This document shows positions 1 through 64,000 of a DNA stretch of 64,000 nt, piece after piece; position 1 is the stretch's first letter; every line of letters begins with the position of its first letter. The stretch is from positions 32,001-96,000 of IMG/VR virus record IMGVR_UViG_3300032257_000479; one strand, given 5' to 3'. A program made the translations under genes and the position numbers. The notes under the pieces were generated by a model, which made no database searches, was not told the DNA's origin, and saw nothing but the letters and a program-made list of their open reading frames with translations. The stretch comes from a virus.

Positions 1-878
1 AACATGCATGTCGATTGATCCTTATTCTTCAGTGAGTTAAATGCAACAAACTCTGATCCGAAATTTATATGCCTAGCAACTGTCTCTGAGTCTCCCTCAT
101 ATTCATTTGAAAAGTACAATTCGTCTATTATTCCAGAGTTATTTCTAACAAGACCACTAAAACCTGGAGCTGATTGATTCAATTGCAACGATATTGGCGT
201 ATTATTATCTTTCGAGAAAAACAATGGAACCTGACTACCTTCCACGAATTCCGTTTCAACAGGCTTTCCATCGATGTAAATATTGAGAACTCTTGCTGCC
301 CCAGAATAAGCAATATACATATGATGAAAATCTGATGTTTTATAAGGATTTTTTGTTTTAATTAATATCGACCCTTCCAATGAATCCATAAATACATAAA
401 GCAAGTTTTGTTCGCTCTCTATACTCTCTTCAAATACACAAAATCCGGTTGAGGCCTCATAAATATTTGTAACTTCGTTCAGGGAAATATTTGAATAGTT
501 CAGTAATGAAAGACGATAATAGTTTATGTCATTTGAATCTAATGATAAAACAGGTCTAAGCCAAGATGGTTTTAACCAAAATGATAATGAAAATTTCGTC
601 TTTGACCTTAATGATATTCCAATATCGACTCCTGATCGAGGTCTCATTTTTAGACCGTTACCAGAAACGCCTTCGGAGAAAGATGGGTTTTCCGATCCAA
701 CAACTGTATTCGATCTATTTGAGACTTCATCCAATATTGGCAACGATTCAAATTTTATAAAGGTTGGATAATTGGATAGAGCTTGAGTGTAAGTGTTTCT
801 AACCTTTTGCTCTGATACAACAGTTCTTGATATATTTGATATCGAAGAAGTTGATACTCTGTTATTTAAGTTTGCCAT
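1..878 (-). CDS. LamG/concanavalin-A-like domain virion protein (3' end runs off the window)
   Basis: Not in the ORF track. ATG at 878 reads MANLNNRVSTSS... and stays open to the window edge. LamG-type motifs FSLSFWLKP, FHHMYIAY, LNIYIDGK, GIIDELYFS. Confidence 0.8.
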   Translation of the reverse strand, partial: MANLNNRVSTSSISNISRTVVSEQKVRNTYTQALSNYPTFIKFESLPILDEVSNRSNTVVGSENPSFSEGVSGNGLKMRPRSGVDIGISLRSKTKFSLSFWLKPSWLRPVLSLDSNDINYYRLSLLNYSNISLNEVTNIYEASTGFCVFEESIESEQNLLYVFMDSLEGSILIKTKNPYKTSDFHHMYIAYSGAARVLNIYIDGKPVETEFVEGSQVPLFFSKDNNTPISLQLNQSAPGFSGLVRNNSGIIDELYFSNEYEGDSETVARHINFGSEFVAFNSLKNKDQSTCM

Positions 879-882
879 ATAA

Positions 883-2415
883 TTAAACCTTTAAAAATCC
901 AAGAGTCAAAGCCATTCTGTTGTTTTCTCTTCCCTCATTGTCAGAATCTAACAATCTTTCAACCCATACATATATTACTTCTTTAGGTCCAAGAGTCTTT
1001 CCTGCTCGCTGAACCGAACCTCTGTCCCCATTTACATCTATTGAAACCCCTTCAAGGTATCCATTTGCGTTTTCAAAATCTGATATAAGATATGGAGCCC
1101 TTATGTCAGGTCCTGCGTTTGATTCCAAAATGGGAGAAACGATTCCATTTGATATTCTTTGCGAAGGAGCTGTGTCTACATAAAACTCATCTCCTGATTG
1201 AGCTTCAAATGGTAGCTCTTCATCAAAACTAAAAGTTCCTGTTGCGTTATCGTATGCCGTGACAACTCTAAATTGTCCAGCATTTTGTCCTGTAACAAAA
1301 ACAACTGGAGCTGTTACAAATAAATCGTCCTGAAATTCATTTAAAAATTCATCTGATTGAAATGATGATACGGTTCCGGATGTTACTGTCCCCTCTTGAT
1401 ATTCGCTTCTAGGGATTTCTATGGAGATTTTCCATTCTGATCTATTATTTCTACTGGGAATTTTGAAATATACCTCTGAGCTTCTTGCAGATTGAGCTTC
1501 TGAATCATTCCTAATTGCTATGCATCTATATTGAGATTGGTTTTCACTAAAGTTTGAAGTAAATATATCATTTTTTCTTAATCCTTTAACTATTGCTCCT
1601 TGAAAATGAACTCTCAATGGAGTATCAAAGGAGTTCCTTTGTGCAACAATCGCAGTTGACCCATTCCATGATTCTATTTCTATTATTTCGTCTTGTATTT
1701 GTATGTGGCTATAAGACGTTAAAGACTCATCACTCAATACTACTCTATTATCTGAAAAAGAAACAACCTCAGAAAGAGTTGAAGTTTCAAATACCTCAGT
1801 TAGGCTCAAGTAACCTCCAAGTGATTGATCAGGGTTAGATTGAGACATATTTGGCTCAACGCTTGTCAAGTAGTATTTTATATTTGTCTTAACGTCCTCT
1901 TGTCCAACAAAATTTATCTCATCTCCGCCAGAGAAGAAGTATGCCCATTGACCTGTTGCATTAAACGTTCCGCTATTCAACAGTGTTGATGCGGATGCCA
2001 GCGTATAGTTTCCTATCGGATGAGCAACAACTCCTGGAACATTTGTTATTCGATCTGATAATTCAATTAAAGAAAGACCCTCTATTAATGGTATCTCAAT
2101 CAAATTAACAATGATTCCAGCAGATGTCATGAACCACCCATAAAGAACATTCATGTTACCTGATCCTGACTGAATGCTAAAATACGCTTCAGTATAAGCT
2201 GCATATGGGTCATCATCAGAAAGAGCTATCCTAAGAGCTGCGTTAGCTGTATCAAACGAAGATGTTGGATCAAACGAGTCAAATGTTATAGCTATATCTG
2301 AAACATCAGGCACAACTTCGCCGGAGTTTGTGTCTATTATTGGCAAAATAGGTTGATCTGTGGGATCTACAGAACCAAAAGCTGGATTATTACCTCCAAT
2401 ATTAAATGAACTCAT
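883..2415 (-). CDS. Putative tail-tip structural protein
   Basis: 510 aa, acidic and beta-rich, in the tail cluster. Contains GQNAGQFRVVTAYD, a motif type common in phage tail proteins. Confidence 0.55.
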   Translation of the reverse strand: MSSFNIGGNNPAFGSVDPTDQPILPIIDTNSGEVVPDVSDIAITFDSFDPTSSFDTANAALRIALSDDDPYAAYTEAYFSIQSGSGNMNVLYGWFMTSAGIIVNLIEIPLIEGLSLIELSDRITNVPGVVAHPIGNYTLASASTLLNSGTFNATGQWAYFFSGGDEINFVGQEDVKTNIKYYLTSVEPNMSQSNPDQSLGGYLSLTEVFETSTLSEVVSFSDNRVVLSDESLTSYSHIQIQDEIIEIESWNGSTAIVAQRNSFDTPLRVHFQGAIVKGLRKNDIFTSNFSENQSQYRCIAIRNDSEAQSARSSEVYFKIPSRNNRSEWKISIEIPRSEYQEGTVTSGTVSSFQSDEFLNEFQDDLFVTAPVVFVTGQNAGQFRVVTAYDNATGTFSFDEELPFEAQSGDEFYVDTAPSQRISNGIVSPILESNAGPDIRAPYLISDFENANGYLEGVSIDVNGDRGSVQRAGKTLGPKEVIYVWVERLLDSDNEGRENNRMALTLGFLKV

Positions 2416-3896
2416 GTTATGTTAACCTCTGTAAAAGATGCATTATCATATACTGTAATATTCGTCTTATTACGCAATACAATATAGAGCAAAGCGTCAT
2501 CCGAGTAAAGATTAACAATAGACGAGTCGAAAGTTCCAACTAGATTAACGGATGCCTCATCATATCTGTAAAGCTCTCCATTAATTGTTCCAAAGTATAG
2601 ATTGTTATTATAGTTCTCCATACTTATAACTTCTGAGCCTTGATCATCAAGCTCTATTGCGACAGATGCCCCAAGCCCTGAATTTCTATATATCAACGCC
2701 CTACTATCTTCTGTTGTAACTGCGACATAAACTGTTTCCGTTAAAATAGCAATTGCGTTTATCTCTTCAGGAGTCCTCATTACAATGGATGACCCTGAGT
2801 TGTCTAGCTTATATAGTGCAGGTTCTGATTCATTTACAGCGATCCAAACTACATCTCCTGTTGCTGTTTTTTGATTTATCACATCAGATATTCTAGAGTT
2901 ATCTCTCTCGAATCCAACCCTAAATGGTGTCTGTATTTCAGATGTCCTATTCGCTCCAAAATCTTGAAACAGGACTTTTATAACTTTTATCCCATCGGAT
3001 TCTTCCAAGGTATAATATTTTATCTCCGCGAATGAATCTGCTGGACGTTCAATGTCTTCGCCAACAGTTATTGTATTCCCATCTATCAAATCTGTTCTCT
3101 CAATAACTCTCATGGCATGAACGCCTGTCGTTTCATCAAAAGCAAAAAGATTTATTGTAACATCTTGTTCTCTGGTAAATTGATCAGCATTATTTATTTG
3201 AACAAATCCGGTTGGAGGCTTTGTATCTATTAAGAAAAACCCCTCATTGAATATTGATACATCTTTTATGTTAGTCTCTTGTGATTTATTTCCGTCATCA
3301 TCCGCCAAATAAGTTGTTATAACATAATCATCAGATGGAGGTAATGTTGAAGTATCCCAAATGATAGGCCCAGTTCCTGGCGGAATACCTTGAGCTATCG
3401 GCGTATATGGAATATCAGATTTATTAGATTGGAAATAAATATAGTATCTAGCCTTTTGACCAAAATTGTTCAATATTGCAGAATCATCAAATATAATTTC
3501 TACGCTACTACCATGACGGCTATTCGGAAAAGGTGAAACAATGGCAGGGGCCGGAGGAGCCTCTCTTCTCACAGAGAACAAGTCCGCAGAAATCGAATAA
3601 TCGCTTCGCTCACCTCTAACGTTAACAGATCTTATTGCAACCTTGCATTTATTGCTCTTTACCGTATTGCCTATTTTCCAATTATAGTTATTGTTACCCG
3701 AAGGCAATACTGCTATCTTTTTCCAATCCGGTTCATCAAATGCGTCATAAAATTCGCTATAAAAAACTTCATACCAAACCTGAGTTAAATCATTAGAAAG
3801 CAAAGATGGCTCTTCCCATTCTATTTTAATAACTCTGCCAATGATGTTTTCACTGCCATTCGGGAATAATAATGTTGGACGATTTGGTCTAGCCAT
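2412..3896 (-). CDS. Fibronectin-III/Ig-like plus beta-propeller-like tail protein
   Basis: N-terminal FN3-like pattern (PNRPTLL...IEWEEP...YEVFY...VAIRSVNVRGERSDYS). C-terminal propeller-like strands (NNLYFGTINGELYRYD). ATGA overlap with the next gene. Confidence 0.6.
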   Translation of the reverse strand: MARPNRPTLLFPNGSENIIGRVIKIEWEEPSLLSNDLTQVWYEVFYSEFYDAFDEPDWKKIAVLPSGNNNYNWKIGNTVKSNKCKVAIRSVNVRGERSDYSISADLFSVRREAPPAPAIVSPFPNSRHGSSVEIIFDDSAILNNFGQKARYYIYFQSNKSDIPYTPIAQGIPPGTGPIIWDTSTLPPSDDYVITTYLADDDGNKSQETNIKDVSIFNEGFFLIDTKPPTGFVQINNADQFTREQDVTINLFAFDETTGVHAMRVIERTDLIDGNTITVGEDIERPADSFAEIKYYTLEESDGIKVIKVLFQDFGANRTSEIQTPFRVGFERDNSRISDVINQKTATGDVVWIAVNESEPALYKLDNSGSSIVMRTPEEINAIAILTETVYVAVTTEDSRALIYRNSGLGASVAIELDDQGSEVISMENYNNNLYFGTINGELYRYDEASVNLVGTFDSSIVNLYSDDALLYIVLRNKTNITVYDNASFTEVNIT

Positions 3897-3910
3897 TGAT
3901 TACCTTCTTC

Positions 3911-6900
3911 TTAAGAGTTGTCGAGAGGGCCATCTCCGCCGCCTGCCCATTGATTATTTCCACCAGTTTCCCCTATGTCCTCTTTTCCTCTGCTGTCAAT
4001 TCCAAATCTATTCTTCTTATAATATGAAGGGTCTCCAAATGATCCTCTTATATCATCGTCTGAATAGTTATCAATAAAGACATCAAGATTATTTAAAATC
4101 GATATATTTTGATCTAAGTTTTGAGGAGAAAGAAGTTTTAACAACCTTGCATTTTGGTCTTCAAATGATATTGGGCTACATTGTCCTGGTATGTTTATCA
4201 AAATTACCCCAAGGCCATCAACATTTAATACTGAATCATCCTCTTCTACAGTAAATGATCCAGAATAAACTCCATTAGATTGCTTTGTTAAGCTCAATCC
4301 TATCTGATCATTAAGTCCCTGCTGGTAAACGCTAAAGCTAATTTCTCCAAAAGAGCTGAACCTATCTAGGCTTCTCATTCTTTCTAACAATTCTAATTTT
4401 TGAACATCTTCAAACTTTATTCTAACATATATTGTATTCGATGTTTCTGATGAAACTTCCTCTCCAATTGATCTCAGCTCTTCTTCGGTTATCTCTGTTG
4501 TCGTTTCTTTTGTGCTAAGTATTGGGTAATTGTTATAACTAGGAACCTTACTCTCAAATGATTCATCAAAAAAGAAATCTATTTCATACTTGATCTCTTT
4601 GTATATCGATTGAAAATCAACGCAGAATCTCTCTGTCTTTCCAAAATATGTTAAAACTTCACAGCAAATTCTTTTTGTCCCATTTCCAGAAGATGCTATC
4701 CAAGGAGCAATGAATCTGTCTTTTCCAATAAAATAACCTCTAAAGAAATCTCGCTCATCAGATGCTCCATCTGAATCTTCGGCTTGAACAGGAAGATCAG
4801 GACCAATCGGCATCCACTCTGAGAATGAATCATCGTCCTCGTTTTTCAATCTATAAGCATAAGTTCCAGGAACGCCAATTATATCTAGTTCAATAAAACA
4901 ATCGTTTATTATTGAAATCGGAGTATCGATGTCTAAATATGTTGAGTAAACAACATACTCATCTCTTATTCTTATCTTTTGATATTGCTCAATGTCTCTT
5001 TCCGGCCCTGTTGAAACAAAGTAAAAAGAATCATCTGTGCCATCAGTAAACATGCATGGAGATATCATTTCTGGATCAAATGGTTCATACGCGCAACCAA
5101 CGCTGCATCCTTGATGATAAACTTTTGATCCATCATGAAACGCTATATTAATATTTTGGAAAGGGTCAACAAAGAGTGATGAATCAAAGAGAGTTAAACT
5201 ACCGTTGGTTTCATCTTCGTAGTAAGTCATTCTTCTGTCGTAGCTACCTTGAGCTGATGAATAAAACTTGTCTTCATTTGCATTATATACACCAAAGAAG
5301 TAGTCAGGAGAAATAACAGGTTGATCTGAAGATAGCCTTGAGAAGCGATAATCTTCCCAAGATACATAAAACAAATCATTGCTTGAAGAGACAACATTTG
5401 CATTTATTGCCTCCCTATCTGTTTGAGTAATTCTAAAATCATCAAAACCTTGTCCGCTACACAACCAGTTTATTGAATCTTTATCTTCTCTCCATATATT
5501 TGCATCTGTTCCAAAACAAGGGCATAAGAATGAACCATCTTTTACATGATTAAATGCACCCTCAAAGAATCTTTCTATTGTGTAAAAATAATTAACACCG
5601 CAAAGCAACGGTTTATTGAAAACAGGTATCGAATTTTCGTTCGATGGACTTATTGAGAAAGAGTTCAAATAAGACTTATCTGCATCCGAATAAAAATCAG
5701 CAGAAACCCTAATTGTTTCTATGTCCTTTATAACAGAGCGCATAGTAGTCTCTGTTGAGGCAACAAATCCGCCTCCGCCTGCTGGCTCATGAGTCCAAGA
5801 AGTATTTGACTGCAATGGTACGCTAAACGGAGAATACAAAGGCCCCCTGTCTGGTCTACTAGATCCTGTGTACCTTAAAGTTCCGCCGTTTGAAGATTCT
5901 ATTTCTATGATAAGATTCTGAGATCCCAATGACGGACTAAAATCTTGATCAAGTCTCATTGAGAGATCAATTCTTCCGCCATACAAAGTTTCTATGTCGC
6001 CAGAGAATCTCGGAGAAGCAACATACCAAGCGTCTCCTGGCAAAGCGTCCTCATGAAACAATGAACCATTACTGTTATCGTTTAACCATAAAGCTGAACT
6101 TGTTCCTGATGATGTTTGTATTGACCAATTATCACTACCAAAAGTGAAATGGCTTGATATTGTTCTATTCTCAACCTCTCCCCCTTGATCATCAAATTTC
6201 TCAAAAGGTAAAACCTCTGGATCAAAAGCGATACTAATTGTTTCTCCTGAAACAACATCAACGCCACTTGCTGGATATCCTGACGGCCCGAATATCCAAT
6301 TGTCAACATCAAATAATGAGAACGAAGAAAATACAGCCGAGTTCATTTCGCTATCAGCAAAAAATGTTACTCTGAAATGCATTTTTTCTTGATCCACTTG
6401 AGTGTCATTGTAATAATCTGTTTCAACAGCACACCTTTTTGATTGCTCAAATGGGCAATGATAGACAGCATCAATTAATCCGCTCGTATCTGAATCTTCA
6501 GGCAACGTCTCAACAACAACTCTCATTGAATCTATATTAAATCGTGCGGTTGCAAATGTTCCAGATATTGTTCTCCTGTCTTCTGATATTACGATTGAAT
6601 CATCTGGAGATGTAGCTGTTCCCCTGGAGTTGTTTTGAGAATAAACCACATCTCTTCTTCCTAGAGTTAAATTTGTTTCATCCAAAGTTGTTGGAGCAAC
6701 ATATATTGCTACTATTGGGCCTTCAAATGTTATTGAAAAATCTTTTTGAGTTGGTTCTTCAGATCCGATTTTATCATATTGAATGTAATATGATGCAACT
6801 ATATCATCTTTATCAAAACCCTGCAAGATCCCATTTCCACCAATAATTATACTAGAAGGAGATGAGAATCCATCTGACTGATCATCACTTACTGTCTCGA

Positions 6901-9900
6901 ATATATCTGATACATTTTCAGGCGATTGATTGAATCCTGCTTTTTTTAGTGATTCTTTAAAAAAGATGACATTATCAAATTCAAAATCTCCTACTTCTAT
7001 ACTTGCCCCAAATGCCGGATCTTCTTGAGTAGCATCCACATAAGAAGTTGGATCACCATCATTTGATCCAACGCTTTCGTATTTAATATCAACATAATAA
7101 ATAGAATCCCCAAGACCGTCATCATCGGATACTGTATAAGTAACAGGAACCGATACGCTAGATAAGGCAAAAGCTCCCAATGCTGTCATCTGATTTCCGT
7201 CTATCTTCCATCCAAGAATACTGTTTCTTGAATCAATGCTTTTTATCAAACTTGTTCTTTCTCTATCTGAGTAAAAATCTAATACAAAATAGTATGTACC
7301 TGATATCTCTGGCTCAAAACTAAATTCAATACCGCAGCTCAATGTATCAAGAATAATAGCATAAGGATCATACGGATCGACATTTTCTTCAGCCTGATAG
7401 ATAAATTCATTTGCTTCATCAATTCCGCATTGGTCAATATACATAGGATCGTCTAGCTTGTTTAAAGCAGAGAATACTTGGTAATATCTACCCTTTCTGT
7501 TATCATGCCAAGCTATCAACCTTCTGCCTTTTTTATCCGCGGAAATAGATGGCTCAATACTTGTGCTCTCAGAATCAGTTATTCTTGTCTCAAATCTAAA
7601 CGGAATAGACCTATCTCTCATTCCTGAATAATAAATATCCCAATAATCGTTTCTATTTGACTGCCAAGCAACATGAGCCTTATCGAGAAGGTCTATTGAT
7701 ATGTCAGGATTTCTGTTTTGGCTTGATGTTGAAATAGTAATAGGCAATTTGCTCATATCGCCAAAGGTGGATAATGAATAATTTAAACTATATTCTTCAA
7801 AAGATAATAACAATTCGTTTTTTGCAGATTGAGAAAAAAGTTCATTTGGAAGCAATGACGATCTGTAAACTTTTACAGAGTCAATAATTGGACCATAATC
7901 TGAAAACGGGGACTCAGAGTCACTTACATTTTCAAGTCTCAATGTTGTTGTTGTTCCTACTGCCGTAAATTCAACAGTATGGATTATCCAGTTCGGATCA
8001 ATATCATTCTCAATATTGGTTATTGAAAAAGTTTTACTGAAAGCCGCAGAAGATGCAAGAACCTTCCTTGTTACTTCGCCAAATTCCGCTGAAGCATTAG
8101 GATTACTAGAAAGAGCAAAAGACAATATATAATCTTCGCCTATGACAGTTGTTATATCTTGTTCTATATAACCAAGGCTTGAGTCATTTAAGCCAGTTAA
8201 TGCGACAGAATAGTCTCCGGTAAGAGAAACTACCCCCAATTCTAATGATGGAGCATAGTTCACCTCAACTTGATTTCCTACTGTCCAAGAAGAAAGAGAT
8301 AAATCGCCTGTAGACAATTGAACAACAGACTGTTCCGGTAATGTATTTGATTCAAAATCGCCATTAATTAAAATGTCACTGATGTTTTCAGTAACAACCA
8401 TCTGCCTAGTGCTTCTGTCGTGACTTGAAAGGTTTATGTAAGCGCTATTAGGCTGTATTGAATGAGGACCAACTGATATGTTTTCATACTTTATTAATAA
8501 AGACAGATCATCGTATTCATTTCCATTAAACGGAAGCTGCTCTTGAGTAACAAAACTATTTCCGTCAGGATATCCCAATCCAATATCAAACGCTCTGTAT
8601 TGATCAGAAAAGTCTGCAACAAAACTTTCTCCTAATTTTACCTCATTGTCTACCGTTACAATTATGTCTCCGTAAAATCTTGAGTTTTGTTCAGAAATAT
8701 AAGGGTTCGAGCGAATTCTTCCATCAATGAAATCTTGGTTAGCTTTACTGTAATGCACTGCAATTTTAACATTTTTGATTTCATCAAAATCTATTGCATC
8801 ACCGAATTGTCTGAGTAAATGATATTTCTTGTTCGCAGCATCGCCTGTTGACTCATCTTCCGATGTTGCCAGTATCAATGCCATTTTATAACGACCAGTA
8901 TACACTATCTCTTCTATTTGCGGAATATATGTTGAAGATGAATCAATCTCTAATTCATTTCTATCCAAGTATCCAAATAACGGATCAATATTCGACGCTT
9001 TAAACCTAACCTTTTCTGGCATAAGGGCAACCATAAAGTGATTAACGTTTGTTCCAGCATTAGAAACAACAGATTGTTCGTCTGACACAACGTATTCGTC
9101 TGCCCCCAAGTGTTCAACATTTCTTGCGTCTGATCCGCCAGAAATTGATGAGGAAGAAAAATCTCCAAACTTATAAGAGCCTGCTATTGGAATTATCTTA
9201 TCAAAGACCGCATCGTATTTATCTAATGTGAATATGTTCCCATCTTTTGAATACTGATCATTAACGGATTTGCTAAATTGAGATTTAAAGTCAGTAAACT
9301 GCCTGTCAATATCGCTATCAAGCAATTTTGGAAAAGGAGATCCCCCAATAGATGATGCTGTAATGTTAAACGCTAATTGATAGCTTAACTGAGAAAACAG
9401 TCCATCAAAATCTCTTCCATCTTGATCAGAATCCAATCTAAAGACAGCCATAGCTGAATCTGCGCTTGGATTGCCATCTATTCCAACTGTTCCTGTCCCA
9501 TTTACTGAAACTGATCCGCCGTTGCTCAAAAATCTTGTCCAACCAGTCTGCAAAGAAAGCGGATTAGATATAGATATAAGAGACAGATTAAAGTCATCTT
9601 GAATCCTTTCTTTCTCTAAAGCAGAAACAAGCATTTGGTTTGAAATAACTCTTGAGCCAGGACCTAAAACGCTGCAATAAATTTGAGAAGGTCCGCCATT
9701 CCTGTCAGACTCCCAAACAATATGCAAGTTCCCCATATTGTCACATTCTGCTTTTGCGTTTTTATTTTCTCCCTCAAATGTTATTTGAGTCCAATCTAAA
9801 TCACTGTCTATCTCATCGCCAACTGATATTCCATAATAGAATAATTGATAAACGCCATTTACAGGAGCTTGACACACAACATAGCAATAAGATGTTCCGT

Positions 9901-11608
9901 TTGCCCTATTTGGAACTGTAGCGATAGTCGGGTTGATAGATGGAACTTCTCTACTAAATATATCTTTAATATAAGGAAGTGGATTAATAGAAGATATTCC
10001 CTCATTAGAAGGTGTACCTCCAACGATTACGAACTCTTGACAATACAGTGTGTCTGTAATAGTTGGGCCTATTCCGTTATTTATGCCATCAGGTATTTCG
10101 ATTTTCAAGACAGAGGGAACGGCTTTATCGATTACCTCGTAAGATTGGCTACCAAGCTTTGGATCCAAAAATACTATTGTTGACCCATCATCGTCTAAAG
10201 CGTCAGTGTTATTTACAAGAACATCTAGGGTTTTATTGTTGTTCAGCAACACTGAAGCCGTTGCAGTACCTGTTGTTTTTGCTCTTATTGAAAATCTTGT
10301 ATCAGAAAATACGTTAATCGTATTTGATGAAACAAAAACTTTTATACCATTCTCTGCTAGCAAAGAAGAATTTTCTATATCATTTGCCAATTCGGAAACC
10401 GCATCAAGACCAGAATTAGCTATATCATCATAGTCGAATCTGATTTCAGAAAGTTCGCCTGTGGATAACCTGAAGATTATCCCAACAAATCCAGTTCCTG
10501 CTGAATCTATTGTGAAGCTATGGTAAAATTCTGATGGCCCAAGTATTGTTCCTGATCTTACCGGATTGCCATTGAACTTCAATGTAGATGGAGTATGAGC
10601 TACATACACTCTACTTGAAAGTATTGCCCCATCAAGAGGGTCTGTTGAATTAAACGCAGAAGAAAATGCAACAAGGCCTGTTCCGTTTGGTAAAAGAGCT
10701 GTATCTAGACTATTCTGTATTCTACAAATACTATCGCTTAAAACAGGATCAATTGATGCTTCGGATATTGGCCCGCAATAACCTATTCTTGAATTCACAT
10801 AATCTGATGAACTATCAAATATGCTAAGATCGCCAACAACAGAGCCGCTAAAGCAAAAATCATCTATTGATTCAAGCGTTCTTCCTGGAATCGGATCGCT
10901 ATCCAATATCGCACACTCAGGGGACTCTATTTGATTTGTCGATTGAAGCACCTGCATTGTCTCAGGTATATAGTGAACATTTCCGCCTGAAGAATAGGTG
11001 GATTTGTATGCATCTGTTGATTTTGAAAACGATATGGGGAATTTTTGCATAGAACCAGCAGAGAATGGCATCCCGCTCATAAGGTCTATTCCCATAATAT
11101 GCATAGAGCCTTTACCGTTTTTATCTGACCTAAGAATAAACGCTCTTCCGTTTATGAATACTTTTATCTTTATACTAGGATCTGTGTCTATTTCAATAAC
11201 AGCTTTGTCATCAGGCCCAACGAATGGAGGGTAAACAGAAATTTTATCTTTTGAAGTTGATTTTGAGGATGATTCAATCTGAAAGGCAAATGCCGAAATA
11301 TCTTTTACCGACCATTCCTCTCCATTTTGTTGCTCTACATTTGCATATATGGAAACAACAGAGCTTTCTGCATAATCAGGCAAAAGCAAGTCAACAGAAC
11401 CTGAAATATCGTTAACTCCTGGCTCAATATCCACATAACCATCTTCATAGCCCTTTATAGAACACTTTTGATTATAAGTGACATTTTCTATGTATAGTCT
11501 TTGACGACGATTCGACAAAAGACCTGAAACAATAAATTCAACAGAACTTGTCTCATTGATCTTTGCACTCGTTGGCTTTAGTTTAAATAGGATTGACACC
11601 GTAAACAC
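3911..11608 (-). CDS. Giant (2565 aa) multidomain tail-tip/adhesion protein with propeller repeats and DUF642-like and laminin-B-like inserts
   Basis: Repeated H[IV][VA]W[EQ]SxR propeller blades. DUF642/choice-of-anchor-C-like segment (LINGDFES...GPIIDSVKV). Laminin-B-like segment (WYVASPRFSGD...YGGRI). The GTG at 11599 is better spaced from the upstream GGAG than the GTG at 11608. Confidence 0.7.
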   Translation of the reverse strand: MFTVSILFKLKPTSAKINETSSVEFIVSGLLSNRRQRLYIENVTYNQKCSIKGYEDGYVDIEPGVNDISGSVDLLLPDYAESSVVSIYANVEQQNGEEWSVKDISAFAFQIESSSKSTSKDKISVYPPFVGPDDKAVIEIDTDPSIKIKVFINGRAFILRSDKNGKGSMHIMGIDLMSGMPFSAGSMQKFPISFSKSTDAYKSTYSSGGNVHYIPETMQVLQSTNQIESPECAILDSDPIPGRTLESIDDFCFSGSVVGDLSIFDSSSDYVNSRIGYCGPISEASIDPVLSDSICRIQNSLDTALLPNGTGLVAFSSAFNSTDPLDGAILSSRVYVAHTPSTLKFNGNPVRSGTILGPSEFYHSFTIDSAGTGFVGIIFRLSTGELSEIRFDYDDIANSGLDAVSELANDIENSSLLAENGIKVFVSSNTINVFSDTRFSIRAKTTGTATASVLLNNNKTLDVLVNNTDALDDDGSTIVFLDPKLGSQSYEVIDKAVPSVLKIEIPDGINNGIGPTITDTLYCQEFVIVGGTPSNEGISSINPLPYIKDIFSREVPSINPTIATVPNRANGTSYCYVVCQAPVNGVYQLFYYGISVGDEIDSDLDWTQITFEGENKNAKAECDNMGNLHIVWESDRNGGPSQIYCSVLGPGSRVISNQMLVSALEKERIQDDFNLSLISISNPLSLQTGWTRFLSNGGSVSVNGTGTVGIDGNPSADSAMAVFRLDSDQDGRDFDGLFSQLSYQLAFNITASSIGGSPFPKLLDSDIDRQFTDFKSQFSKSVNDQYSKDGNIFTLDKYDAVFDKIIPIAGSYKFGDFSSSSISGGSDARNVEHLGADEYVVSDEQSVVSNAGTNVNHFMVALMPEKVRFKASNIDPLFGYLDRNELEIDSSSTYIPQIEEIVYTGRYKMALILATSEDESTGDAANKKYHLLRQFGDAIDFDEIKNVKIAVHYSKANQDFIDGRIRSNPYISEQNSRFYGDIIVTVDNEVKLGESFVADFSDQYRAFDIGLGYPDGNSFVTQEQLPFNGNEYDDLSLLIKYENISVGPHSIQPNSAYINLSSHDRSTRQMVVTENISDILINGDFESNTLPEQSVVQLSTGDLSLSSWTVGNQVEVNYAPSLELGVVSLTGDYSVALTGLNDSSLGYIEQDITTVIGEDYILSFALSSNPNASAEFGEVTRKVLASSAAFSKTFSITNIENDIDPNWIIHTVEFTAVGTTTTLRLENVSDSESPFSDYGPIIDSVKVYRSSLLPNELFSQSAKNELLLSFEEYSLNYSLSTFGDMSKLPITISTSSQNRNPDISIDLLDKAHVAWQSNRNDYWDIYYSGMRDRSIPFRFETRITDSESTSIEPSISADKKGRRLIAWHDNRKGRYYQVFSALNKLDDPMYIDQCGIDEANEFIYQAEENVDPYDPYAIILDTLSCGIEFSFEPEISGTYYFVLDFYSDRERTSLIKSIDSRNSILGWKIDGNQMTALGAFALSSVSVPVTYTVSDDDGLGDSIYYVDIKYESVGSNDGDPTSYVDATQEDPAFGASIEVGDFEFDNVIFFKESLKKAGFNQSPENVSDIFETVSDDQSDGFSSPSSIIIGGNGILQGFDKDDIVASYYIQYDKIGSEEPTQKDFSITFEGPIVAIYVAPTTLDETNLTLGRRDVVYSQNNSRGTATSPDDSIVISEDRRTISGTFATARFNIDSMRVVVETLPEDSDTSGLIDAVYHCPFEQSKRCAVETDYYNDTQVDQEKMHFRVTFFADSEMNSAVFSSFSLFDVDNWIFGPSGYPASGVDVVSGETISIAFDPEVLPFEKFDDQGGEVENRTISSHFTFGSDNWSIQTSSGTSSALWLNDNSNGSLFHEDALPGDAWYVASPRFSGDIETLYGGRIDLSMRLDQDFSPSLGSQNLIIEIESSNGGTLRYTGSSRPDRGPLYSPFSVPLQSNTSWTHEPAGGGGFVASTETTMRSVIKDIETIRVSADFYSDADKSYLNSFSISPSNENSIPVFNKPLLCGVNYFYTIERFFEGAFNHVKDGSFLCPCFGTDANIWREDKDSINWLCSGQGFDDFRITQTDREAINANVVSSSNDLFYVSWEDYRFSRLSSDQPVISPDYFFGVYNANEDKFYSSAQGSYDRRMTYYEDETNGSLTLFDSSLFVDPFQNINIAFHDGSKVYHQGCSVGCAYEPFDPEMISPCMFTDGTDDSFYFVSTGPERDIEQYQKIRIRDEYVVYSTYLDIDTPISIINDCFIELDIIGVPGTYAYRLKNEDDDSFSEWMPIGPDLPVQAEDSDGASDERDFFRGYFIGKDRFIAPWIASSGNGTKRICCEVLTYFGKTERFCVDFQSIYKEIKYEIDFFFDESFESKVPSYNNYPILSTKETTTEITEEELRSIGEEVSSETSNTIYVRIKFEDVQKLELLERMRSLDRFSSFGEISFSVYQQGLNDQIGLSLTKQSNGVYSGSFTVEEDDSVLNVDGLGVILINIPGQCSPISFEDQNARLLKLLSPQNLDQNISILNNLDVFIDNYSDDDIRGSFGDPSYYKKNRFGIDSRGKEDIGETGGNNQWAGGGDGPLDNS

Positions 11609-12680
11609 TCTCCATCATATAATCAAATTTCTCTACCATTTTATCATAACCATAATTTCTATTCACAAAATTGTAGGCTTTTTCAGATTTATCCTTTGCT
11701 GAATCATAATCATCGACAACTAACTTCATCGCCATTGATACATCAGATGTTTTAATTCTTGGCCATTTTTGATAAGCAAACTGAGGTATATTGTCCATCA
11801 TGTCATGATGCAAAAAACCATCTGGCTTAATCAAGGAGCATCTGTCTTCTCTTGCATAGTCACAGCAACCTGAAAAGTCCGTAACAATAACAGGAACATT
11901 TACTGACATGGCTTGAAGCGGAGGAAGTCCAAATCCCTCTCCTAAGTTGGGCGAAATCAAGCAATCTGCTGATTTGTAAAATGATGGCATTTGATCATTG
12001 CTGAATATATTACTTTCAAACAAAATGGGGGCTAAATCCTCCCCAAATATCTTCATCCTGTCTGCAGTCTCTCTTTTTGCCTTGTCTACTTTATCTGTTT
12101 TTATAACAAGTCTCACTTTATCGTTAGAGCTAAAAGCTTCCGCCCAAGCATCTAAAAGGATATCCCAACCTTTTCTTTTCCTCCAAGTTCCAACAAATAG
12201 AAACACAAAATCATCGTTTTTATATAAAGGCGAAACATCTTTATTCCATCTATTCATATCTAAACCATGAGGAATATGTATTATTGGCTTCCTTACGCCT
12301 TGTTTTTCAAATGTTTTTGCATTGAACTCTGAAGGACATATAACTGCATCATTTTGATTTAAAGTACTGATCCATCGAGCTGGTGGCTTAAATGTTTCAA
12401 ATGTAGCATACCCTATGTTCTTTTTAAGTCTATTATCGACTCTTCTATGCATATCTGGTATCAAATGAAAAATCTGAACCGCATTAGGGTTTTGGGGTTT
12501 ATTTGTTAAAGATTGTATTTTTCTATACATACTTTCAGAAAAAGAATCTTTCTGTATTGTATGAATGCAGTTTACTCTAACATCATAGCGACCAGATGCG
12601 TCTAGCGCTAAAACATTTGTCAAGGCCGCTTGAGCGTATCCTGTTTGATTCATAAAGCAAACATAATCGATTGGTATCAT
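11583..12680 (-). CDS. Glycosyltransferase, GT-B fold (GT4-like)
   Basis: TGYAQAA, FLFVGTWRKRKGWDILL and GEGFGLPPLQAM motifs. Confidence 0.92.
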   Translation of the reverse strand: MIPIDYVCFMNQTGYAQAALTNVLALDASGRYDVRVNCIHTIQKDSFSESMYRKIQSLTNKPQNPNAVQIFHLIPDMHRRVDNRLKKNIGYATFETFKPPARWISTLNQNDAVICPSEFNAKTFEKQGVRKPIIHIPHGLDMNRWNKDVSPLYKNDDFVFLFVGTWRKRKGWDILLDAWAEAFSSNDKVRLVIKTDKVDKAKRETADRMKIFGEDLAPILFESNIFSNDQMPSFYKSADCLISPNLGEGFGLPPLQAMSVNVPVIVTDFSGCCDYAREDRCSLIKPDGFLHHDMMDNIPQFAYQKWPRIKTSDVSMAMKLVVDDYDSAKDKSEKAYNFVNRNYGYDKMVEKFDYMMESVYGVNPI

Positions 12681-12692
12681 ATATCAGACTCT

Positions 12693-15600
12693 TTAAGTGC
12701 TGATAACGATATTGTTATTCAGCAATGCTCGAACATCATTAATTTTGCTAAATAATCCGTCTCCAATTTGCCAAACGACATTCCCAAACTGATCCAACTT
12801 AACTATTCTGCCTGAATTTTGTAAAAAACTTGTTTCTGCAACAACGTAATTTCCTACAACATCAAGAACAGCATCGCTAGCATAGGACCCATCAGGAAGA
12901 TCATACTGAAAACTTATAGCTCCAGTATTCTTATCGATCAAAATGACCTTACCTCTATAGCCTCCAAGCTTGCGAGTTGCCTCTTGCTCAAACGTTTCCT
13001 CCCCATCAACTGTTGGCGGAGGCACCTCGTCATCAATTTGTATTAATCCAGCTATCAAAAGGTTATTTTCGTCAACTTCATAGACTGATCCAAGGGTATA
13101 ATCCGTGAAAGTTAGATTATCATAAGTAAAGCCTGTTTGTCCCGTTTCAAAATCAAACTCTATTATAGTTGAAAATCCTGTTTGCTCATCGCTATCTGTG
13201 CTGCTTCCATCAACAATAATCAGTATAACAGATGTCTGCGTGCTAAAGTTTGATGATGGGTCATTTGCATTGACATAGTTGGCTGTAAGGGTTATTGTAT
13301 ATTCCCCTATTACATCAGATGATGGGTCTGTTACTGTGAGCGTCCCAGATGTCCCAGGAGGGGCAGAAGCGAAACTTACGACTCCTGAGAGCTGTGCCGG
13401 TATGTCTGCCGTCCAGTTGATCACAAATCCATCTCCTGGAGCGTCAACAGATACTTCAAAGGTGCTGCTTGAGCCAACAGATACTTCTAGCTTTTGAACA
13501 GTCGAGGACTCTTCTACATCAAATGATATTTTAGAGTTTCCTATTATCCATTTTCCGGTAGATAATTCATTTGCAAATACTGGTCTATGTATTCCCTCAA
13601 TGAAAACGAGATTTCCGATATCAACAGTCATACCTCTTGGACCGATACGCTGCCCAACAGATGTTGTTGGTTGTATATCTTGAGGGAAAGCTCCTGGTCT
13701 AATTTGTAGAGAAACAACTGATGTCTGATTCGTCAACTGACTTGTCTTATCTAATGACAAATCTATTTCAAGAATCCTCAAATTGAACGGATTCTCATTC
13801 AATGTATCATTAACGCCCAGATCTATGAATGATCCACCAATCCAAAGCCTGAACTTAGTAATATCTATTTCTCCCAAAGTTATTTCTTGAGAAAATGCTA
13901 TTGAAAGTTTTCCGCTTGACTGATTGTATGTCGCGGAAAGGTGATAAAAGAAGTTTTCATCAGTTATATTATGGCTTGCTACGCCTTTTATGAAGTTTCC
14001 ATCTGGATCAGAAAGAATAACCCTATCATTCTCAAGATCCGCAACAAGGAATTCCTTGCTTGGCAATCTGTATACAGAGAATGGATTATTTAGACCAATA
14101 GCCCCTTGAGTCGCTGAAAAATTCGAAGACTCATTTGGAGAAATTGGCCATCCCTCTCCTTGAAATCCAACAACAGCAACTCTTTCAGGATCAGGTCCAG
14201 TCTCAGATACGACATTCTTGAATGAATAATACATATTCCCAACAGCAACATCGTCTGCTATTTTTATGAATGAGTCAAAAGTAAATGAGTCTTGCTGTCT
14301 TTCGGCGTTTACATATTCGCCTCGATCCCAAGTCTCTCCATCTGAAATGGTAAATCCAACATCTTCAGATGCTGATATATACTGAAGCTCAACAGAATCC
14401 AAAACAGGAGTCAGGCTTCTTCCATCATTGGATAGCAATCTGACATCTATTTCTATATCTGTTCCCTCAAGAGCGAAAACATCGCCTGATCTTAAATTGG
14501 AAGTAAACGCTGATCTATTTAATAGCGATGGAGAATTTGCGACTCTAGCTCTCGCTAGTATGCTGGTTCCTGTAGGTATTTCTGTTATGTAGTTGATCGC
14601 ATTAAAAACAACCGGGACTTGGCTCGAATATCTAAATCTAACATACCCCTCTGGTGGAAACAATTCTTGATTCCTTAAGAATATGTTGTCTATATAAAAA
14701 ATGTGCTTACTGCAAATATCGTTAGTGTAAAATACTATTTCACTTACATTGCCTCTTGCTTCATTATCTATTGAGAAAACTCTTCTTTCAAATCCATTTG
14801 CATCTGGATCAGGATTCTCTGTTATTTCGTCTTCGCCTAAAACAAGGTAATCTTGACTTCTTTCAGCCTCATCGCCTTCGCCGTTTACAAAATACATGAA
14901 TACGGCTCCATGACTTTGACTTAAGCTCTTGACATCTAAAAACAATTCATCGAATAATGACCAGTCGCTATTATCAGAAGATAGTTGACGACTAAACACT
15001 ACTTGAAAATCCCTGTCCGTGTTGAATTTTCCGCTGTAAAAACCTTGAGTCTTCAAGTTATCAGCTTGCTCCGCTGTTACTCCTATGTTGTCATCTACTA
15101 TTATTGTAGAAGACGCAAAGCCAGGAATCGCAACGCCTGCACTTGCTACATTCTCAAAGTTTTCAACAAATTGACTTGAAAGTCCGCCTCTAGTAAGACT
15201 TACCGTATCAAGAGCAATCGTTACAAGATTTCTATCATATGCACTAAGGAATGCTTGATTAGTATCCCAGAAAACAGAGTTTATTTGTCCGAATGCAGTA
15301 GGTTTACCTGATATGCATTGGCTAGTTAAATCTATTACAGAATTTGACGCATCAAAATCGATAAGGCTATTTGTTGTTACTCCGGGTATTACATTTAATG
15401 TATTTATGAATCCATCTTCGACTTCGGGATTATCATATTTCCATGCCGTCAAAAGCTTCATTAAGTTGGAACCAGAAACTTCTCCCAATAATTCCCTGTT
15501 GCCTGTTGAAACTATTCTAGCAAAAGAATCAAGAGCAGCATGGGTTAATAAACCATTGTTTTCCAGATCATTGTGATCCAGTATTGGTATTCTCTCTGGG

Positions 15601-16214
15601 TCCAATCTTCCGCTTATTATTTTTCCCGCGTCAAAATCTTCGAGTCTAGCTCCAGGCAATTGGTTTCTTGTCTCTTTCCTTAAATCAATCTTCGATGGAG
15701 AGCCCCTGTGCTTATGCTTAGCAATCTCTTCTTTGATCAATTCAATAAAACCTATCTCTTCTCTAAACGTATTGTCTACAGATAATACACTATTTGATCC
15801 TGTTGTAACTCTTCCCAATCTAATAGCTCCGCCGCCCAACGGTTGTCTGCTATATATAAATGAAACTTCTCTCGTTGAAGTTGAGCCGCCTGTAATGATT
15901 GCGTAAATATCAACAGAATCATTTGCTGGTAAATCGCTTATATCAACAGGGAACGTCGTTTCGGCTGCTATGAGATTTATGATACCTATACCAGAAGAAA
16001 CCGTAACAGAAATATTTCCTGTTCCAGTTGTATTTGGAGTTGGTTCAAGAGTCCACCCCTTTATTACTCCATTCCCAAAAATGCTATACAAGCCATAAAG
16101 CTGCTTATCTATAAGTAAAAATCTATCAATTTCTTTTCGTACATTGACAGCAAGATCCAATCGATCTCTAAAATCGAAGAAAGCCATGCCGTAAAATGGT
16201 GTTTGACCAGCCAT
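12693..16214 (-). CDS. Large tail/baseplate-associated protein with C-terminal beta-propeller
   Basis: 1173 aa. N-terminal GNGVIKGW...VTVSSG tail motif. NHL-like segments (PFSVYRLPSKEFLVADLENDRVI; GRIVKLDQFGNVVWQ). Confidence 0.6.
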   Translation of the reverse strand: MAGQTPFYGMAFFDFRDRLDLAVNVRKEIDRFLLIDKQLYGLYSIFGNGVIKGWTLEPTPNTTGTGNISVTVSSGIGIINLIAAETTFPVDISDLPANDSVDIYAIITGGSTSTREVSFIYSRQPLGGGAIRLGRVTTGSNSVLSVDNTFREEIGFIELIKEEIAKHKHRGSPSKIDLRKETRNQLPGARLEDFDAGKIISGRLDPERIPILDHNDLENNGLLTHAALDSFARIVSTGNRELLGEVSGSNLMKLLTAWKYDNPEVEDGFINTLNVIPGVTTNSLIDFDASNSVIDLTSQCISGKPTAFGQINSVFWDTNQAFLSAYDRNLVTIALDTVSLTRGGLSSQFVENFENVASAGVAIPGFASSTIIVDDNIGVTAEQADNLKTQGFYSGKFNTDRDFQVVFSRQLSSDNSDWSLFDELFLDVKSLSQSHGAVFMYFVNGEGDEAERSQDYLVLGEDEITENPDPDANGFERRVFSIDNEARGNVSEIVFYTNDICSKHIFYIDNIFLRNQELFPPEGYVRFRYSSQVPVVFNAINYITEIPTGTSILARARVANSPSLLNRSAFTSNLRSGDVFALEGTDIEIDVRLLSNDGRSLTPVLDSVELQYISASEDVGFTISDGETWDRGEYVNAERQQDSFTFDSFIKIADDVAVGNMYYSFKNVVSETGPDPERVAVVGFQGEGWPISPNESSNFSATQGAIGLNNPFSVYRLPSKEFLVADLENDRVILSDPDGNFIKGVASHNITDENFFYHLSATYNQSSGKLSIAFSQEITLGEIDITKFRLWIGGSFIDLGVNDTLNENPFNLRILEIDLSLDKTSQLTNQTSVVSLQIRPGAFPQDIQPTTSVGQRIGPRGMTVDIGNLVFIEGIHRPVFANELSTGKWIIGNSKISFDVEESSTVQKLEVSVGSSSTFEVSVDAPGDGFVINWTADIPAQLSGVVSFASAPPGTSGTLTVTDPSSDVIGEYTITLTANYVNANDPSSNFSTQTSVILIIVDGSSTDSDEQTGFSTIIEFDFETGQTGFTYDNLTFTDYTLGSVYEVDENNLLIAGLIQIDDEVPPPTVDGEETFEQEATRKLGGYRGKVILIDKNTGAISFQYDLPDGSYASDAVLDVVGNYVVAETSFLQNSGRIVKLDQFGNVVWQIGDGLFSKINDVRALLNNNIVIST

Positions 16215-16224
16215 GTATTATCCC

Positions 16225-16437
16225 TTATCGTCCAACAACCGGAGGACCGCCCAGATTTACAACAAGAAGTCCTTCTTGAGCATAGTATTTGGTTAATTGG
16301 AACATAGCAGTCCCTCTATACCCTTGCCTTCCTTCTCTTACAGAATCCGCAACTTCGCCTTTATTCATTTCCGCTTCGGCCCTGTTCTTGCTTTTATTCT
16401 GTATACTTCTTGCTGAGTTTCTTCCTGATGCTGACAT
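16225..16437 (-). CDS. Small basic hypothetical protein
   Basis: 70 aa with an AAGGAG ribosome-binding site upstream. Fills the gap between two tail genes. Confidence 0.65.
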   Translation of the reverse strand: MSASGRNSARSIQNKSKNRAEAEMNKGEVADSVREGRQGYRGTAMFQLTKYYAQEGLLVVNLGGPPVVGR

Positions 16438-16449
16438 TATTGTTCTCCT

Positions 16450-19400
16450 TTATTCCTGACCTGCGTTATTTTGAGTTACATTGCCATCAAGTTCAATTGA
16501 TGTGTTATTTGTTTCTCCCCACTCAATATTGGTTGATGGGAATAGCCAGTAACATGTAAACTCTTGCCACCATTGATTTTTACTTGGATCAAGAGTTGAT
16601 TTTATATCGCCTATAATTAATCTTTGAGGCTCTATCATTCCCATGCCCCTAAATGTAACAATATCAAGAGGTCTTAATAAATTTCTTCCAACAGCCTTAA
16701 ATGATATAATAACAGGTGGAATAAACATTTTTGTTAAATTCTTGATATACCATTTAACAGTTGCTTCATCTCCAAATATACCATCTGCCTGCATATATTC
16801 CTTTGGATAACCCAAGAATCCTGGTTTATCCGGGTCAAACAACGAATCAAAATTTGTATGTCCTGCTACAAGTAACTTCCCGTCAGGTGTTGTGGAAATG
16901 ATTCTTATCTCATTGTTAATATCTTCTACTTTTCTGTTTATTTGATAAGCATCAAACACTTGTCTGTGTATTTCGTGCTCATTGGAATCATCTGGACTGG
17001 CAAAAAAATCAACCTTAGATAATCTGTTCCAATCAAAAGCGCTTAGTTCTTCGTTGTCACCTCCGCCTTGCTGAAACCCAAAAAGCTCTTGTTCGTAAGG
17101 CAAAGAATCATAATGAAAAACCCCAAGTCTATCAAAAAAGAAAACCTTTCCTGCAAGACTGGCTATTTTTTGAATAGCTCCATAATAATCGTCTCCATCT
17201 TTAAATCTTAAAAACGGTTCTTGAAGAATATCGTAAGAACCAGGTAACGCAAATTCTCTGTTAAATAAAGTCTCACCATTGTGAACCAAATTTATCCAAT
17301 TGTTACCTTCTTTATAATCTGCTAACCTTTTCAAGAGAGAAGCTGGCTGAGTTTGATCTTTAACTGAACCACCGCTTCCTGCTCCATCTCTAAATGCTGC
17401 CAATTGAAGTATTTCGTATATGGCATTAAAGTCTCTCATCTTATCGAAAAATGGCGAGTTCTTAAATTTTTGATCTTTAAGTATACCAGAATAATCAACC
17501 ACTTTGCATTTCATGGTTCTTTTATTATTCTCATAAGAAACTTCTCCGCCAAAACATAAGCCGGTGAACAAGACTCTGTCTATATCTCTGGATGGTAAAG
17601 GCATAATTCCACCTTCCCACCAAGATGATATCTGAACATAGAAAGCTTTGTCTGTCAAACTGTGTAGATATGGAGCATAGTTTTGATCATCTTGAAACTG
17701 CATACCTGCATTTATTAAAAAGGTTAAATTACCTTGATGATCTATCGTATTAAGCTGACCGCCTTGCCACCCATCAGCAGACCAGTCTTCGTTAAAACTT
17801 AAAACATGGTGACTTACATCTATCTTTTGCTTACTAAATGCAGGATCATCATCAGCGGGAACATATAATCTAAATCCTGTCATTATAGGAGTTATGCAAT
17901 TCTCTAGTCTCCAGTCATTTGAACCAGGAGAGCTTTCTGTATCGAAGTCTCCATCAATAGCTTCAAAAATATAAGTGCCTGCCTGTAATTTAACTGCAGC
18001 TTGGACAGTAAAAACATAATCATTATTTGATCCAATTGATTGTAGGCCGTTTCTTGAATTTATACATATCGTGCTTTTGTCTCTGTCCCTGTTCTGTGCA
18101 GAAATCTGTTGATCTGGAGCTTTACCTCTTTTTTGAACTAAATCAGGTTGAACGGCAATTGCCCTAGTTGAAGTTTTTCTTCCGTTAATTACTTCTTCAT
18201 ATATTTCAGCATCTTGATTATATTGAAAATCACTATTTGTTGTTTTCTTAGGCTTTGAGTTTGCTTTTTTGTTATTCGAAGTATTATAATCTAAAGTTTG
18301 CGCAACGCCTTTATCTCTTAACAGAAAACTCATATCGCTATCATCAACTGGGCCAAGAACAGATAATGGTTGAGGCATAGGCATATCTGCTACATTTGTG
18401 TATATTACAGGAGAAAAGCTAAACGCGCACTTTACATTGCCTGCCATGACAGCCATTCTTCCATGAGCAATAAGCATTGGAACTCTCTCTGAAACAAAAT
18501 CAGCTTCAGTTTGCTCATCGCTTGTTGAGTCATTTGAGGATCTGTTTACAAGGTCAGCTCTCTCTATTATCCAAGGATTATCTTCATGTCCCGAAAATGT
18601 AATTATGATTCTACCTAAATGCTGCCTAACGGTCATTCTTAAATTATCTTGACTCATAAGATCTCTTGAATTAGAATCTTTGTATGTAGAAAGCCTTCTG
18701 AGAATAGGAAATTCTGAAAGAGATGGAACTCTTCGGGAGCCCGCTTTTTCTGAATCATCTCCAGCATCGTCCCCTTCAACTTCGCAAGGTATATTTATTC
18801 TGTCATAGTGGCAAAATATTGGAGAAGATTTTTCTGCGAGCAGTATATAATAATTATGGCCTTTGTTTGTAAATATTCCATCTTTATTTGTTACGCCCTG
18901 ACTGCCTATTCCTATCTCTACCATATAATAAGCTTGTCTACTAAGATCAAACTTATCTAAAGACTCAGTTCTCACTGATCCGTCTTCTTCAAGCTGTATC
19001 ATCGCTAAGTTCTTTAGCCTGCAAGCTTTTGAATTGGAGTCTATAGAATTTACATCAAGATGCTCAAACTTTTTAAGCATTTTAAATTTTGCAGATCTGT
19101 TTCTGGGAACATCATTTGATCTAGCTTGTCTCCTAAATTCTACCCAAAAATCTTCTCCTTGAAAAATTGGAGTCCTCTTTTCTAGTCTCCAATGAATTCC
19201 TGGATTTATGTTTTTATAAACACCATTATTTAAAATAGTAGTATCATTATCTAATCCGTTTTGTTCAATAAGAGTAACAGGGCTAGCTAGGGCATTCTTT
19301 GTTTGTCTAGGGGAAATGAATTCTGATGTCAAATCTGAATAAGTAACTCCGTTCTCAAGAGTGACAACAACTGGCGAATTAATAGCATCGTAATCCCAAC

Positions 19401-19977
19401 CTGATGCCATTCTATAATGAATAGATTCAAGCGGGTCTTCTGGCTCATTCCCCTTTTCACTTGGAAGGACAACGTAGTCTGAATATATGCTTCCGTCATT
19501 TATCCACATATGATGAGCAGCCTTCGCTGTTGCTGATGTTGCAGTTGTTCCATCTAGAGTTAAGAGTCTTTCTCCTTCGGATCCTGACAGTATCTCTCTC
19601 GTTCCCCCATAAAACTCCAGGTTTGCAAGCGGAATAACATCTGATGTCTTTTGATTTTCTCTGGCTGTATTTTTCTCTTCTATGTCTTCTGATTCAGTTC
19701 TCTTTTTTGCGCAAACAAAATTATGTTGATAGCCTGGCTCGTATGCCAAAAACACTCCATCAATACCGTTTATGCCTTGAAGCTTTTCCCTGATATCTTC
19801 TGGAGCTACAGCAATAGTTTCTGGCGAAAAAATAAAATTCTGATCTTGTTGGCGACGAACTGATATTGGAAGATTTCCCCATATCTCGCATTTGAATTTT
19901 AATTGACCAGTAAAACCAGGAGACCCCTTTCGGAAATCGCCTGTTGGCCCTCTGGTAAATGAATCGTCTCTTCCCAT
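16450..19977 (-). CDS. Putative tail hub/Tal-like protein
   Basis: 1175 aa, two genes downstream of the tape measure gene. C-terminal hub-like pattern (VLFTG...CKVVDYSGILK...FFFDRLGVFHY...GRNLLRPLDIVTF). Confidence 0.55.
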   Translation of the reverse strand: MGRDDSFTRGPTGDFRKGSPGFTGQLKFKCEIWGNLPISVRRQQDQNFIFSPETIAVAPEDIREKLQGINGIDGVFLAYEPGYQHNFVCAKKRTESEDIEEKNTARENQKTSDVIPLANLEFYGGTREILSGSEGERLLTLDGTTATSATAKAAHHMWINDGSIYSDYVVLPSEKGNEPEDPLESIHYRMASGWDYDAINSPVVVTLENGVTYSDLTSEFISPRQTKNALASPVTLIEQNGLDNDTTILNNGVYKNINPGIHWRLEKRTPIFQGEDFWVEFRRQARSNDVPRNRSAKFKMLKKFEHLDVNSIDSNSKACRLKNLAMIQLEEDGSVRTESLDKFDLSRQAYYMVEIGIGSQGVTNKDGIFTNKGHNYYILLAEKSSPIFCHYDRINIPCEVEGDDAGDDSEKAGSRRVPSLSEFPILRRLSTYKDSNSRDLMSQDNLRMTVRQHLGRIIITFSGHEDNPWIIERADLVNRSSNDSTSDEQTEADFVSERVPMLIAHGRMAVMAGNVKCAFSFSPVIYTNVADMPMPQPLSVLGPVDDSDMSFLLRDKGVAQTLDYNTSNNKKANSKPKKTTNSDFQYNQDAEIYEEVINGRKTSTRAIAVQPDLVQKRGKAPDQQISAQNRDRDKSTICINSRNGLQSIGSNNDYVFTVQAAVKLQAGTYIFEAIDGDFDTESSPGSNDWRLENCITPIMTGFRLYVPADDDPAFSKQKIDVSHHVLSFNEDWSADGWQGGQLNTIDHQGNLTFLINAGMQFQDDQNYAPYLHSLTDKAFYVQISSWWEGGIMPLPSRDIDRVLFTGLCFGGEVSYENNKRTMKCKVVDYSGILKDQKFKNSPFFDKMRDFNAIYEILQLAAFRDGAGSGGSVKDQTQPASLLKRLADYKEGNNWINLVHNGETLFNREFALPGSYDILQEPFLRFKDGDDYYGAIQKIASLAGKVFFFDRLGVFHYDSLPYEQELFGFQQGGGDNEELSAFDWNRLSKVDFFASPDDSNEHEIHRQVFDAYQINRKVEDINNEIRIISTTPDGKLLVAGHTNFDSLFDPDKPGFLGYPKEYMQADGIFGDEATVKWYIKNLTKMFIPPVIISFKAVGRNLLRPLDIVTFRGMGMIEPQRLIIGDIKSTLDPSKNQWWQEFTCYWLFPSTNIEWGETNNTSIELDGNVTQNNAGQE

Positions 19978-19979
19978 TA

Positions 19980-22900
19980 TTATTCTCGCCTTTTTGTATC
20001 TAATTGAACTTGATATGGATCAAATGACAATCCTCTAATATTCCCAAAAGAATCCTTGTAAAACATCCTCGTTATGCCTGAAGAGCTTATGTATCCAACA
20101 GGCGGCAAATTATCTGAAACAGACATGTTGTCATCGAATGAATTAACAGAGCTTTCTGGATAAGGAAATATTATTGGGCTATCTATATCAACGCCAGATA
20201 TCGATGTCCTTAATTCGTCTGGTATATTTCCGACAATAAATATTGGAGGATGCGTTGTTGTCTCTGCATCCAAATCCGATTGCAAAGAAGTGTTATCTTT
20301 GCTAAACAATGCTTCATTGAAAGTTTTTGCAAATATCATATCATCAACAATATATGCCAAATTCAAATTTCCTGTATCAGAATCATATGTTCCGCCAAGC
20401 TGAGAAACTTCTCTAGCCTCTTGAACTCTAGAGTTCTTGTGAATTAAAACATCATCCTCTTCTACATACACTTCTTCCCACGTTTCTCCTTCATCGTGGC
20501 TTACCCTAACTCGAACAGAACCATTGACAGAATAGACCACAACAAGACCGCCTTTATTGTTCTGAAAGACAAAATAATCTTGTGATGCAAATCCGCCTTC
20601 AAAATCCTCCATATCGCCTTTTAGTATAATTCTAGGTAATAACCCATTTTCTGATCTATTCTTTGATATTTCTATCTGTTCTGTAAGATATGGCTCATTT
20701 ACGCTTCCTATGACAACGCTTAATGCCGTTTGCCTTATATTTACTCCATTATCCGAAAAATGATTAATACCTGATAATGGGTCTGTGTTCTCATTAAATG
20801 AAATGGGTCTCTTGTAAGCTTTAAAGGCATCCTCAACATTAAACAGCGATGGGTCAATTAATTTGTGCATGAGAACATCGTTTATTATAAAAAACAAATG
20901 TATTTTATCTGTTATTTTATTTGAAATAACATATGGTATTTGTATGCTTTCGGTATCAGCAGTTTGAACTACACCCTTATAGTCAACCCAAGTTTCGCCC
21001 TCGTCTGGCGAGAACAAGCATGATATTTCTTTTTGACCGCCTTCGTCAACAGATTCTGGTTGATCTCCGTAATCCCCGTCAGAAGCTCTTTCGTCCTCAT
21101 AAAAAATCAACCAATTACCAGATTGATCAAAACATGTCCCCGAAATACTAGATATAATCTTTGAAACATCATAAGCTTCATCTTTAAAAACTGTTGCCTC
21201 AATGGATGATATTTCAATGTATTTTAGTATTTCTCCGCTAAAGCGAATAACTTCGTCAGAATAGTTTCTTGTGTCAATAACAACTATTTCTTCTTTTGTA
21301 TCTCTATATGGCCCAGCCCAAGGGACAGATATGTTATCAATAACTGATTCTTCATTTGGAAAAATAATAGAAAACAATCTACTTGGAGTATTAAGGAACT
21401 CTGGTTTTATCTTATAAACTATTTTTATACTTTTAGTTTTTTTGCTAGAGAGCCCTGATACTGTTACGGAATCAGAATTTTGACCTTGAGAGAAAATTAG
21501 ATTAATCTTTTCATATGTATCATCTGCCGACGATTTACCCAAAGCTATTCTACCTGTATCAGTAGATATCTCTCTGCCTGAACTATATCCAGGCTGATTG
21601 CCAAGAACCATATCATAACCAATGGAACCTATGTCTTCCTGAACGATGTCTTCAACCCCTGGGACTTCATGAGTTCGACTTGTATCTGATGGGTCATTGT
21701 TTGTGCTATACATTTGTCGCTTAAGGGATGAATCATCGAATTCAAAATACCTTAAAGTTGATTCTCCATCTGCATTATCTTTATTAAATACAAGATACGA
21801 AAACTTATTGTAAGGATGTTCATCTACGCTCATTCTTTGACCGAACGCAGCAGGACTGCTAAATACCCATATACCGCCATCTCTTTCTAATGCAAACTGC
21901 GGCGTAAATCTTTCAACATAAACTCTAGTATTTTCTCCAAAGCTTTCAAAGAAAAAGGGTGTTCGAATAAACATGTCTGCTTGAATTACGCTGTCTACGA
22001 AAAACTTGTTGCAATCTCTAATAAAATAAGCTCCGCCCTCAAGAGATGACATTCTTGTTGTATCAAATTTAGCGCTACTCAAATCGTATGCTTGTCTTCC
22101 TGGTATCCTGTTGGTAATAAGATCAAGGTTTGGGAATCCCACTCCTTTTGTTGAATCTTCTTCATCTATAGTGCTAACGCTTTGCAATGCTGTAGCAAGT
22201 TCTCTTTGGTATCCGTATTTTTCATTATCAAAACAAACAGCATTTACATGATCGCTAACATCAAAAGCGAACCCCCTAAGAACAGTATTCGCTTCTGCAA
22301 GATCAACAAGCTCTCCATCAATATATCCTGGTCTATTTACAGCTATCGTTAAAAGTAGGTTGTCGAACCATTCTTGGTCATTTATTTGACTTCTTGGGAC
22401 TATGGTCTCAAACCTTATATCGCCTACAAGATATCCGGTAACAGCTACTATCCCTCTGTTGTCAGCTATATAAATACCTTTAATATAAGGTTGTTTGATT
22501 TTTGTGTTATTCAGGCATTCAGTTGCTCGCATTGACTCCATGTCTTCAAGTCTTAGCCTTCTCTGTATTTCTTCAACTGTTAAATCTTGATTCGATATAA
22601 CTTCTTCATCTCTTGCTAAATCCCTTAAGTCAGCTCTTATTGGATCATTGCCAGATTGAACGTCGTGCGTCTTTAGAACCTTAAATTGAAACGGCTTAAA
22701 GTTCCAAGCCTTAACCTCATCCTCAGCAATTCTTTCAACAATACTACCCGGAAAAAGAAAGAAAAAAGATCTCGCTAAAATAGCTTGGCGAACAATTCTT
22801 TCGGTTGCCGCTGCATATGTTAAATACAATCTATCCCCAACAATAAGAGGTTCTACTCTGGCTTCTGCGGGATCTTCCGGCAAAGGGTCTCCAGGCTCTC

Positions 22901-23657
22901 TTGTTGATGTTGCTAAAAGATTTTCTGTTAGCTTTATTTCAATGACCCTATCCGTTAAATCATCTTCTCCGTTATTTTGAAAAACATTTGACTCGTCATC
23001 GAATAGATAATTATCTCCTCTAAAATCCATTTTTCTAGAATCAACAACTCTTCTTACAAAAAGGTTTTCTTCTCCAGATGCTTTAAAGTCCTCGAAGTCT
23101 GCAACAACAGCTCCATCATTGTCAACGCTCCAACCTCTTGATGATCCAGATGATGAGGACCCAATATTCTCAGCTTCATCATCAGTAAAAGCTATTGGAG
23201 TTCTAGTTACTCCAAGTACACCTATTATATAATCTCTTACTGTGTAAAGAATAACTCCGTCATTCTCTCTTGCTTCTTCTAGCATAGATTCAGTAACTGT
23301 TATTACTCTATTTAGCCTTGTTTCAGCTTGAGCTAAATGGAATATGAAAGTTGACTTAGTTGGCTCGAAGTCTCCTAGTTGCAATGTTCCAAATGCATCT
23401 CCAAATAAAGCTCCTGATCCTCCGCCAAGAGTTCCAAACAGTCCACCGAGACTCCCTCCAGCCAAATCATTCAAAGTAGTGCCTGACACATCTGATCGAA
23501 CAGAATATTGCATTTCAATAGCTAACCTACTTGCGGGTATAACTCTTACTTCTTCGTCTCTAAATGTTCCTGTTTCTGGTATAAAACCATTAGCAATAAG
23601 ATCCCTATTGCTATAAGCTAAAATTCCCTGTACGAATGGTGCGCATCTAGTTCCCAT
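19980..23657 (-). CDS. Tail protein with Asp-box (BNR/sialidase-like) propeller repeats
   Basis: Two Asp-boxes, FSPDEGETW and VSHDEGETW. Immediately downstream of the tape measure gene. Confidence 0.65.
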   Translation of the reverse strand: MGTRCAPFVQGILAYSNRDLIANGFIPETGTFRDEEVRVIPASRLAIEMQYSVRSDVSGTTLNDLAGGSLGGLFGTLGGGSGALFGDAFGTLQLGDFEPTKSTFIFHLAQAETRLNRVITVTESMLEEARENDGVILYTVRDYIIGVLGVTRTPIAFTDDEAENIGSSSSGSSRGWSVDNDGAVVADFEDFKASGEENLFVRRVVDSRKMDFRGDNYLFDDESNVFQNNGEDDLTDRVIEIKLTENLLATSTREPGDPLPEDPAEARVEPLIVGDRLYLTYAAATERIVRQAILARSFFFLFPGSIVERIAEDEVKAWNFKPFQFKVLKTHDVQSGNDPIRADLRDLARDEEVISNQDLTVEEIQRRLRLEDMESMRATECLNNTKIKQPYIKGIYIADNRGIVAVTGYLVGDIRFETIVPRSQINDQEWFDNLLLTIAVNRPGYIDGELVDLAEANTVLRGFAFDVSDHVNAVCFDNEKYGYQRELATALQSVSTIDEEDSTKGVGFPNLDLITNRIPGRQAYDLSSAKFDTTRMSSLEGGAYFIRDCNKFFVDSVIQADMFIRTPFFFESFGENTRVYVERFTPQFALERDGGIWVFSSPAAFGQRMSVDEHPYNKFSYLVFNKDNADGESTLRYFEFDDSSLKRQMYSTNNDPSDTSRTHEVPGVEDIVQEDIGSIGYDMVLGNQPGYSSGREISTDTGRIALGKSSADDTYEKINLIFSQGQNSDSVTVSGLSSKKTKSIKIVYKIKPEFLNTPSRLFSIIFPNEESVIDNISVPWAGPYRDTKEEIVVIDTRNYSDEVIRFSGEILKYIEISSIEATVFKDEAYDVSKIISSISGTCFDQSGNWLIFYEDERASDGDYGDQPESVDEGGQKEISCLFSPDEGETWVDYKGVVQTADTESIQIPYVISNKITDKIHLFFIINDVLMHKLIDPSLFNVEDAFKAYKRPISFNENTDPLSGINHFSDNGVNIRQTALSVVIGSVNEPYLTEQIEISKNRSENGLLPRIILKGDMEDFEGGFASQDYFVFQNNKGGLVVVYSVNGSVRVRVSHDEGETWEEVYVEEDDVLIHKNSRVQEAREVSQLGGTYDSDTGNLNLAYIVDDMIFAKTFNEALFSKDNTSLQSDLDAETTTHPPIFIVGNIPDELRTSISGVDIDSPIIFPYPESSVNSFDDNMSVSDNLPPVGYISSSGITRMFYKDSFGNIRGLSFDPYQVQLDTKRRE

Positions 23658-23663
23658 AAATAC

Positions 23664-23671
23664 TTATCGCC
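23664..23671 (-). promoter_or_regulatory. Late-promoter-like motif GGCGATAA; its C lies 12 nt before the ATG (possibly leaderless)
   Basis: One of 12 intergenic NNCGAWWW copies. No SD between the motif and the ATG at 23657. Confidence 0.55.
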
Positions 23672-23680
23672 AATTGGGTA

Positions 23681-26600
23681 TTATCCCATTTCTCTAAGAT
23701 TGCTCATAATTTGATCTTCTGAAATACCCAAAGCTTTTATTACTAGCCCGCTAAACTCTTTGGCCATAGCATTTACTAATTCTGTTCTTTCTCCGCCAGA
23801 AAAACCAACTTCCGTATTAGAGGATGAGGCAAACGAAGGCTTTGGTGAGGTTGGGTGCAATTCTTCTAATACTTTTCCTGGAATAACGCTGCTTTTCTTA
23901 GAGCTGGACCCACCACTTGGAACAACAGGTGATCCGCTACTTGGAGAATTGCTTATCATATCCTGAAGCTCTGATGTTCCATACCTTTGATCTTTCATGG
24001 CTGCGGCCATGTTTGAAAAGAATCTACCTGATTTGTCCTGCCATATTTGCATAAGACTAGAGCCAGCAGAGCTAACCCTTTCTCCGATGTCATCAGCAAC
24101 ATGGTCAAATGAAGCTAAAGGGTTACTTGATGTTATAAGATTATTAACTTCATCTGAAGCTCCAAATCTGCTTCCATTTGACATGATTCCGCCTGCGGTA
24201 TATCTTTCGCTAGAAGTAAGTCCTCTCCCCATTGCACCGCTTCGCAGACCAACAACCCTATTGTTTGTGCCTGCAGCAAGTTGACCAAGATTCTTATTTT
24301 GATCAATGGTTATTTGAGTAAACATTCCGGCTCCGGTCGTCATAGCTGCAATTGCATCAATATAGCCATCCCTCATAACCTTAGTTAGTTCAGCCTGTTT
24401 TGTCATCGCTTGAGTTCGTTCTGTTACCAACCCATTAACCTTCATTTCCATTTGAACTTTTTGGGCCAAAGCTGCATTTAGAGCATCTTCATTTCCGTCT
24501 TTTTTAGCCTTCTCTATAGCTTTGTTGGCTTGAGATAACTGTCCTTGAGCAGAAGTTATCATATTTTCTATTGCAACAATTTCAGATTGTATTGCTTGAA
24601 CGTTTTCCATTCTCATTTGAGCTGAAACAGAAACACCGGCAGCAAGATTTGATGCTAGTGCAATGTCTGCTTCTATTCTAGCGCTATTTGATTTCGCTAA
24701 ATCCTGAGCGCCTCGGCCTGACTCTACTATCATTTCTGAAATTTCAGCATAACCAGCAAGAGCTTGATTTTGTTCTGCTTTTGCTTTAGCTAACATCGTT
24801 TCTAGCATTAAGGCCATTTCGCCTCTACCAGTAGTTTCGCTTAATTTTTGAAGTTGTTCCTCAGAAAGACTCTTGCCTATGGATGCGTCCAACTGATTAA
24901 ATACATCTTCTGAATTTCCCGTCTCAAAACTAATATTTTTAGTAAAATCTTCATCCGTTATTCTCTTTATTGCATCATATTTTCTTTGAGCAGCAAGAAC
25001 TTTATCATCTTGAGCAGCAAAAGCTCCACCGCTAGCCTCAGCAAGACCGGCAGCTCCACCCTGACCTGCTGTTAATTTCACAATACCTGCAATAGATCTA
25101 AGCTTATCAATAGAGGCATCATAATTTGCATTTATCGATTGAACATAAGCTTCAACTAGAGCTAGCTTACTTGTTACATTTAATAACTCTCTATTTTGTT
25201 CTTTTAAAGCCAATGATTTTTCTGAAAGAGCCTGCATTTCTTTTAGCGAATCATTTATTTCATCTGCTTGCCCTTTTATTTTGGCTATCTTTTCATCTGA
25301 TTCTCCGAAAAGGTTTCCTACTTTTGTGTTACCAAAAATGCCTCTCCATGCATTTGCATTTTTCCCCTCAAGATCTCCTGCTTTATTTTGAAGATTATTT
25401 TTATCTTGTATGGCTTGAAAATATTGCCCTTGTTGTGCTGTTTCTGCATTTGCGATCATTTTATCATAATGATCATTCATCTTCTTTCTATTTTTCATCA
25501 TAGAATCAGATACATAATAAAGCGATTGCCCCAACGTTTTCGCTGATGCCATAATAGCGCCGGAAGCTCCACCTATGGCAGCTCCAACCGCTGTTCCTAT
25601 TCCGGGTGCAATAAATGTACCAATGGCTGCTCCGACTCCGGCCCCAACCAAAGCTGAACCAGCAATATTGCCCCCTCTTTTAAGAGCATCACCTGCTGGA
25701 CCGGATCTGTCCAGGCTTTTTGCGCTTGCAAAATGATTTTGCCCCAAATTGGTTGCATAATTTGCTGCCATCGCTGTACCGCCAATGACCATACCTGCTC
25801 CAAGGGCCTTACTTCCAACATTTGCTAACCTTCCAGCTCTTCCAACTTTGCCCGCTTTTCCTGCTCCCATTAAAACAGGGGAAGTTCCATTTAAAGGCAT
25901 ACCGCCAACAACGTAGACATATGTTGGATTCGCCATATGGCTTCCATGATCTTGCATCATAGATGCAACAGAGCCAAGCTTACCTCCCCGATGCCCACCT
26001 GACATACCTGTTGCAAGATTTGCTATTGATACAGCGGCATTTACTGTTCCCACACTAGCAACAATTGCTGCCATTGCTCCAGCGGTAGTTAAAGCAATTG
26101 CAGCCCATCGCTCAAGTTTGTCTCCACCTTCTTTTAAGAAATCATTTATCTTAGATATAGTTGGAGTTAACATTTTGGCAACTCTAAATGTTATGTCTTC
26201 CCATAGAACTTTCAAATCATTTAATATTTGTACTTGTTTTTTTCTTTCCTCTAAAGCTTTCTTTTGAGCAGGAGAAGTGTTCTCTAAAGCTGCTATTGCT
26301 TCAAGTTGAGTTTTAAAATCTCCTATAGATATTTTACCAGAAAGTGAGGCTGCATACAACAGTTCTTTACTTGTTTTTCTCGCATTTACAGCAGCTTTAG
26401 CCGTTTGACTTGACATCCCTATATTAAAAAGCTCTTGATAAATAGGTATCACTTGACCAACCGAAGCCGCATTTTGCACCATCTCTTGCATTGCCTCAGA
26501 ATTTGAGCCAACAATAGAGTATAAAGTGTCCATGACTTTTACCATTTTATTAGGATTCTGATAATTGAATCCTTTTTCAAATGTAGACTGAAGTTTTATC

Positions 26601-26998
26601 GCTTCTTGTCTGGTGAAACCAAAACTATCTTTTATTCTTAATATTCTTTTCTCTACTTGAAAAATGCTTTCGCCATATTTAGAAAACTGAATACTTGATT
26701 TCAATAGCTCTTTATTGTAGTTTGCCAGTTCTTTTTGAGAAGTGTTTATCCCAAGGTTGTTAAAGACTTGCTGAACGCCATAGCTAATAGCTGCAAATTT
26801 TGTTGCAGAATCTAGGACGGACTTAAATCCAGTACCAAGATATCGAAGACTTTTTCCTGAAGCTCTTGTTGCTCTATCTAGTCCTGTTAATGAGTTATCT
26901 ACGGACTCAATTGCGCTAGCCGCGGACTCTGCTCCCGTAGTTGAAATCTCAATTCCAACCTTTCTTTGGAGCGCATTTATTTCTCTCTCATTAGCCAT
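23681..26998 (-). CDS. Tail tape measure protein
   Basis: 1105 aa, Ala/Gly/Lys-rich and helical, with hydrophobic Gly-rich segments (GAGVGAAIGTFIAPGIGTAVGAAIGG). Follows the tail tube and the frameshifted chaperones. Confidence 0.85.
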   Translation of the reverse strand: MANEREINALQRKVGIEISTTGAESAASAIESVDNSLTGLDRATRASGKSLRYLGTGFKSVLDSATKFAAISYGVQQVFNNLGINTSQKELANYNKELLKSSIQFSKYGESIFQVEKRILRIKDSFGFTRQEAIKLQSTFEKGFNYQNPNKMVKVMDTLYSIVGSNSEAMQEMVQNAASVGQVIPIYQELFNIGMSSQTAKAAVNARKTSKELLYAASLSGKISIGDFKTQLEAIAALENTSPAQKKALEERKKQVQILNDLKVLWEDITFRVAKMLTPTISKINDFLKEGGDKLERWAAIALTTAGAMAAIVASVGTVNAAVSIANLATGMSGGHRGGKLGSVASMMQDHGSHMANPTYVYVVGGMPLNGTSPVLMGAGKAGKVGRAGRLANVGSKALGAGMVIGGTAMAANYATNLGQNHFASAKSLDRSGPAGDALKRGGNIAGSALVGAGVGAAIGTFIAPGIGTAVGAAIGGASGAIMASAKTLGQSLYYVSDSMMKNRKKMNDHYDKMIANAETAQQGQYFQAIQDKNNLQNKAGDLEGKNANAWRGIFGNTKVGNLFGESDEKIAKIKGQADEINDSLKEMQALSEKSLALKEQNRELLNVTSKLALVEAYVQSINANYDASIDKLRSIAGIVKLTAGQGGAAGLAEASGGAFAAQDDKVLAAQRKYDAIKRITDEDFTKNISFETGNSEDVFNQLDASIGKSLSEEQLQKLSETTGRGEMALMLETMLAKAKAEQNQALAGYAEISEMIVESGRGAQDLAKSNSARIEADIALASNLAAGVSVSAQMRMENVQAIQSEIVAIENMITSAQGQLSQANKAIEKAKKDGNEDALNAALAQKVQMEMKVNGLVTERTQAMTKQAELTKVMRDGYIDAIAAMTTGAGMFTQITIDQNKNLGQLAAGTNNRVVGLRSGAMGRGLTSSERYTAGGIMSNGSRFGASDEVNNLITSSNPLASFDHVADDIGERVSSAGSSLMQIWQDKSGRFFSNMAAAMKDQRYGTSELQDMISNSPSSGSPVVPSGGSSSKKSSVIPGKVLEELHPTSPKPSFASSSNTEVGFSGGERTELVNAMAKEFSGLVIKALGISEDQIMSNLREMG

Positions 26999-27035
26999 AT
27001 TTTCTCATGTATATAGGGGGTGCTGTATACATACT

Positions 27036-27062
27036 ATTTCGTCAAATAGGCTAATTACCCTT
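27036..27062 (-). promoter_or_regulatory. Bipartite late-promoter-like motif AAGG-N17-CGAAAT upstream of the tape measure gene
   Basis: - strand reads TAAAGGGTAATTAGCCTATTTGACGAAAT. Confidence 0.55.
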
Positions 27063-27083
27063 TAATTACATTATTTTTACGCG

Positions 27084-27105
27084 AAAAAAAAGGCGACTAG
27101 CCTTT
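27084..27105 (-). terminator. Rho-independent terminator
   Basis: - strand AAAGGC-TAGTC-GCCTTT followed by a T run, downstream of the membrane-protein gene. Confidence 0.6.
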
Positions 27106-27131
27106 GGTTTAAAAATTGATTGTCTTAAGAT

Positions 27132-27380
27132 TTAAACGTTTACGATCATCCAGACTCCCATGATTAACATGATTACCGTAAATGTTCCAATAGCGGCAGG
27201 TCCAGCTATATCATCATCACCCATTAGTATTGCAACAAAAACGCTTATAAGGAAATCAACTATGATTGCAATAGTGGTAACAAATATGGCCCCTATTACA
27301 TTTCCGTCTGGTATAGATAAGGCCGAAAAGAACACCATAAGAATACCAGCTAACATCGCTCCTAGAATAACAAAAGCCAT
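27132..27380 (-). CDS. Small membrane protein with three hydrophobic segments (moron-like)
   Basis: 82 aa, almost wholly hydrophobic. AAAAGGAG RBS, its own TATAAT and a terminator. Confidence 0.8.
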   Translation of the reverse strand: MAFVILGAMLAGILMVFFSALSIPDGNVIGAIFVTTIAIIVDFLISVFVAILMGDDDIAGPAAIGTFTVIMLIMGVWMIVNV

Positions 27381-27413
27381 TATCGTCTCCTTTTATGTGA
27401 CGCATTGACCTGC

Positions 27414-27419
27414 ATTATA
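27414..27419 (-). promoter_or_regulatory. Sigma70-type -10 element (TATAAT)
   Basis: Perfect TATAAT 33 nt upstream of the ATG at 27380. The -35 match is poor. Confidence 0.4.
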
Positions 27420-27455
27420 CACTGGTTTTACTTCACTTTCGGTGAAAAAGTTACA

Positions 27456-27920
27456 TTATTCTGAATCTTTATTGATTTTTAGGTCTTTTTTATTCGAATT
27501 TGCTTCATCTTCTTCGTACAATCCCTCTTCAACTCCCAATTCTCTCTCTAGGGCCATAGAAAGAACGACTGCAAATGTTGGAGAAAAGTCAGCAACGATA
27601 TCTGGACTAATCTCAACATCATTCCCATTTTCGTCTTTTATGTCCCAAGATTTCAAAAGCATTTCCATTCTTCTGTACCGGATTTCGTTAAAAGCTAAAT
27701 CCATTCCGCCCTCATTGTTCATTCGTATACCAAGATCTAACAACATCGTTGAATCTCTAAAATTTGGTTTTCGAAAAACTACTCGATACTTTTCTTTAGA
27801 CAAAAGCTCCTTTGGTTCATCAGATTCTTCTGTCCAGTATCTTGATATTTTTTTATGATCTTCACCGACCCAAATATCAACATTAATTGTTTCTTCTTTA
27901 TTTACAAATATGCTTCCCAT
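27456..27920 (-). CDS. Tail assembly chaperone paralog
   Basis: LKSWDIKDENGNDVEISPDIVADF resembles LNSWDVTDGAGNPVPPTIENIGML of 28155..28628. Confidence 0.7.
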   Translation of the reverse strand: MGSIFVNKEETINVDIWVGEDHKKISRYWTEESDEPKELLSKEKYRVVFRKPNFRDSTMLLDLGIRMNNEGGMDLAFNEIRYRRMEMLLKSWDIKDENGNDVEISPDIVADFSPTFAVVLSMALERELGVEEGLYEEDEANSNKKDLKINKDSE

Positions 27921-27945
27921 TTAATTACCTTTCTTTTTACCCGAA

Positions 27946-28161
27946 CTATAATATGCTCGATTTCATTTGTTTAGCTTTTACTCTATGCTCGATTATCAAT
28001 GTGCTCATATGTTCATCGAACGTTTTTGGGTCAAGTGCTCTTATGTATTCGAGATTCCATCCATACGCCTTTGCTAGCATGTGTTCACATGTAGAATCCG
28101 GTAACTCTCTGTGATCCATTAATGATCCAGAGTAAAGATCGCTAGCAGCCCGGATTACTCT
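27946..28161 (-). CDS. -1 frameshift extension (gpGT-like) of the tail assembly chaperone
   Basis: Slippery GAA AAA AAA GAG TAA at the end of 28155..28628. The -1 frame is open for 71 codons (RVIRAASDLYSGSLMDHRELPDSTCEHMLAKAYGWNLEYIRALDPKTFDEHM...) to TAG at 27946. Confidence 0.8.
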   Translation of the reverse strand, partial: RVIRAASDLYSGSLMDHRELPDSTCEHMLAKAYGWNLEYIRALDPKTFDEHMSTLIIEHRVKAKQMKSSIL

Positions 28162-28628
28162 TTTTTTTCTTCATCGTCTACCGATAAAGCTTCATCATAA
28201 CTTTCTATCAATGACCTTGCTATGTTTGATGGCAACATGCCTATGTTCTCTATAGTAGGAGGAACAGGATTTCCTGCTCCGTCTGTTACATCCCAACTAT
28301 TCAAACAGAAAGCAAAAACATTTTGCTGATAAGCAGACCAATCAAGCTCAGATGTTCCTGAGACCTTATTGTATGTCATAGATTGCTTTAATAGGGAGTT
28401 ATTCGTTTGCCATGTTTGAGGCTTCCATTTTGTTTTAATGGACCCCAATTCGCTTTCTAATTTCTCTCCTGCCTCTACTCTCTTTTCTTCTTCCTTAATT
28501 ATTTTTTCTGCTTCTTTTTCGTCAACAATAGAGAATTGACGATTCCCATACTTATTTTTCTTCTCTCGATAATGTAAAACAATCGTAATAAGATTATCTT
28601 CACCATCCAATAGTAATTGACTAGCCAT
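28155..28628 (-). CDS. Tail assembly chaperone (gpG-like)
   Basis: Directly after the tail tube gene. Has an SWDVTD..G motif and a terminal A8 slippery site. Confidence 0.8.
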   Translation of the reverse strand: MASQLLLDGEDNLITIVLHYREKKNKYGNRQFSIVDEKEAEKIIKEEEKRVEAGEKLESELGSIKTKWKPQTWQTNNSLLKQSMTYNKVSGTSELDWSAYQQNVFAFCLNSWDVTDGAGNPVPPTIENIGMLPSNIARSLIESYDEALSVDDEEKKE

Positions 28629-28693
28629 TCATTTCTCCTTATGACGTACATGATAAATTCTTCCAATAAGGAAGATTTATCACTTATAATTAA

Positions 28694-28701
28694 ATATCGG
28701 C
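28694..28701 (-). promoter_or_regulatory. Late-promoter-like motif GCCGATAT
   Basis: Intergenic, upstream of the chaperone gene. One mismatch to the sigma28 -10 consensus GCCGATAA. Confidence 0.5.
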
Positions 28702-28731
28702 AATATTATTAATAAAATACTTTAAAACGAA

Positions 28732-29787
28732 TTAATCGTCTGGGTTCCAGTTTGGGAAGCCGGTAGATGTTCTGCCCCCAAATACGCCAGGAGTGAACTG
28801 TCCATCAGGTAATGGTGCTGTATTACCTATTTCTGTGGCCTCAAACCCGTTATCACAATCGCCAAGAGCTGTAAACGTAACAGTTGTCTCAATAAGCTCA
28901 TTGCTGATAGCGATCTCTTCAATATTGAAAATAACGCCATGAAGAGCAGTAGTAAACGCAACCGCTCCAGCTCCGCCCAAAGAATATCCAAAAGCTATTC
29001 TAGCAGTTGAAGTGAATCTGTCTTGGTTGTTGTATGCCAATTCAGAAAGACCTGGATGGCGACCCATCAGAGTCATTGACCCGCTAATCTCTCTTTTCTT
29101 CGCTGTAATATCTTGAGGAGCAAGCCTATTATTCAAAGTAAAGAATCTTTCTGCATTATTGTTAATTGTAACCTCGAAGCTTCTAAGCCAATCGCCTCGT
29201 ATTTGCTCTAATTCTCCATCATCTCCATAGACTCTAACAAGGAAGTCATTCCATGTTACAACTCTAGCTGGAGAAAGAAAATCTGGCTCAATATTAGGTG
29301 ATGGTTGACGAACATCATCTTCTGAATTTGCTCCGCCAATAATATCCAAACTAACGTTTACGACATCCGATTGCGTAACGCTAATCGTCATAGAATTAAC
29401 AATACATGCTGGATACATAAATGCTGTATCATCAGTATATCTAACCTGAGTATCAAACTGATTAATAAGACGACCGAATGCATCTCTTTTTGTTGCTATT
29501 TCCCAAAAAGTTGCGCCAAGTGTTTTGTCTGTAAGTTGATCACAAGTTCGACCTGATGCAACTGTTCCGCCTTCGTGAACAAGAGGGAAAGAAATATTAC
29601 CCTCTACAATACGAGGACCCAACTGGTAAAGAGTCCTATCTATTTTTCCATCAACTACATCTGGGTAGGTGATATCCTGAGAAGCTTTCACATCAGCGCT
29701 AGTAGCTCTGACTCGAATGTTCCCGCCAGTAGTTCCAAGTAGTGTGACACTACCAACATATCCAATTTTTGCTTGCGGATTAGGCAT
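28732..29787 (-). CDS. Major tail tube protein
   Basis: 351 aa. Tube-like motifs (GPRIVEGNISF, CIVNSMTISV, LRSFEVTINNN, KREISGSMTL). Strong GAGGAG RBS. Positioned before the chaperones. Confidence 0.8.
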   Translation of the reverse strand: MPNPQAKIGYVGSVTLLGTTGGNIRVRATSADVKASQDITYPDVVDGKIDRTLYQLGPRIVEGNISFPLVHEGGTVASGRTCDQLTDKTLGATFWEIATKRDAFGRLINQFDTQVRYTDDTAFMYPACIVNSMTISVTQSDVVNVSLDIIGGANSEDDVRQPSPNIEPDFLSPARVVTWNDFLVRVYGDDGELEQIRGDWLRSFEVTINNNAERFFTLNNRLAPQDITAKKREISGSMTLMGRHPGLSELAYNNQDRFTSTARIAFGYSLGGAGAVAFTTALHGVIFNIEEIAISNELIETTVTFTALGDCDNGFEATEIGNTAPLPDGQFTPGVFGGRTSTGFPNWNPDD

Positions 29788-29839
29788 TTGCGATAACTCC
29801 TCGTTACTTAATTAATATTAATTCTCTATCTAACAATTG

Positions 29840-30211
29840 TTAGGCGATGTTACCAGCAGTAATATCGTGTCCAACAGCGGCGCTTAGGTCTGCCCATGCC
29901 TGAGGAACGGTAACGCCCTCGTCTGTCAAATAAAGGTCAACAGAAGCGTAACTACTTCTATTGAGAACATGATTGTTCAATCGACGTACCGCCGAAAGGA
30001 AGCTAACAGGTGATTGGAATAGGTCCGCATTAATCTGGTAACTATTGAAAAACTCTGTTAAAAGGTCAACTTCTGGTTCAATCTCGTTGAGCTGAACAAT
30101 CGTGTAGACGGCCTCAAAGAGAAAGCCAACAGACGAAAGCACAGCGTTTCGAGCATTTGCGTAACTCGTCGCAATCGTAGCGTAGTCTGCTCCGTTGATT
30201 ACATTTGCCAT
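29840..30211 (-). CDS. Hypothetical virion protein
   Basis: 123 aa, GAGGAG RBS, first gene after a promoter motif. Confidence 0.6.
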   Translation of the reverse strand: MANVINGADYATIATSYANARNAVLSSVGFLFEAVYTIVQLNEIEPEVDLLTEFFNSYQINADLFQSPVSFLSAVRRLNNHVLNRSSYASVDLYLTDEGVTVPQAWADLSAAVGHDITAGNIA

Positions 30212-30258
30212 ATTATCTATCTCCTCAAAGTTCTAAGAACTGCTGTATATACTTCATT

Positions 30259-30285
30259 TATTCGCAAGGACTCTACAAAGTCCTT
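30259..30285 (-). promoter_or_regulatory. Bipartite promoter-like motif AAGG-N17-CGAATA overlapped by the inverted repeat AAGGACT-N6-AGTCCTT
   Basis: Read directly from the sequence upstream of 29840..30211 and the tail tube gene. Confidence 0.5.
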
Positions 30286-30371
30286 CTTTTTAACTTTACT
30301 GCTAATACAGTCAAGCTATTATTCAATTAATGAAATAATTAGCAAACTCCTTCTATGAAAAGATTAGAAAT

Positions 30372-31547
30372 TTAAAAACTATCTACAGCTATTTGAGTTT
30401 TTGATAATTTGGTCCTTTTTACAAGGTCGCTAATAGAATTAGTGAAACTATTCTTTGAGTATAATCGAGCTATTTTCGCCGATTCTTCAGATAGGGCCTT
30501 GAGTTTATCTGGTTCTTTTATTGCCCATTTATTCAATTCGGAAATACGAGAAGAAAGACCTTCCATAGAAATGACTGAAAATTCTTCTTCGTTCGCTCCA
30601 ATATAGTTTTCATGGCCTATCAACAAAAAGCTTGGATCATTAAAATGACTAAGTATTTCGCCTGAACGACCTGACATTATGCCCACAGGAATGCATCCGC
30701 ACGCCATTGCTTCAAGCATAGAGAGGCAGGAAGCCCCTTTTACGGATGTTTCCACAAAGAAGCTGTGAGACATGTATTCATCTCTCATATCCTCATCTGG
30801 TATAGACTCTTTTACTGAAATATATTTATCAGGTAATGATACATTTGAGGCATTATATCTATCCATAAGAAGATCGATATCGTAATCTCCTGGATCATAT
30901 AGGTTTGTGTGCAAATAGCCTTTTGCTTCAGGAACATCTGACATTGATTTTATGAATGCCCCAATATTTGAGGCTTGAGCATTTTTAGCGGAACACATGA
31001 AAGAAATATTTCTTTTTATTTCATTTTTTTCAAAAAATATATCATCTGGTCCCAAATTTATTTTTGTTATTTCCGCATTCAACAGTGCAGCAAGGGCTTT
31101 ATGTCCAAAATCATTTACTGAAACAATCGCATCTGCATACTCTAGTTGTTGCTTATGGTTTTCGTTTATAGGCAAACAATCTATAGCCAAAACTGATATC
31201 CATTTAAAGAAATTGGGAATCATAGCTTTTACTTCCCATATAAAATCTGTTTCCTTGTAATCACCAATACTTATAACAATATCAGGTTGAACTTTTTTCA
31301 TTAATTCATATATGGTTGCAGAAGCCTGAGAATCTGTTTCCATTGGATATATTACTGCTAATTTTTCATTGTTCTTTTCGTACCAATGGGCTCCGCCTTC
31401 TTCTGGTAAAAAGAATCCTTCATCATGGTGCCATGATGCAGTTGATACTTCATGGTTTTCTGATACTAATTTTTCAATAATTGCCGCATTCATTCTTCCG
31501 TTTCGGACTAATAAATATGGCGATGCGCTAACTGTAAGAATCTTCAT
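30372..31547 (-). CDS. Glycosyltransferase, GT-B fold (divergent GT4-like)
   Basis: MKILTVS start, KVQPDIVISIGD, and C-terminal GASCLSMLEAMACGCIPV (first Glu of the ExxxxxxxE motif is missing). Confidence 0.8.
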   Translation of the reverse strand: MKILTVSASPYLLVRNGRMNAAIIEKLVSENHEVSTASWHHDEGFFLPEEGGAHWYEKNNEKLAVIYPMETDSQASATIYELMKKVQPDIVISIGDYKETDFIWEVKAMIPNFFKWISVLAIDCLPINENHKQQLEYADAIVSVNDFGHKALAALLNAEITKINLGPDDIFFEKNEIKRNISFMCSAKNAQASNIGAFIKSMSDVPEAKGYLHTNLYDPGDYDIDLLMDRYNASNVSLPDKYISVKESIPDEDMRDEYMSHSFFVETSVKGASCLSMLEAMACGCIPVGIMSGRSGEILSHFNDPSFLLIGHENYIGANEEEFSVISMEGLSSRISELNKWAIKEPDKLKALSEESAKIARLYSKNSFTNSISDLVKRTKLSKTQIAVDSF

Positions 31548-31564
31548 AAAAATCTCCTACAATA

Positions 31565-31572
31565 TTATCGAC
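31565..31572 (-). promoter_or_regulatory. Late-promoter-like motif GTCGATAA
   Basis: Upstream of the AGGAG RBS of the GT gene. Confidence 0.5.
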
Positions 31573-31576
31573 TAGC

Positions 31577-32074
31577 TTAAATAGACCCAACAGCAATGGC
31601 CCAATCGTTTCCTATTTGAACAGCAGTCAAAGGGACTCCTCCCATATATAAATATGATGTCTTAGATATTGTTCCTGTTATTTTTTTGCAAATTATTTCG
31701 CTACTTGAAGAAAGAGAAACCTGAACACCTCGCCATATAGTGTGATCGCTAGATTGAACAACAGCTTCTGCTGTTATTTTTGCTCGCATAACATTATCGT
31801 TCCCTGCTTCCAAATAAGAAAAACGTAAACCAAAATCAACATAAGTATTATCTGATTCTGTCGGAACGCCAAACCCTCCATCTGATATGTCGTATACAGA
31901 GAAAGCCTTGTTTCCTGATTCGTCTTCATACATAGATATGGGTATTCCAGTGAGAACAAAGTTGCTATCAGATCTTATTGTATAATTAGAGGCTAAAGAA
32001 ATTGATAAAAAGTCGCCTTTATCGATATTCTCTAAAAGAACTTTTTCATTTCCTATTCTTTTTAATGAATTCAT
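31577..32074 (-). CDS. Hypothetical protein
   Basis: 165-aa ORF in the neck gene cluster. Confidence 0.6.
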   Translation of the reverse strand: MNSLKRIGNEKVLLENIDKGDFLSISLASNYTIRSDSNFVLTGIPISMYEDESGNKAFSVYDISDGGFGVPTESDNTYVDFGLRFSYLEAGNDNVMRAKITAEAVVQSSDHTIWRGVQVSLSSSSEIICKKITGTISKTSYLYMGGVPLTAVQIGNDWAIAVGSI

Positions 32075-32085
32075 ATTTTAACCTT

Positions 32086-32997
32086 TTATGTAAGCTGAGG
32101 ATCGAGCCATCCGCCTGTTTCTTGTATTTCTTGTTCCCAAGCAAACCATTCAATTGTTGCTGCATGCAAAAAAGAACCCTTATGAATATGCCCATAATTA
32201 ATATTCGCTGGCCATGAATTGAAAATAAATCTATTAAGACCAATAATCTTTGAACTATCACCTGTTGAATACGAATTCATAAACGGTAGATGCAACTCTA
32301 TTGTTGTTGCATCTACAATACATTTAACTGAACTTTCTTCTGATCTATGAACATTTTCTATTAAAACGCTTTGATTTGGTTCGTAAATGCTACTATCGGC
32401 TACTTTTATAAACGTGTCACCCTGTATGTAGTCTGCCGTTAAATCTGATATATCAGTTTGCCCTATAAGAGGAAAAATGTTGTTCTTCAATCCCCTCTCA
32501 ATAGCTCCAGCTATTTTCAATAGAGATCTATATGATTTCTCATTTGATCCCTGCTTAACATAAACTGTAATCTGAAGCTTGTAATCCTCTTTTGTGCTTC
32601 CAAGAGTAAACCATTCCGATGATTTGCTTTCACCCATAACAGTTGCTGCAGGATATTTTGCTATAACATCAGGCTCTCCTATATAAATGCCCTCGAAGAA
32701 TCCACTATCAAAAGTTTTTCTAATAACAGTATCATCTGAGGTTGTCCAAACTTTTTCCCCTCTTACTCCAGCCTCAAGTTCTAATCTATTATTGTCAAGT
32801 ATATCTTTGACAAAAAGTCTAGGCTGATGAACGCCTGTGTCATACTGAACTAAAGCTAATTGATCTCCTACCTGCCATCTTTTAGTTGACTCAACTGTTA
32901 TTATTGTATCGTTTGGGTTAGCGTTTGTTAAAAGCGGCGACTGAGTATTAACCCAACGATAAACAATACGGCGAACTGATTCTAAAACATCAATCAT
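32086..32997 (-). CDS. Putative tail terminator/neck protein with two inserted beta modules
   Basis: Terminator-like core (GIYIGEPDVIAKYPAATV...YKLQITVYVK...AATIEWFA). Position between the adaptor and the tail tube. Confidence 0.55.
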   Translation of the reverse strand: MIDVLESVRRIVYRWVNTQSPLLTNANPNDTIITVESTKRWQVGDQLALVQYDTGVHQPRLFVKDILDNNRLELEAGVRGEKVWTTSDDTVIRKTFDSGFFEGIYIGEPDVIAKYPAATVMGESKSSEWFTLGSTKEDYKLQITVYVKQGSNEKSYRSLLKIAGAIERGLKNNIFPLIGQTDISDLTADYIQGDTFIKVADSSIYEPNQSVLIENVHRSEESSVKCIVDATTIELHLPFMNSYSTGDSSKIIGLNRFIFNSWPANINYGHIHKGSFLHAATIEWFAWEQEIQETGGWLDPQLT

Positions 32998-33236
32998 TAT
33001 ATATTATCCAGTAAGTCATCAATAATTCCGTCCAAAAAATAATCTTCTTCATCTTTAGAAACTTGAACTTTCTTTCCTTTTTTATAATCCCTTATTTGAG
33101 AATCCCTAAAGGCTTCTTTTTTTGTTTGAAAAACTTCATTAAACATTGGACTCATAACTTCTTTTGGGTCAACAGTTTGACCATCTAAAGATGAAAGTCT
33201 TTGAATCTTTCCAAATATTTCTTCAAAGTCTTCCAT
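32997..33236 (-). CDS. Small acidic hypothetical protein
   Basis: 79 aa, TAATG-coupled on both sides. Confidence 0.65.
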   Translation of the reverse strand: MEDFEEIFGKIQRLSSLDGQTVDPKEVMSPMFNEVFQTKKEAFRDSQIRDYKKGKKVQVSKDEEDYFLDGIIDDLLDNI

Positions 33237-33970
33237 TAATCAAGTTCATCCAAATTTCTACTAGAGTCATTTTCAACTGATGGCAATCTATACCTATCCC
33301 TAATATTTGAATTGATGAATCTATGACCTATTCTTTTTTGACCATGAAGAACAGTTCTTCCGTGAAGAACATTATTTAAATCCCGTCTAGCCATTTTTCT
33401 TAAATGCTTTCCATAATCGCTGACGTTTGGAGAGACTTCTGCTGTAAAATATTTATCAAAGATATTCGCCGCTGCCAGCCTGCATGAAATCAAAGATATG
33501 GCTGCTGGATATTTAACTCTTAAAACTCTTGTGTCTTCTACTGTATAAAGGCCAAGTAAAAAATCAGACAGCTCTATTGTATTATTATTTATTACAGCAT
33601 CAACAATATGTCGTTCTTGTTGAGTTGTATCAACAAACACAAGAACATCACCTGTATTGAGATTTCTACCTTTATCCAAATCAATATCTGATGAATACTC
33701 ATCAATATCTCGAAGCAAAGTTAATTGAAGATCTGTCTTTTCGCAAAAAGGAACAGAATACATTTGGCTAAGAGCTGCATCTATCTCTTCATCTGCCCAA
33801 AGTATATACTGGTCAACAAGAGATGTTGATATAGCGTTTGGCCTTATTGAATCACTAATTTCATAAAGAGGAACCACAGAATCATCAGTAGGATCTTCGA
33901 CGTTGTTCGTTGCTGTCGTAAGAGCCTGATTCATTATATTTAAAACTTCTTGGCGACTACAATATCCCAT
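33236..33970 (-). CDS. Head-tail connector (Mu gp36-like) with an inserted module
   Basis: MGYCS start; ILWADEEIDAALSQMYSVPF; ISLISCRLAAANIF. Confidence 0.65.
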   Translation of the reverse strand: MGYCSRQEVLNIMNQALTTATNNVEDPTDDSVVPLYEISDSIRPNAISTSLVDQYILWADEEIDAALSQMYSVPFCEKTDLQLTLLRDIDEYSSDIDLDKGRNLNTGDVLVFVDTTQQERHIVDAVINNNTIELSDFLLGLYTVEDTRVLRVKYPAAISLISCRLAAANIFDKYFTAEVSPNVSDYGKHLRKMARRDLNNVLHGRTVLHGQKRIGHRFINSNIRDRYRLPSVENDSSRNLDELD

Positions 33971-34008
33971 TTATCTGTTCCTCAAATTTGCATTATGTCT
34001 ATATTATG

Positions 34009-34036
34009 AATTCGACTTCTATTAGCCTTCTTCCTT
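34009..34036 (-). promoter_or_regulatory. Promoter-like motif AAGG-N18-CGAATT
   Basis: Upstream of the connector gene; same motif family. Confidence 0.4.
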
Positions 34037-35077
34037 CTTTGCTTTCGCTGCCTTATTCATAGCAACATTCGCTGAAACATAAAGACCCTCTACAACTGCG
34101 GTCCTTGGATTCTTTGCATGTCTGACTTCTTTTACTTCAAATGGGAGCTTAAGGTTCCCTATTATTTTTTCAACTTTTTCGCAAAAGCCCTTTGGCATAG
34201 ATGTTCCGCCTGCTATAACAATATCTAGCGGAGCCTCAAATGATGTTTTTTCTGCTGAAAATTTCTTTACAAAATGAGACAAAACATATCTGATTAACTG
34301 ATCATAATATGCATCTAAGGCAAATTGAACATCATCATCAAAATCAATGTTATTGAAGTCCAAAGACTTCTCTTTTACAGAGATTACTTGAGAGATTGGA
34401 ACGCCAGTCTGCTCCGATACCTGTCTATCAACCCAGTCTCCAGACCTTGCGACAGACATACCTACAACTGGAAGACCTCTGTAACAAAGAACGCAATTTG
34501 CTCTTCCTGCTCCAAAGCTCATACCGATGCCGCTATAAGCTATTTCTTTTCCGTCCTCAATAATCGTAGGACGCTCAGAGAGAACGACAGCATGTCCTTC
34601 CTCTATGATCTTTACTTGCCATCCCAAACGCCTATAGAGGGCCTCTAGCCTCTGCTTGTGGAACACGCTATCCTGAGATCCATCTACAGATTCTGATGAT
34701 ACGCATGAACAAACCCACGAATTATCATCTGTAGCTCGACCAACTGTTGATTCTATGATTTCAGAAAGAACAACAAGCTTCTTATCTTCGTTCTTGTTGA
34801 GAACACCATCCGACATTGGTCTTCGGACTTCAACTTTCCCTGGAAGAATATTTGCAACTTGCATTGCATCATCTCCAATAACATAATAGACATTATCATC
34901 TTTTATGTATTGCCATTCATTCCTCAAAAGAATGTCGTCCACTCCCTCAGAATCAGCTAATTCAACGAAAGCGTTTCTTACTGATATAAAAGAAAGTCCC
35001 TCTTGACCATCTTTCTTTTCCGCGGATTGAAAAAACATTGTTCCTGGGTCTAACCCTACTGCTCTACTTGTCATCAT
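34022..35077 (-). CDS. Actin-like ATPase (volactin/MreB/MamK superfamily)
   Basis: Phosphate-1 GLDPGT, RRPMSDGVL, connect-1 IIEEGHAV, phosphate-2 GMSFGAGRAN, SGDWVD, adenosine IVIAGGTSMPKGF, connect-2 AVVEG. Confidence 0.9.
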   Translation of the reverse strand: MMTSRAVGLDPGTMFFQSAEKKDGQEGLSFISVRNAFVELADSEGVDDILLRNEWQYIKDDNVYYVIGDDAMQVANILPGKVEVRRPMSDGVLNKNEDKKLVVLSEIIESTVGRATDDNSWVCSCVSSESVDGSQDSVFHKQRLEALYRRLGWQVKIIEEGHAVVLSERPTIIEDGKEIAYSGIGMSFGAGRANCVLCYRGLPVVGMSVARSGDWVDRQVSEQTGVPISQVISVKEKSLDFNNIDFDDDVQFALDAYYDQLIRYVLSHFVKKFSAEKTSFEAPLDIVIAGGTSMPKGFCEKVEKIIGNLKLPFEVKEVRHAKNPRTAVVEGLYVSANVAMNKAAKAKKEEG

Positions 35078-35090
35078 TGTTCCCTTCTAT

Positions 35091-35681
35091 TCATAGCATG
35101 TCTTCAAGTTCGCTAATATTATCGTCTGCATCAGAAGAACCTAACTCTTCATTGTGACTAATATTGGACTCTGTATCCTTAACTATTCTGTTTATTGATC
35201 TTTCATGTATATCGACAGCTTTTTCGTCTTCAATTTCATATTCCGCTGTATTATTTTGTTTTTGTGAAATATTACCTGAAGCAATATCCTGCAAAGATTC
35301 AATAGCATTTTTTAGCATGTTAGCGTTTTCTTCATTAATACCGCCCGACGAAGAGACCTGCTTTTCAACCTGGTTATCCAATCTGGCACCAAGTCTTTTT
35401 TCCATATCCCTGAGAGCTTTCATTACATCATCGGATTGATCTAAAGTTTTTACAGGTTTTGCTTTTTGTGCTATTGGTTGCGTTTCATTGTTTCCCAAAG
35501 GATTATCTTTTCTAACAAGACGCAAAGCTCCACGCTTTAAAGCTATTCTAAGATCTCTGGATTGTTCAACAACATACCTCGCTGCAAAATGATCTAAGTC
35601 AGCTTGCTTTGATGGTTTTATCGTAGCTCTCAGGTCCCCAAGAGCTATCTCATGACGAGTCATGTTTTGAACTATATACAA
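35091..35681 (-). CDS. Putative adaptor protein: small N-terminal domain shared with GT 54315..55715, a helical segment and an acidic tail
   Basis: TTG start directly after the upstream TAA. N-terminus VQNMTRHEIALGDL...SRDLRIALKRGALRLV. Confidence 0.65.
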   Translation of the reverse strand: MYIVQNMTRHEIALGDLRATIKPSKQADLDHFAARYVVEQSRDLRIALKRGALRLVRKDNPLGNNETQPIAQKAKPVKTLDQSDDVMKALRDMEKRLGARLDNQVEKQVSSSGGINEENANMLKNAIESLQDIASGNISQKQNNTAEYEIEDEKAVDIHERSINRIVKDTESNISHNEELGSSDADDNISELEDML

Positions 35682-35885
35682 TTATCTTCTCCGATTTCTT
35701 GGTCTATTAAGAGTTGTAGACTTCGGTAGTCTTTGCTGTATTTCGCCATCTTTAGATATATCTATCTTATTCTCTTTTTTGCACTCTGGACATATCCAAT
35801 ACATTTTATTGTCCGCGAAATTAATCTCAACGACAGGTTCATGTTCGTGGTGCCTGCAAAACTTGCATACGCATACTATTTTCAA
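35682..35885 (-). CDS. Small zinc-ribbon protein with a basic tail
   Basis: CKFC...CPEC; C-terminal RPRNRRR. Confidence 0.7.
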   Translation of the reverse strand: MKIVCVCKFCRHHEHEPVVEINFADNKMYWICPECKKENKIDISKDGEIQQRLPKSTTLNRPRNRRR

Positions 35886-38308
35886 AGCGTCCCCAATCCA
35901 TTGATCATGTCATTCCTTATGGATGTTTTTATTTCATCTAACTTATTGGTTGATGAGAATTTTGACATCGCAGACGATAGTTTTGTTAGATCAAACATTC
36001 TGCCAATAGCTGTTCTTATTATGCTCAACTGTCTGTTGAAGCTTGCTCTATGAATATCATCTAAATCAAGAAGCTGCTTGTAGTAATCCTGAGCAACACC
36101 TGAAACGTTGCTTCTTCTTTTAATCTCTTGCTCAATAATACTGTTCGCTATCTGTCTTAGCTGACTATCTTCCATTTGCGTTATTTGTTGCGATGAAAAT
36201 CCTTGAGGAAGTGGTAATCCCATTTCATTTATAAAGTCAGAAGATAAATCCATCACCTTGCTACTATCTAAAGATTGTATTGAATCTACTGGCACTCCAA
36301 TATCAATTTTTTTTGATTTATCTTTTAACAATTTTCTTCTTGCCTTATCTCCAGATGGGCCAGGATCCGTAATTGTTTCATATTCTTTCATTTTCCCAAA
36401 AACCAACTCTTGCCTTGTTCTTTTTCCAGTTTCGCTATTTTCTGAAAGCAACGCACCAACTTCTTTGACATTCTTGTGTGTTGTAATCAAATCTAAATAT
36501 GAAAATAAAACATTTTTAGGATATTTTTTAACAACTTCATCTGAAACAAGATACTCGCCTATCTGTGTTAACATTTGATTCATTTGATCATGAAGAGTTT
36601 TACTTTTCTTCAATTTTGCAACCATCTCCTGTTTGTATTCAGGATCATTGGCCATTCTCTCTCTATCTATTTTATTTGATCCAAGCTGGCTCACTTGCTG
36701 TAAGTCATGCAAATAAGAGTCAGGTTGAGCATTCGGATCGCTTGAAATCATGTTATCAATCCATATATTCAACTTTTCATCCAAAGGAAGCATTTTGGAA
36801 AAATCGATAGAATCCCAAGTATTACCCTCGGAAGGTTTCATTATAACTCTTCCATTCTCTACCTTAAATGTTGCCTTCCCTTTTCTTTCTAAGTCTTTTA
36901 ATTTCTTAGGATCTGAAAATGCATCAGAGCCAACAAGCGAATCTATTATTTTTGCGGCTTGGTCAGGCCAAAACTCTGAAGCTATTGTTTTTGAAAACCA
37001 CTTTCCGCCTGGGGCAAAATTGGGATTCTTTTCAGAAAGCTCATTAACTATATGTTCTCTAACATCTTTCCCTAGAAATTTCAATGTTTGACCCATGGAC
37101 TGAAGATCGCCTTTGTATGCATCCATAATTGTAGATCTTTGATCTTGAGACAATTCAGGTTCATTGCCTTGCAATTGCTCCCTTCTAAGATCTACGCCAT
37201 GATCAACTTGAGTTCCCTCGCTATTTGCTGCGTATTGTTGAGATTCGTAACCTGTGCCCATCACATCTGAGCCGATCTTACTCATTACCCAGTCCCAAAC
37301 TTTTGCTTTTACTTCTTCGTTGTCGTCACCAAGAATGCCATAAAGAGTTCCTGTAACGGAATCAATATCTTGGGCAAGATTCATGTATGTTTCTTTGTTG
37401 TTCCCAAAAGACCCTGAAGTCATCAAAGAGGAAACCGATTCGGGCAGCATGCCAATAGAAGAAAGCCATGAAGCATTTTCTATAAAAAACTTTATTCTAA
37501 AATCTTCTTTATTTCCGCCTGAAGAACTGTAACCGCCCTCAACGCCCCTGAATACTCTGCTTTTCAGTATACTATCAATATCGCTGTCAGGAAATTTCAT
37601 CTGAATCTCTTTCCATCTTTTAATGGATGAACTCTCTTCTTCCTGAAAATCTTGATCGCCCATATCTGGCTCTAATAAATAATTCTCCATAAATGCTTGA
37701 GTTAAATCCTCAGCAGATATACCTCCAACATTTTGCTCATCTTCTTGCCAATGCTCTTCACCAAAACTCTCTTGTTCTCCAACGATTTGATCATACAGTG
37801 CCTGATTTCTTTGATTCTCTGTTATTTCCAACGGCAAACCTTGTTCACCTTGATTTAAAACAATTTGCTCTATATCTCGCCTTGATAAGTCAGGAAAATG
37901 ATTTGACAATTCCTGAGGTGAAGCAGCATTCCCTGGAATTGAATTTCTTGCATTCTCTATAGATTCATAAAACATATCTTCATTTAATTCACTCATCCAG
38001 TAATCTAAGCCATCATTTGATAACATTAACTCCAAATCCGTGAAACTTTGGGATTCAGGAAGTCTTCTTAATAGCCAATTTTCCATATCTGCTCGAAGAT
38101 TTGCTCGTTCAGCATTTTCTTTTGCTCTTTGCCCTTGACTTCCATTGTATACTGGAGTCTGTATTGGAACTGGAGCCTGTGTTGGAACTGGGGAAGCAGG
38201 AAAGGTTACTGGAGCAGGATCTGCCAATGGTTTAACAACTGTTGGCTGAAGCTGCTGAGAAGTCCTACTTATTCCAATTCTTTTTAGTATTCTAATATAA
38301 AATGACAT
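35882..38308 (-). CDS. Large hypothetical protein, possibly an internal head protein
   Basis: 808 aa, with a Pro/Thr-rich segment after a short basic/aromatic leader and an acidic helical body. Confidence 0.55.
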   Translation of the reverse strand: MSFYIRILKRIGISRTSQQLQPTVVKPLADPAPVTFPASPVPTQAPVPIQTPVYNGSQGQRAKENAERANLRADMENWLLRRLPESQSFTDLELMLSNDGLDYWMSELNEDMFYESIENARNSIPGNAASPQELSNHFPDLSRRDIEQIVLNQGEQGLPLEITENQRNQALYDQIVGEQESFGEEHWQEDEQNVGGISAEDLTQAFMENYLLEPDMGDQDFQEEESSSIKRWKEIQMKFPDSDIDSILKSRVFRGVEGGYSSSGGNKEDFRIKFFIENASWLSSIGMLPESVSSLMTSGSFGNNKETYMNLAQDIDSVTGTLYGILGDDNEEVKAKVWDWVMSKIGSDVMGTGYESQQYAANSEGTQVDHGVDLRREQLQGNEPELSQDQRSTIMDAYKGDLQSMGQTLKFLGKDVREHIVNELSEKNPNFAPGGKWFSKTIASEFWPDQAAKIIDSLVGSDAFSDPKKLKDLERKGKATFKVENGRVIMKPSEGNTWDSIDFSKMLPLDEKLNIWIDNMISSDPNAQPDSYLHDLQQVSQLGSNKIDRERMANDPEYKQEMVAKLKKSKTLHDQMNQMLTQIGEYLVSDEVVKKYPKNVLFSYLDLITTHKNVKEVGALLSENSETGKRTRQELVFGKMKEYETITDPGPSGDKARRKLLKDKSKKIDIGVPVDSIQSLDSSKVMDLSSDFINEMGLPLPQGFSSQQITQMEDSQLRQIANSIIEQEIKRRSNVSGVAQDYYKQLLDLDDIHRASFNRQLSIIRTAIGRMFDLTKLSSAMSKFSSTNKLDEIKTSIRNDMINGLGTL

Positions 38309-38353
38309 ATTTACCTCTGCTTTATGAAAAATGACATCATGTTCAGAATATAT

Positions 38354-38427
38354 TTTTCGATAATTTCAATGAATAATCCTTGAATAATATCTATTCTATC
38401 AAGCAATGATTATAAATAGTTATCGGC
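38354..38427 (-). promoter_or_regulatory. Two promoter-like motifs: GCCGATAA (38420-38427) and AAGG-N18-CGAAAA (38354-38381)
   Basis: GCCGATAA is an exact sigma28 -10 consensus. Both lie in the intergenic gap before 35882..38308. Confidence 0.5.
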
Positions 38428-38429
38428 AA

Positions 38430-39326
38430 TTACACTGATTCTTCGTCGCAATCGCAATCTTCTTCGTCGCAATCGCAATATTCCCAATCCCCAGATTCTT
38501 CCATTATATCATCAAATTCGCCTGCCTCAAGCAATGAATCATGCGTTGATTTGGTATCTTCGACATCGTTCTGGTCATCTTCAATGTAATCGTCATCTTC
38601 CTCGTCTCGATAAGCTTCATCAATAACTGTTACAATCTCTTCTCTCACGCACCATTCGTGACCTAGATCAACCATCCCAACTGCGGGTATGTGAGACAGC
38701 CTTTTTATTGCATCCTTTAAACCGTTATATCTTTCTCTTCTTAAACCAAGATCGCTTTGCTCAACATCTCCTGTCATTATTATTTTGGAGCCAGAACCAA
38801 GACGTGTTAGCAATAGGTGTATCTGCTTCTTTGTCATGTTTTGGCATTCATCAGCAATAACGCAAGAGTTCTTAAAAGTAACACCTCTCATGTAAGCAAT
38901 TGGTAAAACTATAATAGTTTTATCTTCTATTCTTTTCCTTAAATCATCTGGACTTAAATATTGAAGAATTATTTCATTCATTGGGAACATGTAAGGAGCA
39001 AGCTTCTGTTCTGCATCGCCTGGCAAAAAACCTAAAGACTCTCCAGCCTCAACAACAGGTCTAGTGAGAATAATTTTATCAAATCTACCGTTAACAAGCT
39101 CTTGCAAAGCCCAACCTACAGCCAAGTGTGTTTTCCCCGTACCAGGAACACCCTGAATAACAGTTACTTGTTTTTGAGAAATAGTTCTTAACGCATCTTT
39201 TTGTCCTGCGTTCATTGCTGAAACTGTAACAACTCGCTTAGATGATGATTTTTCTTTTCCCATAGTATTTTTGTTAACCTTTTTCTTTTTGGTATTATGA
39301 TTTTTGGTATTATGCTTTTTTCTCAT
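38430..39326 (-). CDS. phoH: PhoH-family ATPase
   Basis: GVPGTGKT, IILTRP, LGFLPGD, YMRGVTF, DECQN, LLTRLG and GDVEQSD motifs. Confidence 0.95.
   Translation of the reverse strand: MRKKHNTKNHNTKKKKVNKNTMGKEKSSSKRVVTVSAMNAGQKDALRTISQKQVTVIQGVPGTGKTHLAVGWALQELVNGRFDKIILTRPVVEAGESLGFLPGDAEQKLAPYMFPMNEIILQYLSPDDLRKRIEDKTIIVLPIAYMRGVTFKNSCVIADECQNMTKKQIHLLLTRLGSGSKIIMTGDVEQSDLGLRRERYNGLKDAIKRLSHIPAVGMVDLGHEWCVREEIVTVIDEAYRDEEDDDYIEDDQNDVEDTKSTHDSLLEAGEFDDIMEESGDWEYCDCDEEDCDCDEESV
38439..38480. repeat. 21-bp tandem duplication in the PhoH C-terminus
   Basis: ttcttcgtcgcaatcgcaat[c/a] x2, encoding YCDCDEE-DCDCDEE. Confidence 0.9.
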
Positions 39327-39739
39327 TTATGCTTTTCCCTGGATGAAACAAGTAAATAATGTTCATCTCCTGATGGTTCAATCTTTATTCCTTCCAATAC
39401 ATTCCATTTATCTTTTAGAGAATAACTTGAAAATATGTCAGTTATATATTTCCAAAATGATTTCCTAACTTTTTTTGTTTCACCAGATAATATCCTTATT
39501 CTTAATAAAATAAGGTCTTCCCCAAAATCTTCTTTTATTACATCAACGAGTGAATCTATCTCATTTCTAATAAATAGATCTTCCCATCCTTCAGCGCTTC
39601 TGGCTTTTATTAATCTTTTGCGTTCTTGGTTGGGTATGCTATCCATTAATTTAGATCTTTGCAATGATGAGAGAGGTCGTGTTAAAAAATAAAACTCTTG
39701 AAAATTCTTAAAAACTCTTCTACTCATAAACGCCTCCAT
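39323..39739 (-). CDS. Hypothetical protein
   Basis: 138 aa. The start is probably MSRR, after a GGAGG RBS. ATGA overlap with phoH. Confidence 0.65.
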   Translation of the reverse strand: MEAFMSRRVFKNFQEFYFLTRPLSSLQRSKLMDSIPNQERKRLIKARSAEGWEDLFIRNEIDSLVDVIKEDFGEDLILLRIRILSGETKKVRKSFWKYITDIFSSYSLKDKWNVLEGIKIEPSGDEHYLLVSSREKHK

Positions 39740-39809
39740 AGATATCTAGTAATACAAAAATCAAAATAACATATCCTTGTTTATGAAATTGTTATTTAAG
39801 ATTTTTTAT

Positions 39810-40115
39810 CTACTTCTGAGACGAGGTCGGCGATGGAACAACGATAACCTCTCCAAGACTGAAAACATATTCATGATTTTCATCTAAGTTTCCGGAAACC
39901 ATCTTCATTATAAGATTTTTATCTAATATAATTCCTTGGCCAGAGGATATTTGCAGCATAGTTACAACCAATTTGCTCGCAAGCTTGCTTAGCCTTGGAT
40001 CATTACCTTTTGCTATGCGTCTTTTCAATTCCGCTGAAGGTAAAAAGACGAATTCGACATTAGGGTCTTCTATCGCATTACGAAGTTTGTTCTTTTGTTC
40101 TTGTGTTAAACTCAT
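39810..40115 (-). CDS. Hypothetical protein (possibly leaderless)
   Basis: 101 aa. A GACGATAT motif lies upstream with its C 12 nt before the ATG; no SD. Confidence 0.6.
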   Translation of the reverse strand: MSLTQEQKNKLRNAIEDPNVEFVFLPSAELKRRIAKGNDPRLSKLASKLVVTMLQISSGQGIILDKNLIMKMVSGNLDENHEYVFSLGEVIVVPSPTSSQK

Positions 40116-40121
40116 ATATTT

Positions 40122-40129
40122 ATATCGTC
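40122..40129 (-). promoter_or_regulatory. Late-promoter-like motif GACGATAT
   Basis: Same 12-nt spacing to the ATG as the 23664 copy. Confidence 0.5.
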
Positions 40130-40161
40130 ATGATAATTCTTAAAAAAACACATCACAACTA

Positions 40162-40680
40162 TTAGTTTAACTTTATGGTTGTCTTATCTTCGTTCTTTGA
40201 GCTAAAAATTAATTCTTCAACCAAAAACTTTTTGCCCAAAAATCTTTCATCGCCAACCATCTCTGAGCACTTGCCTTTTTTCACATAAGCAAGAGTTAAA
40301 TGAGCCTTATATCCAGCGTGTGTAGATGTATACGGCAAGTTTCTCAATTCCCCATTTGCGCTTACAAGCTCTTTCCCCTCTACTTCCACCTTCAAAACAT
40401 CATGCTCATCGCTTGATGTAAATTTACTTATTTTTCCAAGGGAAATTGAGAACGGATTTATTTTATCGATTATATCTCTTACATCATCAGCATTTTCTGT
40501 ATGCAATCCATACAGCACTGTTACATGTATATCATCTTCTTTCCCGCCTTCAGCCACATCAATGTCATCAATGGAAGATATTGTATTTTGGATATCTTTT
40601 TTGAGTTCACCTTTTATTCTAAGCATAACTGTTGAATAACTATGAGTCTCTGATTCTTTTATTGTTCTATACCAATTCAT
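40162..40680 (-). CDS. 2H phosphoesterase, Acb1 (anti-CBASS)-like / 2'-5' RNA ligase superfamily
   Basis: Two HxT motifs: IHVTVLYG and YKAHLTLAY. Confidence 0.85.
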   Translation of the reverse strand: MNWYRTIKESETHSYSTVMLRIKGELKKDIQNTISSIDDIDVAEGGKEDDIHVTVLYGLHTENADDVRDIIDKINPFSISLGKISKFTSSDEHDVLKVEVEGKELVSANGELRNLPYTSTHAGYKAHLTLAYVKKGKCSEMVGDERFLGKKFLVEELIFSSKNEDKTTIKLN

Positions 40681-41072
40681 GACACACTTTCCGCAAAGAG
40701 CTTTGCAAACTCTTTTGCTTGATCTAAGTCTTTTGCTTTTTCTTTGCTTATTGATTTACCAAAAGGACACGATTCTTGTGCCATATCGCCTATGCCGAAT
40801 CCATGTATAGCCCTATGACTCCAACCATACCATTTATCATCCTTTTTATCGAAAGCCACAGTAGCAACATTGCAATCTTTAGGAGACCAAAAAGATTCTG
40901 GATCAAAATCATGACCTTCGCACAATTTCATTGCAGATTCAGGTGTTCCTAAATATAAGCCATTCAAAGTCTCCGCTATATCATACTCTATTTCACTACC
41001 AAAATCACTGTTAGTTTCTTTTCTAACAATAAATGGCCTATTTTCTTTTTTTAAAGCTTCTTTAAACCACAC
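40677..41072 (-). CDS. Conserved phage protein of unknown function
   Basis: KWYGWSHRAIHGFGIG and C-terminal FAESVS, a motif set I recall from large phages. Confidence 0.6.
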   Translation of the reverse strand: MWFKEALKKENRPFIVRKETNSDFGSEIEYDIAETLNGLYLGTPESAMKLCEGHDFDPESFWSPKDCNVATVAFDKKDDKWYGWSHRAIHGFGIGDMAQESCPFGKSISKEKAKDLDQAKEFAKLFAESVS

Positions 41073-41074
41073 AA

Positions 41075-42088
41075 TTAACTTCCTGACCCGTTTTTAAATA
41101 AGTGCCTGAACCATCTAGATCGACCACCCGGCAATGTATATTCAGGAGTAACAACGGCTTTCGTTAAACCAACATATGATCCAAACTTTTTCTGTTCAAG
41201 AAGAGCCCTAAAGTCTTCTTCGAAATTTTTCTTAAGAGTTTCAAGTTGAGCGAACGCATTTTTAGCATTTTCTGGCCCACCGAATACTTCTTGAGGCTCT
41301 TGGAATTGAAGACACATAAGCAAGTGCCTTATTGCGTCCCTTGCTGCTCCGTAAAGAGTGTGAGGAATATACATATCTGGAACAGAGTATAAATTATGAC
41401 CGCTAACAGGGGGATAGTTGTTTACAGTACTTACTGCATTCTGCAAAAATCTATCAAGTTCTGCATCATCAAACCACCTAAAGTTATAATCCATATTAAC
41501 TGTATCATAATCAGTTAAAAGGTTTTCAAAAATAACTTTTCCTTTAAAGTAGTTTATTGTAGCCCCCTCTGTTACAGGTTTTCCGTTTAAGTACAAACGA
41601 GTCATCATATTCTGATTCCATCTTGGAAAATTAAAACTCACAGTCTGATTGTCTGCTTCTATTATCCCCTGTTCATCGTAAACTGGTATAGCTTGAGCAC
41701 ATGACAAGTGAACTGTTAATGCCATTCTTATAGCTGAAAGACGATCCGAATATAATGAATTTGTTAACGTTCCACTTCTAGCCGCAACTATTACTTGTTG
41801 AACTTCAGTGTATGTTACGCTATCTATAACATATGACCATGTCACAGTATATGTTCCTGCGCTTTGATCTAAAGCAACCTGCCAGTCATGTATATAAAAT
41901 CCATTAACAACCTTTTCTGGTATTCCGGAAAAAATTGATTCATCTAATTCATCTATTATATCTATTGTTATGGTTTCAGGATCGGTTGCCTGTCCCTCAA
42001 ATGTCGTAAGTCGCAAAAACAAAGTGGATGTTTGGTTTTGCTCAAACGTTCCTCTGTAATCTGCAATTGATTGAATCGGGTTAGCCAT
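41075..42088 (-). CDS. Head-tail adaptor/neck protein with N-terminal Ig-like domains
   Basis: WFDDAELDRFLQNAVSTVNNYPP...YGAARDAIRHL adaptor-like core; GTYTVTWSY Ig-like strand. Confidence 0.6.
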   Translation of the reverse strand: MANPIQSIADYRGTFEQNQTSTLFLRLTTFEGQATDPETITIDIIDELDESIFSGIPEKVVNGFYIHDWQVALDQSAGTYTVTWSYVIDSVTYTEVQQVIVAARSGTLTNSLYSDRLSAIRMALTVHLSCAQAIPVYDEQGIIEADNQTVSFNFPRWNQNMMTRLYLNGKPVTEGATINYFKGKVIFENLLTDYDTVNMDYNFRWFDDAELDRFLQNAVSTVNNYPPVSGHNLYSVPDMYIPHTLYGAARDAIRHLLMCLQFQEPQEVFGGPENAKNAFAQLETLKKNFEEDFRALLEQKKFGSYVGLTKAVVTPEYTLPGGRSRWFRHLFKNGSGS

Positions 42089-42089
42089 G

Positions 42090-42743
42090 CTATGTTATCC
42101 TTATATTGCTTGTTCCGCCAGAGCTTCCTCTTGGGCCAATTACTGGCGATGATGTATTGGGTAATTCTGTTTGATTGGTTGATAAGCCATTTATTAAAGA
42201 GATTATTTGATCAACCTTACTATCAGTTAGTTCCAGTTGGTCTTGAAGCTCAGACAATCCTTCTACATTATTTTCTATCGTAATATATGGATCTGGACAC
42301 TCAAGATCAATATCAAGATCCGTCAATGTTCTTTCTGCATTTTCCCAAACATCTTGAGCTGTAAGAGTTGTTCCTGCAACTGATTGACATCCACAAATAT
42401 CAACTTCTTGCTCACCGTCCCAATAAAACGCCATAGTACCAACCAGTGTGTCTGATTCTCTATCTGGTCCGCTACCAAGCAATCTAAAGACTTCTATGAG
42501 ATAAAAGTCTCCATTTGAGGTTTCAGGTATTGACGATAAATCCGTTATACTGTAACTATAATACCCTTTTCTTACACTATTTTCGCTTAATATTATCTGA
42601 AAATCCGACTGAGAAGAAAGGCTAATTGTGTCAAATAATCCAGATGTTGGATTAAATGCTTTAATTTTATTTGTTGCGCTAAATAAGTTTGCATAAATAT
42701 TCAGACCCGTATTGTCATTAAAACTTATTTCTAGCATAAACAC
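42090..42743 (-). CDS. Hypothetical virion protein
   Basis: 217 aa, with AQDVWENAERTLT followed by a coiled-coil-like segment. Confidence 0.55.
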   Translation of the reverse strand: MFMLEISFNDNTGLNIYANLFSATNKIKAFNPTSGLFDTISLSSQSDFQIILSENSVRKGYYSYSITDLSSIPETSNGDFYLIEVFRLLGSGPDRESDTLVGTMAFYWDGEQEVDICGCQSVAGTTLTAQDVWENAERTLTDLDIDLECPDPYITIENNVEGLSELQDQLELTDSKVDQIISLINGLSTNQTELPNTSSPVIGPRGSSGGTSNIRIT

Positions 42744-42784
42744 TTATTCCTTATGTTATGGCAAAAAACCTTGTAAATATTAAT

Positions 42785-42916
42785 CTATTCCGGGATAGGA
42801 CTCGGAGTTGGACCAGGAGTTGGGCTCGGAGTTGGAGTTGGAGTTGGAGTTGGAGTTGGAGTTGGAGTTGGGGTTGGAGCCGGAGACGAAATTATTTTTG
42901 TTGACCACCACGGCAT
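42785..42916 (-). CDS. Unannotated 43-aa Pro/Thr-repeat peptide
   Basis: The ATG overlaps the upstream TAA (TAATG). Reads MPWWSTKIISSPA(PT)8PSPTPGPTPSPIPE*. Pro codons vary synonymously outside the pure repeat. Confidence 0.7.
   Translation of the reverse strand: MPWWSTKIISSPAPTPTPTPTPTPTPTPTPSPTPGPTPSPIPE
42830..42877. repeat. Hexanucleotide tandem repeat (agttgg)7 plus one variant unit
   Basis: Seen directly. Encodes (Pro-Thr)8 on the - strand. Confidence 0.95.
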
Positions 42917-43287
42917 TATGTTAAAGTTCCTAAAATTGTTATTTGCAATTCCAATGCAGAAGAATTGCTTGTAACAATAAGTGTCAATGATTCTCCTCCA
43001 GCCCAGGTATCAGCCCCAGTTGATGCAGTATTAGCTTCAGTTGAAGTAACAGATAGGGCAGACCAGCTAGTTACGCTTGTTCCATCTATCTCAACATTCA
43101 AGGTGCAAGTTCCTGATAGTGTCTTATAGTAAATAGTATCCAATGAGCCAGCTAAAGGCATATAAAGTTCCACTCTATATGTTTTATTTTCCGCCTCCTC
43201 TATCAGGTAGCTTAACTTAACTGAATTAAGTTTATCTTGTATGCCTGGTGGCAATCCGCCTAAATTTGCTGCTGTTGAATTTGCCAT
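42916..43287 (-). CDS. Small fibre-associated beta-sandwich protein
   Basis: 123 aa; resembles the C-terminal domain type of 44359..46671. Confidence 0.55.
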   Translation of the reverse strand: MANSTAANLGGLPPGIQDKLNSVKLSYLIEEAENKTYRVELYMPLAGSLDTIYYKTLSGTCTLNVEIDGTSVTSWSALSVTSTEANTASTGADTWAGGESLTLIVTSNSSALELQITILGTLT

Positions 43288-43297
43288 AACTGTTTAT

Positions 43298-44356
43298 TTA
43301 AAGTACGTGAAATACTCTCCTTGGAGGGGTATTACTCCAAGTACCCCAAAATGTTGATTGACTACTTCCTTGATCAAACTCTTGATTTATTTCTGCGAGA
43401 GATAAAACTGAATCCGCTATCATGAACTCGCACATTTTGCCATCCATAATTCGAGTTGCATCACCTTTGCCGCCAAGAGCAAGGTCATCATTTGTAGTAG
43501 ATATCTCAGTTAAACCAGCAACCTCTGAAGTTGTCCCACTAAGCGCTCCATCTACAAACGATGCCATTTGAGGATTTGGGGAAAAGCCAGCATCAAAGCG
43601 AACTGCTACATGATACCATGTTCCAGTAGACAGGCTTGCATTAGCGCTATATTTTACCCCTGAATATTGTCCGCCTGAGTCTGTTACCATATAACCCATT
43701 CTGTCGTTTACTCCATTTGTATCATACCACATTCCAAAAGGACGACTCCCTCCATGATTGCCATCCCAAAGTATTCCGCCATCTGCATCTGTGTCAACAT
43801 TTATCCAAACCATAACAGTCGCTGTAGTCAATCCGCTCAGAACGTGAGGTATGTAAATACTATCATCAGAGCCATCCCAATCAGTTGCCGCTCCTGTTTG
43901 TCCTGTTGCTCCGCCCGCAGTAATGCCTCCAATAAAAGACAAAGCATCATTACCATTTGAGGTTCTATCCGTTCCGCCTGCATCTGGATAATATATTTGG
44001 AAATCGGATTTATAAGCATTATCGCTACCATATGTATCGGAAGTTGCATAGGAGGTATTTCCTGAAAATGGAGGATAAATCCTTACCGTCCTATCTGATT
44101 TTGTTCCAAGAGTTCCCGACCACTTTACCCGCAACCAGCCCGTCTCTGCTGAATCATCAAAATCAATCCAATCTGTAGCTAGTTCTGTTCCATCAGAATT
44201 CTTAGCGGCTCGGCCCTTTGTTCCGTCGCTTGTGTTTACCTTGGCCCACCATGCTGATGTCATTCTAGAAAGATCAATTAATAAAGAAAAATCAGTAAGA
44301 GCCGCTGATGGAGCTATACATGACTGCGTATCATATGTTGTTCTTGGTAATGCCAC
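43298..44356 (-). CDS. DUF2341-like plus LamG domain protein
   Basis: LTDFSLLIDL...WIDFDD..ETGWLRVK N-terminal part. LamG motifs TVMVWIN, TGTWYHVAV, FVDG, MDGKMCEF. Confidence 0.75.
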   Translation of the reverse strand: MALPRTTYDTQSCIAPSAALTDFSLLIDLSRMTSAWWAKVNTSDGTKGRAAKNSDGTELATDWIDFDDSAETGWLRVKWSGTLGTKSDRTVRIYPPFSGNTSYATSDTYGSDNAYKSDFQIYYPDAGGTDRTSNGNDALSFIGGITAGGATGQTGAATDWDGSDDSIYIPHVLSGLTTATVMVWINVDTDADGGILWDGNHGGSRPFGMWYDTNGVNDRMGYMVTDSGGQYSGVKYSANASLSTGTWYHVAVRFDAGFSPNPQMASFVDGALSGTTSEVAGLTEISTTNDDLALGGKGDATRIMDGKMCEFMIADSVLSLAEINQEFDQGSSQSTFWGTWSNTPPRRVFHVL

Positions 44357-44358
44357 TA

Positions 44359-46671
44359 TTAATCTCTCGTAAACTCTATTGTTATATTTATTTCATCAAC
44401 ACTTCCTGATTGAGCCGTGGTTTCTAGCCAAACCCACGATCCTGCAGGAATAGTTTCGTCATTAAAAGATGTAACCTCAGAACCAGTTGTTGTGCTTGTT
44501 GTAGTTGTGCCGCTAGTTACAACTTCTGCTCCTGTAGCGTTTCTGTCGCTATTATGGCGTATGGTCCAAGTGACTGATGGGGTAGAAGTTCCCTTTAAAA
44601 CGGCATTCATTTGAGTGACAGTTATAGCGTCATCCGTAAAAAACATTGTTACATCTTCACTCGCTCCTGGACTTTCCAATCCAATAGATTTTAAATATGG
44701 AACTACAATCGCTTCTGTGTAAAATGTTGGTCTATATGGTAAAACGTGAACAGTATTTGCATCTTCTATATAAACCAATGGATTACTATAATTGTCTGAT
44801 GGTTCAGTAGAAGTAAGCAATCCTGCTGTTATATCAGATACAAAATAATATTCTCCAACAGTTAACCCATGAGCTGTCACTGTTACTCTGCCTGCTTGAG
44901 CTAACTCGTAATCATCTGTTGCTTTTGAAACAACAATATGTGTTCCCAGCGTATCAGGATCGTCTGCTTGAGCCTTTTGCCAGTCTGATCCATCGTGGTA
45001 AACGGCATCCATAACAGCAAGCGTTGGAGAAGCTTGATTTAAATCAAATTTTACATCCGAACCGCCAGGAGCTGTTCCTGTTAGCTCTGAATAATCTACC
45101 TGCTCGCAAGTTAAAATACCTGATCCATCAGACTTCCAAACACCAGTGTCTACTATGCCTTCAGGTAATGTCCAGTACGTGTTTGCTGTTACATTGACAG
45201 GAGCCTCTAATCCTATCTCAGCGCTCCCATTATCTTGAGCTTCCCTGAAAACCATAAGACCGGCAAGTGCATCAGATGTATTTATAATTGCCGCCTTCGC
45301 CGCAAAAACAGACCACTGAGCAGTCCCTGTGAATGAAACAATATCTGCCGATACTTCTGCTGAAGAAAACACTCCAGAAATTGTTTGTCCAAAAAATAAG
45401 GCTTCTCCATCATGAGAGAGAGCTGTTGTTTGCTGAGCCCCCAATATACCTGTATGAGTTCCCCTCCAAAGACCAGAGCTTGTATCATTGACAAATGAGT
45501 GACTTGGCAATAGCTCTGTCCCATCCGCTAAAAGAATTGTATCTGATTCTTTATAGTATGTTCCAAAATCAGAAATATGACTTTCAGTTAATGGAGTATT
45601 AATCCAAGAGTCAACAGAACCCCCAACATAAACAAGAAAATCGTTATCCGAAGCAGAAGTTACTGTTATATCTGAAATATTATCAGTTGTCACAGTTCCT
45701 GTTAATTCCGAATAATCTACTTTTTCGCAAATAAGCGTTCCTGATGCATTAGACTTCCAAACGCCATCTTCTACAGAATCTGGAGGCATTAACCATACCT
45801 GGTTTGAGGACAAGGAATTAGGCGATCTTAGCCTTATTGCTGATGATCCGTTATTGGTTGCTTCAAGCAGTTCTAGCGTTCCGCCTGTAGATGATGAAGA
45901 ATTTTCAGCAGATATTTTTGCTCCAATAAATTTACAGGAGCTTGTTGTTGTTACTTCAAAGTTTGCAAGAGTCCCTATATTTACATCTGGATTTATTGCA
46001 AGATTTGGAAGCGTGCACTCTATTGCGGCTTTCCCTCCTGCGACAAAAACAATTGTATCTTGTCCAGAATAATATATTCCATTGTTGGTATCAGAAGCAA
46101 AAGCAAAGCCTGGAGCAGCTATTGTTCCATCCGCTGCAAGAATTGTGTCACCAGATTCATATCTTAAACCTAAAGCTGTATCTATTCCAGACAAGTGGCC
46201 TGAAACGTCCCCAGAAGATGGGGTATATTCTGATATGCCAAACGGTAAAGCGCTTGCTCCGGTCCCCCCTCTCAATATCCCCAATGTTCCGCTTGTTATG
46301 TCTCCTGTTGAATGACTGTGAGAGAGCGCGGCAAGGCCAGCCTCAATTGCTGTTTGATTTATCCAGTCACCTGATCCATTATCGTAAGCTAGAATCTCAT
46401 TATCCGCAGGCGTTCCGGTTATAATCACATCAGTCAAGCCATCAAGAGTTGAAGAACCGCCTGCTGGAGTTGACCAAATAAATGCGCTTGTGGCTGTATC
46501 CCATTCTAAAACTTCTCCATCAGCAGGAGTTGCAACAGGCAAAACAAGAGAATAACTTGAAGTTATTGTCGTTGGAGCGCTAACAGAAACAGTATTAGAG
46601 CCTGAATCCTCTAATACGAGAACCCCCTCATTCGTTAGCTTTATATCTGTTAAAAAATCTCTAGAAGCCAT
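44359..46671 (-). CDS. Fibre protein with internal duplication
   Basis: LDGLTDV...DNEILAYD...W fibre motifs. Two copies of DG..P..F..DT..G...GVWKS..SG.L.CE.VDYSELTGT. Confidence 0.7.
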   Translation of the reverse strand: MASRDFLTDIKLTNEGVLVLEDSGSNTVSVSAPTTITSSYSLVLPVATPADGEVLEWDTATSAFIWSTPAGGSSTLDGLTDVIITGTPADNEILAYDNGSGDWINQTAIEAGLAALSHSHSTGDITSGTLGILRGGTGASALPFGISEYTPSSGDVSGHLSGIDTALGLRYESGDTILAADGTIAAPGFAFASDTNNGIYYSGQDTIVFVAGGKAAIECTLPNLAINPDVNIGTLANFEVTTTSSCKFIGAKISAENSSSSTGGTLELLEATNNGSSAIRLRSPNSLSSNQVWLMPPDSVEDGVWKSNASGTLICEKVDYSELTGTVTTDNISDITVTSASDNDFLVYVGGSVDSWINTPLTESHISDFGTYYKESDTILLADGTELLPSHSFVNDTSSGLWRGTHTGILGAQQTTALSHDGEALFFGQTISGVFSSAEVSADIVSFTGTAQWSVFAAKAAIINTSDALAGLMVFREAQDNGSAEIGLEAPVNVTANTYWTLPEGIVDTGVWKSDGSGILTCEQVDYSELTGTAPGGSDVKFDLNQASPTLAVMDAVYHDGSDWQKAQADDPDTLGTHIVVSKATDDYELAQAGRVTVTAHGLTVGEYYFVSDITAGLLTSTEPSDNYSNPLVYIEDANTVHVLPYRPTFYTEAIVVPYLKSIGLESPGASEDVTMFFTDDAITVTQMNAVLKGTSTPSVTWTIRHNSDRNATGAEVVTSGTTTTSTTTGSEVTSFNDETIPAGSWVWLETTAQSGSVDEINITIEFTRD

Positions 46672-46672
46672 A

Positions 46673-49291
46673 TTATCCTATAATTATTGCTTTGTAAGTC
46701 ACTGATGGCGGTTTTGAAAAATTGACTGTTACAGTATTGGAATCAGTTATAACAATCTCTGCTTCTACTTGAACATCTGATGGATTATATATTGCGACAA
46801 CCACATCTGATGTACCCATACTGTGATCTATATCGAAAGTTAACAATGCTCCATTTCCAGCTATTGATGTTGTATCAATGAATTTTCTAGCAACCCTTAA
46901 TGCTATATCTGAATTATCGACAAACCATTCGTTAGCAGTTTCATTGAAGTAAATAAACGCATTTGCTGTTACGCCTCTTTCTACCTCAATACCAGCATCT
47001 ACATCTACACCTGTCGAATTTACAACGATAAAATTATCTTCAACAATAAGATTTTCTGTATTGATTGTTGTTGTAGTCCCTTCTATTAAAAGATCGCCTG
47101 TGACAGTAAAGTTTCCGGTAACAGTGCTCAATGGAGTTCCACCAGAACCGTCAAACGAGGCTATCTGTGAACCGTTTGCTGAAATTCCAACAATGCTTGT
47201 TGCCGCTAAGTACATACCGTTATCTGAATCTGTCGAAAAACTATACGTTGGAGCCGCTGCTGTTCCTGGCCCTGTTCTTAATGGAACATTGGTAACAAGA
47301 TCTGTTGATGATAATGTCATTCTCGTAGAAGCGCTTGCAGGCGTTCCTGTTGGAGCTACTCCAAATTTTAAAGAAGTTCCAGCTCCGCCTGCGCTCCAAG
47401 CTTCATTCGATTCTGCTACGACAAAAGCGCCCTCAGCGGTTGCGCCTGCTGTTGTATGGCCATAGAAGCTAATTGTGCCCAGTTCATCTCCACTAGAAAG
47501 AGGTATTTTTGAAGCCTCCGTACCACGAGATCTTATGAATCTTATATCATTGCTAACTGCTGACGAATTATAATAATGTTCCAGCAAAATAAATTTTTGA
47601 GTATTGCCATCGTTAACAAGATTGAATAGAGCATCAGATGCTCCTGCCCTATCTTTTCCTGAAACAAAACTTGACGTTATGCTAGATAAAACAATATCCC
47701 CATTAGCAAGTTTTATGTCTGTTCCGTCAAACGTGAAATCAGCATCGCTTGTCAAAGTGTCTGAATCGCTCCATGTTGCTACTCTGTTCGTTGCACCTGA
47801 TCCATCGATTCCGCCTGAAGCATCTATAGTTAAAGTTCCAGCTCCGTCATCATAAGTGAGGGTAATATTAGTTCCTTGTGTAAGAAGGGAGTCAACTCTA
47901 TCATCAACTCTTTCGTCTGTGTAATAAAGGTTTGAGCCCTCAGTTAAATCTCCGGTATCAAAACTTGAAAGAGAAACATTTCCTGTTAAAGTGTTTGAGC
48001 CATCAACATAAGTCCAAGTAAGACCTGTTCCATCCTGTATAAGGGCCGACACTCTGTCATCAACTCTTTCGTCTGTAAAATAGAGATTAACTCCCTCAGG
48101 TATGGTTGTTGTTGATATAGTTGCCCAACTTGGATCAGAACCGTCGGATAATATAAATTGACCAACAGAGCCAACAGCAAGGCGAACGGCATTCCCAGAT
48201 GCGTCTTGAACTAATAAGTCTCCCCTTGTTGTTAGGCCAGAAAGATTATCCAATGCCGCTTGTTGCGTTGAAGCTCCTGTTCCGCCATCAGCGATAGCTA
48301 TGTCAGTTCCATTCCAAACACCTGTAGTTATTGTTCCCACAGTTGTTATTTCAGCTTGAAAATTTGCAAATGTCGTCTTTTTATTAGTAGCTATTGCTGT
48401 TATATCCCAGAATGGAACAAAGTCCCCATCGGCTATTGTTGCAACAACGAGAGAATTAATGTCTAAAGACATATCAGTTAAACCAACTGCCAACCCATTA
48501 CCGGCTCCAATATTTATTGTGCTACCTGAAGAGGAAAGACCTACTCCTGCTGTATCAAAATAAGTGCCCAGATCAGTTATGTCAGATTCAACGAGCGGTC
48601 TTTCTTCAAAGCCTTCGCCATCTCTTACTAAAACATCTCCATTATTATCAGTAATAGTGCTAATGATTGGAATATCGCCATCAACATCATTTAAAGTTAC
48701 TATACCCCCAGCAGTTCTTTGTGAAGCAAAAGTATGTCTTCCGCCAATACCTGTTATGGACAAATCATCAAACTGATTAGCCGCTGACCAAAGCTGCGGA
48801 GCATCTAATAATCCTACATTACTAGACAATCTGTCATCATTTATTGTTCCGCTTGTTATATCTTCGCCTGCATGAACATGACTCCCAGAAGCAACAGGTA
48901 TCCAGGCATCAACTGATCCACCAACATATTGAAGTATTTCCCCGTCCGCAGGAGGATCTGACATATCAATAGCATATCCATCTATTTGATTCGCATTAAC
49001 AATCCCTAATCCTGAAAAAGTAAGAGAACCTCCAGAACCAACAGTTAAAGTTTCGGTAGTGTTTGTTGATGTTGTTACACCGGAAAAAGCAACATTAGAT
49101 GCTGCTGCAGAAGACATTGATATCCAAGATGATCCATTATAGAAAAATGGCGTATTAGATCCTGTGTCATAATAAAATTGCCCAGCAACCTCTGTTGCAA
49201 CGCTTGGAGCTGCCCCAAGATTATGAAACACACCAAATTGTATTTCATTCTGGTTTAAATCTATATCTACAAAAAAATCTCTATTTGCCAT
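46673..49291 (-). CDS. Fibre protein
   Basis: NLY[FY]TDERVDDRV x2; IAIADGGTGAS; GTTTTINTENLIVEDNFI; C-terminal HSMGTSDVVVAIY domain. Confidence 0.75.
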   Translation of the reverse strand: MANRDFFVDIDLNQNEIQFGVFHNLGAAPSVATEVAGQFYYDTGSNTPFFYNGSSWISMSSAAASNVAFSGVTTSTNTTETLTVGSGGSLTFSGLGIVNANQIDGYAIDMSDPPADGEILQYVGGSVDAWIPVASGSHVHAGEDITSGTINDDRLSSNVGLLDAPQLWSAANQFDDLSITGIGGRHTFASQRTAGGIVTLNDVDGDIPIISTITDNNGDVLVRDGEGFEERPLVESDITDLGTYFDTAGVGLSSSGSTINIGAGNGLAVGLTDMSLDINSLVVATIADGDFVPFWDITAIATNKKTTFANFQAEITTVGTITTGVWNGTDIAIADGGTGASTQQAALDNLSGLTTRGDLLVQDASGNAVRLAVGSVGQFILSDGSDPSWATISTTTIPEGVNLYFTDERVDDRVSALIQDGTGLTWTYVDGSNTLTGNVSLSSFDTGDLTEGSNLYYTDERVDDRVDSLLTQGTNITLTYDDGAGTLTIDASGGIDGSGATNRVATWSDSDTLTSDADFTFDGTDIKLANGDIVLSSITSSFVSGKDRAGASDALFNLVNDGNTQKFILLEHYYNSSAVSNDIRFIRSRGTEASKIPLSSGDELGTISFYGHTTAGATAEGAFVVAESNEAWSAGGAGTSLKFGVAPTGTPASASTRMTLSSTDLVTNVPLRTGPGTAAAPTYSFSTDSDNGMYLAATSIVGISANGSQIASFDGSGGTPLSTVTGNFTVTGDLLIEGTTTTINTENLIVEDNFIVVNSTGVDVDAGIEVERGVTANAFIYFNETANEWFVDNSDIALRVARKFIDTTSIAGNGALLTFDIDHSMGTSDVVVAIYNPSDVQVEAEIVITDSNTVTVNFSKPPSVTYKAIIIG

Positions 49292-49313
49292 GACTGTTAC
49301 CTCTGCATATTAT

Positions 49314-50270
49314 TTATGTACAATATACTTTTCCTGTTATTGCTGAATTTGATCTAATAAACAATTGGTTTATTGTCGTATGCTCTACCTCTACCATTAT
49401 TTCTGTATCTGTTGAATCTGTTACCATGACAGAAGGGAAACGGCCCAAATTGTGATCTATCTGCCAATCTGTTGAAGCTATTCCTTGAGCATGTTCATAT
49501 CCGGAATTTAAAATTTTCCAGTTTGCTGAATCTGAAGTAAAATCAGAGGCATGAGAAGTATGGCTTGAAGTGCAAACATATATCCCGTTCATAAATGACA
49601 CATCTCCATATGACGAATCCTTATCAATAAAAACCAAATCAGAAACCGTGTAATTTGTACTTACCTGCCATTCTACTATACCTCCAACTTGTCTTGCTGT
49701 TACATTATGCGGGTTTGACTCATTCGATATGTGATCCTGAATAGTGTCGCCTATATACAAATAAACATACATAGTCCCTGTTGATCCAAGATTGAGATCA
49801 TCCTCAGATGTCACAACGGAAGCAAATGGATCGAAAAACCAGTCCGATGAATCTGTTGCAAATATTTCGCTTGAGTTATCAAATAATCTTGGGCTATATC
49901 CACCTAAATTGTTCAATAAAACCCCTGAGCTATTGAAGAAAAATGGCACAACAAAAGTTGTGTCTCCAACTGGAGTGCTCGCAACTCCGCCTCCAAAAAA
50001 ACCTGAATAACCAGCCGGAAAGTAGCCTCTATAAGATTTTCCATTAGAAGTAGCATCTAAAACAAGATCAATTTCCAATACCTCAACTATGCCATCGGAA
50101 ACAGCGGTTGCGGGAGCTGAATTTATTTCTTGTCCAATTATTTGATTCGCGGAAATAGAAATCTGAGAGGCTACGCTTTCATTTGCAGGCTGCTTTGTGT
50201 TGCCTGAATGAATTTTTCCAAACAGTTTTTTGAGGGCGATGAATCGTTCAGATTGTGATGTTAAAGCCAT
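49314..50270 (-). CDS. Virion protein with a CBM5/12-like carbohydrate-binding motif
   Basis: WQVSTNYTVSDLV...YVCTSSHTS; HISNESNPHNVT; C-terminal HNLGRFPSVMVTD. Confidence 0.6.
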   Translation of the reverse strand: MALTSQSERFIALKKLFGKIHSGNTKQPANESVASQISISANQIIGQEINSAPATAVSDGIVEVLEIDLVLDATSNGKSYRGYFPAGYSGFFGGGVASTPVGDTTFVVPFFFNSSGVLLNNLGGYSPRLFDNSSEIFATDSSDWFFDPFASVVTSEDDLNLGSTGTMYVYLYIGDTIQDHISNESNPHNVTARQVGGIVEWQVSTNYTVSDLVFIDKDSSYGDVSFMNGIYVCTSSHTSHASDFTSDSANWKILNSGYEHAQGIASTDWQIDHNLGRFPSVMVTDSTDTEIMVEVEHTTINQLFIRSNSAITGKVYCT

Positions 50271-52034
50271 TTATACAACCGCCCATTCAATACTAATTTC
50301 GGTTAACTCTCCAGTAAATGTATCAGGAGCGGTTATTCTGTAATAAACCTTATCAAATGACAATGAAGTATTTCTTGTTCCAACTGACAATCCCCAGTTT
50401 GTTGTATTTATTGTTTGATCAGACCCGAAGCTTGCTGCATAACACCCATCCCCATCGCTAAAATCTCCCTCAACAAAAGCCTGCGTTATATCAAGCCAGC
50501 CAGTTCCGCTAACATCTCCTTCTGGCAATTTTATTGATATTTTTATCTGAGCCGCTGTAGTAAAGCCTGTTGCCTCAGGTATAACTTGGACACCTGAACC
50601 TTGCAGTGTTAATCTAAAATTAGCTGAGCCTGTTCCGTCTGTAAACAGTCCGTAATAGAATCTATCTCCGCTAGCTGATGAGTAATCTGGATTACCAGCA
50701 GGAGCATCTGATATGGTAGAGAAATTCAATGAAGGATAACTAAGCCCGCCATTTATTGTTTGTAACCCATCGTCATATCCAGAAGTCGCAGATACAAGCG
50801 AAATGGTTTCGTCCCAAGTTGAGGATAGGTCTGTATCAAAATCATCATTGCTCAACAGTCTTCCTAATTCATCGTTAAAGTCGTTTGACAAATCAGTTCC
50901 GGTTGATGATTGAGAATCCACTAATAATTCAAAAGCCTCAGTATATGAACTTGTAATTGTTGCCAATAATGGTCTAGTGGCTCTCACTCTTGCCCTAAAT
51001 CCATCATATGTTGATATCCCTGCTATTATTCTGGTTGCGTTTAATAATACCGATTGAGATATAATTTCGCTATTAGTATAACCGCTAGCTCCTGGATCTG
51101 GATATGAAACAGAAGAAACCGTACATTGAGATGGATCTGGATATGAAATTGCATTTCCATCAGAATATGTTTTTCTGTATGCATTACCTATAGAGCAATT
51201 CATAGTAGCAGTAGCTCCTGTATTATACTCTATTCCTGACAAACTTTTACTTCCAGTTGTAACAAGTCCTTTCATTTGCACTGACAATATGGTTGTGGCT
51301 GTTGAGTCGTCATCTACTATGTAATAAAAAGAATTTGTAGCAACGGTCCCAGTTGTTGTGTGGGTTAGATTTATTTCATTGTATCCAAGAGCTAAATCGG
51401 ATGAATCAATATTCCAAGTTCCTGTTCGGTATTGCCTGCTCGAAAAAGGAGAGCCACTAGGAAAATCAACGGGAGTTGAAGCTGATAAATTGAATCCTGA
51501 ACCGTTTCCGTTTTGAGAAACACCGCTACCAAAAGATGAAAGATCAACAGAGTGCTTTGCTACAGAATTAACTAAAACAGTCAAAGTCCCCTCGTCTCCT
51601 GGTCCAAAAGCGTTTTCTGGATATGAATTAGAAGCATCCGCCACAACACTTTCGTTTATGGTTCCAGAAATATCTGTTGAATCATCAATAACTCCCTTAT
51701 TAGGAGACGATGTGTTAAAAAGGTCTCCAACATCCAATGTTGGGTGTTCTATGTATCCTGCAGGATTAGATGAAGCTGTTGGACCAAATGAAAGTCTGGC
51801 CGATACGCCTGTAATCGCTGTTGTTATGTCGCCAAGATCAGGAGCGGCTGCTGGAAGCAATTCATTTAATATGCCTTCCGTTGTATCTGTTCTTTCAGCA
51901 AGCTCGTCTAAGGCATCATCAACGTTGCCTGGATCAACATCTCCATCCCAATCTGTATTGTCAATAGGGGTATATGTGACATCAGCCGCATCGCCTGTTC
52001 CTGTATTAGATATTCTTTTTGGTACATTTGGCAT
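50271..52034 (-). CDS. Ser/Thr/Gly-rich virion (fibre/decoration) protein
   Basis: 587 aa; AADVTY...NVDDALDELA fibre-type N-terminal motif. Confidence 0.6.
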   Translation of the reverse strand: MPNVPKRISNTGTGDAADVTYTPIDNTDWDGDVDPGNVDDALDELAERTDTTEGILNELLPAAAPDLGDITTAITGVSARLSFGPTASSNPAGYIEHPTLDVGDLFNTSSPNKGVIDDSTDISGTINESVVADASNSYPENAFGPGDEGTLTVLVNSVAKHSVDLSSFGSGVSQNGNGSGFNLSASTPVDFPSGSPFSSRQYRTGTWNIDSSDLALGYNEINLTHTTTGTVATNSFYYIVDDDSTATTILSVQMKGLVTTGSKSLSGIEYNTGATATMNCSIGNAYRKTYSDGNAISYPDPSQCTVSSVSYPDPGASGYTNSEIISQSVLLNATRIIAGISTYDGFRARVRATRPLLATITSSYTEAFELLVDSQSSTGTDLSNDFNDELGRLLSNDDFDTDLSSTWDETISLVSATSGYDDGLQTINGGLSYPSLNFSTISDAPAGNPDYSSASGDRFYYGLFTDGTGSANFRLTLQGSGVQVIPEATGFTTAAQIKISIKLPEGDVSGTGWLDITQAFVEGDFSDGDGCYAASFGSDQTINTTNWGLSVGTRNTSLSFDKVYYRITAPDTFTGELTEISIEWAVV

Positions 52035-52086
52035 ATAACTAGATTCCTTACTTCTATTTTCAACAAAAAATAAGATTATACCTCGT

Positions 52087-52902
52087 TTAGTTTTTGGTAG
52101 ATTCCATTAGTTTTTTGTATACATCAACTGGTTTAATGGTATTCCCTGCAATCCTTTCTTGTTGAATAATGCAAGCCGCGGCTCCTGCTACAACTGGGGC
52201 AGCAACGCTTGATCCGCCCATTTTTATGAATTTATCATTTAAATATGTTGTATATATGCTATCTAGTGGCATATCAATACTTGGTGCCTCTATTTTTCCT
52301 GTTTGTATTTTTTTGTTATCGCACAACCCAACAGACATAACTTCTTTTAATCTAGCGGGGAAATTTGCGTCTCTAGTATGGCTCTTATTGTTTCCAGCGG
52401 CAGCAAACATGCAAATCCCATTATTATAAGCCTTTTTTATTGCATCATGCAAAAACGGATGCATCGAATCACACCCAAATGACATTACAATAATATCTAC
52501 GTTTTGAACAATAGCATAAAGAATGGATGCTTGAACAGCTCCGTGTTCTCCTGATCCATTATCTCCTATAGCCTTAGCGTGCCATAAGGAAGATTTTGGG
52601 GCTATTCCAATAACATTTCCTTTTGCCTGAGAGTTTATTATCCCTGAAACACCAGTTGAATGACCATGCTTGTCAAGAACTGATGAATTGGTAAAATCAA
52701 TTGACCTTTTAGTTATTGATGGCAAATACTTATTGCTGGGCAAACCTGTATCTATGATACAAACATTGACCCCAAAGCCATTACCTTTTATTTTTTTGAA
52801 ACCAAAATATTCAGGAGAATATATTATTGAATTCTTAACAGAATCAATAGCATGTCTTGAGTTTGGTTTTTTACATTTATAATTTTTCTTGTTCATACTC
52901 AA
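52087..52902 (-). CDS. Subtilisin-like (S8) serine peptidase
   Basis: Catalytic Asp IIDTG, His HGHSTGVSGII, oxyanion AAAGN, Ser GGSSVAAP. No signal peptide. Confidence 0.9.
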   Translation of the reverse strand: MSMNKKNYKCKKPNSRHAIDSVKNSIIYSPEYFGFKKIKGNGFGVNVCIIDTGLPSNKYLPSITKRSIDFTNSSVLDKHGHSTGVSGIINSQAKGNVIGIAPKSSLWHAKAIGDNGSGEHGAVQASILYAIVQNVDIIVMSFGCDSMHPFLHDAIKKAYNNGICMFAAAGNNKSHTRDANFPARLKEVMSVGLCDNKKIQTGKIEAPSIDMPLDSIYTTYLNDKFIKMGGSSVAAPVVAGAAACIIQQERIAGNTIKPVDVYKKLMESTKN

Positions 52903-53629
52903 ACTTTATATGGTTCCCATTTCCAAAAAATTCTATCCCCATATTAAGTCTTTTGTCATCAAGAAATTCCACATGCTTCCTCATAGCTATTGCAGCATGA
53001 GCGGAAAACAAATCATTGGTAACAATTCTTTTGCATCTATTTATTTCATCTATACGTTTTAGTAAATCTTGCTTCATGGGAACATGCCACAATTCAGATT
53101 GATTAAGTTGTAAATTGCTTTTTACATATTTCCTTAACTTACTGTCGCTGATAGCAATGCCTGTTTTACCTTTTTTCATTTTATTTTTGGGGTAATAGGC
53201 CAGATCGTACCCCTCTCCCCTCCACTTAAGTCCAGCGATGCGAAAAATTATCTGTAAAATATGACGATCAGATGGCAGACCTTTATATAATACATCAAAG
53301 CCTTCTTTGGCATCATTATTTAGGTAACTAACATTACCTTCCACTTCGCCGAATCCAAGCTTAATTTTAGATTCAATATTATTCATTGTTAAACAAGCTT
53401 CTCTTGTTGGACTTAAATTTATAGCTATATCGTATTGATTATAAAACTGACCATATCCAACTAACACATCTCTTATCCTTGAATTATATTGAAGTAAAGG
53501 GTAACTACTTGATGTTGTTGCCCAATCTATAGAAGCTTTATCATATTTTTTATTGATAGCCTTTATCATACTTGTTGATACTAAAGTGGTCCAAGGCTCA
53601 CCATATTGCAATATAACTATTTTTGTCAT
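52877..53629 (-). CDS. GT9 (heptosyltransferase-like) GT-B protein, shortened and divergent
   Basis: TSMIKAINKKYDKASIDW, YDIAINL and IVTNDLFSAHAAIAMRK. The canonical N-terminal GD motif is absent. Confidence 0.7.
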   Translation of the reverse strand: MTKIVILQYGEPWTTLVSTSMIKAINKKYDKASIDWATTSSSYPLLQYNSRIRDVLVGYGQFYNQYDIAINLSPTREACLTMNNIESKIKLGFGEVEGNVSYLNNDAKEGFDVLYKGLPSDRHILQIIFRIAGLKWRGEGYDLAYYPKNKMKKGKTGIAISDSKLRKYVKSNLQLNQSELWHVPMKQDLLKRIDEINRCKRIVTNDLFSAHAAIAMRKHVEFLDDKRLNMGIEFFGNGNHIKFEYEQEKL

Positions 53630-54330
53630 TATTCTTCCATATCCGATATATCTATTCCTGCATCTCTTGCGGTCTGAAAGAACTCTTCGTCTTGCGGAGA
53701 TGTTCTTCCTCTCATAACTTCATCCGTTATATCAAGAGGTTCATAATCGCCATCTTCGGTATCGTATCCTTCTGATTCAATTCTTTCTGATAACTTATTT
53801 GCTGATTCAGAAACTAAAATTGAATTCAAGTTCTTGTCTTCTAATGATTGTTTTTTCTTATTTCTAATATTAGAAACTTTCCTATACTCTTTCTTTATTC
53901 TATCGATATCTCCTTCGTCAACTATTTCTAGTTTTCCTATTTCTATGTATCGATCCAGATCCGGATAAGTGATTGCAAGGTTATCGCTATACAATTTGAA
54001 ATCTATTGGACTATCAAATATAAGAGCTTTCTCTTCTTCATTTTGATGTTTAACGATTATTCTGCCAGCCTTAATTTCTCTTATAAACTTTCTACCAGTT
54101 TTAATAACTTTTTTGTACTTTTTGCCTGTGTTTTTTGAAATCAAATCAATAATATCAGAACCATTTTTAATATCAAGGGATGTTATATATAAGACCTCTC
54201 TGGATGATATCTCATTTGCAATATCATCTATGCTATCCCATTCATATTCTCTAACTTCATTTTTGTCAATTATTCGCACAACCCTATTTGCCGCATCAAT
54301 AAAGACAATTTTCATTACAGCGTTTTCCAT
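53629..54330 (-). CDS. Hypothetical protein in the GT operon
   Basis: 233 aa. Internal YPDLDRYIEIGKLEIV resembles the end of the shared small domain. Confidence 0.6.
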   Translation of the reverse strand: MENAVMKIVFIDAANRVVRIIDKNEVREYEWDSIDDIANEISSREVLYITSLDIKNGSDIIDLISKNTGKKYKKVIKTGRKFIREIKAGRIIVKHQNEEEKALIFDSPIDFKLYSDNLAITYPDLDRYIEIGKLEIVDEGDIDRIKKEYRKVSNIRNKKKQSLEDKNLNSILVSESANKLSERIESEGYDTEDGDYEPLDITDEVMRGRTSPQDEEFFQTARDAGIDISDMEE

Positions 54331-55715
54331 ATTTCTTTTATCCTTTCTGATGCTCTATCTGACACTGAGCTAAATGAGTAATTATCCAAAATATGTTTTT
54401 GAAGAATCTTATTGCTTAATTTAGCATCGTCATGATTGTTATAAACATTTCTCATTGATGATCCAAACCTATCTATAAAATCTTTGCTCTTTAATATTGG
54501 CATGATCTGATTGTCCCAATAATGAACCTGAGAACTCCCTGGAGAAACCTTTGCAAGTTTATCAATGTCAACAAGATTGCTGTTTTCTTTTGTTAAAAAC
54601 ATTGTATGGCCGCTATGATTTGTTGCTATAACAGGAAGACCTACTAGCGATGCTTCACAATAAGGTAATCCAAAACCCTCGCCTCTTGAAGGAAGAACAA
54701 ATGCGTCTGCTGCTTTATAGATTCTTGGCAATTCATGTTCTGGTATCACTCGACTGCATCTAGCAATATGGGCAGGATTTTCTCCGCCGTATTTTTTTAT
54801 AAACTTCTCTATTTCTGATCGAATTATATCGGACCTTCGAGAAGATTGTTGATACCTGCTAACTATCAACAATGAAACATTATCATCTCCTGAAAACTCA
54901 GTTAAGTATGATTTTAATAATGCATCATATCCTTTCCTATATCCCCATCCAAATACGCTTATAAATACAAAATCTTTTAATTTAGGTCTAAACTCATGCG
55001 GTTCATGGTTTTCATGATATATGTTCGTTTGTATGCTTGCTGGCATGATAAATATTGGTCTTGTTACACCAAATTGTTCCAAAACGTCTCTACAGTAGTC
55101 TGAAGTAACCCAAAGCTCATCATATGAATTGCAAATATCAACTGTTTGTTGAGGAACTGATGAGGCCTCAACTGTTGTGTAAAGTATTCGATAAGGCATA
55201 CGAGGGCTCATTTGCCCAAAACTGGGTATAATGCTATCTATTCGTATTGCTTTTCTTCCAACTCTCTTTTTTAAAGAATTCAACATACTAGCTTCTATTT
55301 CATTTAAATCGCTGCGCATATTATTCGTTGGAGAAACTTCTACTTTTATTCCCTTCTTTGTTAGACCAAACGCTAAATTTCTATTAACTTTTGCATATCC
55401 TCCAGCTTCGTAAAAATGTCCTTTTACGACAACTTCCGGTTCCTGTCCGCTAGGCATTCGTGGCACCTCTTCCTCTTTTTTATCATTTAAGCCTTTTGAA
55501 TCTCTTTCGCTTCTCATTTTGACTAAATTGTTTTCTATTCTACTTGATCCTATTTCAACAATATCAAATGCTCCAAAAACTAAAAACTTTTGAAAGCTTT
55601 TACTTTTTAATATATCATCCACGCAAATATCTTCAACAAGACCCTCTTCATGAGAAATGTTGCGATCAATATCTTCTAGGTAAACTGAATTTTGAGTCAT
55701 ATTTTTGAATTTCAT
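54315..55715 (-). CDS. Glycosyltransferase (GT4-like) with an extra N-terminal domain
   Basis: GGYAKVN, YRKGYDALL, SRGEGFGLPYCEA. Paralog of 11583..12680. Confidence 0.92.
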   Translation of the reverse strand: MKFKNMTQNSVYLEDIDRNISHEEGLVEDICVDDILKSKSFQKFLVFGAFDIVEIGSSRIENNLVKMRSERDSKGLNDKKEEEVPRMPSGQEPEVVVKGHFYEAGGYAKVNRNLAFGLTKKGIKVEVSPTNNMRSDLNEIEASMLNSLKKRVGRKAIRIDSIIPSFGQMSPRMPYRILYTTVEASSVPQQTVDICNSYDELWVTSDYCRDVLEQFGVTRPIFIMPASIQTNIYHENHEPHEFRPKLKDFVFISVFGWGYRKGYDALLKSYLTEFSGDDNVSLLIVSRYQQSSRRSDIIRSEIEKFIKKYGGENPAHIARCSRVIPEHELPRIYKAADAFVLPSRGEGFGLPYCEASLVGLPVIATNHSGHTMFLTKENSNLVDIDKLAKVSPGSSQVHYWDNQIMPILKSKDFIDRFGSSMRNVYNNHDDAKLSNKILQKHILDNYSFSSVSDRASERIKEIWKTL

Positions 55716-55725
55716 ATTAACTTAT

Positions 55726-55733
55726 ATATCGAC
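55726..55733 (-). promoter_or_regulatory. Late-promoter-like motif GTCGATAT
   Basis: Its C lies 16 nt before the GT start; no SD. Confidence 0.5.
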
Positions 55734-55763
55734 AAAAAAACAACCGCACTAAAATGCGATTGC
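55734..55763 (-). terminator. Rho-independent terminator after the tRNA-like element
   Basis: - strand GCAATCGCA-TTTTAG-TGCGGTTGT followed by T6. Confidence 0.75.
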
Positions 55764-55783
55764 TTCTTGTTTTATTATTTAAA

Positions 55784-55854
55784 TTACGGACCCAGGAATT
55801 GAACCTGGCTTATTCTTTAAAAGATTCTCTGCACACCATGCCGAGTCGTCCGCA
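55784..55854 (-). tRNA. Degenerate tRNA-like element (71 nt, no encoded CCA, anticodon ambiguous: UUU or UUA)
   Basis: Acceptor stem TGCGGAC/GTCCGTA and a perfect T-arm CCAGG-TTCAATT-CCTGG. The D arm is atypical and the anticodon stem is poorly paired around CTTTTAAA. Confidence 0.55.
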
Positions 55855-55920
55855 TGCTCTACCCCAACAAGTTAGGGTGTCAGTTCCCTGACGCGAGTTC
55901 CTTAACCAAGTCTAAGACTT
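55855..55920 (-). ncRNA. Structured RNA segment (three hairpins) 5' of the tRNA-like element
   Basis: AAGTC-TTA-GACTT; GTCAG-GGAA-CTGAC (GNRA loop); ACCCTAAC-TT-GTTGGGGT. GC-rich relative to its surroundings. Confidence 0.45.
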
Positions 55921-56017
55921 AATTGATTAAATAGTGTTCTCCTGTTTTAATGGAATCTGTAATTGATTTTTGGGGGTCAAGTCCTCTTGTGTTAAATGAT
56001 TTCTGACGATTTTTCAT
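55919..56017 (-). CDS. Unannotated 32-aa small ORF
   Basis: AAAGGGGT RBS-like sequence. Reads MKNRQKSFNTRGLDPQKSITDSIKTGEHYLIN*. Preceded by a GTCGAAAT motif at 56042-56049. Confidence 0.4.
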   Translation of the reverse strand: MKNRQKSFNTRGLDPQKSITDSIKTGEHYLIN

Positions 56018-56091
56018 AATATACCCCTTTGTTAAACAAGTATTTCGACCGTACTTTTTACGGTGAATATACATATATTAATTCATTATTC

Positions 56092-56541
56092 TTAAACTTT
56101 TACCTTCTTTTTTCCGGCAACCTTTTTGACTTCTTTGACCTCTTTTACTTCATCATCAAAAAAGAAAACATCAAGATTAACCATGTCTGCAATAGTCATA
56201 TTTGAGTCCTCAATTAAAGATATGGGAATTGGATCAAACTCTATTTCAATGGTTTCTTGCAATAAATCGTTTAACTCTTTCGTAAAAACATCCATGTGTT
56301 CCGCTTTTATTTTAAACTGAACTCCCTGCATTTTTTTCTCTTCGGATTCGGATTCCACCTCTTCTCCGTATTTTTCAAAAAGTTTAGATCTTTGATCCGT
56401 AAACGATTCAACTTCAACTTGAAGTTTTTTCATAACCCTACCCAATCTCCACGAATATTTTGCAGGAATAGGGACTTGAACAAAACTATTCAAGCTTGAA
56501 ATAATTGCAGACAACTCTTTGAGAGTGATATCTAGATTCAT
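56092..56541 (-). CDS. DUF1617-like phage protein
   Basis: IPAKYSWRLGRVMKKL...RSKLFEKYGE...FTKELNDLL; AAGGAG RBS. Confidence 0.6.
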   Translation of the reverse strand: MNLDITLKELSAIISSLNSFVQVPIPAKYSWRLGRVMKKLQVEVESFTDQRSKLFEKYGEEVESESEEKKMQGVQFKIKAEHMDVFTKELNDLLQETIEIEFDPIPISLIEDSNMTIADMVNLDVFFFDDEVKEVKEVKKVAGKKKVKV

Positions 56542-56582
56542 CTAAATTCTCCTTAACAAACACAATAATGATACTATTATAT

Positions 56583-56590
56583 ATATCGTT
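56583..56590 (-). promoter_or_regulatory. Promoter-like motif AACGATAT
   Basis: Just downstream of the capsid terminator and upstream of 56092..56541. Confidence 0.45.
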
Positions 56591-56620
56591 CGTATTTTCA
56601 CATAAGATTCAACAATACAC

Positions 56621-56650
56621 AAAAAAGGGCAGCAAGTTTTCTTGCTGCCC
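56621..56650 (-). terminator. Strong Rho-independent terminator after the major capsid gene
   Basis: GGGCAGCAAG-AAAA-CTTGCTGCCC followed by T6. Confidence 0.9.
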
Positions 56651-56680
56651 CTCTGGTTTTGTATTAAAGATTAAACTTTA

Positions 56681-57559
56681 TTATGATGCGTCAGTTACTT
56701 CGATTTTAGCGATTGCGTAATCATTGATGATTGCAATACCAACTTCCTCGTAGATAACCCATCCGAGACGTAGTTTCTTCGGATCGTCTGCAGGAAGAAC
56801 TGTAATATCCTGACGGATAGGGAAAGCTCCAACTGTGTCTGGGGAAGCTACAACAAGAACTGTTGATGCATCCATTCTAGACGAAACGTGGATGTCCGCT
56901 GTCCAAAGGTGACCGTAAAGTCCGGTTGTTAAGATCTCTCTTTGAGTTGCCTCGTCGTAGAAGTCTTTGCCGAAAGTACGAATATCTGCATAACGGTTAG
57001 CATGAGCTACAATTTTAGTTGCAACAAGGTCGTGCTGCTCAATGTAACGGAAAGCGCTGTTCAAAGAAGTTGTGCTCAATGAGCCCATGTCAGTAACGAT
57101 CTGAGGATCGCCTGCTGCTTCTCTGTTGTCTGCTGCTGCAATAAGAGCGTTGAAGATCTGAGTGTCTTCTTCTTTCTGGATTGCTTCCTTAGCCTTGATC
57201 TGCGCTCTGTCTACAATGTAGAATCTACGAGCCTTGATTTCTGACAAACGAATTGTTGGGTTAGCAGCAATTTCCCAGGTAGGAACGAGAATTTCTTCTC
57301 CTTCTTGGATCTGGTCAGGAACTGCGCCTCTGCGAGCAACAACATGAGCTGTTGCAGCAAGGTCTCTCTCGTAACGAGCAAGAGCGCCCTGAGGAAGTTC
57401 GTCAACCATAAGCAATTTACGGCCTACGGCTTGGTATTCCAAAGAACGACGAATTGGCTCAACCATTGCTTGAGCGAGTGCTACGCGACCCTCATCAGTC
57501 TCAAGTGCTTGAGCGATGATTTCTTCTTTCTGACTATCTGTAATTTTTGTAAGTGCCAT
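56681..57559 (-). CDS. Major capsid protein (HK97 fold)
   Basis: ALAQAMVEPIRRSLEYQAVGRKLLMVDELPQG..., IVDRAQ...IQKEED, GWVIYEEVG. TAAGGAG RBS; followed by a terminator; downstream of the protease and decoration genes. Confidence 0.9.
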   Translation of the reverse strand: MALTKITDSQKEEIIAQALETDEGRVALAQAMVEPIRRSLEYQAVGRKLLMVDELPQGALARYERDLAATAHVVARRGAVPDQIQEGEEILVPTWEIAANPTIRLSEIKARRFYIVDRAQIKAKEAIQKEEDTQIFNALIAAADNREAAGDPQIVTDMGSLSTTSLNSAFRYIEQHDLVATKIVAHANRYADIRTFGKDFYDEATQREILTTGLYGHLWTADIHVSSRMDASTVLVVASPDTVGAFPIRQDITVLPADDPKKLRLGWVIYEEVGIAIINDYAIAKIEVTDAS

Positions 57560-57637
57560 TTATTTTCTCCTTAGCGTTTTGCTATGTTTTGTTTTACAGG
57601 TTAATATAATCAACCTCTACTGGTCTTTAATTACTTA

Positions 57638-58177
57638 TTAAAGTCCCAGTTTAAAGCGAACGAAGTTTCCGATGGACAATGATCCTGATACATCTGTCCC
57701 TGGAACGCCGCTTTCAACAGCGGTTGGACCGCTAAAGATAACCCCAACAACTCTACCTGAGCCTGGGTCTGCTGGTGTGATAAGTCCTGTTGCTGTGCAG
57801 TAAGCAGTTCCACCTGGAACCCAAGTCTGACCTGCTTCATACTGGTCAGTGAGGAACTCGCCGCCAGAAATGTATACTGTTAACTTACTTGAACCTAAAG
57901 CTTCATTAAACATATCTGAAACTCTGTTTGAGGTTGAGCGTGTTCCGCCAGCGCTGTTGATAACGATATCTTCAGCGTATGGGGTGTAACCTGAATCGCT
58001 TGCGATGCTGTCGCCAGCTACGCCTACGGCTCCGGTTGCAACGCCAGTCTCAGTGACGTATCCGTTTGCATCAAGGGCAACGAATTGACCTTCGATGATT
58101 GGATTTGCTACTGCATCGTGTGCAGGGTCAACATCAAATGATGTTGGAATAACGTGTTGTACTTCTATAAGTGCCAT
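57638..58177 (-). CDS. Head decoration/cement protein
   Basis: 179 aa, Gly-rich beta protein (IIEGQFVAL, GEFLTDQY) located between the scaffold and capsid genes. Confidence 0.7.
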   Translation of the reverse strand: MALIEVQHVIPTSFDVDPAHDAVANPIIEGQFVALDANGYVTETGVATGAVGVAGDSIASDSGYTPYAEDIVINSAGGTRSTSNRVSDMFNEALGSSKLTVYISGGEFLTDQYEAGQTWVPGGTAYCTATGLITPADPGSGRVVGVIFSGPTAVESGVPGTDVSGSLSIGNFVRFKLGL

Positions 58178-58237
58178 GTGTTTGTCTCCTTAGAACTTAA
58201 TAATTGTTCTAATAAATTGTTCTCTATTTTCTCTACC

Positions 58238-61200
58238 TTAACGCCTCAGGCTTGCATTTGGGTCTTCAGATGCCGCTTTATTTCTGCGGTCAAGCTGAAA
58301 CAGTCCTTGAATCTTGCTGGTTAATTCCATTGTTGCATCTTTTGCGTTGCTTGATTCAGGTATTACCAATGCTGTCTCTGATCCTTGCGCTACGGTATTG
58401 AGTCCTTTTCGAACAAATCCGAACATTGCTTTTTCCATATCCAAGATTTGCTCTGATTCATAACGCTCTAGTTCTGCAATCTTAACAGGTAGTTGACCTA
58501 CTGTTATTTGCTTAGCTTCAAGCATTCGACCAGCTACTCGGATAGCAGCTTCTTTTCGAATTGACGAAGACTCCTCATTGCTACGCGCAATGACCGTGCC
58601 TTTAATATCTTCTTGTTTCTCAGGAGCGAATCGCTCGTTTTCAGGGCCTTTACCGCCGCCTGATGGTACTTCTGGTTGATGTTCAGGGGCTTTAGGAACA
58701 GCTCCAATGCTTTCCTCTTCGTGGCCCATGAACGCTCCTGAACCATCTTCTGGAACAGAAACTTTATCGCTCTCTTCTGAAGGAGTTATTTTTGAGCCTT
58801 CAGGAGTGTTTGGGTGATCTTTGTTATTAGATATTGGTTGAATATCCTTGTCTTCGCTAACAGGTTTAGCTTCATTCAACTTTTTGTCAGCTTCAATTAT
58901 CAATCTTTCAGCAAGACCGTTTTGCGAAGCTTTTGTTGAAGCCGCCTTACTGTTACCGGCTCCTTCTTCTCCGCCAGTGTAGTCATGACCCTTTTCTGGA
59001 GTATAACCTTGATCGGCTTCTCCGCCCATAGCTGATCCGCCTGCTGGAATTGTTGGAACATCAGTTTTAGCCAGGTCCTTTGACTCATGACCCATAGTTG
59101 CTCCGGAGCTTGGTGCGTCAGGATTTTCTGCTGTAAACTTTTCTTCATGACCCATAGTTGATCCATCTGAACCAGATATTGGGTTTATATCAGAATCGTC
59201 TTGAACATTTTTCTGAACTATGCTGCTTTCTCCGGCTTGCTTTGATAGCAAGCTTGAAACTGCGGATAGATCAAGACCTACAGAATGAGACTTAGCTATG
59301 CGACCTCTTTTGTATGTCTCTGCCATGCTAGATGCTTCTTTCATCTCGTCTCCCTCTTCTGTATCTTCTGTATTCTCAGAACTGTCGGAAGATTCCTTCC
59401 TAATTTCTTCATTTTCGCTAGAAGCGAATGAATCAGACATGCTCATGCTTTCTTCTTCAGCGTTATCTTCCTCTCCATCTGCCTCAAAACCGCCAGGTCC
59501 TCCGTCAAATGGATCGTCGTCATCGCCGCCATCATCGCCTTCTCCGCCCAACTCTTCTCCGATATCTTCGGTTATATCAACGGCAGTATCTAAAGCGTCT
59601 TCGGCAACATCGCTAATCTCAGAAGAAGCGTCTTCAGGTAAACCTAATGCTTCTTCGCCAGCTTCTTCGCCCATGCCGCTGTTGTCGCCTTCGAGAGCTT
59701 GAGCAATTTCGCTATTCAGTGTATGAAGAACTTCGAGAGGCAAACTTACGTCAACAAAACCGTCTGCTCCATCTTCTGAGAATGGATCAACATTTTCGTC
59801 AAAGCCGTCGCCGCCGTCAATATCAACATTAAATTCATCGCCAACTACGTCAACGTCTTCGTTGTTGCCCATGTCGTTCTCAAGTTCATCTGATAAAAAC
59901 TCAACAACTTGAGCATACTTGGTTCTTAATTGATCGCAAACAAAGCTTGATTGCTTAGCTGTAAATCCGCCTCGAATAAAATCTTCTAGACACATGATGC
60001 AGCCATCTGGCTCCATCCAATGATTTGCAATTTTAACAACCATGTTATCGCTGTAAATGCTTGCCTTGGAAAGACGCTTGCAAACTGCATCAGCAAGGTT
60101 ACATCCTTCATCAGGTCCGCTAAGAGCTATCGCATCTTCGCCGAAACGACGAGCAATTAGTTCTCTACATCTTTCTGTTGGGAATTTATCGCCAATGCTA
60201 TATGCTTTCTTGAATTCATTGAGAGTTCCGCTTTCAACAGATGCTGTCTTAACTCTGTTAAGAAGACCCTTATTGTTCATGGCAAGAATTGCTCTACCTC
60301 TATCAGCAAGAGTCATTGAATCAAATTCTGATTCATTGAGTCCAAAATCTTTCAAAGCTGAAGCAAATGTCTTTTTAGCTCTCTTGCATGAAACGCAATC
60401 TGAAGCTGCTGGACGATTCTTCCATTCCCATTGCATGTAAAGGTCATCGCCTTTCATTGCTTGGCGAATATTGTATCTATTTCCGGTTGTAAGACAGAAG
60501 TATTCTCCGTCTCCCATAGCCAAAGTATCAGTTGATCCTGTGTATGGGCTAACGCTTCCAAGGATAATGTTCTGTGAAGCAAGTTTTTCCATTGACTTGT
60601 CTGTTATTCTAGTGAAAGCTGCAACAGGTAGTTCCTGATCCATTCCTCCATCATCGATAGCCAAACCTTCGCCTCCGAAGTCTTCTTCTGCAGACTCTTC
60701 GCCTCCATCGTTATCCATTGTTCCTGGCCATTTGAGAACTTCGATATCAATCTTCATTGAATATTCAGCTCCACAGTTATTACATTGACCTTTTCCGGCA
60801 ATTATATCAACATCATCTGCTCCACAAACAGGACATATGCTGCCTGGAGGGGAAGCTTCAAGGTCTCCGGTTCCCTCGTCTTCGAATCCTTCATCGCCGC
60901 CAGCGTCAAAGCTTTCGATTGCTTCTCCGCCGCCGTCGCCAGGAGCTGCAGGCATTGACGCTCCTGCGCCTCCGCCTTCTCCGAGACCAGCAGGCATTTG
61001 TCCGCCCATCATCTGAGCTTCTTTCTCTAACTGTTCTCTATTTTCTTTTCTTGACGCAGTTTTTTCTTCTGAATCTTCATCTGAGTCATCTGTGTTGGCT
61101 GTTTTTGTTAAGCTAAGATTAGCGAATGCTGTTTTTTCTTCTTCAGTAGCAACTGAAGCTTCTTTTACGACAGCTTCAAAAATTCCAAGCTCTGCATCAA

Positions 61201-63913
61201 CGCTTACATTTGCAACTATAATGTCGCTTGTTTCTGTTTGAGTTTGAGCGTATGAAAGGATAGAGCTAATAAAAGCTTTCTTGTCGCTTGTATCAACTCC
61301 ATTTAAATCTTCGCTAATTGTTCCGCAAATCTTATATAAACCATCATCGCTATTATCAATTTCTGCAAAAGCTTGACGGAATTGTTCAGTTTTATCAACA
61401 ACAGTTTCAACAGTCTTTGTCGAAGCCATTTTCTCTAAAGCACTCTTTTCTGATGAAGCAAGAGCAACCTTGTCATTTGCAACAAAAGCAACTGCATCAA
61501 TAAAATCAGAAGCTGAAGCAAATTTAATGTTATCTCCCATTGCTGCCAATAGGCCGTCTATAGCATTTGTTGAAGATGTTCTTCCTGCAACTTTTCCAAA
61601 ATAGCTATCTCTTTCGTTTTGAGATTTTCTTTCTGCAATTTTTGCTGGGATAGCATTAACAAGAGTGAGATAAGCTGCTTTCATTTCATGCTTAGGAGTC
61701 GCTGAGAACGCCGAAACAGCCTGTCTTACATCTGTTGGAGTCAAACCGTAGTTTGCAATCGCATCAGATACTGCATTAGAAGCTGCTGTAACAAGGGCTT
61801 TTGCGTCAAACGATGCAGCCTTCCATCTAGCGGTATCTCCGCCATGAGGAAGTGTTGATCCTTGATTCGCAAGTTGTTCTTGAGTAATAAACTCTGGGTC
61901 TACCCAACTGTGAGAATCTCTCAAGCCAATAAGTTGAGCTTGAGTTGTTGATTCTGTCCAATCTTCAGGAAGTATAGATGACACAAGACGACTCATTTCG
62001 TCCCATTGTTTCTCTGTTATAACTTCCGGGTATGAACTCCAACGTGACATTGGATATTCTTTTATTTCTTCAAGCTGAGCTTGTGTTATAAATTCATACG
62101 GAGCGTCAAGTCGAACCTGAGGAGAATCAGTAGAGGTGTTATTAGTTCTTTCAGAACCACCTATTTGATCTGCTCCTTCAGTAATCGTCTCATAATGAGT
62201 TTCTTGACGACCATGAAGTTCAAGGTTTGCTTTATCAAGCTGCTTCTGAGTAATTACCTCAGTATGCTCTTCGTTCACTCCTGAACCTGCTGCTGTTTTA
62301 TTTTCTTTAGCCATGGTTAAATCAGACTCCTTTTCAAGACTTAACAGAATTGATTGAGCGGCTTCCGTTGGATTGCTATCCATTAGGTTCCGCATGTTAT
62401 TATCATACTTATCGGCAGAAACCCAACTTACAAGTTTTGAGCCATGCCATTCTCCAACACACAATTCGCCGTTATCTGTTTTGGCTATTGCTATTTTTCT
62501 ATTGTTTAACGAAGCTTCACAGATAGTTTCTGAATTATTAGCTCGTCTTTCTTCGAATTCCAAAAGCTTATTTGCCCATTTTAGACCAACATTAACATGT
62601 TGTAGCTTCTGTTGTATCATGTTGCTTGATTCTTTTATTAAATCCTCCCCATTATCCTGAGAAGCGGCAGAAAAATTAGGACGAGTTACTGTTCCAACTT
62701 CTGGGGCAGGAGAAGATTCAACTCCTGAAACTTGAGGTTGAGGAGCTTGTTGCTGCTGTCCTGAACCTATTTGGTCAGGAGAAACTTGCTCAGATCCTGA
62801 ATCTCCATCAGCAGGAGAAGCTAACGCATCAGTCCCAAAAGCTATCTCGTTTTCGCTTGGCGAAGGAAGAGCGTTGTATCCCATCTCGATAAGCTCATCT
62901 GTGTATCCTTGCAAATCGGCCAAAACCTCAACAAGATCGCTTGCGTATTCCATATCAACTTGTTGTTTTTGAGCAAGAATTGATCTAGTAACTTTTTCAA
63001 TAAGATTCATAGCATCATTAAGTGCTTGAATTTCTGTTTTACCAGCAGTCTTCTCTATCTTATTGCCATTTATTCCGCTCTCGTACCTAGAAGCAACCTT
63101 CTTAAGCTCTCCTAATTGAGATGCCATTTTCTGTTCAATATTGCCAACATTAAGGATGTCGCAAACCAAACAATCATGACAAGCTGGATTAACAACGAAT
63201 GAATCTTCAATGAACTTTATGTCATAGTTCCATTCAAATACTTGAGCTTCTTTGTGATCAAGCATTTCTTCTGCGTCTATTTTTTTGCCTGTAAGCGGAT
63301 CATTATCTTCAGGCTTGCAATTGCTGTCGTGGTAAGCATTTTTTACTGAACCAGAAAACTGTCTAGTCTTTTGGTTTTTTACATGTGAACAGAAGTCGTC
63401 TGCTGTATGAGCTTTATTGTGACATATTGAACACAAAGAGAACCCAACTTGAGCCCCCATTGATGTTCCAGATATATAACCTTCTTGTATTCCTCTTGCT
63501 AATTGAGGATAAGCAACCTTATCAACTCTATTTATGCAATAAATGCCGCCTGCTGAATCGTCATACCAAGCATGGATAACTTTGCCTCTTGATTTTTCAA
63601 CATCATCATTTTGGTGATTAACAAATACAGGGCAATCTATAAATGTATGAGCAGCTCTTTTTAATTCGGATTCAGAAAAAGCATCTCCGTTGTCATTGAC
63701 TTCGTCTTTTTTTATAGCAAAAACTTTAACAAATAGGTGCTCTGGATTCTCTTTTGCTGCTGCAGCTATATCAAACCCATCGAGGTCTATTTTCTTTGTT
63801 TTTGATATGGATGCAAATTTCTCTAAAGCTGTAGTATTTATCGTATCCCAATTTTCTGGAACATTCAATGCCACAATTGGCATGTTATGCGAGCTTTTTT
63901 TATACATTGTCAT
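58238..63913 (-). CDS. Giant prohead protease-scaffold fusion
   Basis: N-terminal HK97/assemblin-type protease (NDNGDAF, VFVNH, GTSMG, CSIC, FIEDSFVVNPA), then about 1600 aa of acidic, repeat-rich scaffold-like sequence with CxxC pairs. Confidence 0.8.
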   Translation of the reverse strand: MTMYKKSSHNMPIVALNVPENWDTINTTALEKFASISKTKKIDLDGFDIAAAAKENPEHLFVKVFAIKKDEVNDNGDAFSESELKRAAHTFIDCPVFVNHQNDDVEKSRGKVIHAWYDDSAGGIYCINRVDKVAYPQLARGIQEGYISGTSMGAQVGFSLCSICHNKAHTADDFCSHVKNQKTRQFSGSVKNAYHDSNCKPEDNDPLTGKKIDAEEMLDHKEAQVFEWNYDIKFIEDSFVVNPACHDCLVCDILNVGNIEQKMASQLGELKKVASRYESGINGNKIEKTAGKTEIQALNDAMNLIEKVTRSILAQKQQVDMEYASDLVEVLADLQGYTDELIEMGYNALPSPSENEIAFGTDALASPADGDSGSEQVSPDQIGSGQQQQAPQPQVSGVESSPAPEVGTVTRPNFSAASQDNGEDLIKESSNMIQQKLQHVNVGLKWANKLLEFEERRANNSETICEASLNNRKIAIAKTDNGELCVGEWHGSKLVSWVSADKYDNNMRNLMDSNPTEAAQSILLSLEKESDLTMAKENKTAAGSGVNEEHTEVITQKQLDKANLELHGRQETHYETITEGADQIGGSERTNNTSTDSPQVRLDAPYEFITQAQLEEIKEYPMSRWSSYPEVITEKQWDEMSRLVSSILPEDWTESTTQAQLIGLRDSHSWVDPEFITQEQLANQGSTLPHGGDTARWKAASFDAKALVTAASNAVSDAIANYGLTPTDVRQAVSAFSATPKHEMKAAYLTLVNAIPAKIAERKSQNERDSYFGKVAGRTSSTNAIDGLLAAMGDNIKFASASDFIDAVAFVANDKVALASSEKSALEKMASTKTVETVVDKTEQFRQAFAEIDNSDDGLYKICGTISEDLNGVDTSDKKAFISSILSYAQTQTETSDIIVANVSVDAELGIFEAVVKEASVATEEEKTAFANLSLTKTANTDDSDEDSEEKTASRKENREQLEKEAQMMGGQMPAGLGEGGGAGASMPAAPGDGGGEAIESFDAGGDEGFEDEGTGDLEASPPGSICPVCGADDVDIIAGKGQCNNCGAEYSMKIDIEVLKWPGTMDNDGGEESAEEDFGGEGLAIDDGGMDQELPVAAFTRITDKSMEKLASQNIILGSVSPYTGSTDTLAMGDGEYFCLTTGNRYNIRQAMKGDDLYMQWEWKNRPAASDCVSCKRAKKTFASALKDFGLNESEFDSMTLADRGRAILAMNNKGLLNRVKTASVESGTLNEFKKAYSIGDKFPTERCRELIARRFGEDAIALSGPDEGCNLADAVCKRLSKASIYSDNMVVKIANHWMEPDGCIMCLEDFIRGGFTAKQSSFVCDQLRTKYAQVVEFLSDELENDMGNNEDVDVVGDEFNVDIDGGDGFDENVDPFSEDGADGFVDVSLPLEVLHTLNSEIAQALEGDNSGMGEEAGEEALGLPEDASSEISDVAEDALDTAVDITEDIGEELGGEGDDGGDDDDPFDGGPGGFEADGEEDNAEEESMSMSDSFASSENEEIRKESSDSSENTEDTEEGDEMKEASSMAETYKRGRIAKSHSVGLDLSAVSSLLSKQAGESSIVQKNVQDDSDINPISGSDGSTMGHEEKFTAENPDAPSSGATMGHESKDLAKTDVPTIPAGGSAMGGEADQGYTPEKGHDYTGGEEGAGNSKAASTKASQNGLAERLIIEADKKLNEAKPVSEDKDIQPISNNKDHPNTPEGSKITPSEESDKVSVPEDGSGAFMGHEEESIGAVPKAPEHQPEVPSGGGKGPENERFAPEKQEDIKGTVIARSNEESSSIRKEAAIRVAGRMLEAKQITVGQLPVKIAELERYESEQILDMEKAMFGFVRKGLNTVAQGSETALVIPESSNAKDATMELTSKIQGLFQLDRRNKAASEDPNASLRR

Positions 63914-63956
63914 AAATAGTCCTCTTGTAACTTATAATAAGTCCGTATTAAGTATT

Positions 63957-63983
63957 GATTCAAAAATTAATAATAAAATCCTT
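63957..63983 (-). promoter_or_regulatory. Variant promoter-like motif AAGG-N17-TGAATC upstream of the protease gene
   Basis: - strand TAAAGGATTTTATTATTAATTTTTGAATC; same spacing as the 27036 and 30259 copies. Confidence 0.35.
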
Positions 63984-64000
63984 TAATCAAAGGCGAAAAC

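What the first reader, a model, noticed from the sequence alone, without database searches (positions are those of the whole stretch)
34022..35885. Actin-like filament module (Zn-ribbon + adaptor + volactin-like ATPase) inside the head-tail gene cluster
Seen: three coupled genes ending in an actin-fold ATPase with all nucleotide-binding motifs, directly before the head-tail connector gene. From memory, its motif string (RNAFVE, GDDA, RRPM, FH, EGHAV..SE, GMSFGAG, SVARSGDWVD, GGTS.PKGF) matches haloarchaeal volactin better than MreB or ParM. The adjacent 196-aa protein has a small N-terminal domain, a helical middle and an acidic tail, and the 67-aa Zn-ribbon has a basic tail. Known: nucleus-forming jumbo phages move capsids on tubulin (PhuZ). 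Inference: an actin-based counterpart that positions or transports capsids or the packaging site late in infection.
Basis: partly seen in the sequence, partly recalled or inferred. Interest (0 to 1): 0.78.

Follow-up and report, generated by a model that had tools for sequence, protein, structure and literature searches.

The report
Huge-phage actin with docking adaptor
A fragment of a roughly half-megabase uncultured marine phage carries its own well-conserved actin gene and a phage-only partner protein predicted to plug its tail into that actin; the genes always sit between the head and neck genes, so these phages probably build their own actin filaments while assembling virions, which no paper I could search describes.

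Summary
Three coupled minus-strand genes encode a 67-aa four-Cys Zn-ribbon, a 196-aa protein (MID) and a 351-aa actin.

- **Actin identity.** It matches Pfam Volactin over its full length (1e-63, 216 bits). It folds confidently (pLDDT 89.5) and resembles MreB, BeeR, MamK and actin.
- **Genome.** The record is about 25% of a huge phage. Complete relatives are 488-499 kb with terminal repeats and one actin each. They show no tubulin, integrase or ParB.
- **Synteny.** The order PhoH, large protein, Zn-ribbon, MID, actin, Mu-Gp36-like adaptor, p303 and glycosyltransferase holds in all 18 related viral contigs. The actin-adaptor-p303 core persists down to about 35% actin identity.
- **Adaptor.** Co-folding places MID's invariant C-terminal ELE[G/D]LL tail in the actin's IA/IIA cleft (ipSAE 0.70; best control 0.01). 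This is how ParR docks on ParM.
- **Partition rival.** No centromere-like repeats lie nearby.
- **Constraint.** Inteins and homing endonucleases repeatedly target the gene.

My reading is a late, phage-encoded actin filament system with an end-binding adaptor. Its cargo (capsid or packaging complex versus phage DNA) is not determined.

This scan has already found the same module on at least six other genomes. The searchable literature does not describe it.

The parts
34022..35077 (-). Volactin-family actin-fold ATPase, 351 aa
   Evidence: Pfam PF25216 at 1e-63 and 216 bits, full length. AF2 pLDDT 89.5, pTM 0.89. Foldseek top hits are MreB, BeeR, MamK and actin at E about 1e-13. Family-wide invariant residues are D10 G12 T13, G189 G191, G213 D214, G290 G291 and G331, with E160 nearly invariant. 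It is 66-76% identical in 488-499 kb relatives.
35091..35681 (-). MID196, the candidate filament adaptor: N-terminal domain of about 60 aa, helical segments, disordered linkers, invariant C-terminal ELE[G/D]LL tail
   Evidence: Alignment A4. AF2 gives pLDDT about 92 for the N-domain and helices separated by low-confidence linkers. Co-fold with the actin: ipSAE 0.70 against a best control of 0.01, with the interface on MID residues 152-196. No Pfam or PHROG family. One copy per genome.
35682..35885 (-). ZN67: four-Cys Zn-ribbon with a conserved basic C-terminal tail (P-[KR]-x-R-R)
   Evidence: C7, C10, C32 and C35 are invariant in 14 sequences. Homologues lie beside distant actins in L102, L103 and L110. 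It has only sub-threshold Pfam and PHROG hits.
35882..38308 (-). p808: large, poorly conserved protein that is positionally conserved and translationally coupled to the trio; function unknown
   Evidence: A 4-nt stop/start overlap with ZN67 is seen here, and an overlap occurs in all relatives examined. Relatives of 750-1034 aa share an N-terminal M-x-F-[FY]-R helix, a Pro-rich stretch and a C-terminal SMSKFA motif. No Pfam, PHROG or PDB match.
33236..33970 (-). Mu-Gp36-like (DUF1320) head-tail adaptor candidate, the gene that always follows the actin
   Evidence: PF07030 at 24.2 bits (cut-off 24.7), with 8 of 12 family members hitting. PHROG head-tail adaptor hit is weak. The A6 profile finds it directly after the actin in L102, L103, L108, L109 and L110.
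32086..32997 (-). p303: conserved neck/tail-region protein that follows the adaptor
   Evidence: The A7 profile finds homologues downstream of every phage-type actin examined, at 1e-15 to 1e-126. Two members hit a PHROG 'tail assembly protein' family.
38420..38427 (-). GCCGATAA word between the PhoH stop and the p808 start: candidate promoter element for the p808-ZN-MID-actin unit
   Evidence: GNCGATAA occurs 12 times in the window against 5.7 expected, 10 of the 12 on the coding strand. A G-N-CGATA word lies 99-151 nt upstream of the p808 homologue in 6 of 9 loci. Promoter activity is not shown.
35119..35126 (-). GACGATAA word inside the 3' end of MID, 42 nt before the actin ATG: possible internal promoter, or simply the D-D-N codons
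   Evidence: An NNCGATA word lies 44 to 71 nt before the actin ATG in 8 of 15 loci. It overlaps conserved D-[KN] codons, so it cannot be separated from protein constraint.

Best explanation
The window encodes a phage-borne cytomotive actin system, most likely expressed with the virion-morphogenesis genes.

- **Filament.** The 351-aa Volactin-family actin binds and hydrolyses ATP and polymerises. My odds: actin-fold ATPase about 0.97; filament former about 0.75.
- **Adaptor.** MID196 docks its invariant C-terminal ELE[G/D]LL peptide, together with the preceding helix, into the groove between actin subdomains IA and IIA. This is the barbed-end pocket that ParR uses on ParM, so MID would sit at a filament end or on monomers (about 0.65). 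Its unique N-terminal domain, perhaps with the Zn-ribbon protein, would hold a cargo.
- **Cargo (inferred).** The module is fixed between the head genes and the Mu-Gp36-like adaptor and neck genes across very divergent phages. No centromere, integrase or ParB accompanies it. The cargo is therefore most likely an assembly intermediate, such as filled heads, the portal vertex or the packaging complex, that must be positioned in the cell (about 0.35). Phage DNA is the main alternative.

Shown here: family membership, the fold, synteny, conservation, the predicted interface, and the absence of partition hallmarks. Inferred: polymerisation, timing and cargo.
For: - **Family and fold.** Pfam Volactin at 1e-63, full length. 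Confident actin fold that matches MreB, BeeR, MamK and actin rather than Hsp70 or sugar kinases. The canonical motif residues are invariant across a 29-sequence alignment averaging 36% column identity.
- **Copy number.** One copy in each of two complete terminal-repeat genomes of 488 and 499 kb.
- **Conservation.** The actin is 66-76% identical between genomes whose MCP is 81-93% identical, while PhoH, adaptor, p303, GT and MID are 30-61%.
- **Homing elements.** Inteins occupy at least 3 sites around the phosphate-2 loop in relatives, and a free-standing LAGLIDADG endonuclease sits just upstream in 6 loci. This is typical of constrained core genes.
- **Synteny.** The gene order is identical in 18 of 18 viral loci. 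The actin-adaptor-p303 core, with a tail tube or GT nearby, is kept in L102, L103, L108, L109 and L110 at about 34-40% actin identity.
- **Docking.** MID-actin co-fold ipSAE is 0.70 against a best control of 0.01. The mark was reached by 58 of 80 solved complexes and by 2 of 110 mismatched pairs. The runs share at least 55% of contacts and the partner pLDDT is at least 61. The contacts fall on the invariant tail. ParR's tail binds the equivalent ParM pocket (PMC5016525).
- **Phage-only partners.** MID and ZN are absent beside 80 bacterial Volactin loci.
- **Operon structure.** The genes are translationally coupled, and a strand-biased promoter-like word lies upstream.
Against: - There is no experimental data on polymerisation, expression timing or localisation. 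No cultured phage in 50,697 records has the gene.
- The adaptor's N-domain has no recognisable fold or family. The best match is YqbF at Z 3.9, which is not significant. The cargo is therefore a guess from gene order.
- The co-fold is a model's confidence, made with my own alignments, and a ParM-ParR peptide complex exists in the PDB.
- The head-tail adaptor label of the neighbour is itself weak: 24.2 bits against a cut-off of 24.7.
- One phage-type relative (L105) has the actin next to a Holliday-junction resolvase and a PD-(D/E)XK nuclease instead of neck genes. This points towards DNA.
- Some cellular family members are fused to ParB-HTH DNA-binding domains.
- The promoter-like word has a different geometry from that proposed elsewhere in this genome, and it is found in only 6 of 9 relatives.
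Confidence: 0.5

Rival explanations
1. This is a DNA-positioning system of the AlpAC/ParMRC type. The cargo is phage DNA (replicating genomes or the packaging substrate), bound by the basic-tailed Zn-ribbon or the MID N-domain. The actin filament moves or anchors it, for example at the membrane or at packaging sites.
For: - The layout matches ParR/ParM and AlpA/AlpC: an actin plus a small adaptor whose C-terminal tail is predicted to sit in the barbed-end pocket (PMC5016525; PMC4446434).
- ZN67 has a conserved Arg/Lys tail.
- Relative L105 places the actin beside a Holliday-junction resolvase and a PD-(D/E)XK nuclease.
- Cellular family members exist as ParB-HTH fusions.
- Salactin, another haloarchaeal actin, aids DNA partitioning (PMC10869688 discussion).
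Against: - No iterated repeats or centromere-like array lie within 33000-39500, and the intergenic gaps are only 13-121 nt.
- Complete relatives have no integrase or ParB_N and end in direct terminal repeats.
- AlpAC are early genes at a prophage end, whereas this module is embedded in and co-oriented with structural genes over deep divergence.
- MID's N-domain shows no RHH or HTH signature.
Confidence: 0.25
2. The actin remodels the host. Like MreB or volactin in cells, it would change cell shape, size or envelope synthesis so that the host can hold very large virions, or it would time lysis. MID would then act as a regulator or membrane tether rather than a cargo adaptor.
For: Volactin in Haloferax affects the rod-to-disk transition, and its filaments touch the membrane by their tips (PMC10869688). 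Huge capsids are large relative to marine cells (general knowledge). p808 begins with an amphipathic-looking helix followed by a Pro-rich linker, which could be a membrane anchor. That last point is speculation.
Against: Host-takeover genes in phages are usually early and poorly conserved. This gene is fixed inside the morphogenesis block and is the second-best conserved gene there. No membrane-binding element is evident in the actin itself. MreB Pfam membership fails.
Confidence: 0.1
3. The protein is a non-polymerising actin-fold ATPase. It would act as an assembly chaperone or clamp in head completion or head-tail joining, with MID as its co-chaperone or substrate-delivery factor.
For: The actin fold also serves Hsp70, FtsA-like and kinase functions (Bork et al. 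1992, cited in PMC4446434). The strict position next to the head-tail adaptor gene fits an assembly factor. The phosphate-2 Asp is replaced by Ser family-wide, giving SFGAG.
Against: Structural neighbours are all filament formers, and no Hsp70 or kinase appears in the top 50. The founding family member forms dynamic filaments in vivo (PMC10869688). The level of sequence conservation is typical of polymer-forming proteins, but that is an inference.
Confidence: 0.1

Closest known systems
Volactin (VolA, HVO_2015) of Haloferax volcanii; Pfam PF25216 (Schiller et al. 2024, PMC10869688)
   Same: The actin scores 216 bits over the full length of the same Pfam family. Haloarchaeal homologues are 34-36% identical. 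In the tree they fall on the same side of the midpoint root as the phage clade (SH-aLRT 94). Volactin forms dynamic, ParM-like filaments in vivo.
   Different: The phage proteins form their own clade (SH-aLRT 99), separate from the haloarchaeal and the Planctomycetota/Omnitrophota clades. They are encoded in a virion-morphogenesis operon with phage-only partners. Volactin's role is cell shape, and no adaptor is known for it. The VolA sequence itself was not available to me for direct comparison.
ParMRC type II plasmid partition (ParM actin, ParR adaptor, parC centromere)
   Same: Both pair an actin-like ATPase with a small adaptor. The adaptor's C-terminal tail is predicted to bind the hydrophobic barbed-end pocket (PMC5016525).
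   Different: There is no ParM-family sequence match. The adaptor lies upstream rather than downstream and is unrelated to the RHH protein ParR. There is no centromere array. The element is a lytic-looking 0.5-Mb phage genome with terminal repeats, not a plasmid. A Zn-ribbon is an extra component.
AlpC/AlpA of the Corynebacterium glutamicum prophage CGP3 (PMC4446434, PMC5539076)
   Same: Both are virus-encoded actins co-transcribed with an upstream adaptor that binds the filament. This is the only experimentally studied phage actin I could find.
   Different: AlpC belongs to a different actin family. AlpA binds 24 alpS DNA repeats at its own promoter. Both genes are early genes at the prophage edge and promote DNA replication. 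Here there are no repeats, the setting is structural-operon, and the host element is a huge virulent-type phage.
PhuZ/TubZ tubulin spindle of nucleus-forming jumbo phages (Chimalliviridae; PMC13282480, PMC4244570)
   Same: Both are phage-encoded cytoskeletal polymers in very large phages, and PhuZ is thought to organise replication and capsid delivery.
   Different: PhuZ has a tubulin fold, not an actin fold. No tubulin is found in complete relatives. PhuZ has no known dedicated end-binding adaptor gene next to it and is not embedded in the neck operon.
MreB / MamK / BeeR bacterial actins
   Same: These are the closest solved structures, with Foldseek E about 1e-13 and TM 0.6-0.7.
   Different: Sequence identity is only 15-18%. 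The MreB Pfam score is below its cut-off. Phosphate-2 reads S-F-G-A-G instead of D-x-G-G-G.

Membership tests
Pfam Volactin (PF25216) | Profile score above the curated cut-off over the whole domain | tested here: met
   216.2 bits against a cut-off of 35, covering profile positions 2-321 of 321. The same holds in the own-genome six-frame search.
Pfam Volactin (PF25216) | Actin fold with phosphate-1, connect-1, phosphate-2, adenosine and connect-2 motifs | tested here: met
   AF2 pLDDT is 89.5, and the top structural matches are MreB, BeeR, MamK and actin. D10/G12/T13, E160, G189/G191, G290/G291 and G331 are conserved family-wide.
Pfam Volactin (PF25216) | Orthology with Haloferax volcanii VolA in the narrow sense | tested here: inconclusive
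   Haloarchaeal homologues on megaplasmids are 34-36% identical. They form a separate clade near, but outside, the phage-type clade. The VolA sequence itself was not to hand.
Pfam Volactin (PF25216) | Dynamic filament formation in vivo | not testable with these tools
   Needs protein expression and microscopy or pelleting.
ParMRC type II partition system | ParM-family actin | tested here: not met
   No ParM-type Pfam family at E <= 0.01; only Volactin and a sub-threshold MreB hit.
ParMRC type II partition system | Adaptor docks its C-terminal tail in the actin's barbed-end pocket | tested here: met
   This is an in-silico result only. ipSAE is 0.70 against a best control of 0.01. MID residues 188-196 contact actin residues 166-169, 180-181, 200-202 and 331-342. 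I inferred the mapping to the IA/IIA cleft from the fold topology.
ParMRC type II partition system | Centromere of iterated repeats next to the operon | tested here: not met
   No intergenic repeat array lies within 33000-39500. The only tandem repeats are inside the PhoH and p808 coding sequences.
ParMRC type II partition system | Carried by a low-copy plasmid or plasmid-prophage | tested here: not met
   Complete relatives have direct terminal repeats and no integrase or ParB_N. In PLSDB only 5 haloarchaeal megaplasmids carry the family.
AlpAC (CGP3 prophage actin system) | Adaptor binds DNA repeats at its own promoter; early expression | tested here: inconclusive
   No repeats were found. 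DNA binding and timing cannot be tested here. The operon context argues for late expression.
MreB/Mbl (PF06723) | Profile score above the curated cut-off | tested here: not met
   22.7 bits against a cut-off of 27, and only a partial match to residues 61-218.
PhuZ/TubZ phage tubulin | Tubulin/FtsZ fold GTPase | tested here: not met
   The protein has an actin fold. No PF00091 match was found in G000-G003.

The most novel reading that the evidence does not exclude
A widespread lineage of huge phages that do not use tubulin runs an actin-based virion assembly line. Filaments grow from, or are capped by, an end-tracking adaptor (MID, with the Zn-ribbon protein and possibly p808) that holds DNA-filled heads or the packaging vertex. 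The filaments deliver these to the site where necks and tails are joined. This would be an actin counterpart of PhuZ-mediated capsid trafficking, evolved independently and fixed inside the neck operon.
Probability: 0.3. Interest if true: 0.85.

Novelty: new variant of a known kind. Interest (0 to 1): 0.72.

Why it matters
Phage cytoskeletons are so far known from tubulin (PhuZ/TubZ) in nucleus-forming jumbo phages and from a single prophage actin (AlpC).

Here an actin of a different family is a conserved, single-copy, near-core gene of a large group of about 0.5-Mb environmental phages. There are hundreds of metagenomic homologues. It has its own phage-specific adaptor and a fixed place among the head-tail joining genes.

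If it polymerises and carries virion intermediates, intracellular transport by virus-encoded actin would be a general solution for very large phages. It would also supply a minimal two- or three-protein actin/end-binder system for biophysics.

The work further shows that the Volactin family is not a haloarchaeal speciality. It is abundant in Planctomycetota and Omnitrophota and has entered phages more than once.

The recent jumbo-phage reviews and comparative papers that I searched do not mention any of this.

Tried and rejected
- PHROGs gave no family for the actin or MID, only a sub-threshold Lar-like hit for ZN67, and nothing for p808.
- Megablast of 10 kb against 50,697 phage records found no match.
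- The PDB sequence search with the actin gave only marginal MamK and MreB hits at E 0.04-0.1.
- PDB profile searches gave nothing significant: a DUF1320 chain at E 0.18 for the adaptor profile, and no usable hit for p303 or p808.
- The MID model found no significant match by Foldseek or by VIA wide. The hits were helical hairpins at Z about 5, and YqbF for the N-domain at Z 3.9 with rmsd 2.8 over 51 residues. I do not count these as evidence.
- The search for related loci with the very diverse alignment A2 failed for lack of a conserved stretch.
- Picking haloarchaeal representatives by acidic composition was misleading. P0203 and P0206 group with Planctomycetota. The organism behind L107 stayed unnamed.
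- I searched 80 Planctomycetota/Omnitrophota loci for MID, ZN, adaptor and p303 homologues. Nothing scored below E 0.04.
- I judged the CGATA word before the actin ATG inseparable from codon conservation.
- Derman et al. 2009, on Alp families that include phage-borne ones, is not held in the library. What I say about it rests on my own memory.
Full report
**What is there**

The window is bases 32001-96000 of a 169.5-kb IMG/VR virus record. CheckV rates the record about 25% complete. It encodes a major head protein, a prohead protease, a PhoH-like ATPase, a minor tail protein, several glycosyltransferases and a run of 1,100-2,500-aa proteins, almost all on the minus strand.

At the finding's coordinates there are exactly the three ORFs described:
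- ZN67 at 35682-35885.
- MID196 at 35091-35681.
- A 351-aa protein at 34022-35077.

The three genes are tightly packed. The stop of the upstream 808-aa gene overlaps the ZN67 start by 4 nt. The ZN67 stop abuts the MID start. Thirteen bases with a GAAGGGA ribosome-binding site separate MID from the actin.

**The actin**

Family membership:
- Pfam's Volactin model (PF25216) matches from end to end at 1e-63 and 216 bits, against a cut-off of 35.
- MreB_Mbl reaches only 22.7 bits, below its cut-off. No ParM-type family appears.

Fold:
- With a 26-sequence alignment, AlphaFold2 gives a confident actin fold (pLDDT 89.5, pTM 0.89).
- The best PDB neighbours are all filament formers: MreB, BeeR, MamK and eukaryotic actin, at E about 1e-13 and 12-18% identity.

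Motifs:
- In an alignment with a mean column identity of 36%, the canonical nucleotide-binding residues stay invariant. These are D10-G12-T13, G189-G191, G290-G291 and G331, and E160 is nearly invariant.
- The family also has its own hallmarks: R34, R86, H140, G213-D214 and K235.
- The phosphate-2 Asp is Ser throughout the family (S-F-G-A-G).

**How common and how conserved**

- A word-based search finds 496 homologues. The top 120 are all at least 57% identical, and many lie on contigs of 170-498 kb.
- An exhaustive search of 50%-identity cluster representatives gives 815 hits, 226 of them below 1e-30.
- Two complete relatives with direct terminal repeats (488 and 499 kb) and a 98%-complete one (494 kb) each hold exactly one copy.
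- Between these genomes and the window the major capsid protein is 81-93% identical and the actin 66-76%. PhoH, the adaptor-like protein, p303, the glycosyltransferase and MID are 30-61% identical.
- Homing elements target the gene. Close and distant relatives carry inteins with LAGLIDADG or HNH endonucleases at three or more sites, all around the phosphate-2 loop: GxS|xGAG, just after GAGx, and before SGDW.
- Six loci have a free-standing LAGLIDADG endonuclease wedged between MID and the actin.
- This is the pattern of a functionally constrained core gene, not of a passenger.

**Synteny**

In all 18 related IMG/VR loci the order is PhoH, large protein, ZN67, MID, actin, 244-aa protein, small ORF, p303, (p165), glycosyltransferase.

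The 244-aa protein is a weak but consistent Mu-Gp36/DUF1320 head-tail adaptor candidate. It scores 24.2 bits against a cut-off of 24.7, 8 of 12 family members hit the family, and a DUF1320 chain is the top PDB hit at E 0.18.

I followed actins that are only 34-40% identical to their contigs. Profiles of the 244-aa protein and of p303 again hit the genes right after the actin (1e-13 to 1e-101), with a tail-tube gene or glycosyltransferase a few genes on. The partners are less constant:
- ZN67 homologues are present in three of these contigs.
- The MID N-domain is present in four.
- One relative (L105) differs. Its actin is followed by a Holliday-junction resolvase-like gene and a PD-(D/E)XK gene.

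**The partners**

MID has no Pfam or PHROG family. Its alignment shows:
- a conserved N-terminal domain of about 60 residues;
- three helical segments;
- a variable low-complexity linker;
- an invariant C-terminal ...N-I-x-E-L-E-[G/D]-L-L.

AlphaFold2 models the N-domain with pLDDT about 92, as four strands, two helices and one strand. The rest is helices joined by disordered linkers. The N-domain is single-copy per genome and resembles nothing significantly.

ZN67 has four invariant cysteines and a conserved basic P-[KR]-x-R-R tail.

The large upstream protein (750-1034 aa in relatives) is poorly conserved in sequence. It always overlaps the ZN67 start, and relatives share an N-terminal helix, a Pro-rich stretch and a C-terminal SMSKFA motif. 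The coupled unit is therefore probably four genes.

**Does MID bind the actin?**

Co-folding of the two proteins, each with its alignment, gave these results:
- The median ipSAE was 0.70 against 0.01 for the best of three controls.
- That mark was reached by 58 of 80 solved complexes and by 2 of 110 mismatched pairs.
- The runs share at least 55% of their contacts, and the partner's pLDDT is at least 61.
- The confident interface is MID 152-196, the last helix-linker-helix including the invariant tail.
- The lowest-error pairs put MID 188-193 against actin 166-169, 180-181, 200-202 and 331-342.

By the actin-fold topology these actin residues are the end of the connect-1 helix, subdomain-IIA strands and the C-terminal helix. 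Together they form the groove between subdomains IA and IIA. This mapping is my inference from the secondary-structure order.

ParR's C-terminal tail binds the equivalent hydrophobic pocket of ParM, in the manner of barbed-end binders of actin (PMC5016525).

The result is a model's confidence, not a measurement. A ParM-ParR peptide complex exists in the PDB, although there is no sequence likeness to it.

**Tests of the partition alternative**

- The region 33000-39500 has no iterated repeats outside coding sequence, and the intergenic gaps are 13, 51 and 121 nt.
- Complete relatives have no tyrosine integrase, ParB_N or tubulin.
- No cultured phage among 50,697 records carries a detectable homologue. 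Only two uncultured huge phages do, at 27-29% identity.
- In PLSDB only five haloarchaeal megaplasmids carry the family.
- AlpC/AlpA, the one studied phage actin system, is an early-expressed pair at a prophage edge, and its adaptor binds 24 DNA repeats (PMC4446434). None of this is seen here.
- The cargo could still be DNA. ZN67's basic tail, the L105 context and ParB-HTH fusions among cellular family members keep that rival alive.

**Timing**

I have no expression data, so the argument rests on operon structure.
- In the window GNCGATAA occurs 12 times against 5.7 expected, and 10 of the 12 are on the coding strand.
- One copy lies between the PhoH stop and the p808 start.
- A G-N-CGATA word lies 99-151 nt upstream of the p808 homologue in 6 of 9 loci.
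- This is suggestive only. A second copy 42 nt before the actin ATG overlaps conserved Asp-Lys/Asn codons and cannot be interpreted.

**Phylogeny**

I built an IQ-TREE tree of 112 sequences (LG+C20+F+G4 PMSF, SH-aLRT support, midpoint root for drawing only). A FastTree run agreed.
- The window's huge-phage group (support 100) sits inside a 29-row clade (support 99).
- Every context-checked member of that clade is a phage-like contig.
- Three haloarchaeal sequences form their own clade (support 99) on the same side of the root (support 94).
- The Planctomycetota/Omnitrophota chromosomal proteins form the other side (support 99). There are at least 570 such loci in species genomes.
- The two GenBank huge-phage actins fall on the bacterial side, so phages acquired the family more than once.
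- MID, ZN67, adaptor and p303 homologues are absent from the flanks of 80 bacterial loci.

**Literature**

Volactin was described in 2024 as a dynamic actin that affects Haloferax shape (PMC10869688). I searched a 2026 jumbo-phage review (PMC13282480), the comparative genomics of 224 jumbo phages (PMC7824862) and the marine jumbo-phage survey (PMC9123017). None mentions an actin homologue. No held paper contains 'PF25216'.

From memory, Derman et al. 2009 listed Alp families on phages. That paper is not held in the library.

This scan has flagged the same module on at least six other genomes, and two earlier follow-ups reached much the same reading. I ran my tests before reading those notes.

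**Verdict**

The identification as a Volactin-family actin with a dedicated docking adaptor is well supported in silico. The module's place in virion morphogenesis is supported by deep synteny. Polymerisation, timing and cargo remain inferences.

It is a new variant of the known actin-plus-adaptor theme (ParMR, AlpAC), set in a new place: the neck operon of huge phages.

Noticed in passing
relatives P0131, P0133, P0134, P0143, P0144, P0148, P0154, P0184, P0199-P0205, P0215, P0224, P0254 (no intein in the window's own gene): At least 16 of the top 150 family representatives are 700-800 aa because inteins (Hint plus LAGLIDADG or HNH) interrupt the actin. There are three or more distinct insertion sites, all in the nucleotide-binding core: GxS|C..HN|CGAG, after GAGx, and SVAR|C...|SGDW. 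I know of no report of inteins in an actin-family protein.
   Followed up: partly
L002:5289-6011, L006:434-1246, L007:5181-6008, L008:5190-6014, L010:5205-6014, L011:5193-6008: A free-standing LAGLIDADG_2 homing endonuclease gene of 240-275 aa is inserted between MID and the actin in six related phages. It breaks the otherwise tight coupling of the two genes.
   Followed up: partly
P0166, P0167, P0208, P0137; L107:5001-7770: Cellular Volactin-family proteins come in unexpected architectures. These include an N-terminal ParB-HTH fused to Volactin, and Volactin fused to Wzz and a BY-kinase-like P-loop domain in a Planctomycetota MAG. There is also a tandem double actin in one polypeptide, and two adjacent paralogues in an acidic (halophile-like) genome.
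   Followed up: no
L022-L101 (genome contigs): The Volactin family is abundant in Planctomycetota and Omnitrophota, phyla with unusual cell biology. At least 570 loci encode a relative in species-representative genomes. The family is therefore not a haloarchaeal speciality.
   Followed up: partly
window 38439-38480 (-), 3' end of the PhoH gene: A 21-nt tandem duplication encodes a Cys/Asp/Glu-rich tail (..CDCDEEDCDCDEE..) on the PhoH-like ATPase. This is an unusual metal-binding-looking appendix.
   Followed up: no
window 38151-38186 (-), 5' part of p808: An 18-nt tandem repeat encodes the P-V-P-x-Q-x units of the Pro-rich stretch that follows p808's N-terminal helix.
   Followed up: no
window-wide; e.g. 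16225-16232, 23664-23671, 31565-31572, 38420-38427 (-): GNCGATAA occurs 12 times against 5.7 expected, and 10 of the 12 are on the coding strand. Several copies lie just upstream of gene starts, which fits the promoter-like word noted elsewhere in this genome.
   Followed up: partly
G003 (IMGVR_UViG_3300005681_000225, 494 kb; locus L013): IMG/VR labels this 98%-complete relative a 'provirus', yet no tyrosine integrase was found in it. Its close kin end in direct terminal repeats, so the label may be an artefact.
   Followed up: partly
L110:1075-2755: An IS200/IS605 pair (Y1 transposase plus OrfB/TnpB) sits a few kb upstream of the actin module in a distant phage-like contig.
   Followed up: no
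L020 (LR745208.1) and L021 (LR756511.1): Two published huge phages of 485 and 595 kb carry Volactin-family actins that group with bacterial, not phage-type, sequences. They lack the adaptor-p303 context. The ORF upstream of the LR745208 actin nevertheless shows a MID-like AEQSRDLK signature, though the profile E-value is only 0.15.
   Followed up: partly

Follow-up and report, generated by a model that had tools for sequence, protein, structure and literature searches.

Deep profiles relate the N-terminal domain of a phage actin partner to that of a capsid-adjacent glycosyltransferase

Does a phage actin operon have anything in common with a glycosyltransferase (GT) gene lying close to the major capsid gene of the same genome, and if so, what would the connection mean? 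The window analyzed here is a 64,000-nucleotide stretch of IMG/VR record IMGVR_UViG_3300032257_000479 (positions 32,001 to 96,000). The first-pass annotation had proposed that a domain of about 55 residues joins the actin partner to an N-terminal extension of the GT, with a weaker copy in the gene following the GT, and had read it as a portable tag that docks different enzymes on one target, most plausibly the capsid surface. The three open reading frames are where that annotation placed them, each on the minus strand, and their peptides were quoted correctly. The actin operon is made up as follows.

34022..35077, minus strand, volactin-family actin-like ATPase (Pfam PF25216, E 1e-63, full length)
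35091..35681, minus strand, P0001, the actin partner, 196 aa (ORF)
35502..35681, minus strand, module copy 1, basic type, P0001 residues 1-60 (hhalign to the GT module, P 1.2e-7)
35091..35501, minus strand, remainder of P0001 including the stop codon: linker, helical segments and C-terminal peptide (alignment)
35682..35885, minus strand, 67-aa Zn-ribbon-like protein, coupled to P0001 (weak zinc-finger matches only)

P0001 starts at a TTG codon that directly adjoins the stop codon of the Zn-ribbon gene and has a GGAG 7 nt upstream; in locus L033 the position of the Zn-ribbon gene is taken by a 72-aa gene. The co-oriented actin gene lies 13 nt downstream of P0001. In each of the 17 related loci whose upstream flank is present, a P0001 homolog is found just upstream of actin, and the same order recurs in a distant member. 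The operon adjoins head-tail joining genes (Mu Gp36-like) and thus belongs to the late structural region, not to a replication or partition region. In the alignment, module copy 1 is near-invariant among close P0001 homologs, and the consensus of the partner-type family reads MYxVxNxT..IxLxDL..IxP....DLDxV..R..IExSxDL. The module is followed by a variable Pro/Glu-rich linker (residues 61-80), conserved helical segments and an acidic C-terminus, and the peptide that ends the protein (..NISELEDML) is kept across the 97-member partner family. Module copy 1 has a net charge of +5 and the rest of the protein one of -14.

The GT lies in a second gene block, together with the paralog that served as a negative control.

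54315..55715, minus strand, P0002, GT4 glycosyltransferase, 466 residues (Pfam, PHROG)
55545..55715, minus strand, module copy 2, acidic type, P0002 residues 1-57 (net charge -5)
55431..55544, minus strand, short conserved helix (SRIEKNL) and variable charged linker, P0002 residues 58-95 (alignment)
54315..55430, minus strand, GT-B / GT4 catalytic region, P0002 residues 96-466 and stop (Pfam Glyco_trans_1_4, Glycos_transf_1)
53629..54330, minus strand, P0003, 233 aa, the gene right after the GT (ORF)
53905..54093, minus strand, module copy 3, probable, acidic and internal, P0003 residues 80-142 (second-best match of both module profiles)
52087-52902, S8 subtilase
56681..57559, minus strand, major capsid protein gene (phrog_2522, E 3.7e-67)
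11583..12680, minus strand, paralogous GT4 without the module (BLASTP)

P0002 passes the Pfam gathering scores for PF13692 (54.1 bits, cut-off 27) and PF00534 (49.3 bits, cut-off 26.4), and phrog_2170 matches its residues 105-461. Its start was taken as the first ATG; a database gene call begins at Met6 instead, past the invariant Asn5. Module copy 2 is conserved in 18 aligned GT orthologs and in 11 loci found by pattern. As first annotated, the extension is absent from the paralog: residue 9 of the paralog pairs with P0002 residue 101 where the BLASTP alignment begins, and a six-frame search of the phage's own genome gave no module match in that gene. Counting downstream from the major capsid gene, P0002 is the second gene and P0003 the third, within a block that is conserved in eight loci (capsid gene, 149-aa gene, GT, P0003, 250-aa gene, S8 protease).

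The N-termini of P0001 and P0002 have a domain of about 57 residues in common, a relation visible by profiles only. Pairwise identity between the partner and GT modules is only about 20%, and no N-to-N match of the two proteins appears in the BLASTP output. Smith-Waterman alignment of their first 60 residues is marginal (score 31, p~0.018 in 2000 shuffles, 17 residues only). Shallow family profiles gave an hhalign E of 0.17, and HMM-to-sequence searches produced no cross-match between the module families among the genome's 1539 ORFs. Because BLASTP, shallow hhalign and HMM-to-sequence searches all missed the relation, deep profiles were needed to see it. With 97 partner-family sequences against 14 GT extensions, hhalign returned P 1.1e-4. 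Once the GT profile had been enlarged from 14 to 18 sequences, by taking in five divergent copies and leaving out one truncated copy, the match reached a probability of 94.2%, P 1.2e-7 and a score of 37.3. It spans 55 columns (4-60 to 3-57) with a single 2-residue gap and includes the C-terminal half of the module.

Null comparisons fell far below this score. Column-shuffled profiles (n=300) had a mean of 9.65, a standard deviation of 2.35 and a maximum of 22.1 against the real 37.3, and the reversed-profile control scored 8.3. When 34 real families of the same phages were ranked, the two module profiles placed each other at the top (28.7 and 28.3), followed by the P0003 family (23.6 and 22.3); the remaining 32 unrelated families, N-termini included, reached at most 17.6. 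A MAFFT alignment keeps 36 mixed modules in register; Asn6 is invariant, and M1, D16 and S41 are each present in at least 90%. That the likeness is chance or convergence, for example through common N-terminal compositional constraints instead of common ancestry, is highly improbable: the low identity, the failed BLASTP and HMM-to-sequence searches and the unusable structure predictions would fit such an origin, but the strength and length of the profile-profile match, into the C-terminal half, speak against it, as do the coinciding invariant positions of the two families and the fact that neither any of the 300 shuffles nor any of the 32 unrelated families comes near. The likeness that had been claimed by eye, for which significant profile similarity was the proposed test, is therefore real by deep profiles, and on this evidence the two N-terminal modules are homologous. 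Since the common domain heads both proteins, the actin and glycosyltransferase modules are evolutionarily linked.

The weaker copy suggested in P0003 fared less clearly. P0003 matches each module family over about 30 columns with P 0.005-0.008, and a deeper P0003 family brought no improvement against the single module profiles. A combined module profile scored 22.4 against the P0003 segment in local mode, which none of 150 shuffles reached (maximum 20.2), and 18.5 in global mode against a shuffle maximum of 10.9. Because the segment was picked after the earlier match was known, the copy is graded as probable only; the module is thus probably embedded inside P0003.

Listing the carriers, as had been suggested, gave one architecture per subtype. 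The partner-type module has 88 representatives in the database, every one with a single architecture of about 190 aa (~170-250 aa), and all 11 loci with the GT-type module encode the same GT. The three complete relatives of 488-499 kb each contain both carriers, with exactly two detectable carriers per genome. The extended GT was also found in five of five distant actin-bearing records. In the reverse direction, the partner module was found in one of five GT-bearing records, the four negatives being fragments 7-26% complete, which makes this count uninformative. Both carriers therefore co-occur in every genome where a judgement is possible. When the partner-family profile was run against 1.84 billion representatives it retrieved no GT, so the subtypes must be far diverged; and since both occur together throughout this ~0.5-Mb phage lineage, their duplication is old. 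With locked architectures, two detectable carriers and one enzyme, the notion of a portable tag on different enzymes is not supported.

Further candidates were examined in other sequences. A 982-aa ORF in L025 gave an N-terminal match at E 0.4 that was lost with the combined profile, and is kept as an unconfirmed lead. The deposited huge phages LR745208.1 and LR756511.1, which carry a distant actin, gave no module in a six-frame search; in LR745208.1, a 209-aa ORF upstream of actin has a sub-threshold match (E 0.07-0.15, local unfiltered search).

The two subtypes differ in charge. Partner-type modules have a mean net charge of +3.6 (sd 1.8, n=97) and GT-type modules one of -5.3 (sd 2.3, n=18), and the aligned columns show reversals from R to D/E, from K to E and from E to K. 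By sequence, the module thus falls into a basic and an acidic subtype, diverged from each other and each tied to a single architecture. The single target that had been proposed for all copies is hard to reconcile with this result, since opposite net charges make one common binding site for both types unlikely. They could equally mean that the two copies are now in unrelated jobs, and a common fold need not imply a common function.

Curated domain models and PDB sequences gave no significant match to the module. P0001 belongs to no family in Pfam, PHROG or NCBIfam, and 78 modules compared one by one with Pfam at E<=1 gave scattered noise only. A module profile searched against 177,635 PDB sequences had its best match at E 0.032, to designed TIM barrels. 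An S4-like RNA-binding domain (PF01479), considered as a candidate, turned up neither when the 78 members were scanned against Pfam nor when the profile was run against PDB. AlphaFold2 models on shallow alignments had a pLDDT of 61 for P0001 and 45 for P0002, too low for superposition or a fold search, and the autonomous fold of the module is inferred from conservation and hydrophobic periodicity only. As judged from these searches, the module is a domain family missing from current libraries, with about 90 partner-type clusters at 50% identity.

We tentatively favor, at somewhat short of even confidence, an ancient duplication within this phage lineage of a putative linker-tethered docking head. 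The homology, the fixed architectures, the two carriers per genome, their co-occurrence, the linkers, the C-terminal peptide, the adjacency of partner and actin and the GT/P0003 block all led us to this reading. Each N-terminal copy would be an autonomous protein-interaction head on a flexible linker, an arrangement of anchor, leash and effector, suggested by the variable charged or Pro-rich linkers that come after both N-terminal copies. At the effector end of P0001, the conserved acidic C-terminal peptide would be expected to bind the actin filament by analogy with bacterial-actin adaptors; in P0002, the effector would be the GT enzyme itself. Because their charges are opposite, the heads probably do not compete for one site and would more likely bind each other or separate faces of a common late-assembly structure. 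For the gene order, with a putative adaptor encoded ahead of a phage actin, AlpA/AlpC provides an experimental precedent (PMC4446434).

The same precedent can be turned toward a reading without any functional link, in which the partner module binds phage DNA in the manner of ParR or AlpA, or oligomerizes, and the copies in the GT and P0003 descend from old duplications and are put to other uses such as GT oligomerization. The partner module is basic (+3.6), the gene order resembles that of AlpAC, whose adaptor binds DNA repeats (PMC4446434), and the subtypes are too diverged for HMM-to-sequence searches to join. However, between 33900 and 39500 around the operon there is no centromere-like or iteron repeat array, only two-copy short repeats inside coding sequence, the search being limited to these surroundings, and such an array may lie elsewhere in the ~0.5-Mb genome. 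RHH and HTH models gave no clear signal against 78 partner modules, with a single module matching RHH_1 at E 0.024, and the operon's late structural setting also argues against a partition role. We consider this reading unlikely, though it retains some plausibility.

Paralogous interaction domains often pair with each other, and the basic partner module might bind the acidic modules of the GT and P0003, such that the partner recruits the GT to the actin filament. The complementary charges, reversed at aligned columns, the presence of one copy of each type per genome and a co-occurrence that is strict where testable would all suit such a pairing. Charge complementarity is circumstantial, however, and no biological purpose of a filament-bound GT readily suggests itself, so that we hold this to be quite doubtful.

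We are similarly skeptical of the original proposal, in the form of a common address tag by which the partner, the GT and P0003 would all dock on one target, the surface of the capsid or procapsid; filaments would then handle capsids and the GT would glycosylate them. The co-occurrence of all carriers, the head-tail joining genes beside the actin operon and the precedent of capsid trafficking by PhuZ are in keeping with it; for docking on the capsid surface itself, the sole support is the conserved position of the GT and P0003, two to three genes past the major capsid gene in the downstream direction. Against a single tag stand the opposite net charges and the reversals at aligned columns, which are hard to square with one site, and the small set of carriers, two or three with only one enzyme among them.

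Huge phages build tubulin spindles, and in nucleus-forming jumbo phages capsids are trafficked by filaments of the tubulin PhuZ. It is conceivable, if improbable, that the phage actin cytoskeleton is coupled to virion glycosylation or head assembly, with basic and acidic heads that pair or co-dock on the procapsid and filaments that deliver or organize enzyme and capsids at the assembly site. If true, actin would here take a part like that of PhuZ in capsid trafficking, equipped with a dedicated new interaction domain; if the link is evolutionary only, the gain is a modest one in annotation. The module is the first sequence-level thread that we could find from the conserved actin/partner pair to another defined function of these phages, a capsid-adjacent GT, and the question of what the phage actin moves or organizes narrows to binary binding among three domains of about 60 residues.

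Several known systems offer points of comparison. The capsid-targeting sequences of T4-like and phiKZ-like phages are short N-terminal peptides that many internal head proteins carry and that the prohead protease cuts off. Like them, the module is an N-terminal element on otherwise unrelated proteins near head and protease genes; unlike them, it is a conserved domain of about 57 residues on two or three carriers, with one copy probably internal, and neither this length nor this carrier number fits such a peptide. Mycobacteriophages glycosylate their virions with capsid-adjacent glycosyltransferases, and here too a GT4-type enzyme gene lies inside the head gene block. To our knowledge, no capsid-adjacent phage GT with an N-terminal domain in common with a cytoskeletal adaptor has been described. 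The actin itself matches PF25216, the volactin family, end to end (E 1e-63). Unlike VolA of Haloferax volcanii, a member of this family (PMC10869688), it is the product of a phage gene and has a partner protein, a difference that concerns the actin neighbor and not the module. As in AlpA/AlpC of the Corynebacterium glutamicum prophage CGP3, where the adaptor gene lies upstream of the actin gene and the adaptor binds DNA repeats (PMC4446434), and as in ParR/ParM type II partition, the actin-like ATPase gene adjoins a co-oriented gene for a small adaptor, and P0001 has the corresponding layout of conserved head, linker and conserved C-terminal peptide. In contrast to the AlpAC and ParR/ParM systems, the phage operon has no repeat array nearby and lies among late head-tail genes, and its actin is of the volactin family, unlike ParM or AlpC. 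P0001 has no sequence similarity to any described adaptor, and unlike all of them, it carries a head that has a paralog on a glycosyltransferase.

The window belongs to a single viral record of 169.5 kb and 37.7% G+C, estimated by CheckV to be about 25% complete and probably representing a quarter to a third of a genome; its close relatives are phage genomes of 488–499 kb, two of them with terminal repeats. Every gene treated here lies on the minus strand. A domain of about 57 residues, here called the module, forms the head of the actin partner (P0001) and the N-terminal extension of a glycosyltransferase (GT, P0002). The features concerned are:

34022-35077, minus: actin-like ATPase (Pfam Volactin, end to end, E 1e-63)
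35091-35681, minus: actin partner P0001, 196 aa, TTG start with GGAG 7 nt before it
35658-35666 and 55695-55703, minus: N-x-S/T motif, module positions 6-8
52087-52902, minus: S8 subtilase (Pfam E 5e-29), two genes downstream of P0003
53629-54330, minus: P0003, 233 aa, next after the GT
54315-55715, minus: P0002, GT4 glycosyltransferase, 466 aa, catalytic region from about residue 96
56681-57559, minus: major capsid gene (phrog_2522, E 3.7e-67), two genes upstream of the GT

The TTG start of P0001 directly adjoins the stop codon of a Zn-ribbon-like gene (67 aa), and 13 nt separate its end from the gene for the actin-like ATPase. Elsewhere in the window, an intergenic hexamer array, (GGAGTT) x 12.7 with 80% matches, lies at 42804-42879 between genes of 217 and 123 aa, and four consecutive paralog-sized giant ORFs (1173, 1175, 1225 and 1105 aa) at 12693-26998 adjoin a 2565-aa ORF and a GT.

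Pairwise similarity between the P0001 and GT N-termini is not convincing: BLASTP gave no match between them, Smith-Waterman alignment of the first 60 residues covered only 17 residues (p~0.02), shallow profiles reached an hhalign E of 0.17, and in the 1539 ORFs of the genome neither family HMM recovered the other family. Searched exhaustively with a profile of the P0001 head, 1.84 billion representatives yielded 88 clusters of partner-type relatives, and GT orthologs were collected from the protein database, viral contigs and whole records of more distant relatives. Comparing 97 partner with 14 GT modules gave a P of 1.1e-4 over 50 columns. With the final GT profile of 18 sequences (the 14 plus five divergent copies, less one truncated copy), hhalign returned a probability of 94.2%, a P of 1.2e-7 and a score of 37.3, aligning 55 columns (4-60 to 3-57), interrupted by a single 2-residue gap.

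Because hhalign statistics can mislead for short, narrow profiles, we built empirical nulls. Column shuffles of the GT profile (n=300) scored 9.65 on average (sd 2.35, max 22.1), and the reversed-profile control scored 8.3. A second null consisted of 34 real families, obtained by clustering proteins of the same phages: the top match of each module profile was the other module family (28.7 and 28.3), followed for both by the P0003 family (23.6 and 22.3); the remaining families scored at most 17.6. MAFFT alone placed 36 mixed modules in register, with Asn6 invariant and Met1, Asp16 and Ser41 in at least 90%. Homology between the two N-terminal modules is, in our view, established with high confidence at the profile level, which bears out the similarity proposed in the first-pass annotation. 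The GT paralog at 11583 aligns with P0002 only from GT residue 101 and therefore is without the extension, as had also been claimed.

A weaker third match had been proposed in P0003. Deepening this family to 16 sequences brought no gain against the single profiles (P 0.005 and 0.008, about 30 columns), but residues 80-142 scored above shuffles when the combined module profile was used, both locally (22.4, reached by 0 of 150 shuffles, max 20.2) and globally (18.5, with all 61 columns aligned; shuffle mean 3.2, max 10.9). We consider this segment a probable third copy and, because it was picked after the first match had been seen, rate it no higher. Six-frame profile searches of three complete genomes and the window's record did not detect it.

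The first-pass reading is borne out in part: the link that it drew between the actin and GT modules is real at the level of profile homology, but the module is not portable, and its reading as a general tag for different enzymes finds no support. The 88 partner-type representatives share essentially one architecture, with lengths of 170-252 aa and the module placed at the N-terminus or close to it; the exceptions are two short sequences (76 and 87 aa) and three calls that are longer at their N-terminus. GT-type patterns alone led to 11 loci, all 11 encoding the same GT of 456-471 aa. A search with the combined profile gave exactly two carriers, partner and GT, in each of the three complete genomes and two in the window's own record. 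In one divergent fragment, a 982-aa ORF (L025:1178-4123) that lies upstream of the GT starts with the module-like WVLTNISLSELAFGEL..., a match that is unconfirmed (E 0.4 with the partner profile, lost with the combined one). In LR745208.1, a deposited uncultured phage of 485 kb whose actin is 29% identical, the 209-aa ORF directly upstream of actin (L048:3334-3960) contains ..HLRDLGIHM..AAEQSRDLKNAKIDGTVV... and looks like a degenerate module, at sub-threshold E values of 0.07-0.15. The module-bearing GT ORF of one relative (L026:4401-7055) has 868 aa, its C-terminus being some 400 aa longer than in the usual ~466 aa, as the result of either a fusion or faulty assembly.

Wherever the upstream flank of a related locus is available (17/17), the partner gene immediately precedes actin, and a distant member shows the order PhoH, 72-aa gene, partner, Volactin. 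The extended GT is present in 5/5 more distant actin-bearing records, and both carriers occur together in 13 records; in the reverse direction (partner in GT-bearing records), the negative records are small fragments. Eight loci share the order capsid gene, 149-aa gene, GT, P0003, 250-aa gene, S8 protease, 587-aa gene. The S8 subtilase inside this syntenic head gene block may act as an unusual head-maturation protease; the known canonical prohead proteases come from other families.

Pfam, PHROGs, NCBIfam and PDB sequences yielded nothing that matches the module, which is a new domain family. Two AlphaFold2 models from early shallow alignments were not usable; from conservation and the periodicity of hydrophobic residues we would predict two or three short strands, two helices (DLDxV..R, SxDL..A) and, last, another strand (LxΦV). 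An N-x-S/T motif occupies positions 6-8 in 88 of 92 full-length partner modules and 17 of 18 GT modules; it may be a structural turn or, the operon being rich in glycosyltransferases, could conceivably be an acceptor sequon. The database call of the GT (P0014, 461 aa) begins at Met6, cutting off the module's invariant Asn5 (window 55698-55715); we favor the first ATG because MKFxN is conserved in all GT orthologs. A variable linker follows the module in both N-terminal carriers. In P0001 it is Pro/Glu-rich (residues 61-80); the GT has a short conserved helix (SRIEKNL) and then a charged stretch to about residue 85. At the C-terminal extremity, members of the partner family also retain an acidic amphipathic peptide (..ELEDLL or ..LANEL..).

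The reading that we prefer is a protein-interaction head, duplicated long ago and tethered by its linker, joined in the GT to an enzyme and in the partner, by analogy with bacterial and phage actin adaptors, to a putative filament-binding tail. Docking on one target, as first suggested with the capsid surface as the favored candidate, is unlikely to involve a single identical site, because the modules are oppositely charged, +3.6 in the partner (sd 1.8, n=97) versus −5.3 in the GT (sd 2.3, n=18), with reversals at aligned columns; the P0003 segment is likewise acidic (−6). The heads may instead recognize different faces of one assembly, or the basic and acidic heads may pair with each other. 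It is also possible that their functions diverged, the partner head binding DNA for example, although such a ParR-like role is slightly disfavored by the lack of a centromere-like array near the actin operon.

If the actin cytoskeleton is in fact coupled to capsid glycosylation or assembly, the interest would be high; at present it is moderate. A module shared with a GT is a new twist on phage actin/adaptor systems. A parallel is AlpA/AlpC, in which the adaptor binds the filament directly and the adaptor-actin gene order is like that of the partner/Volactin pair (PMC4446434).
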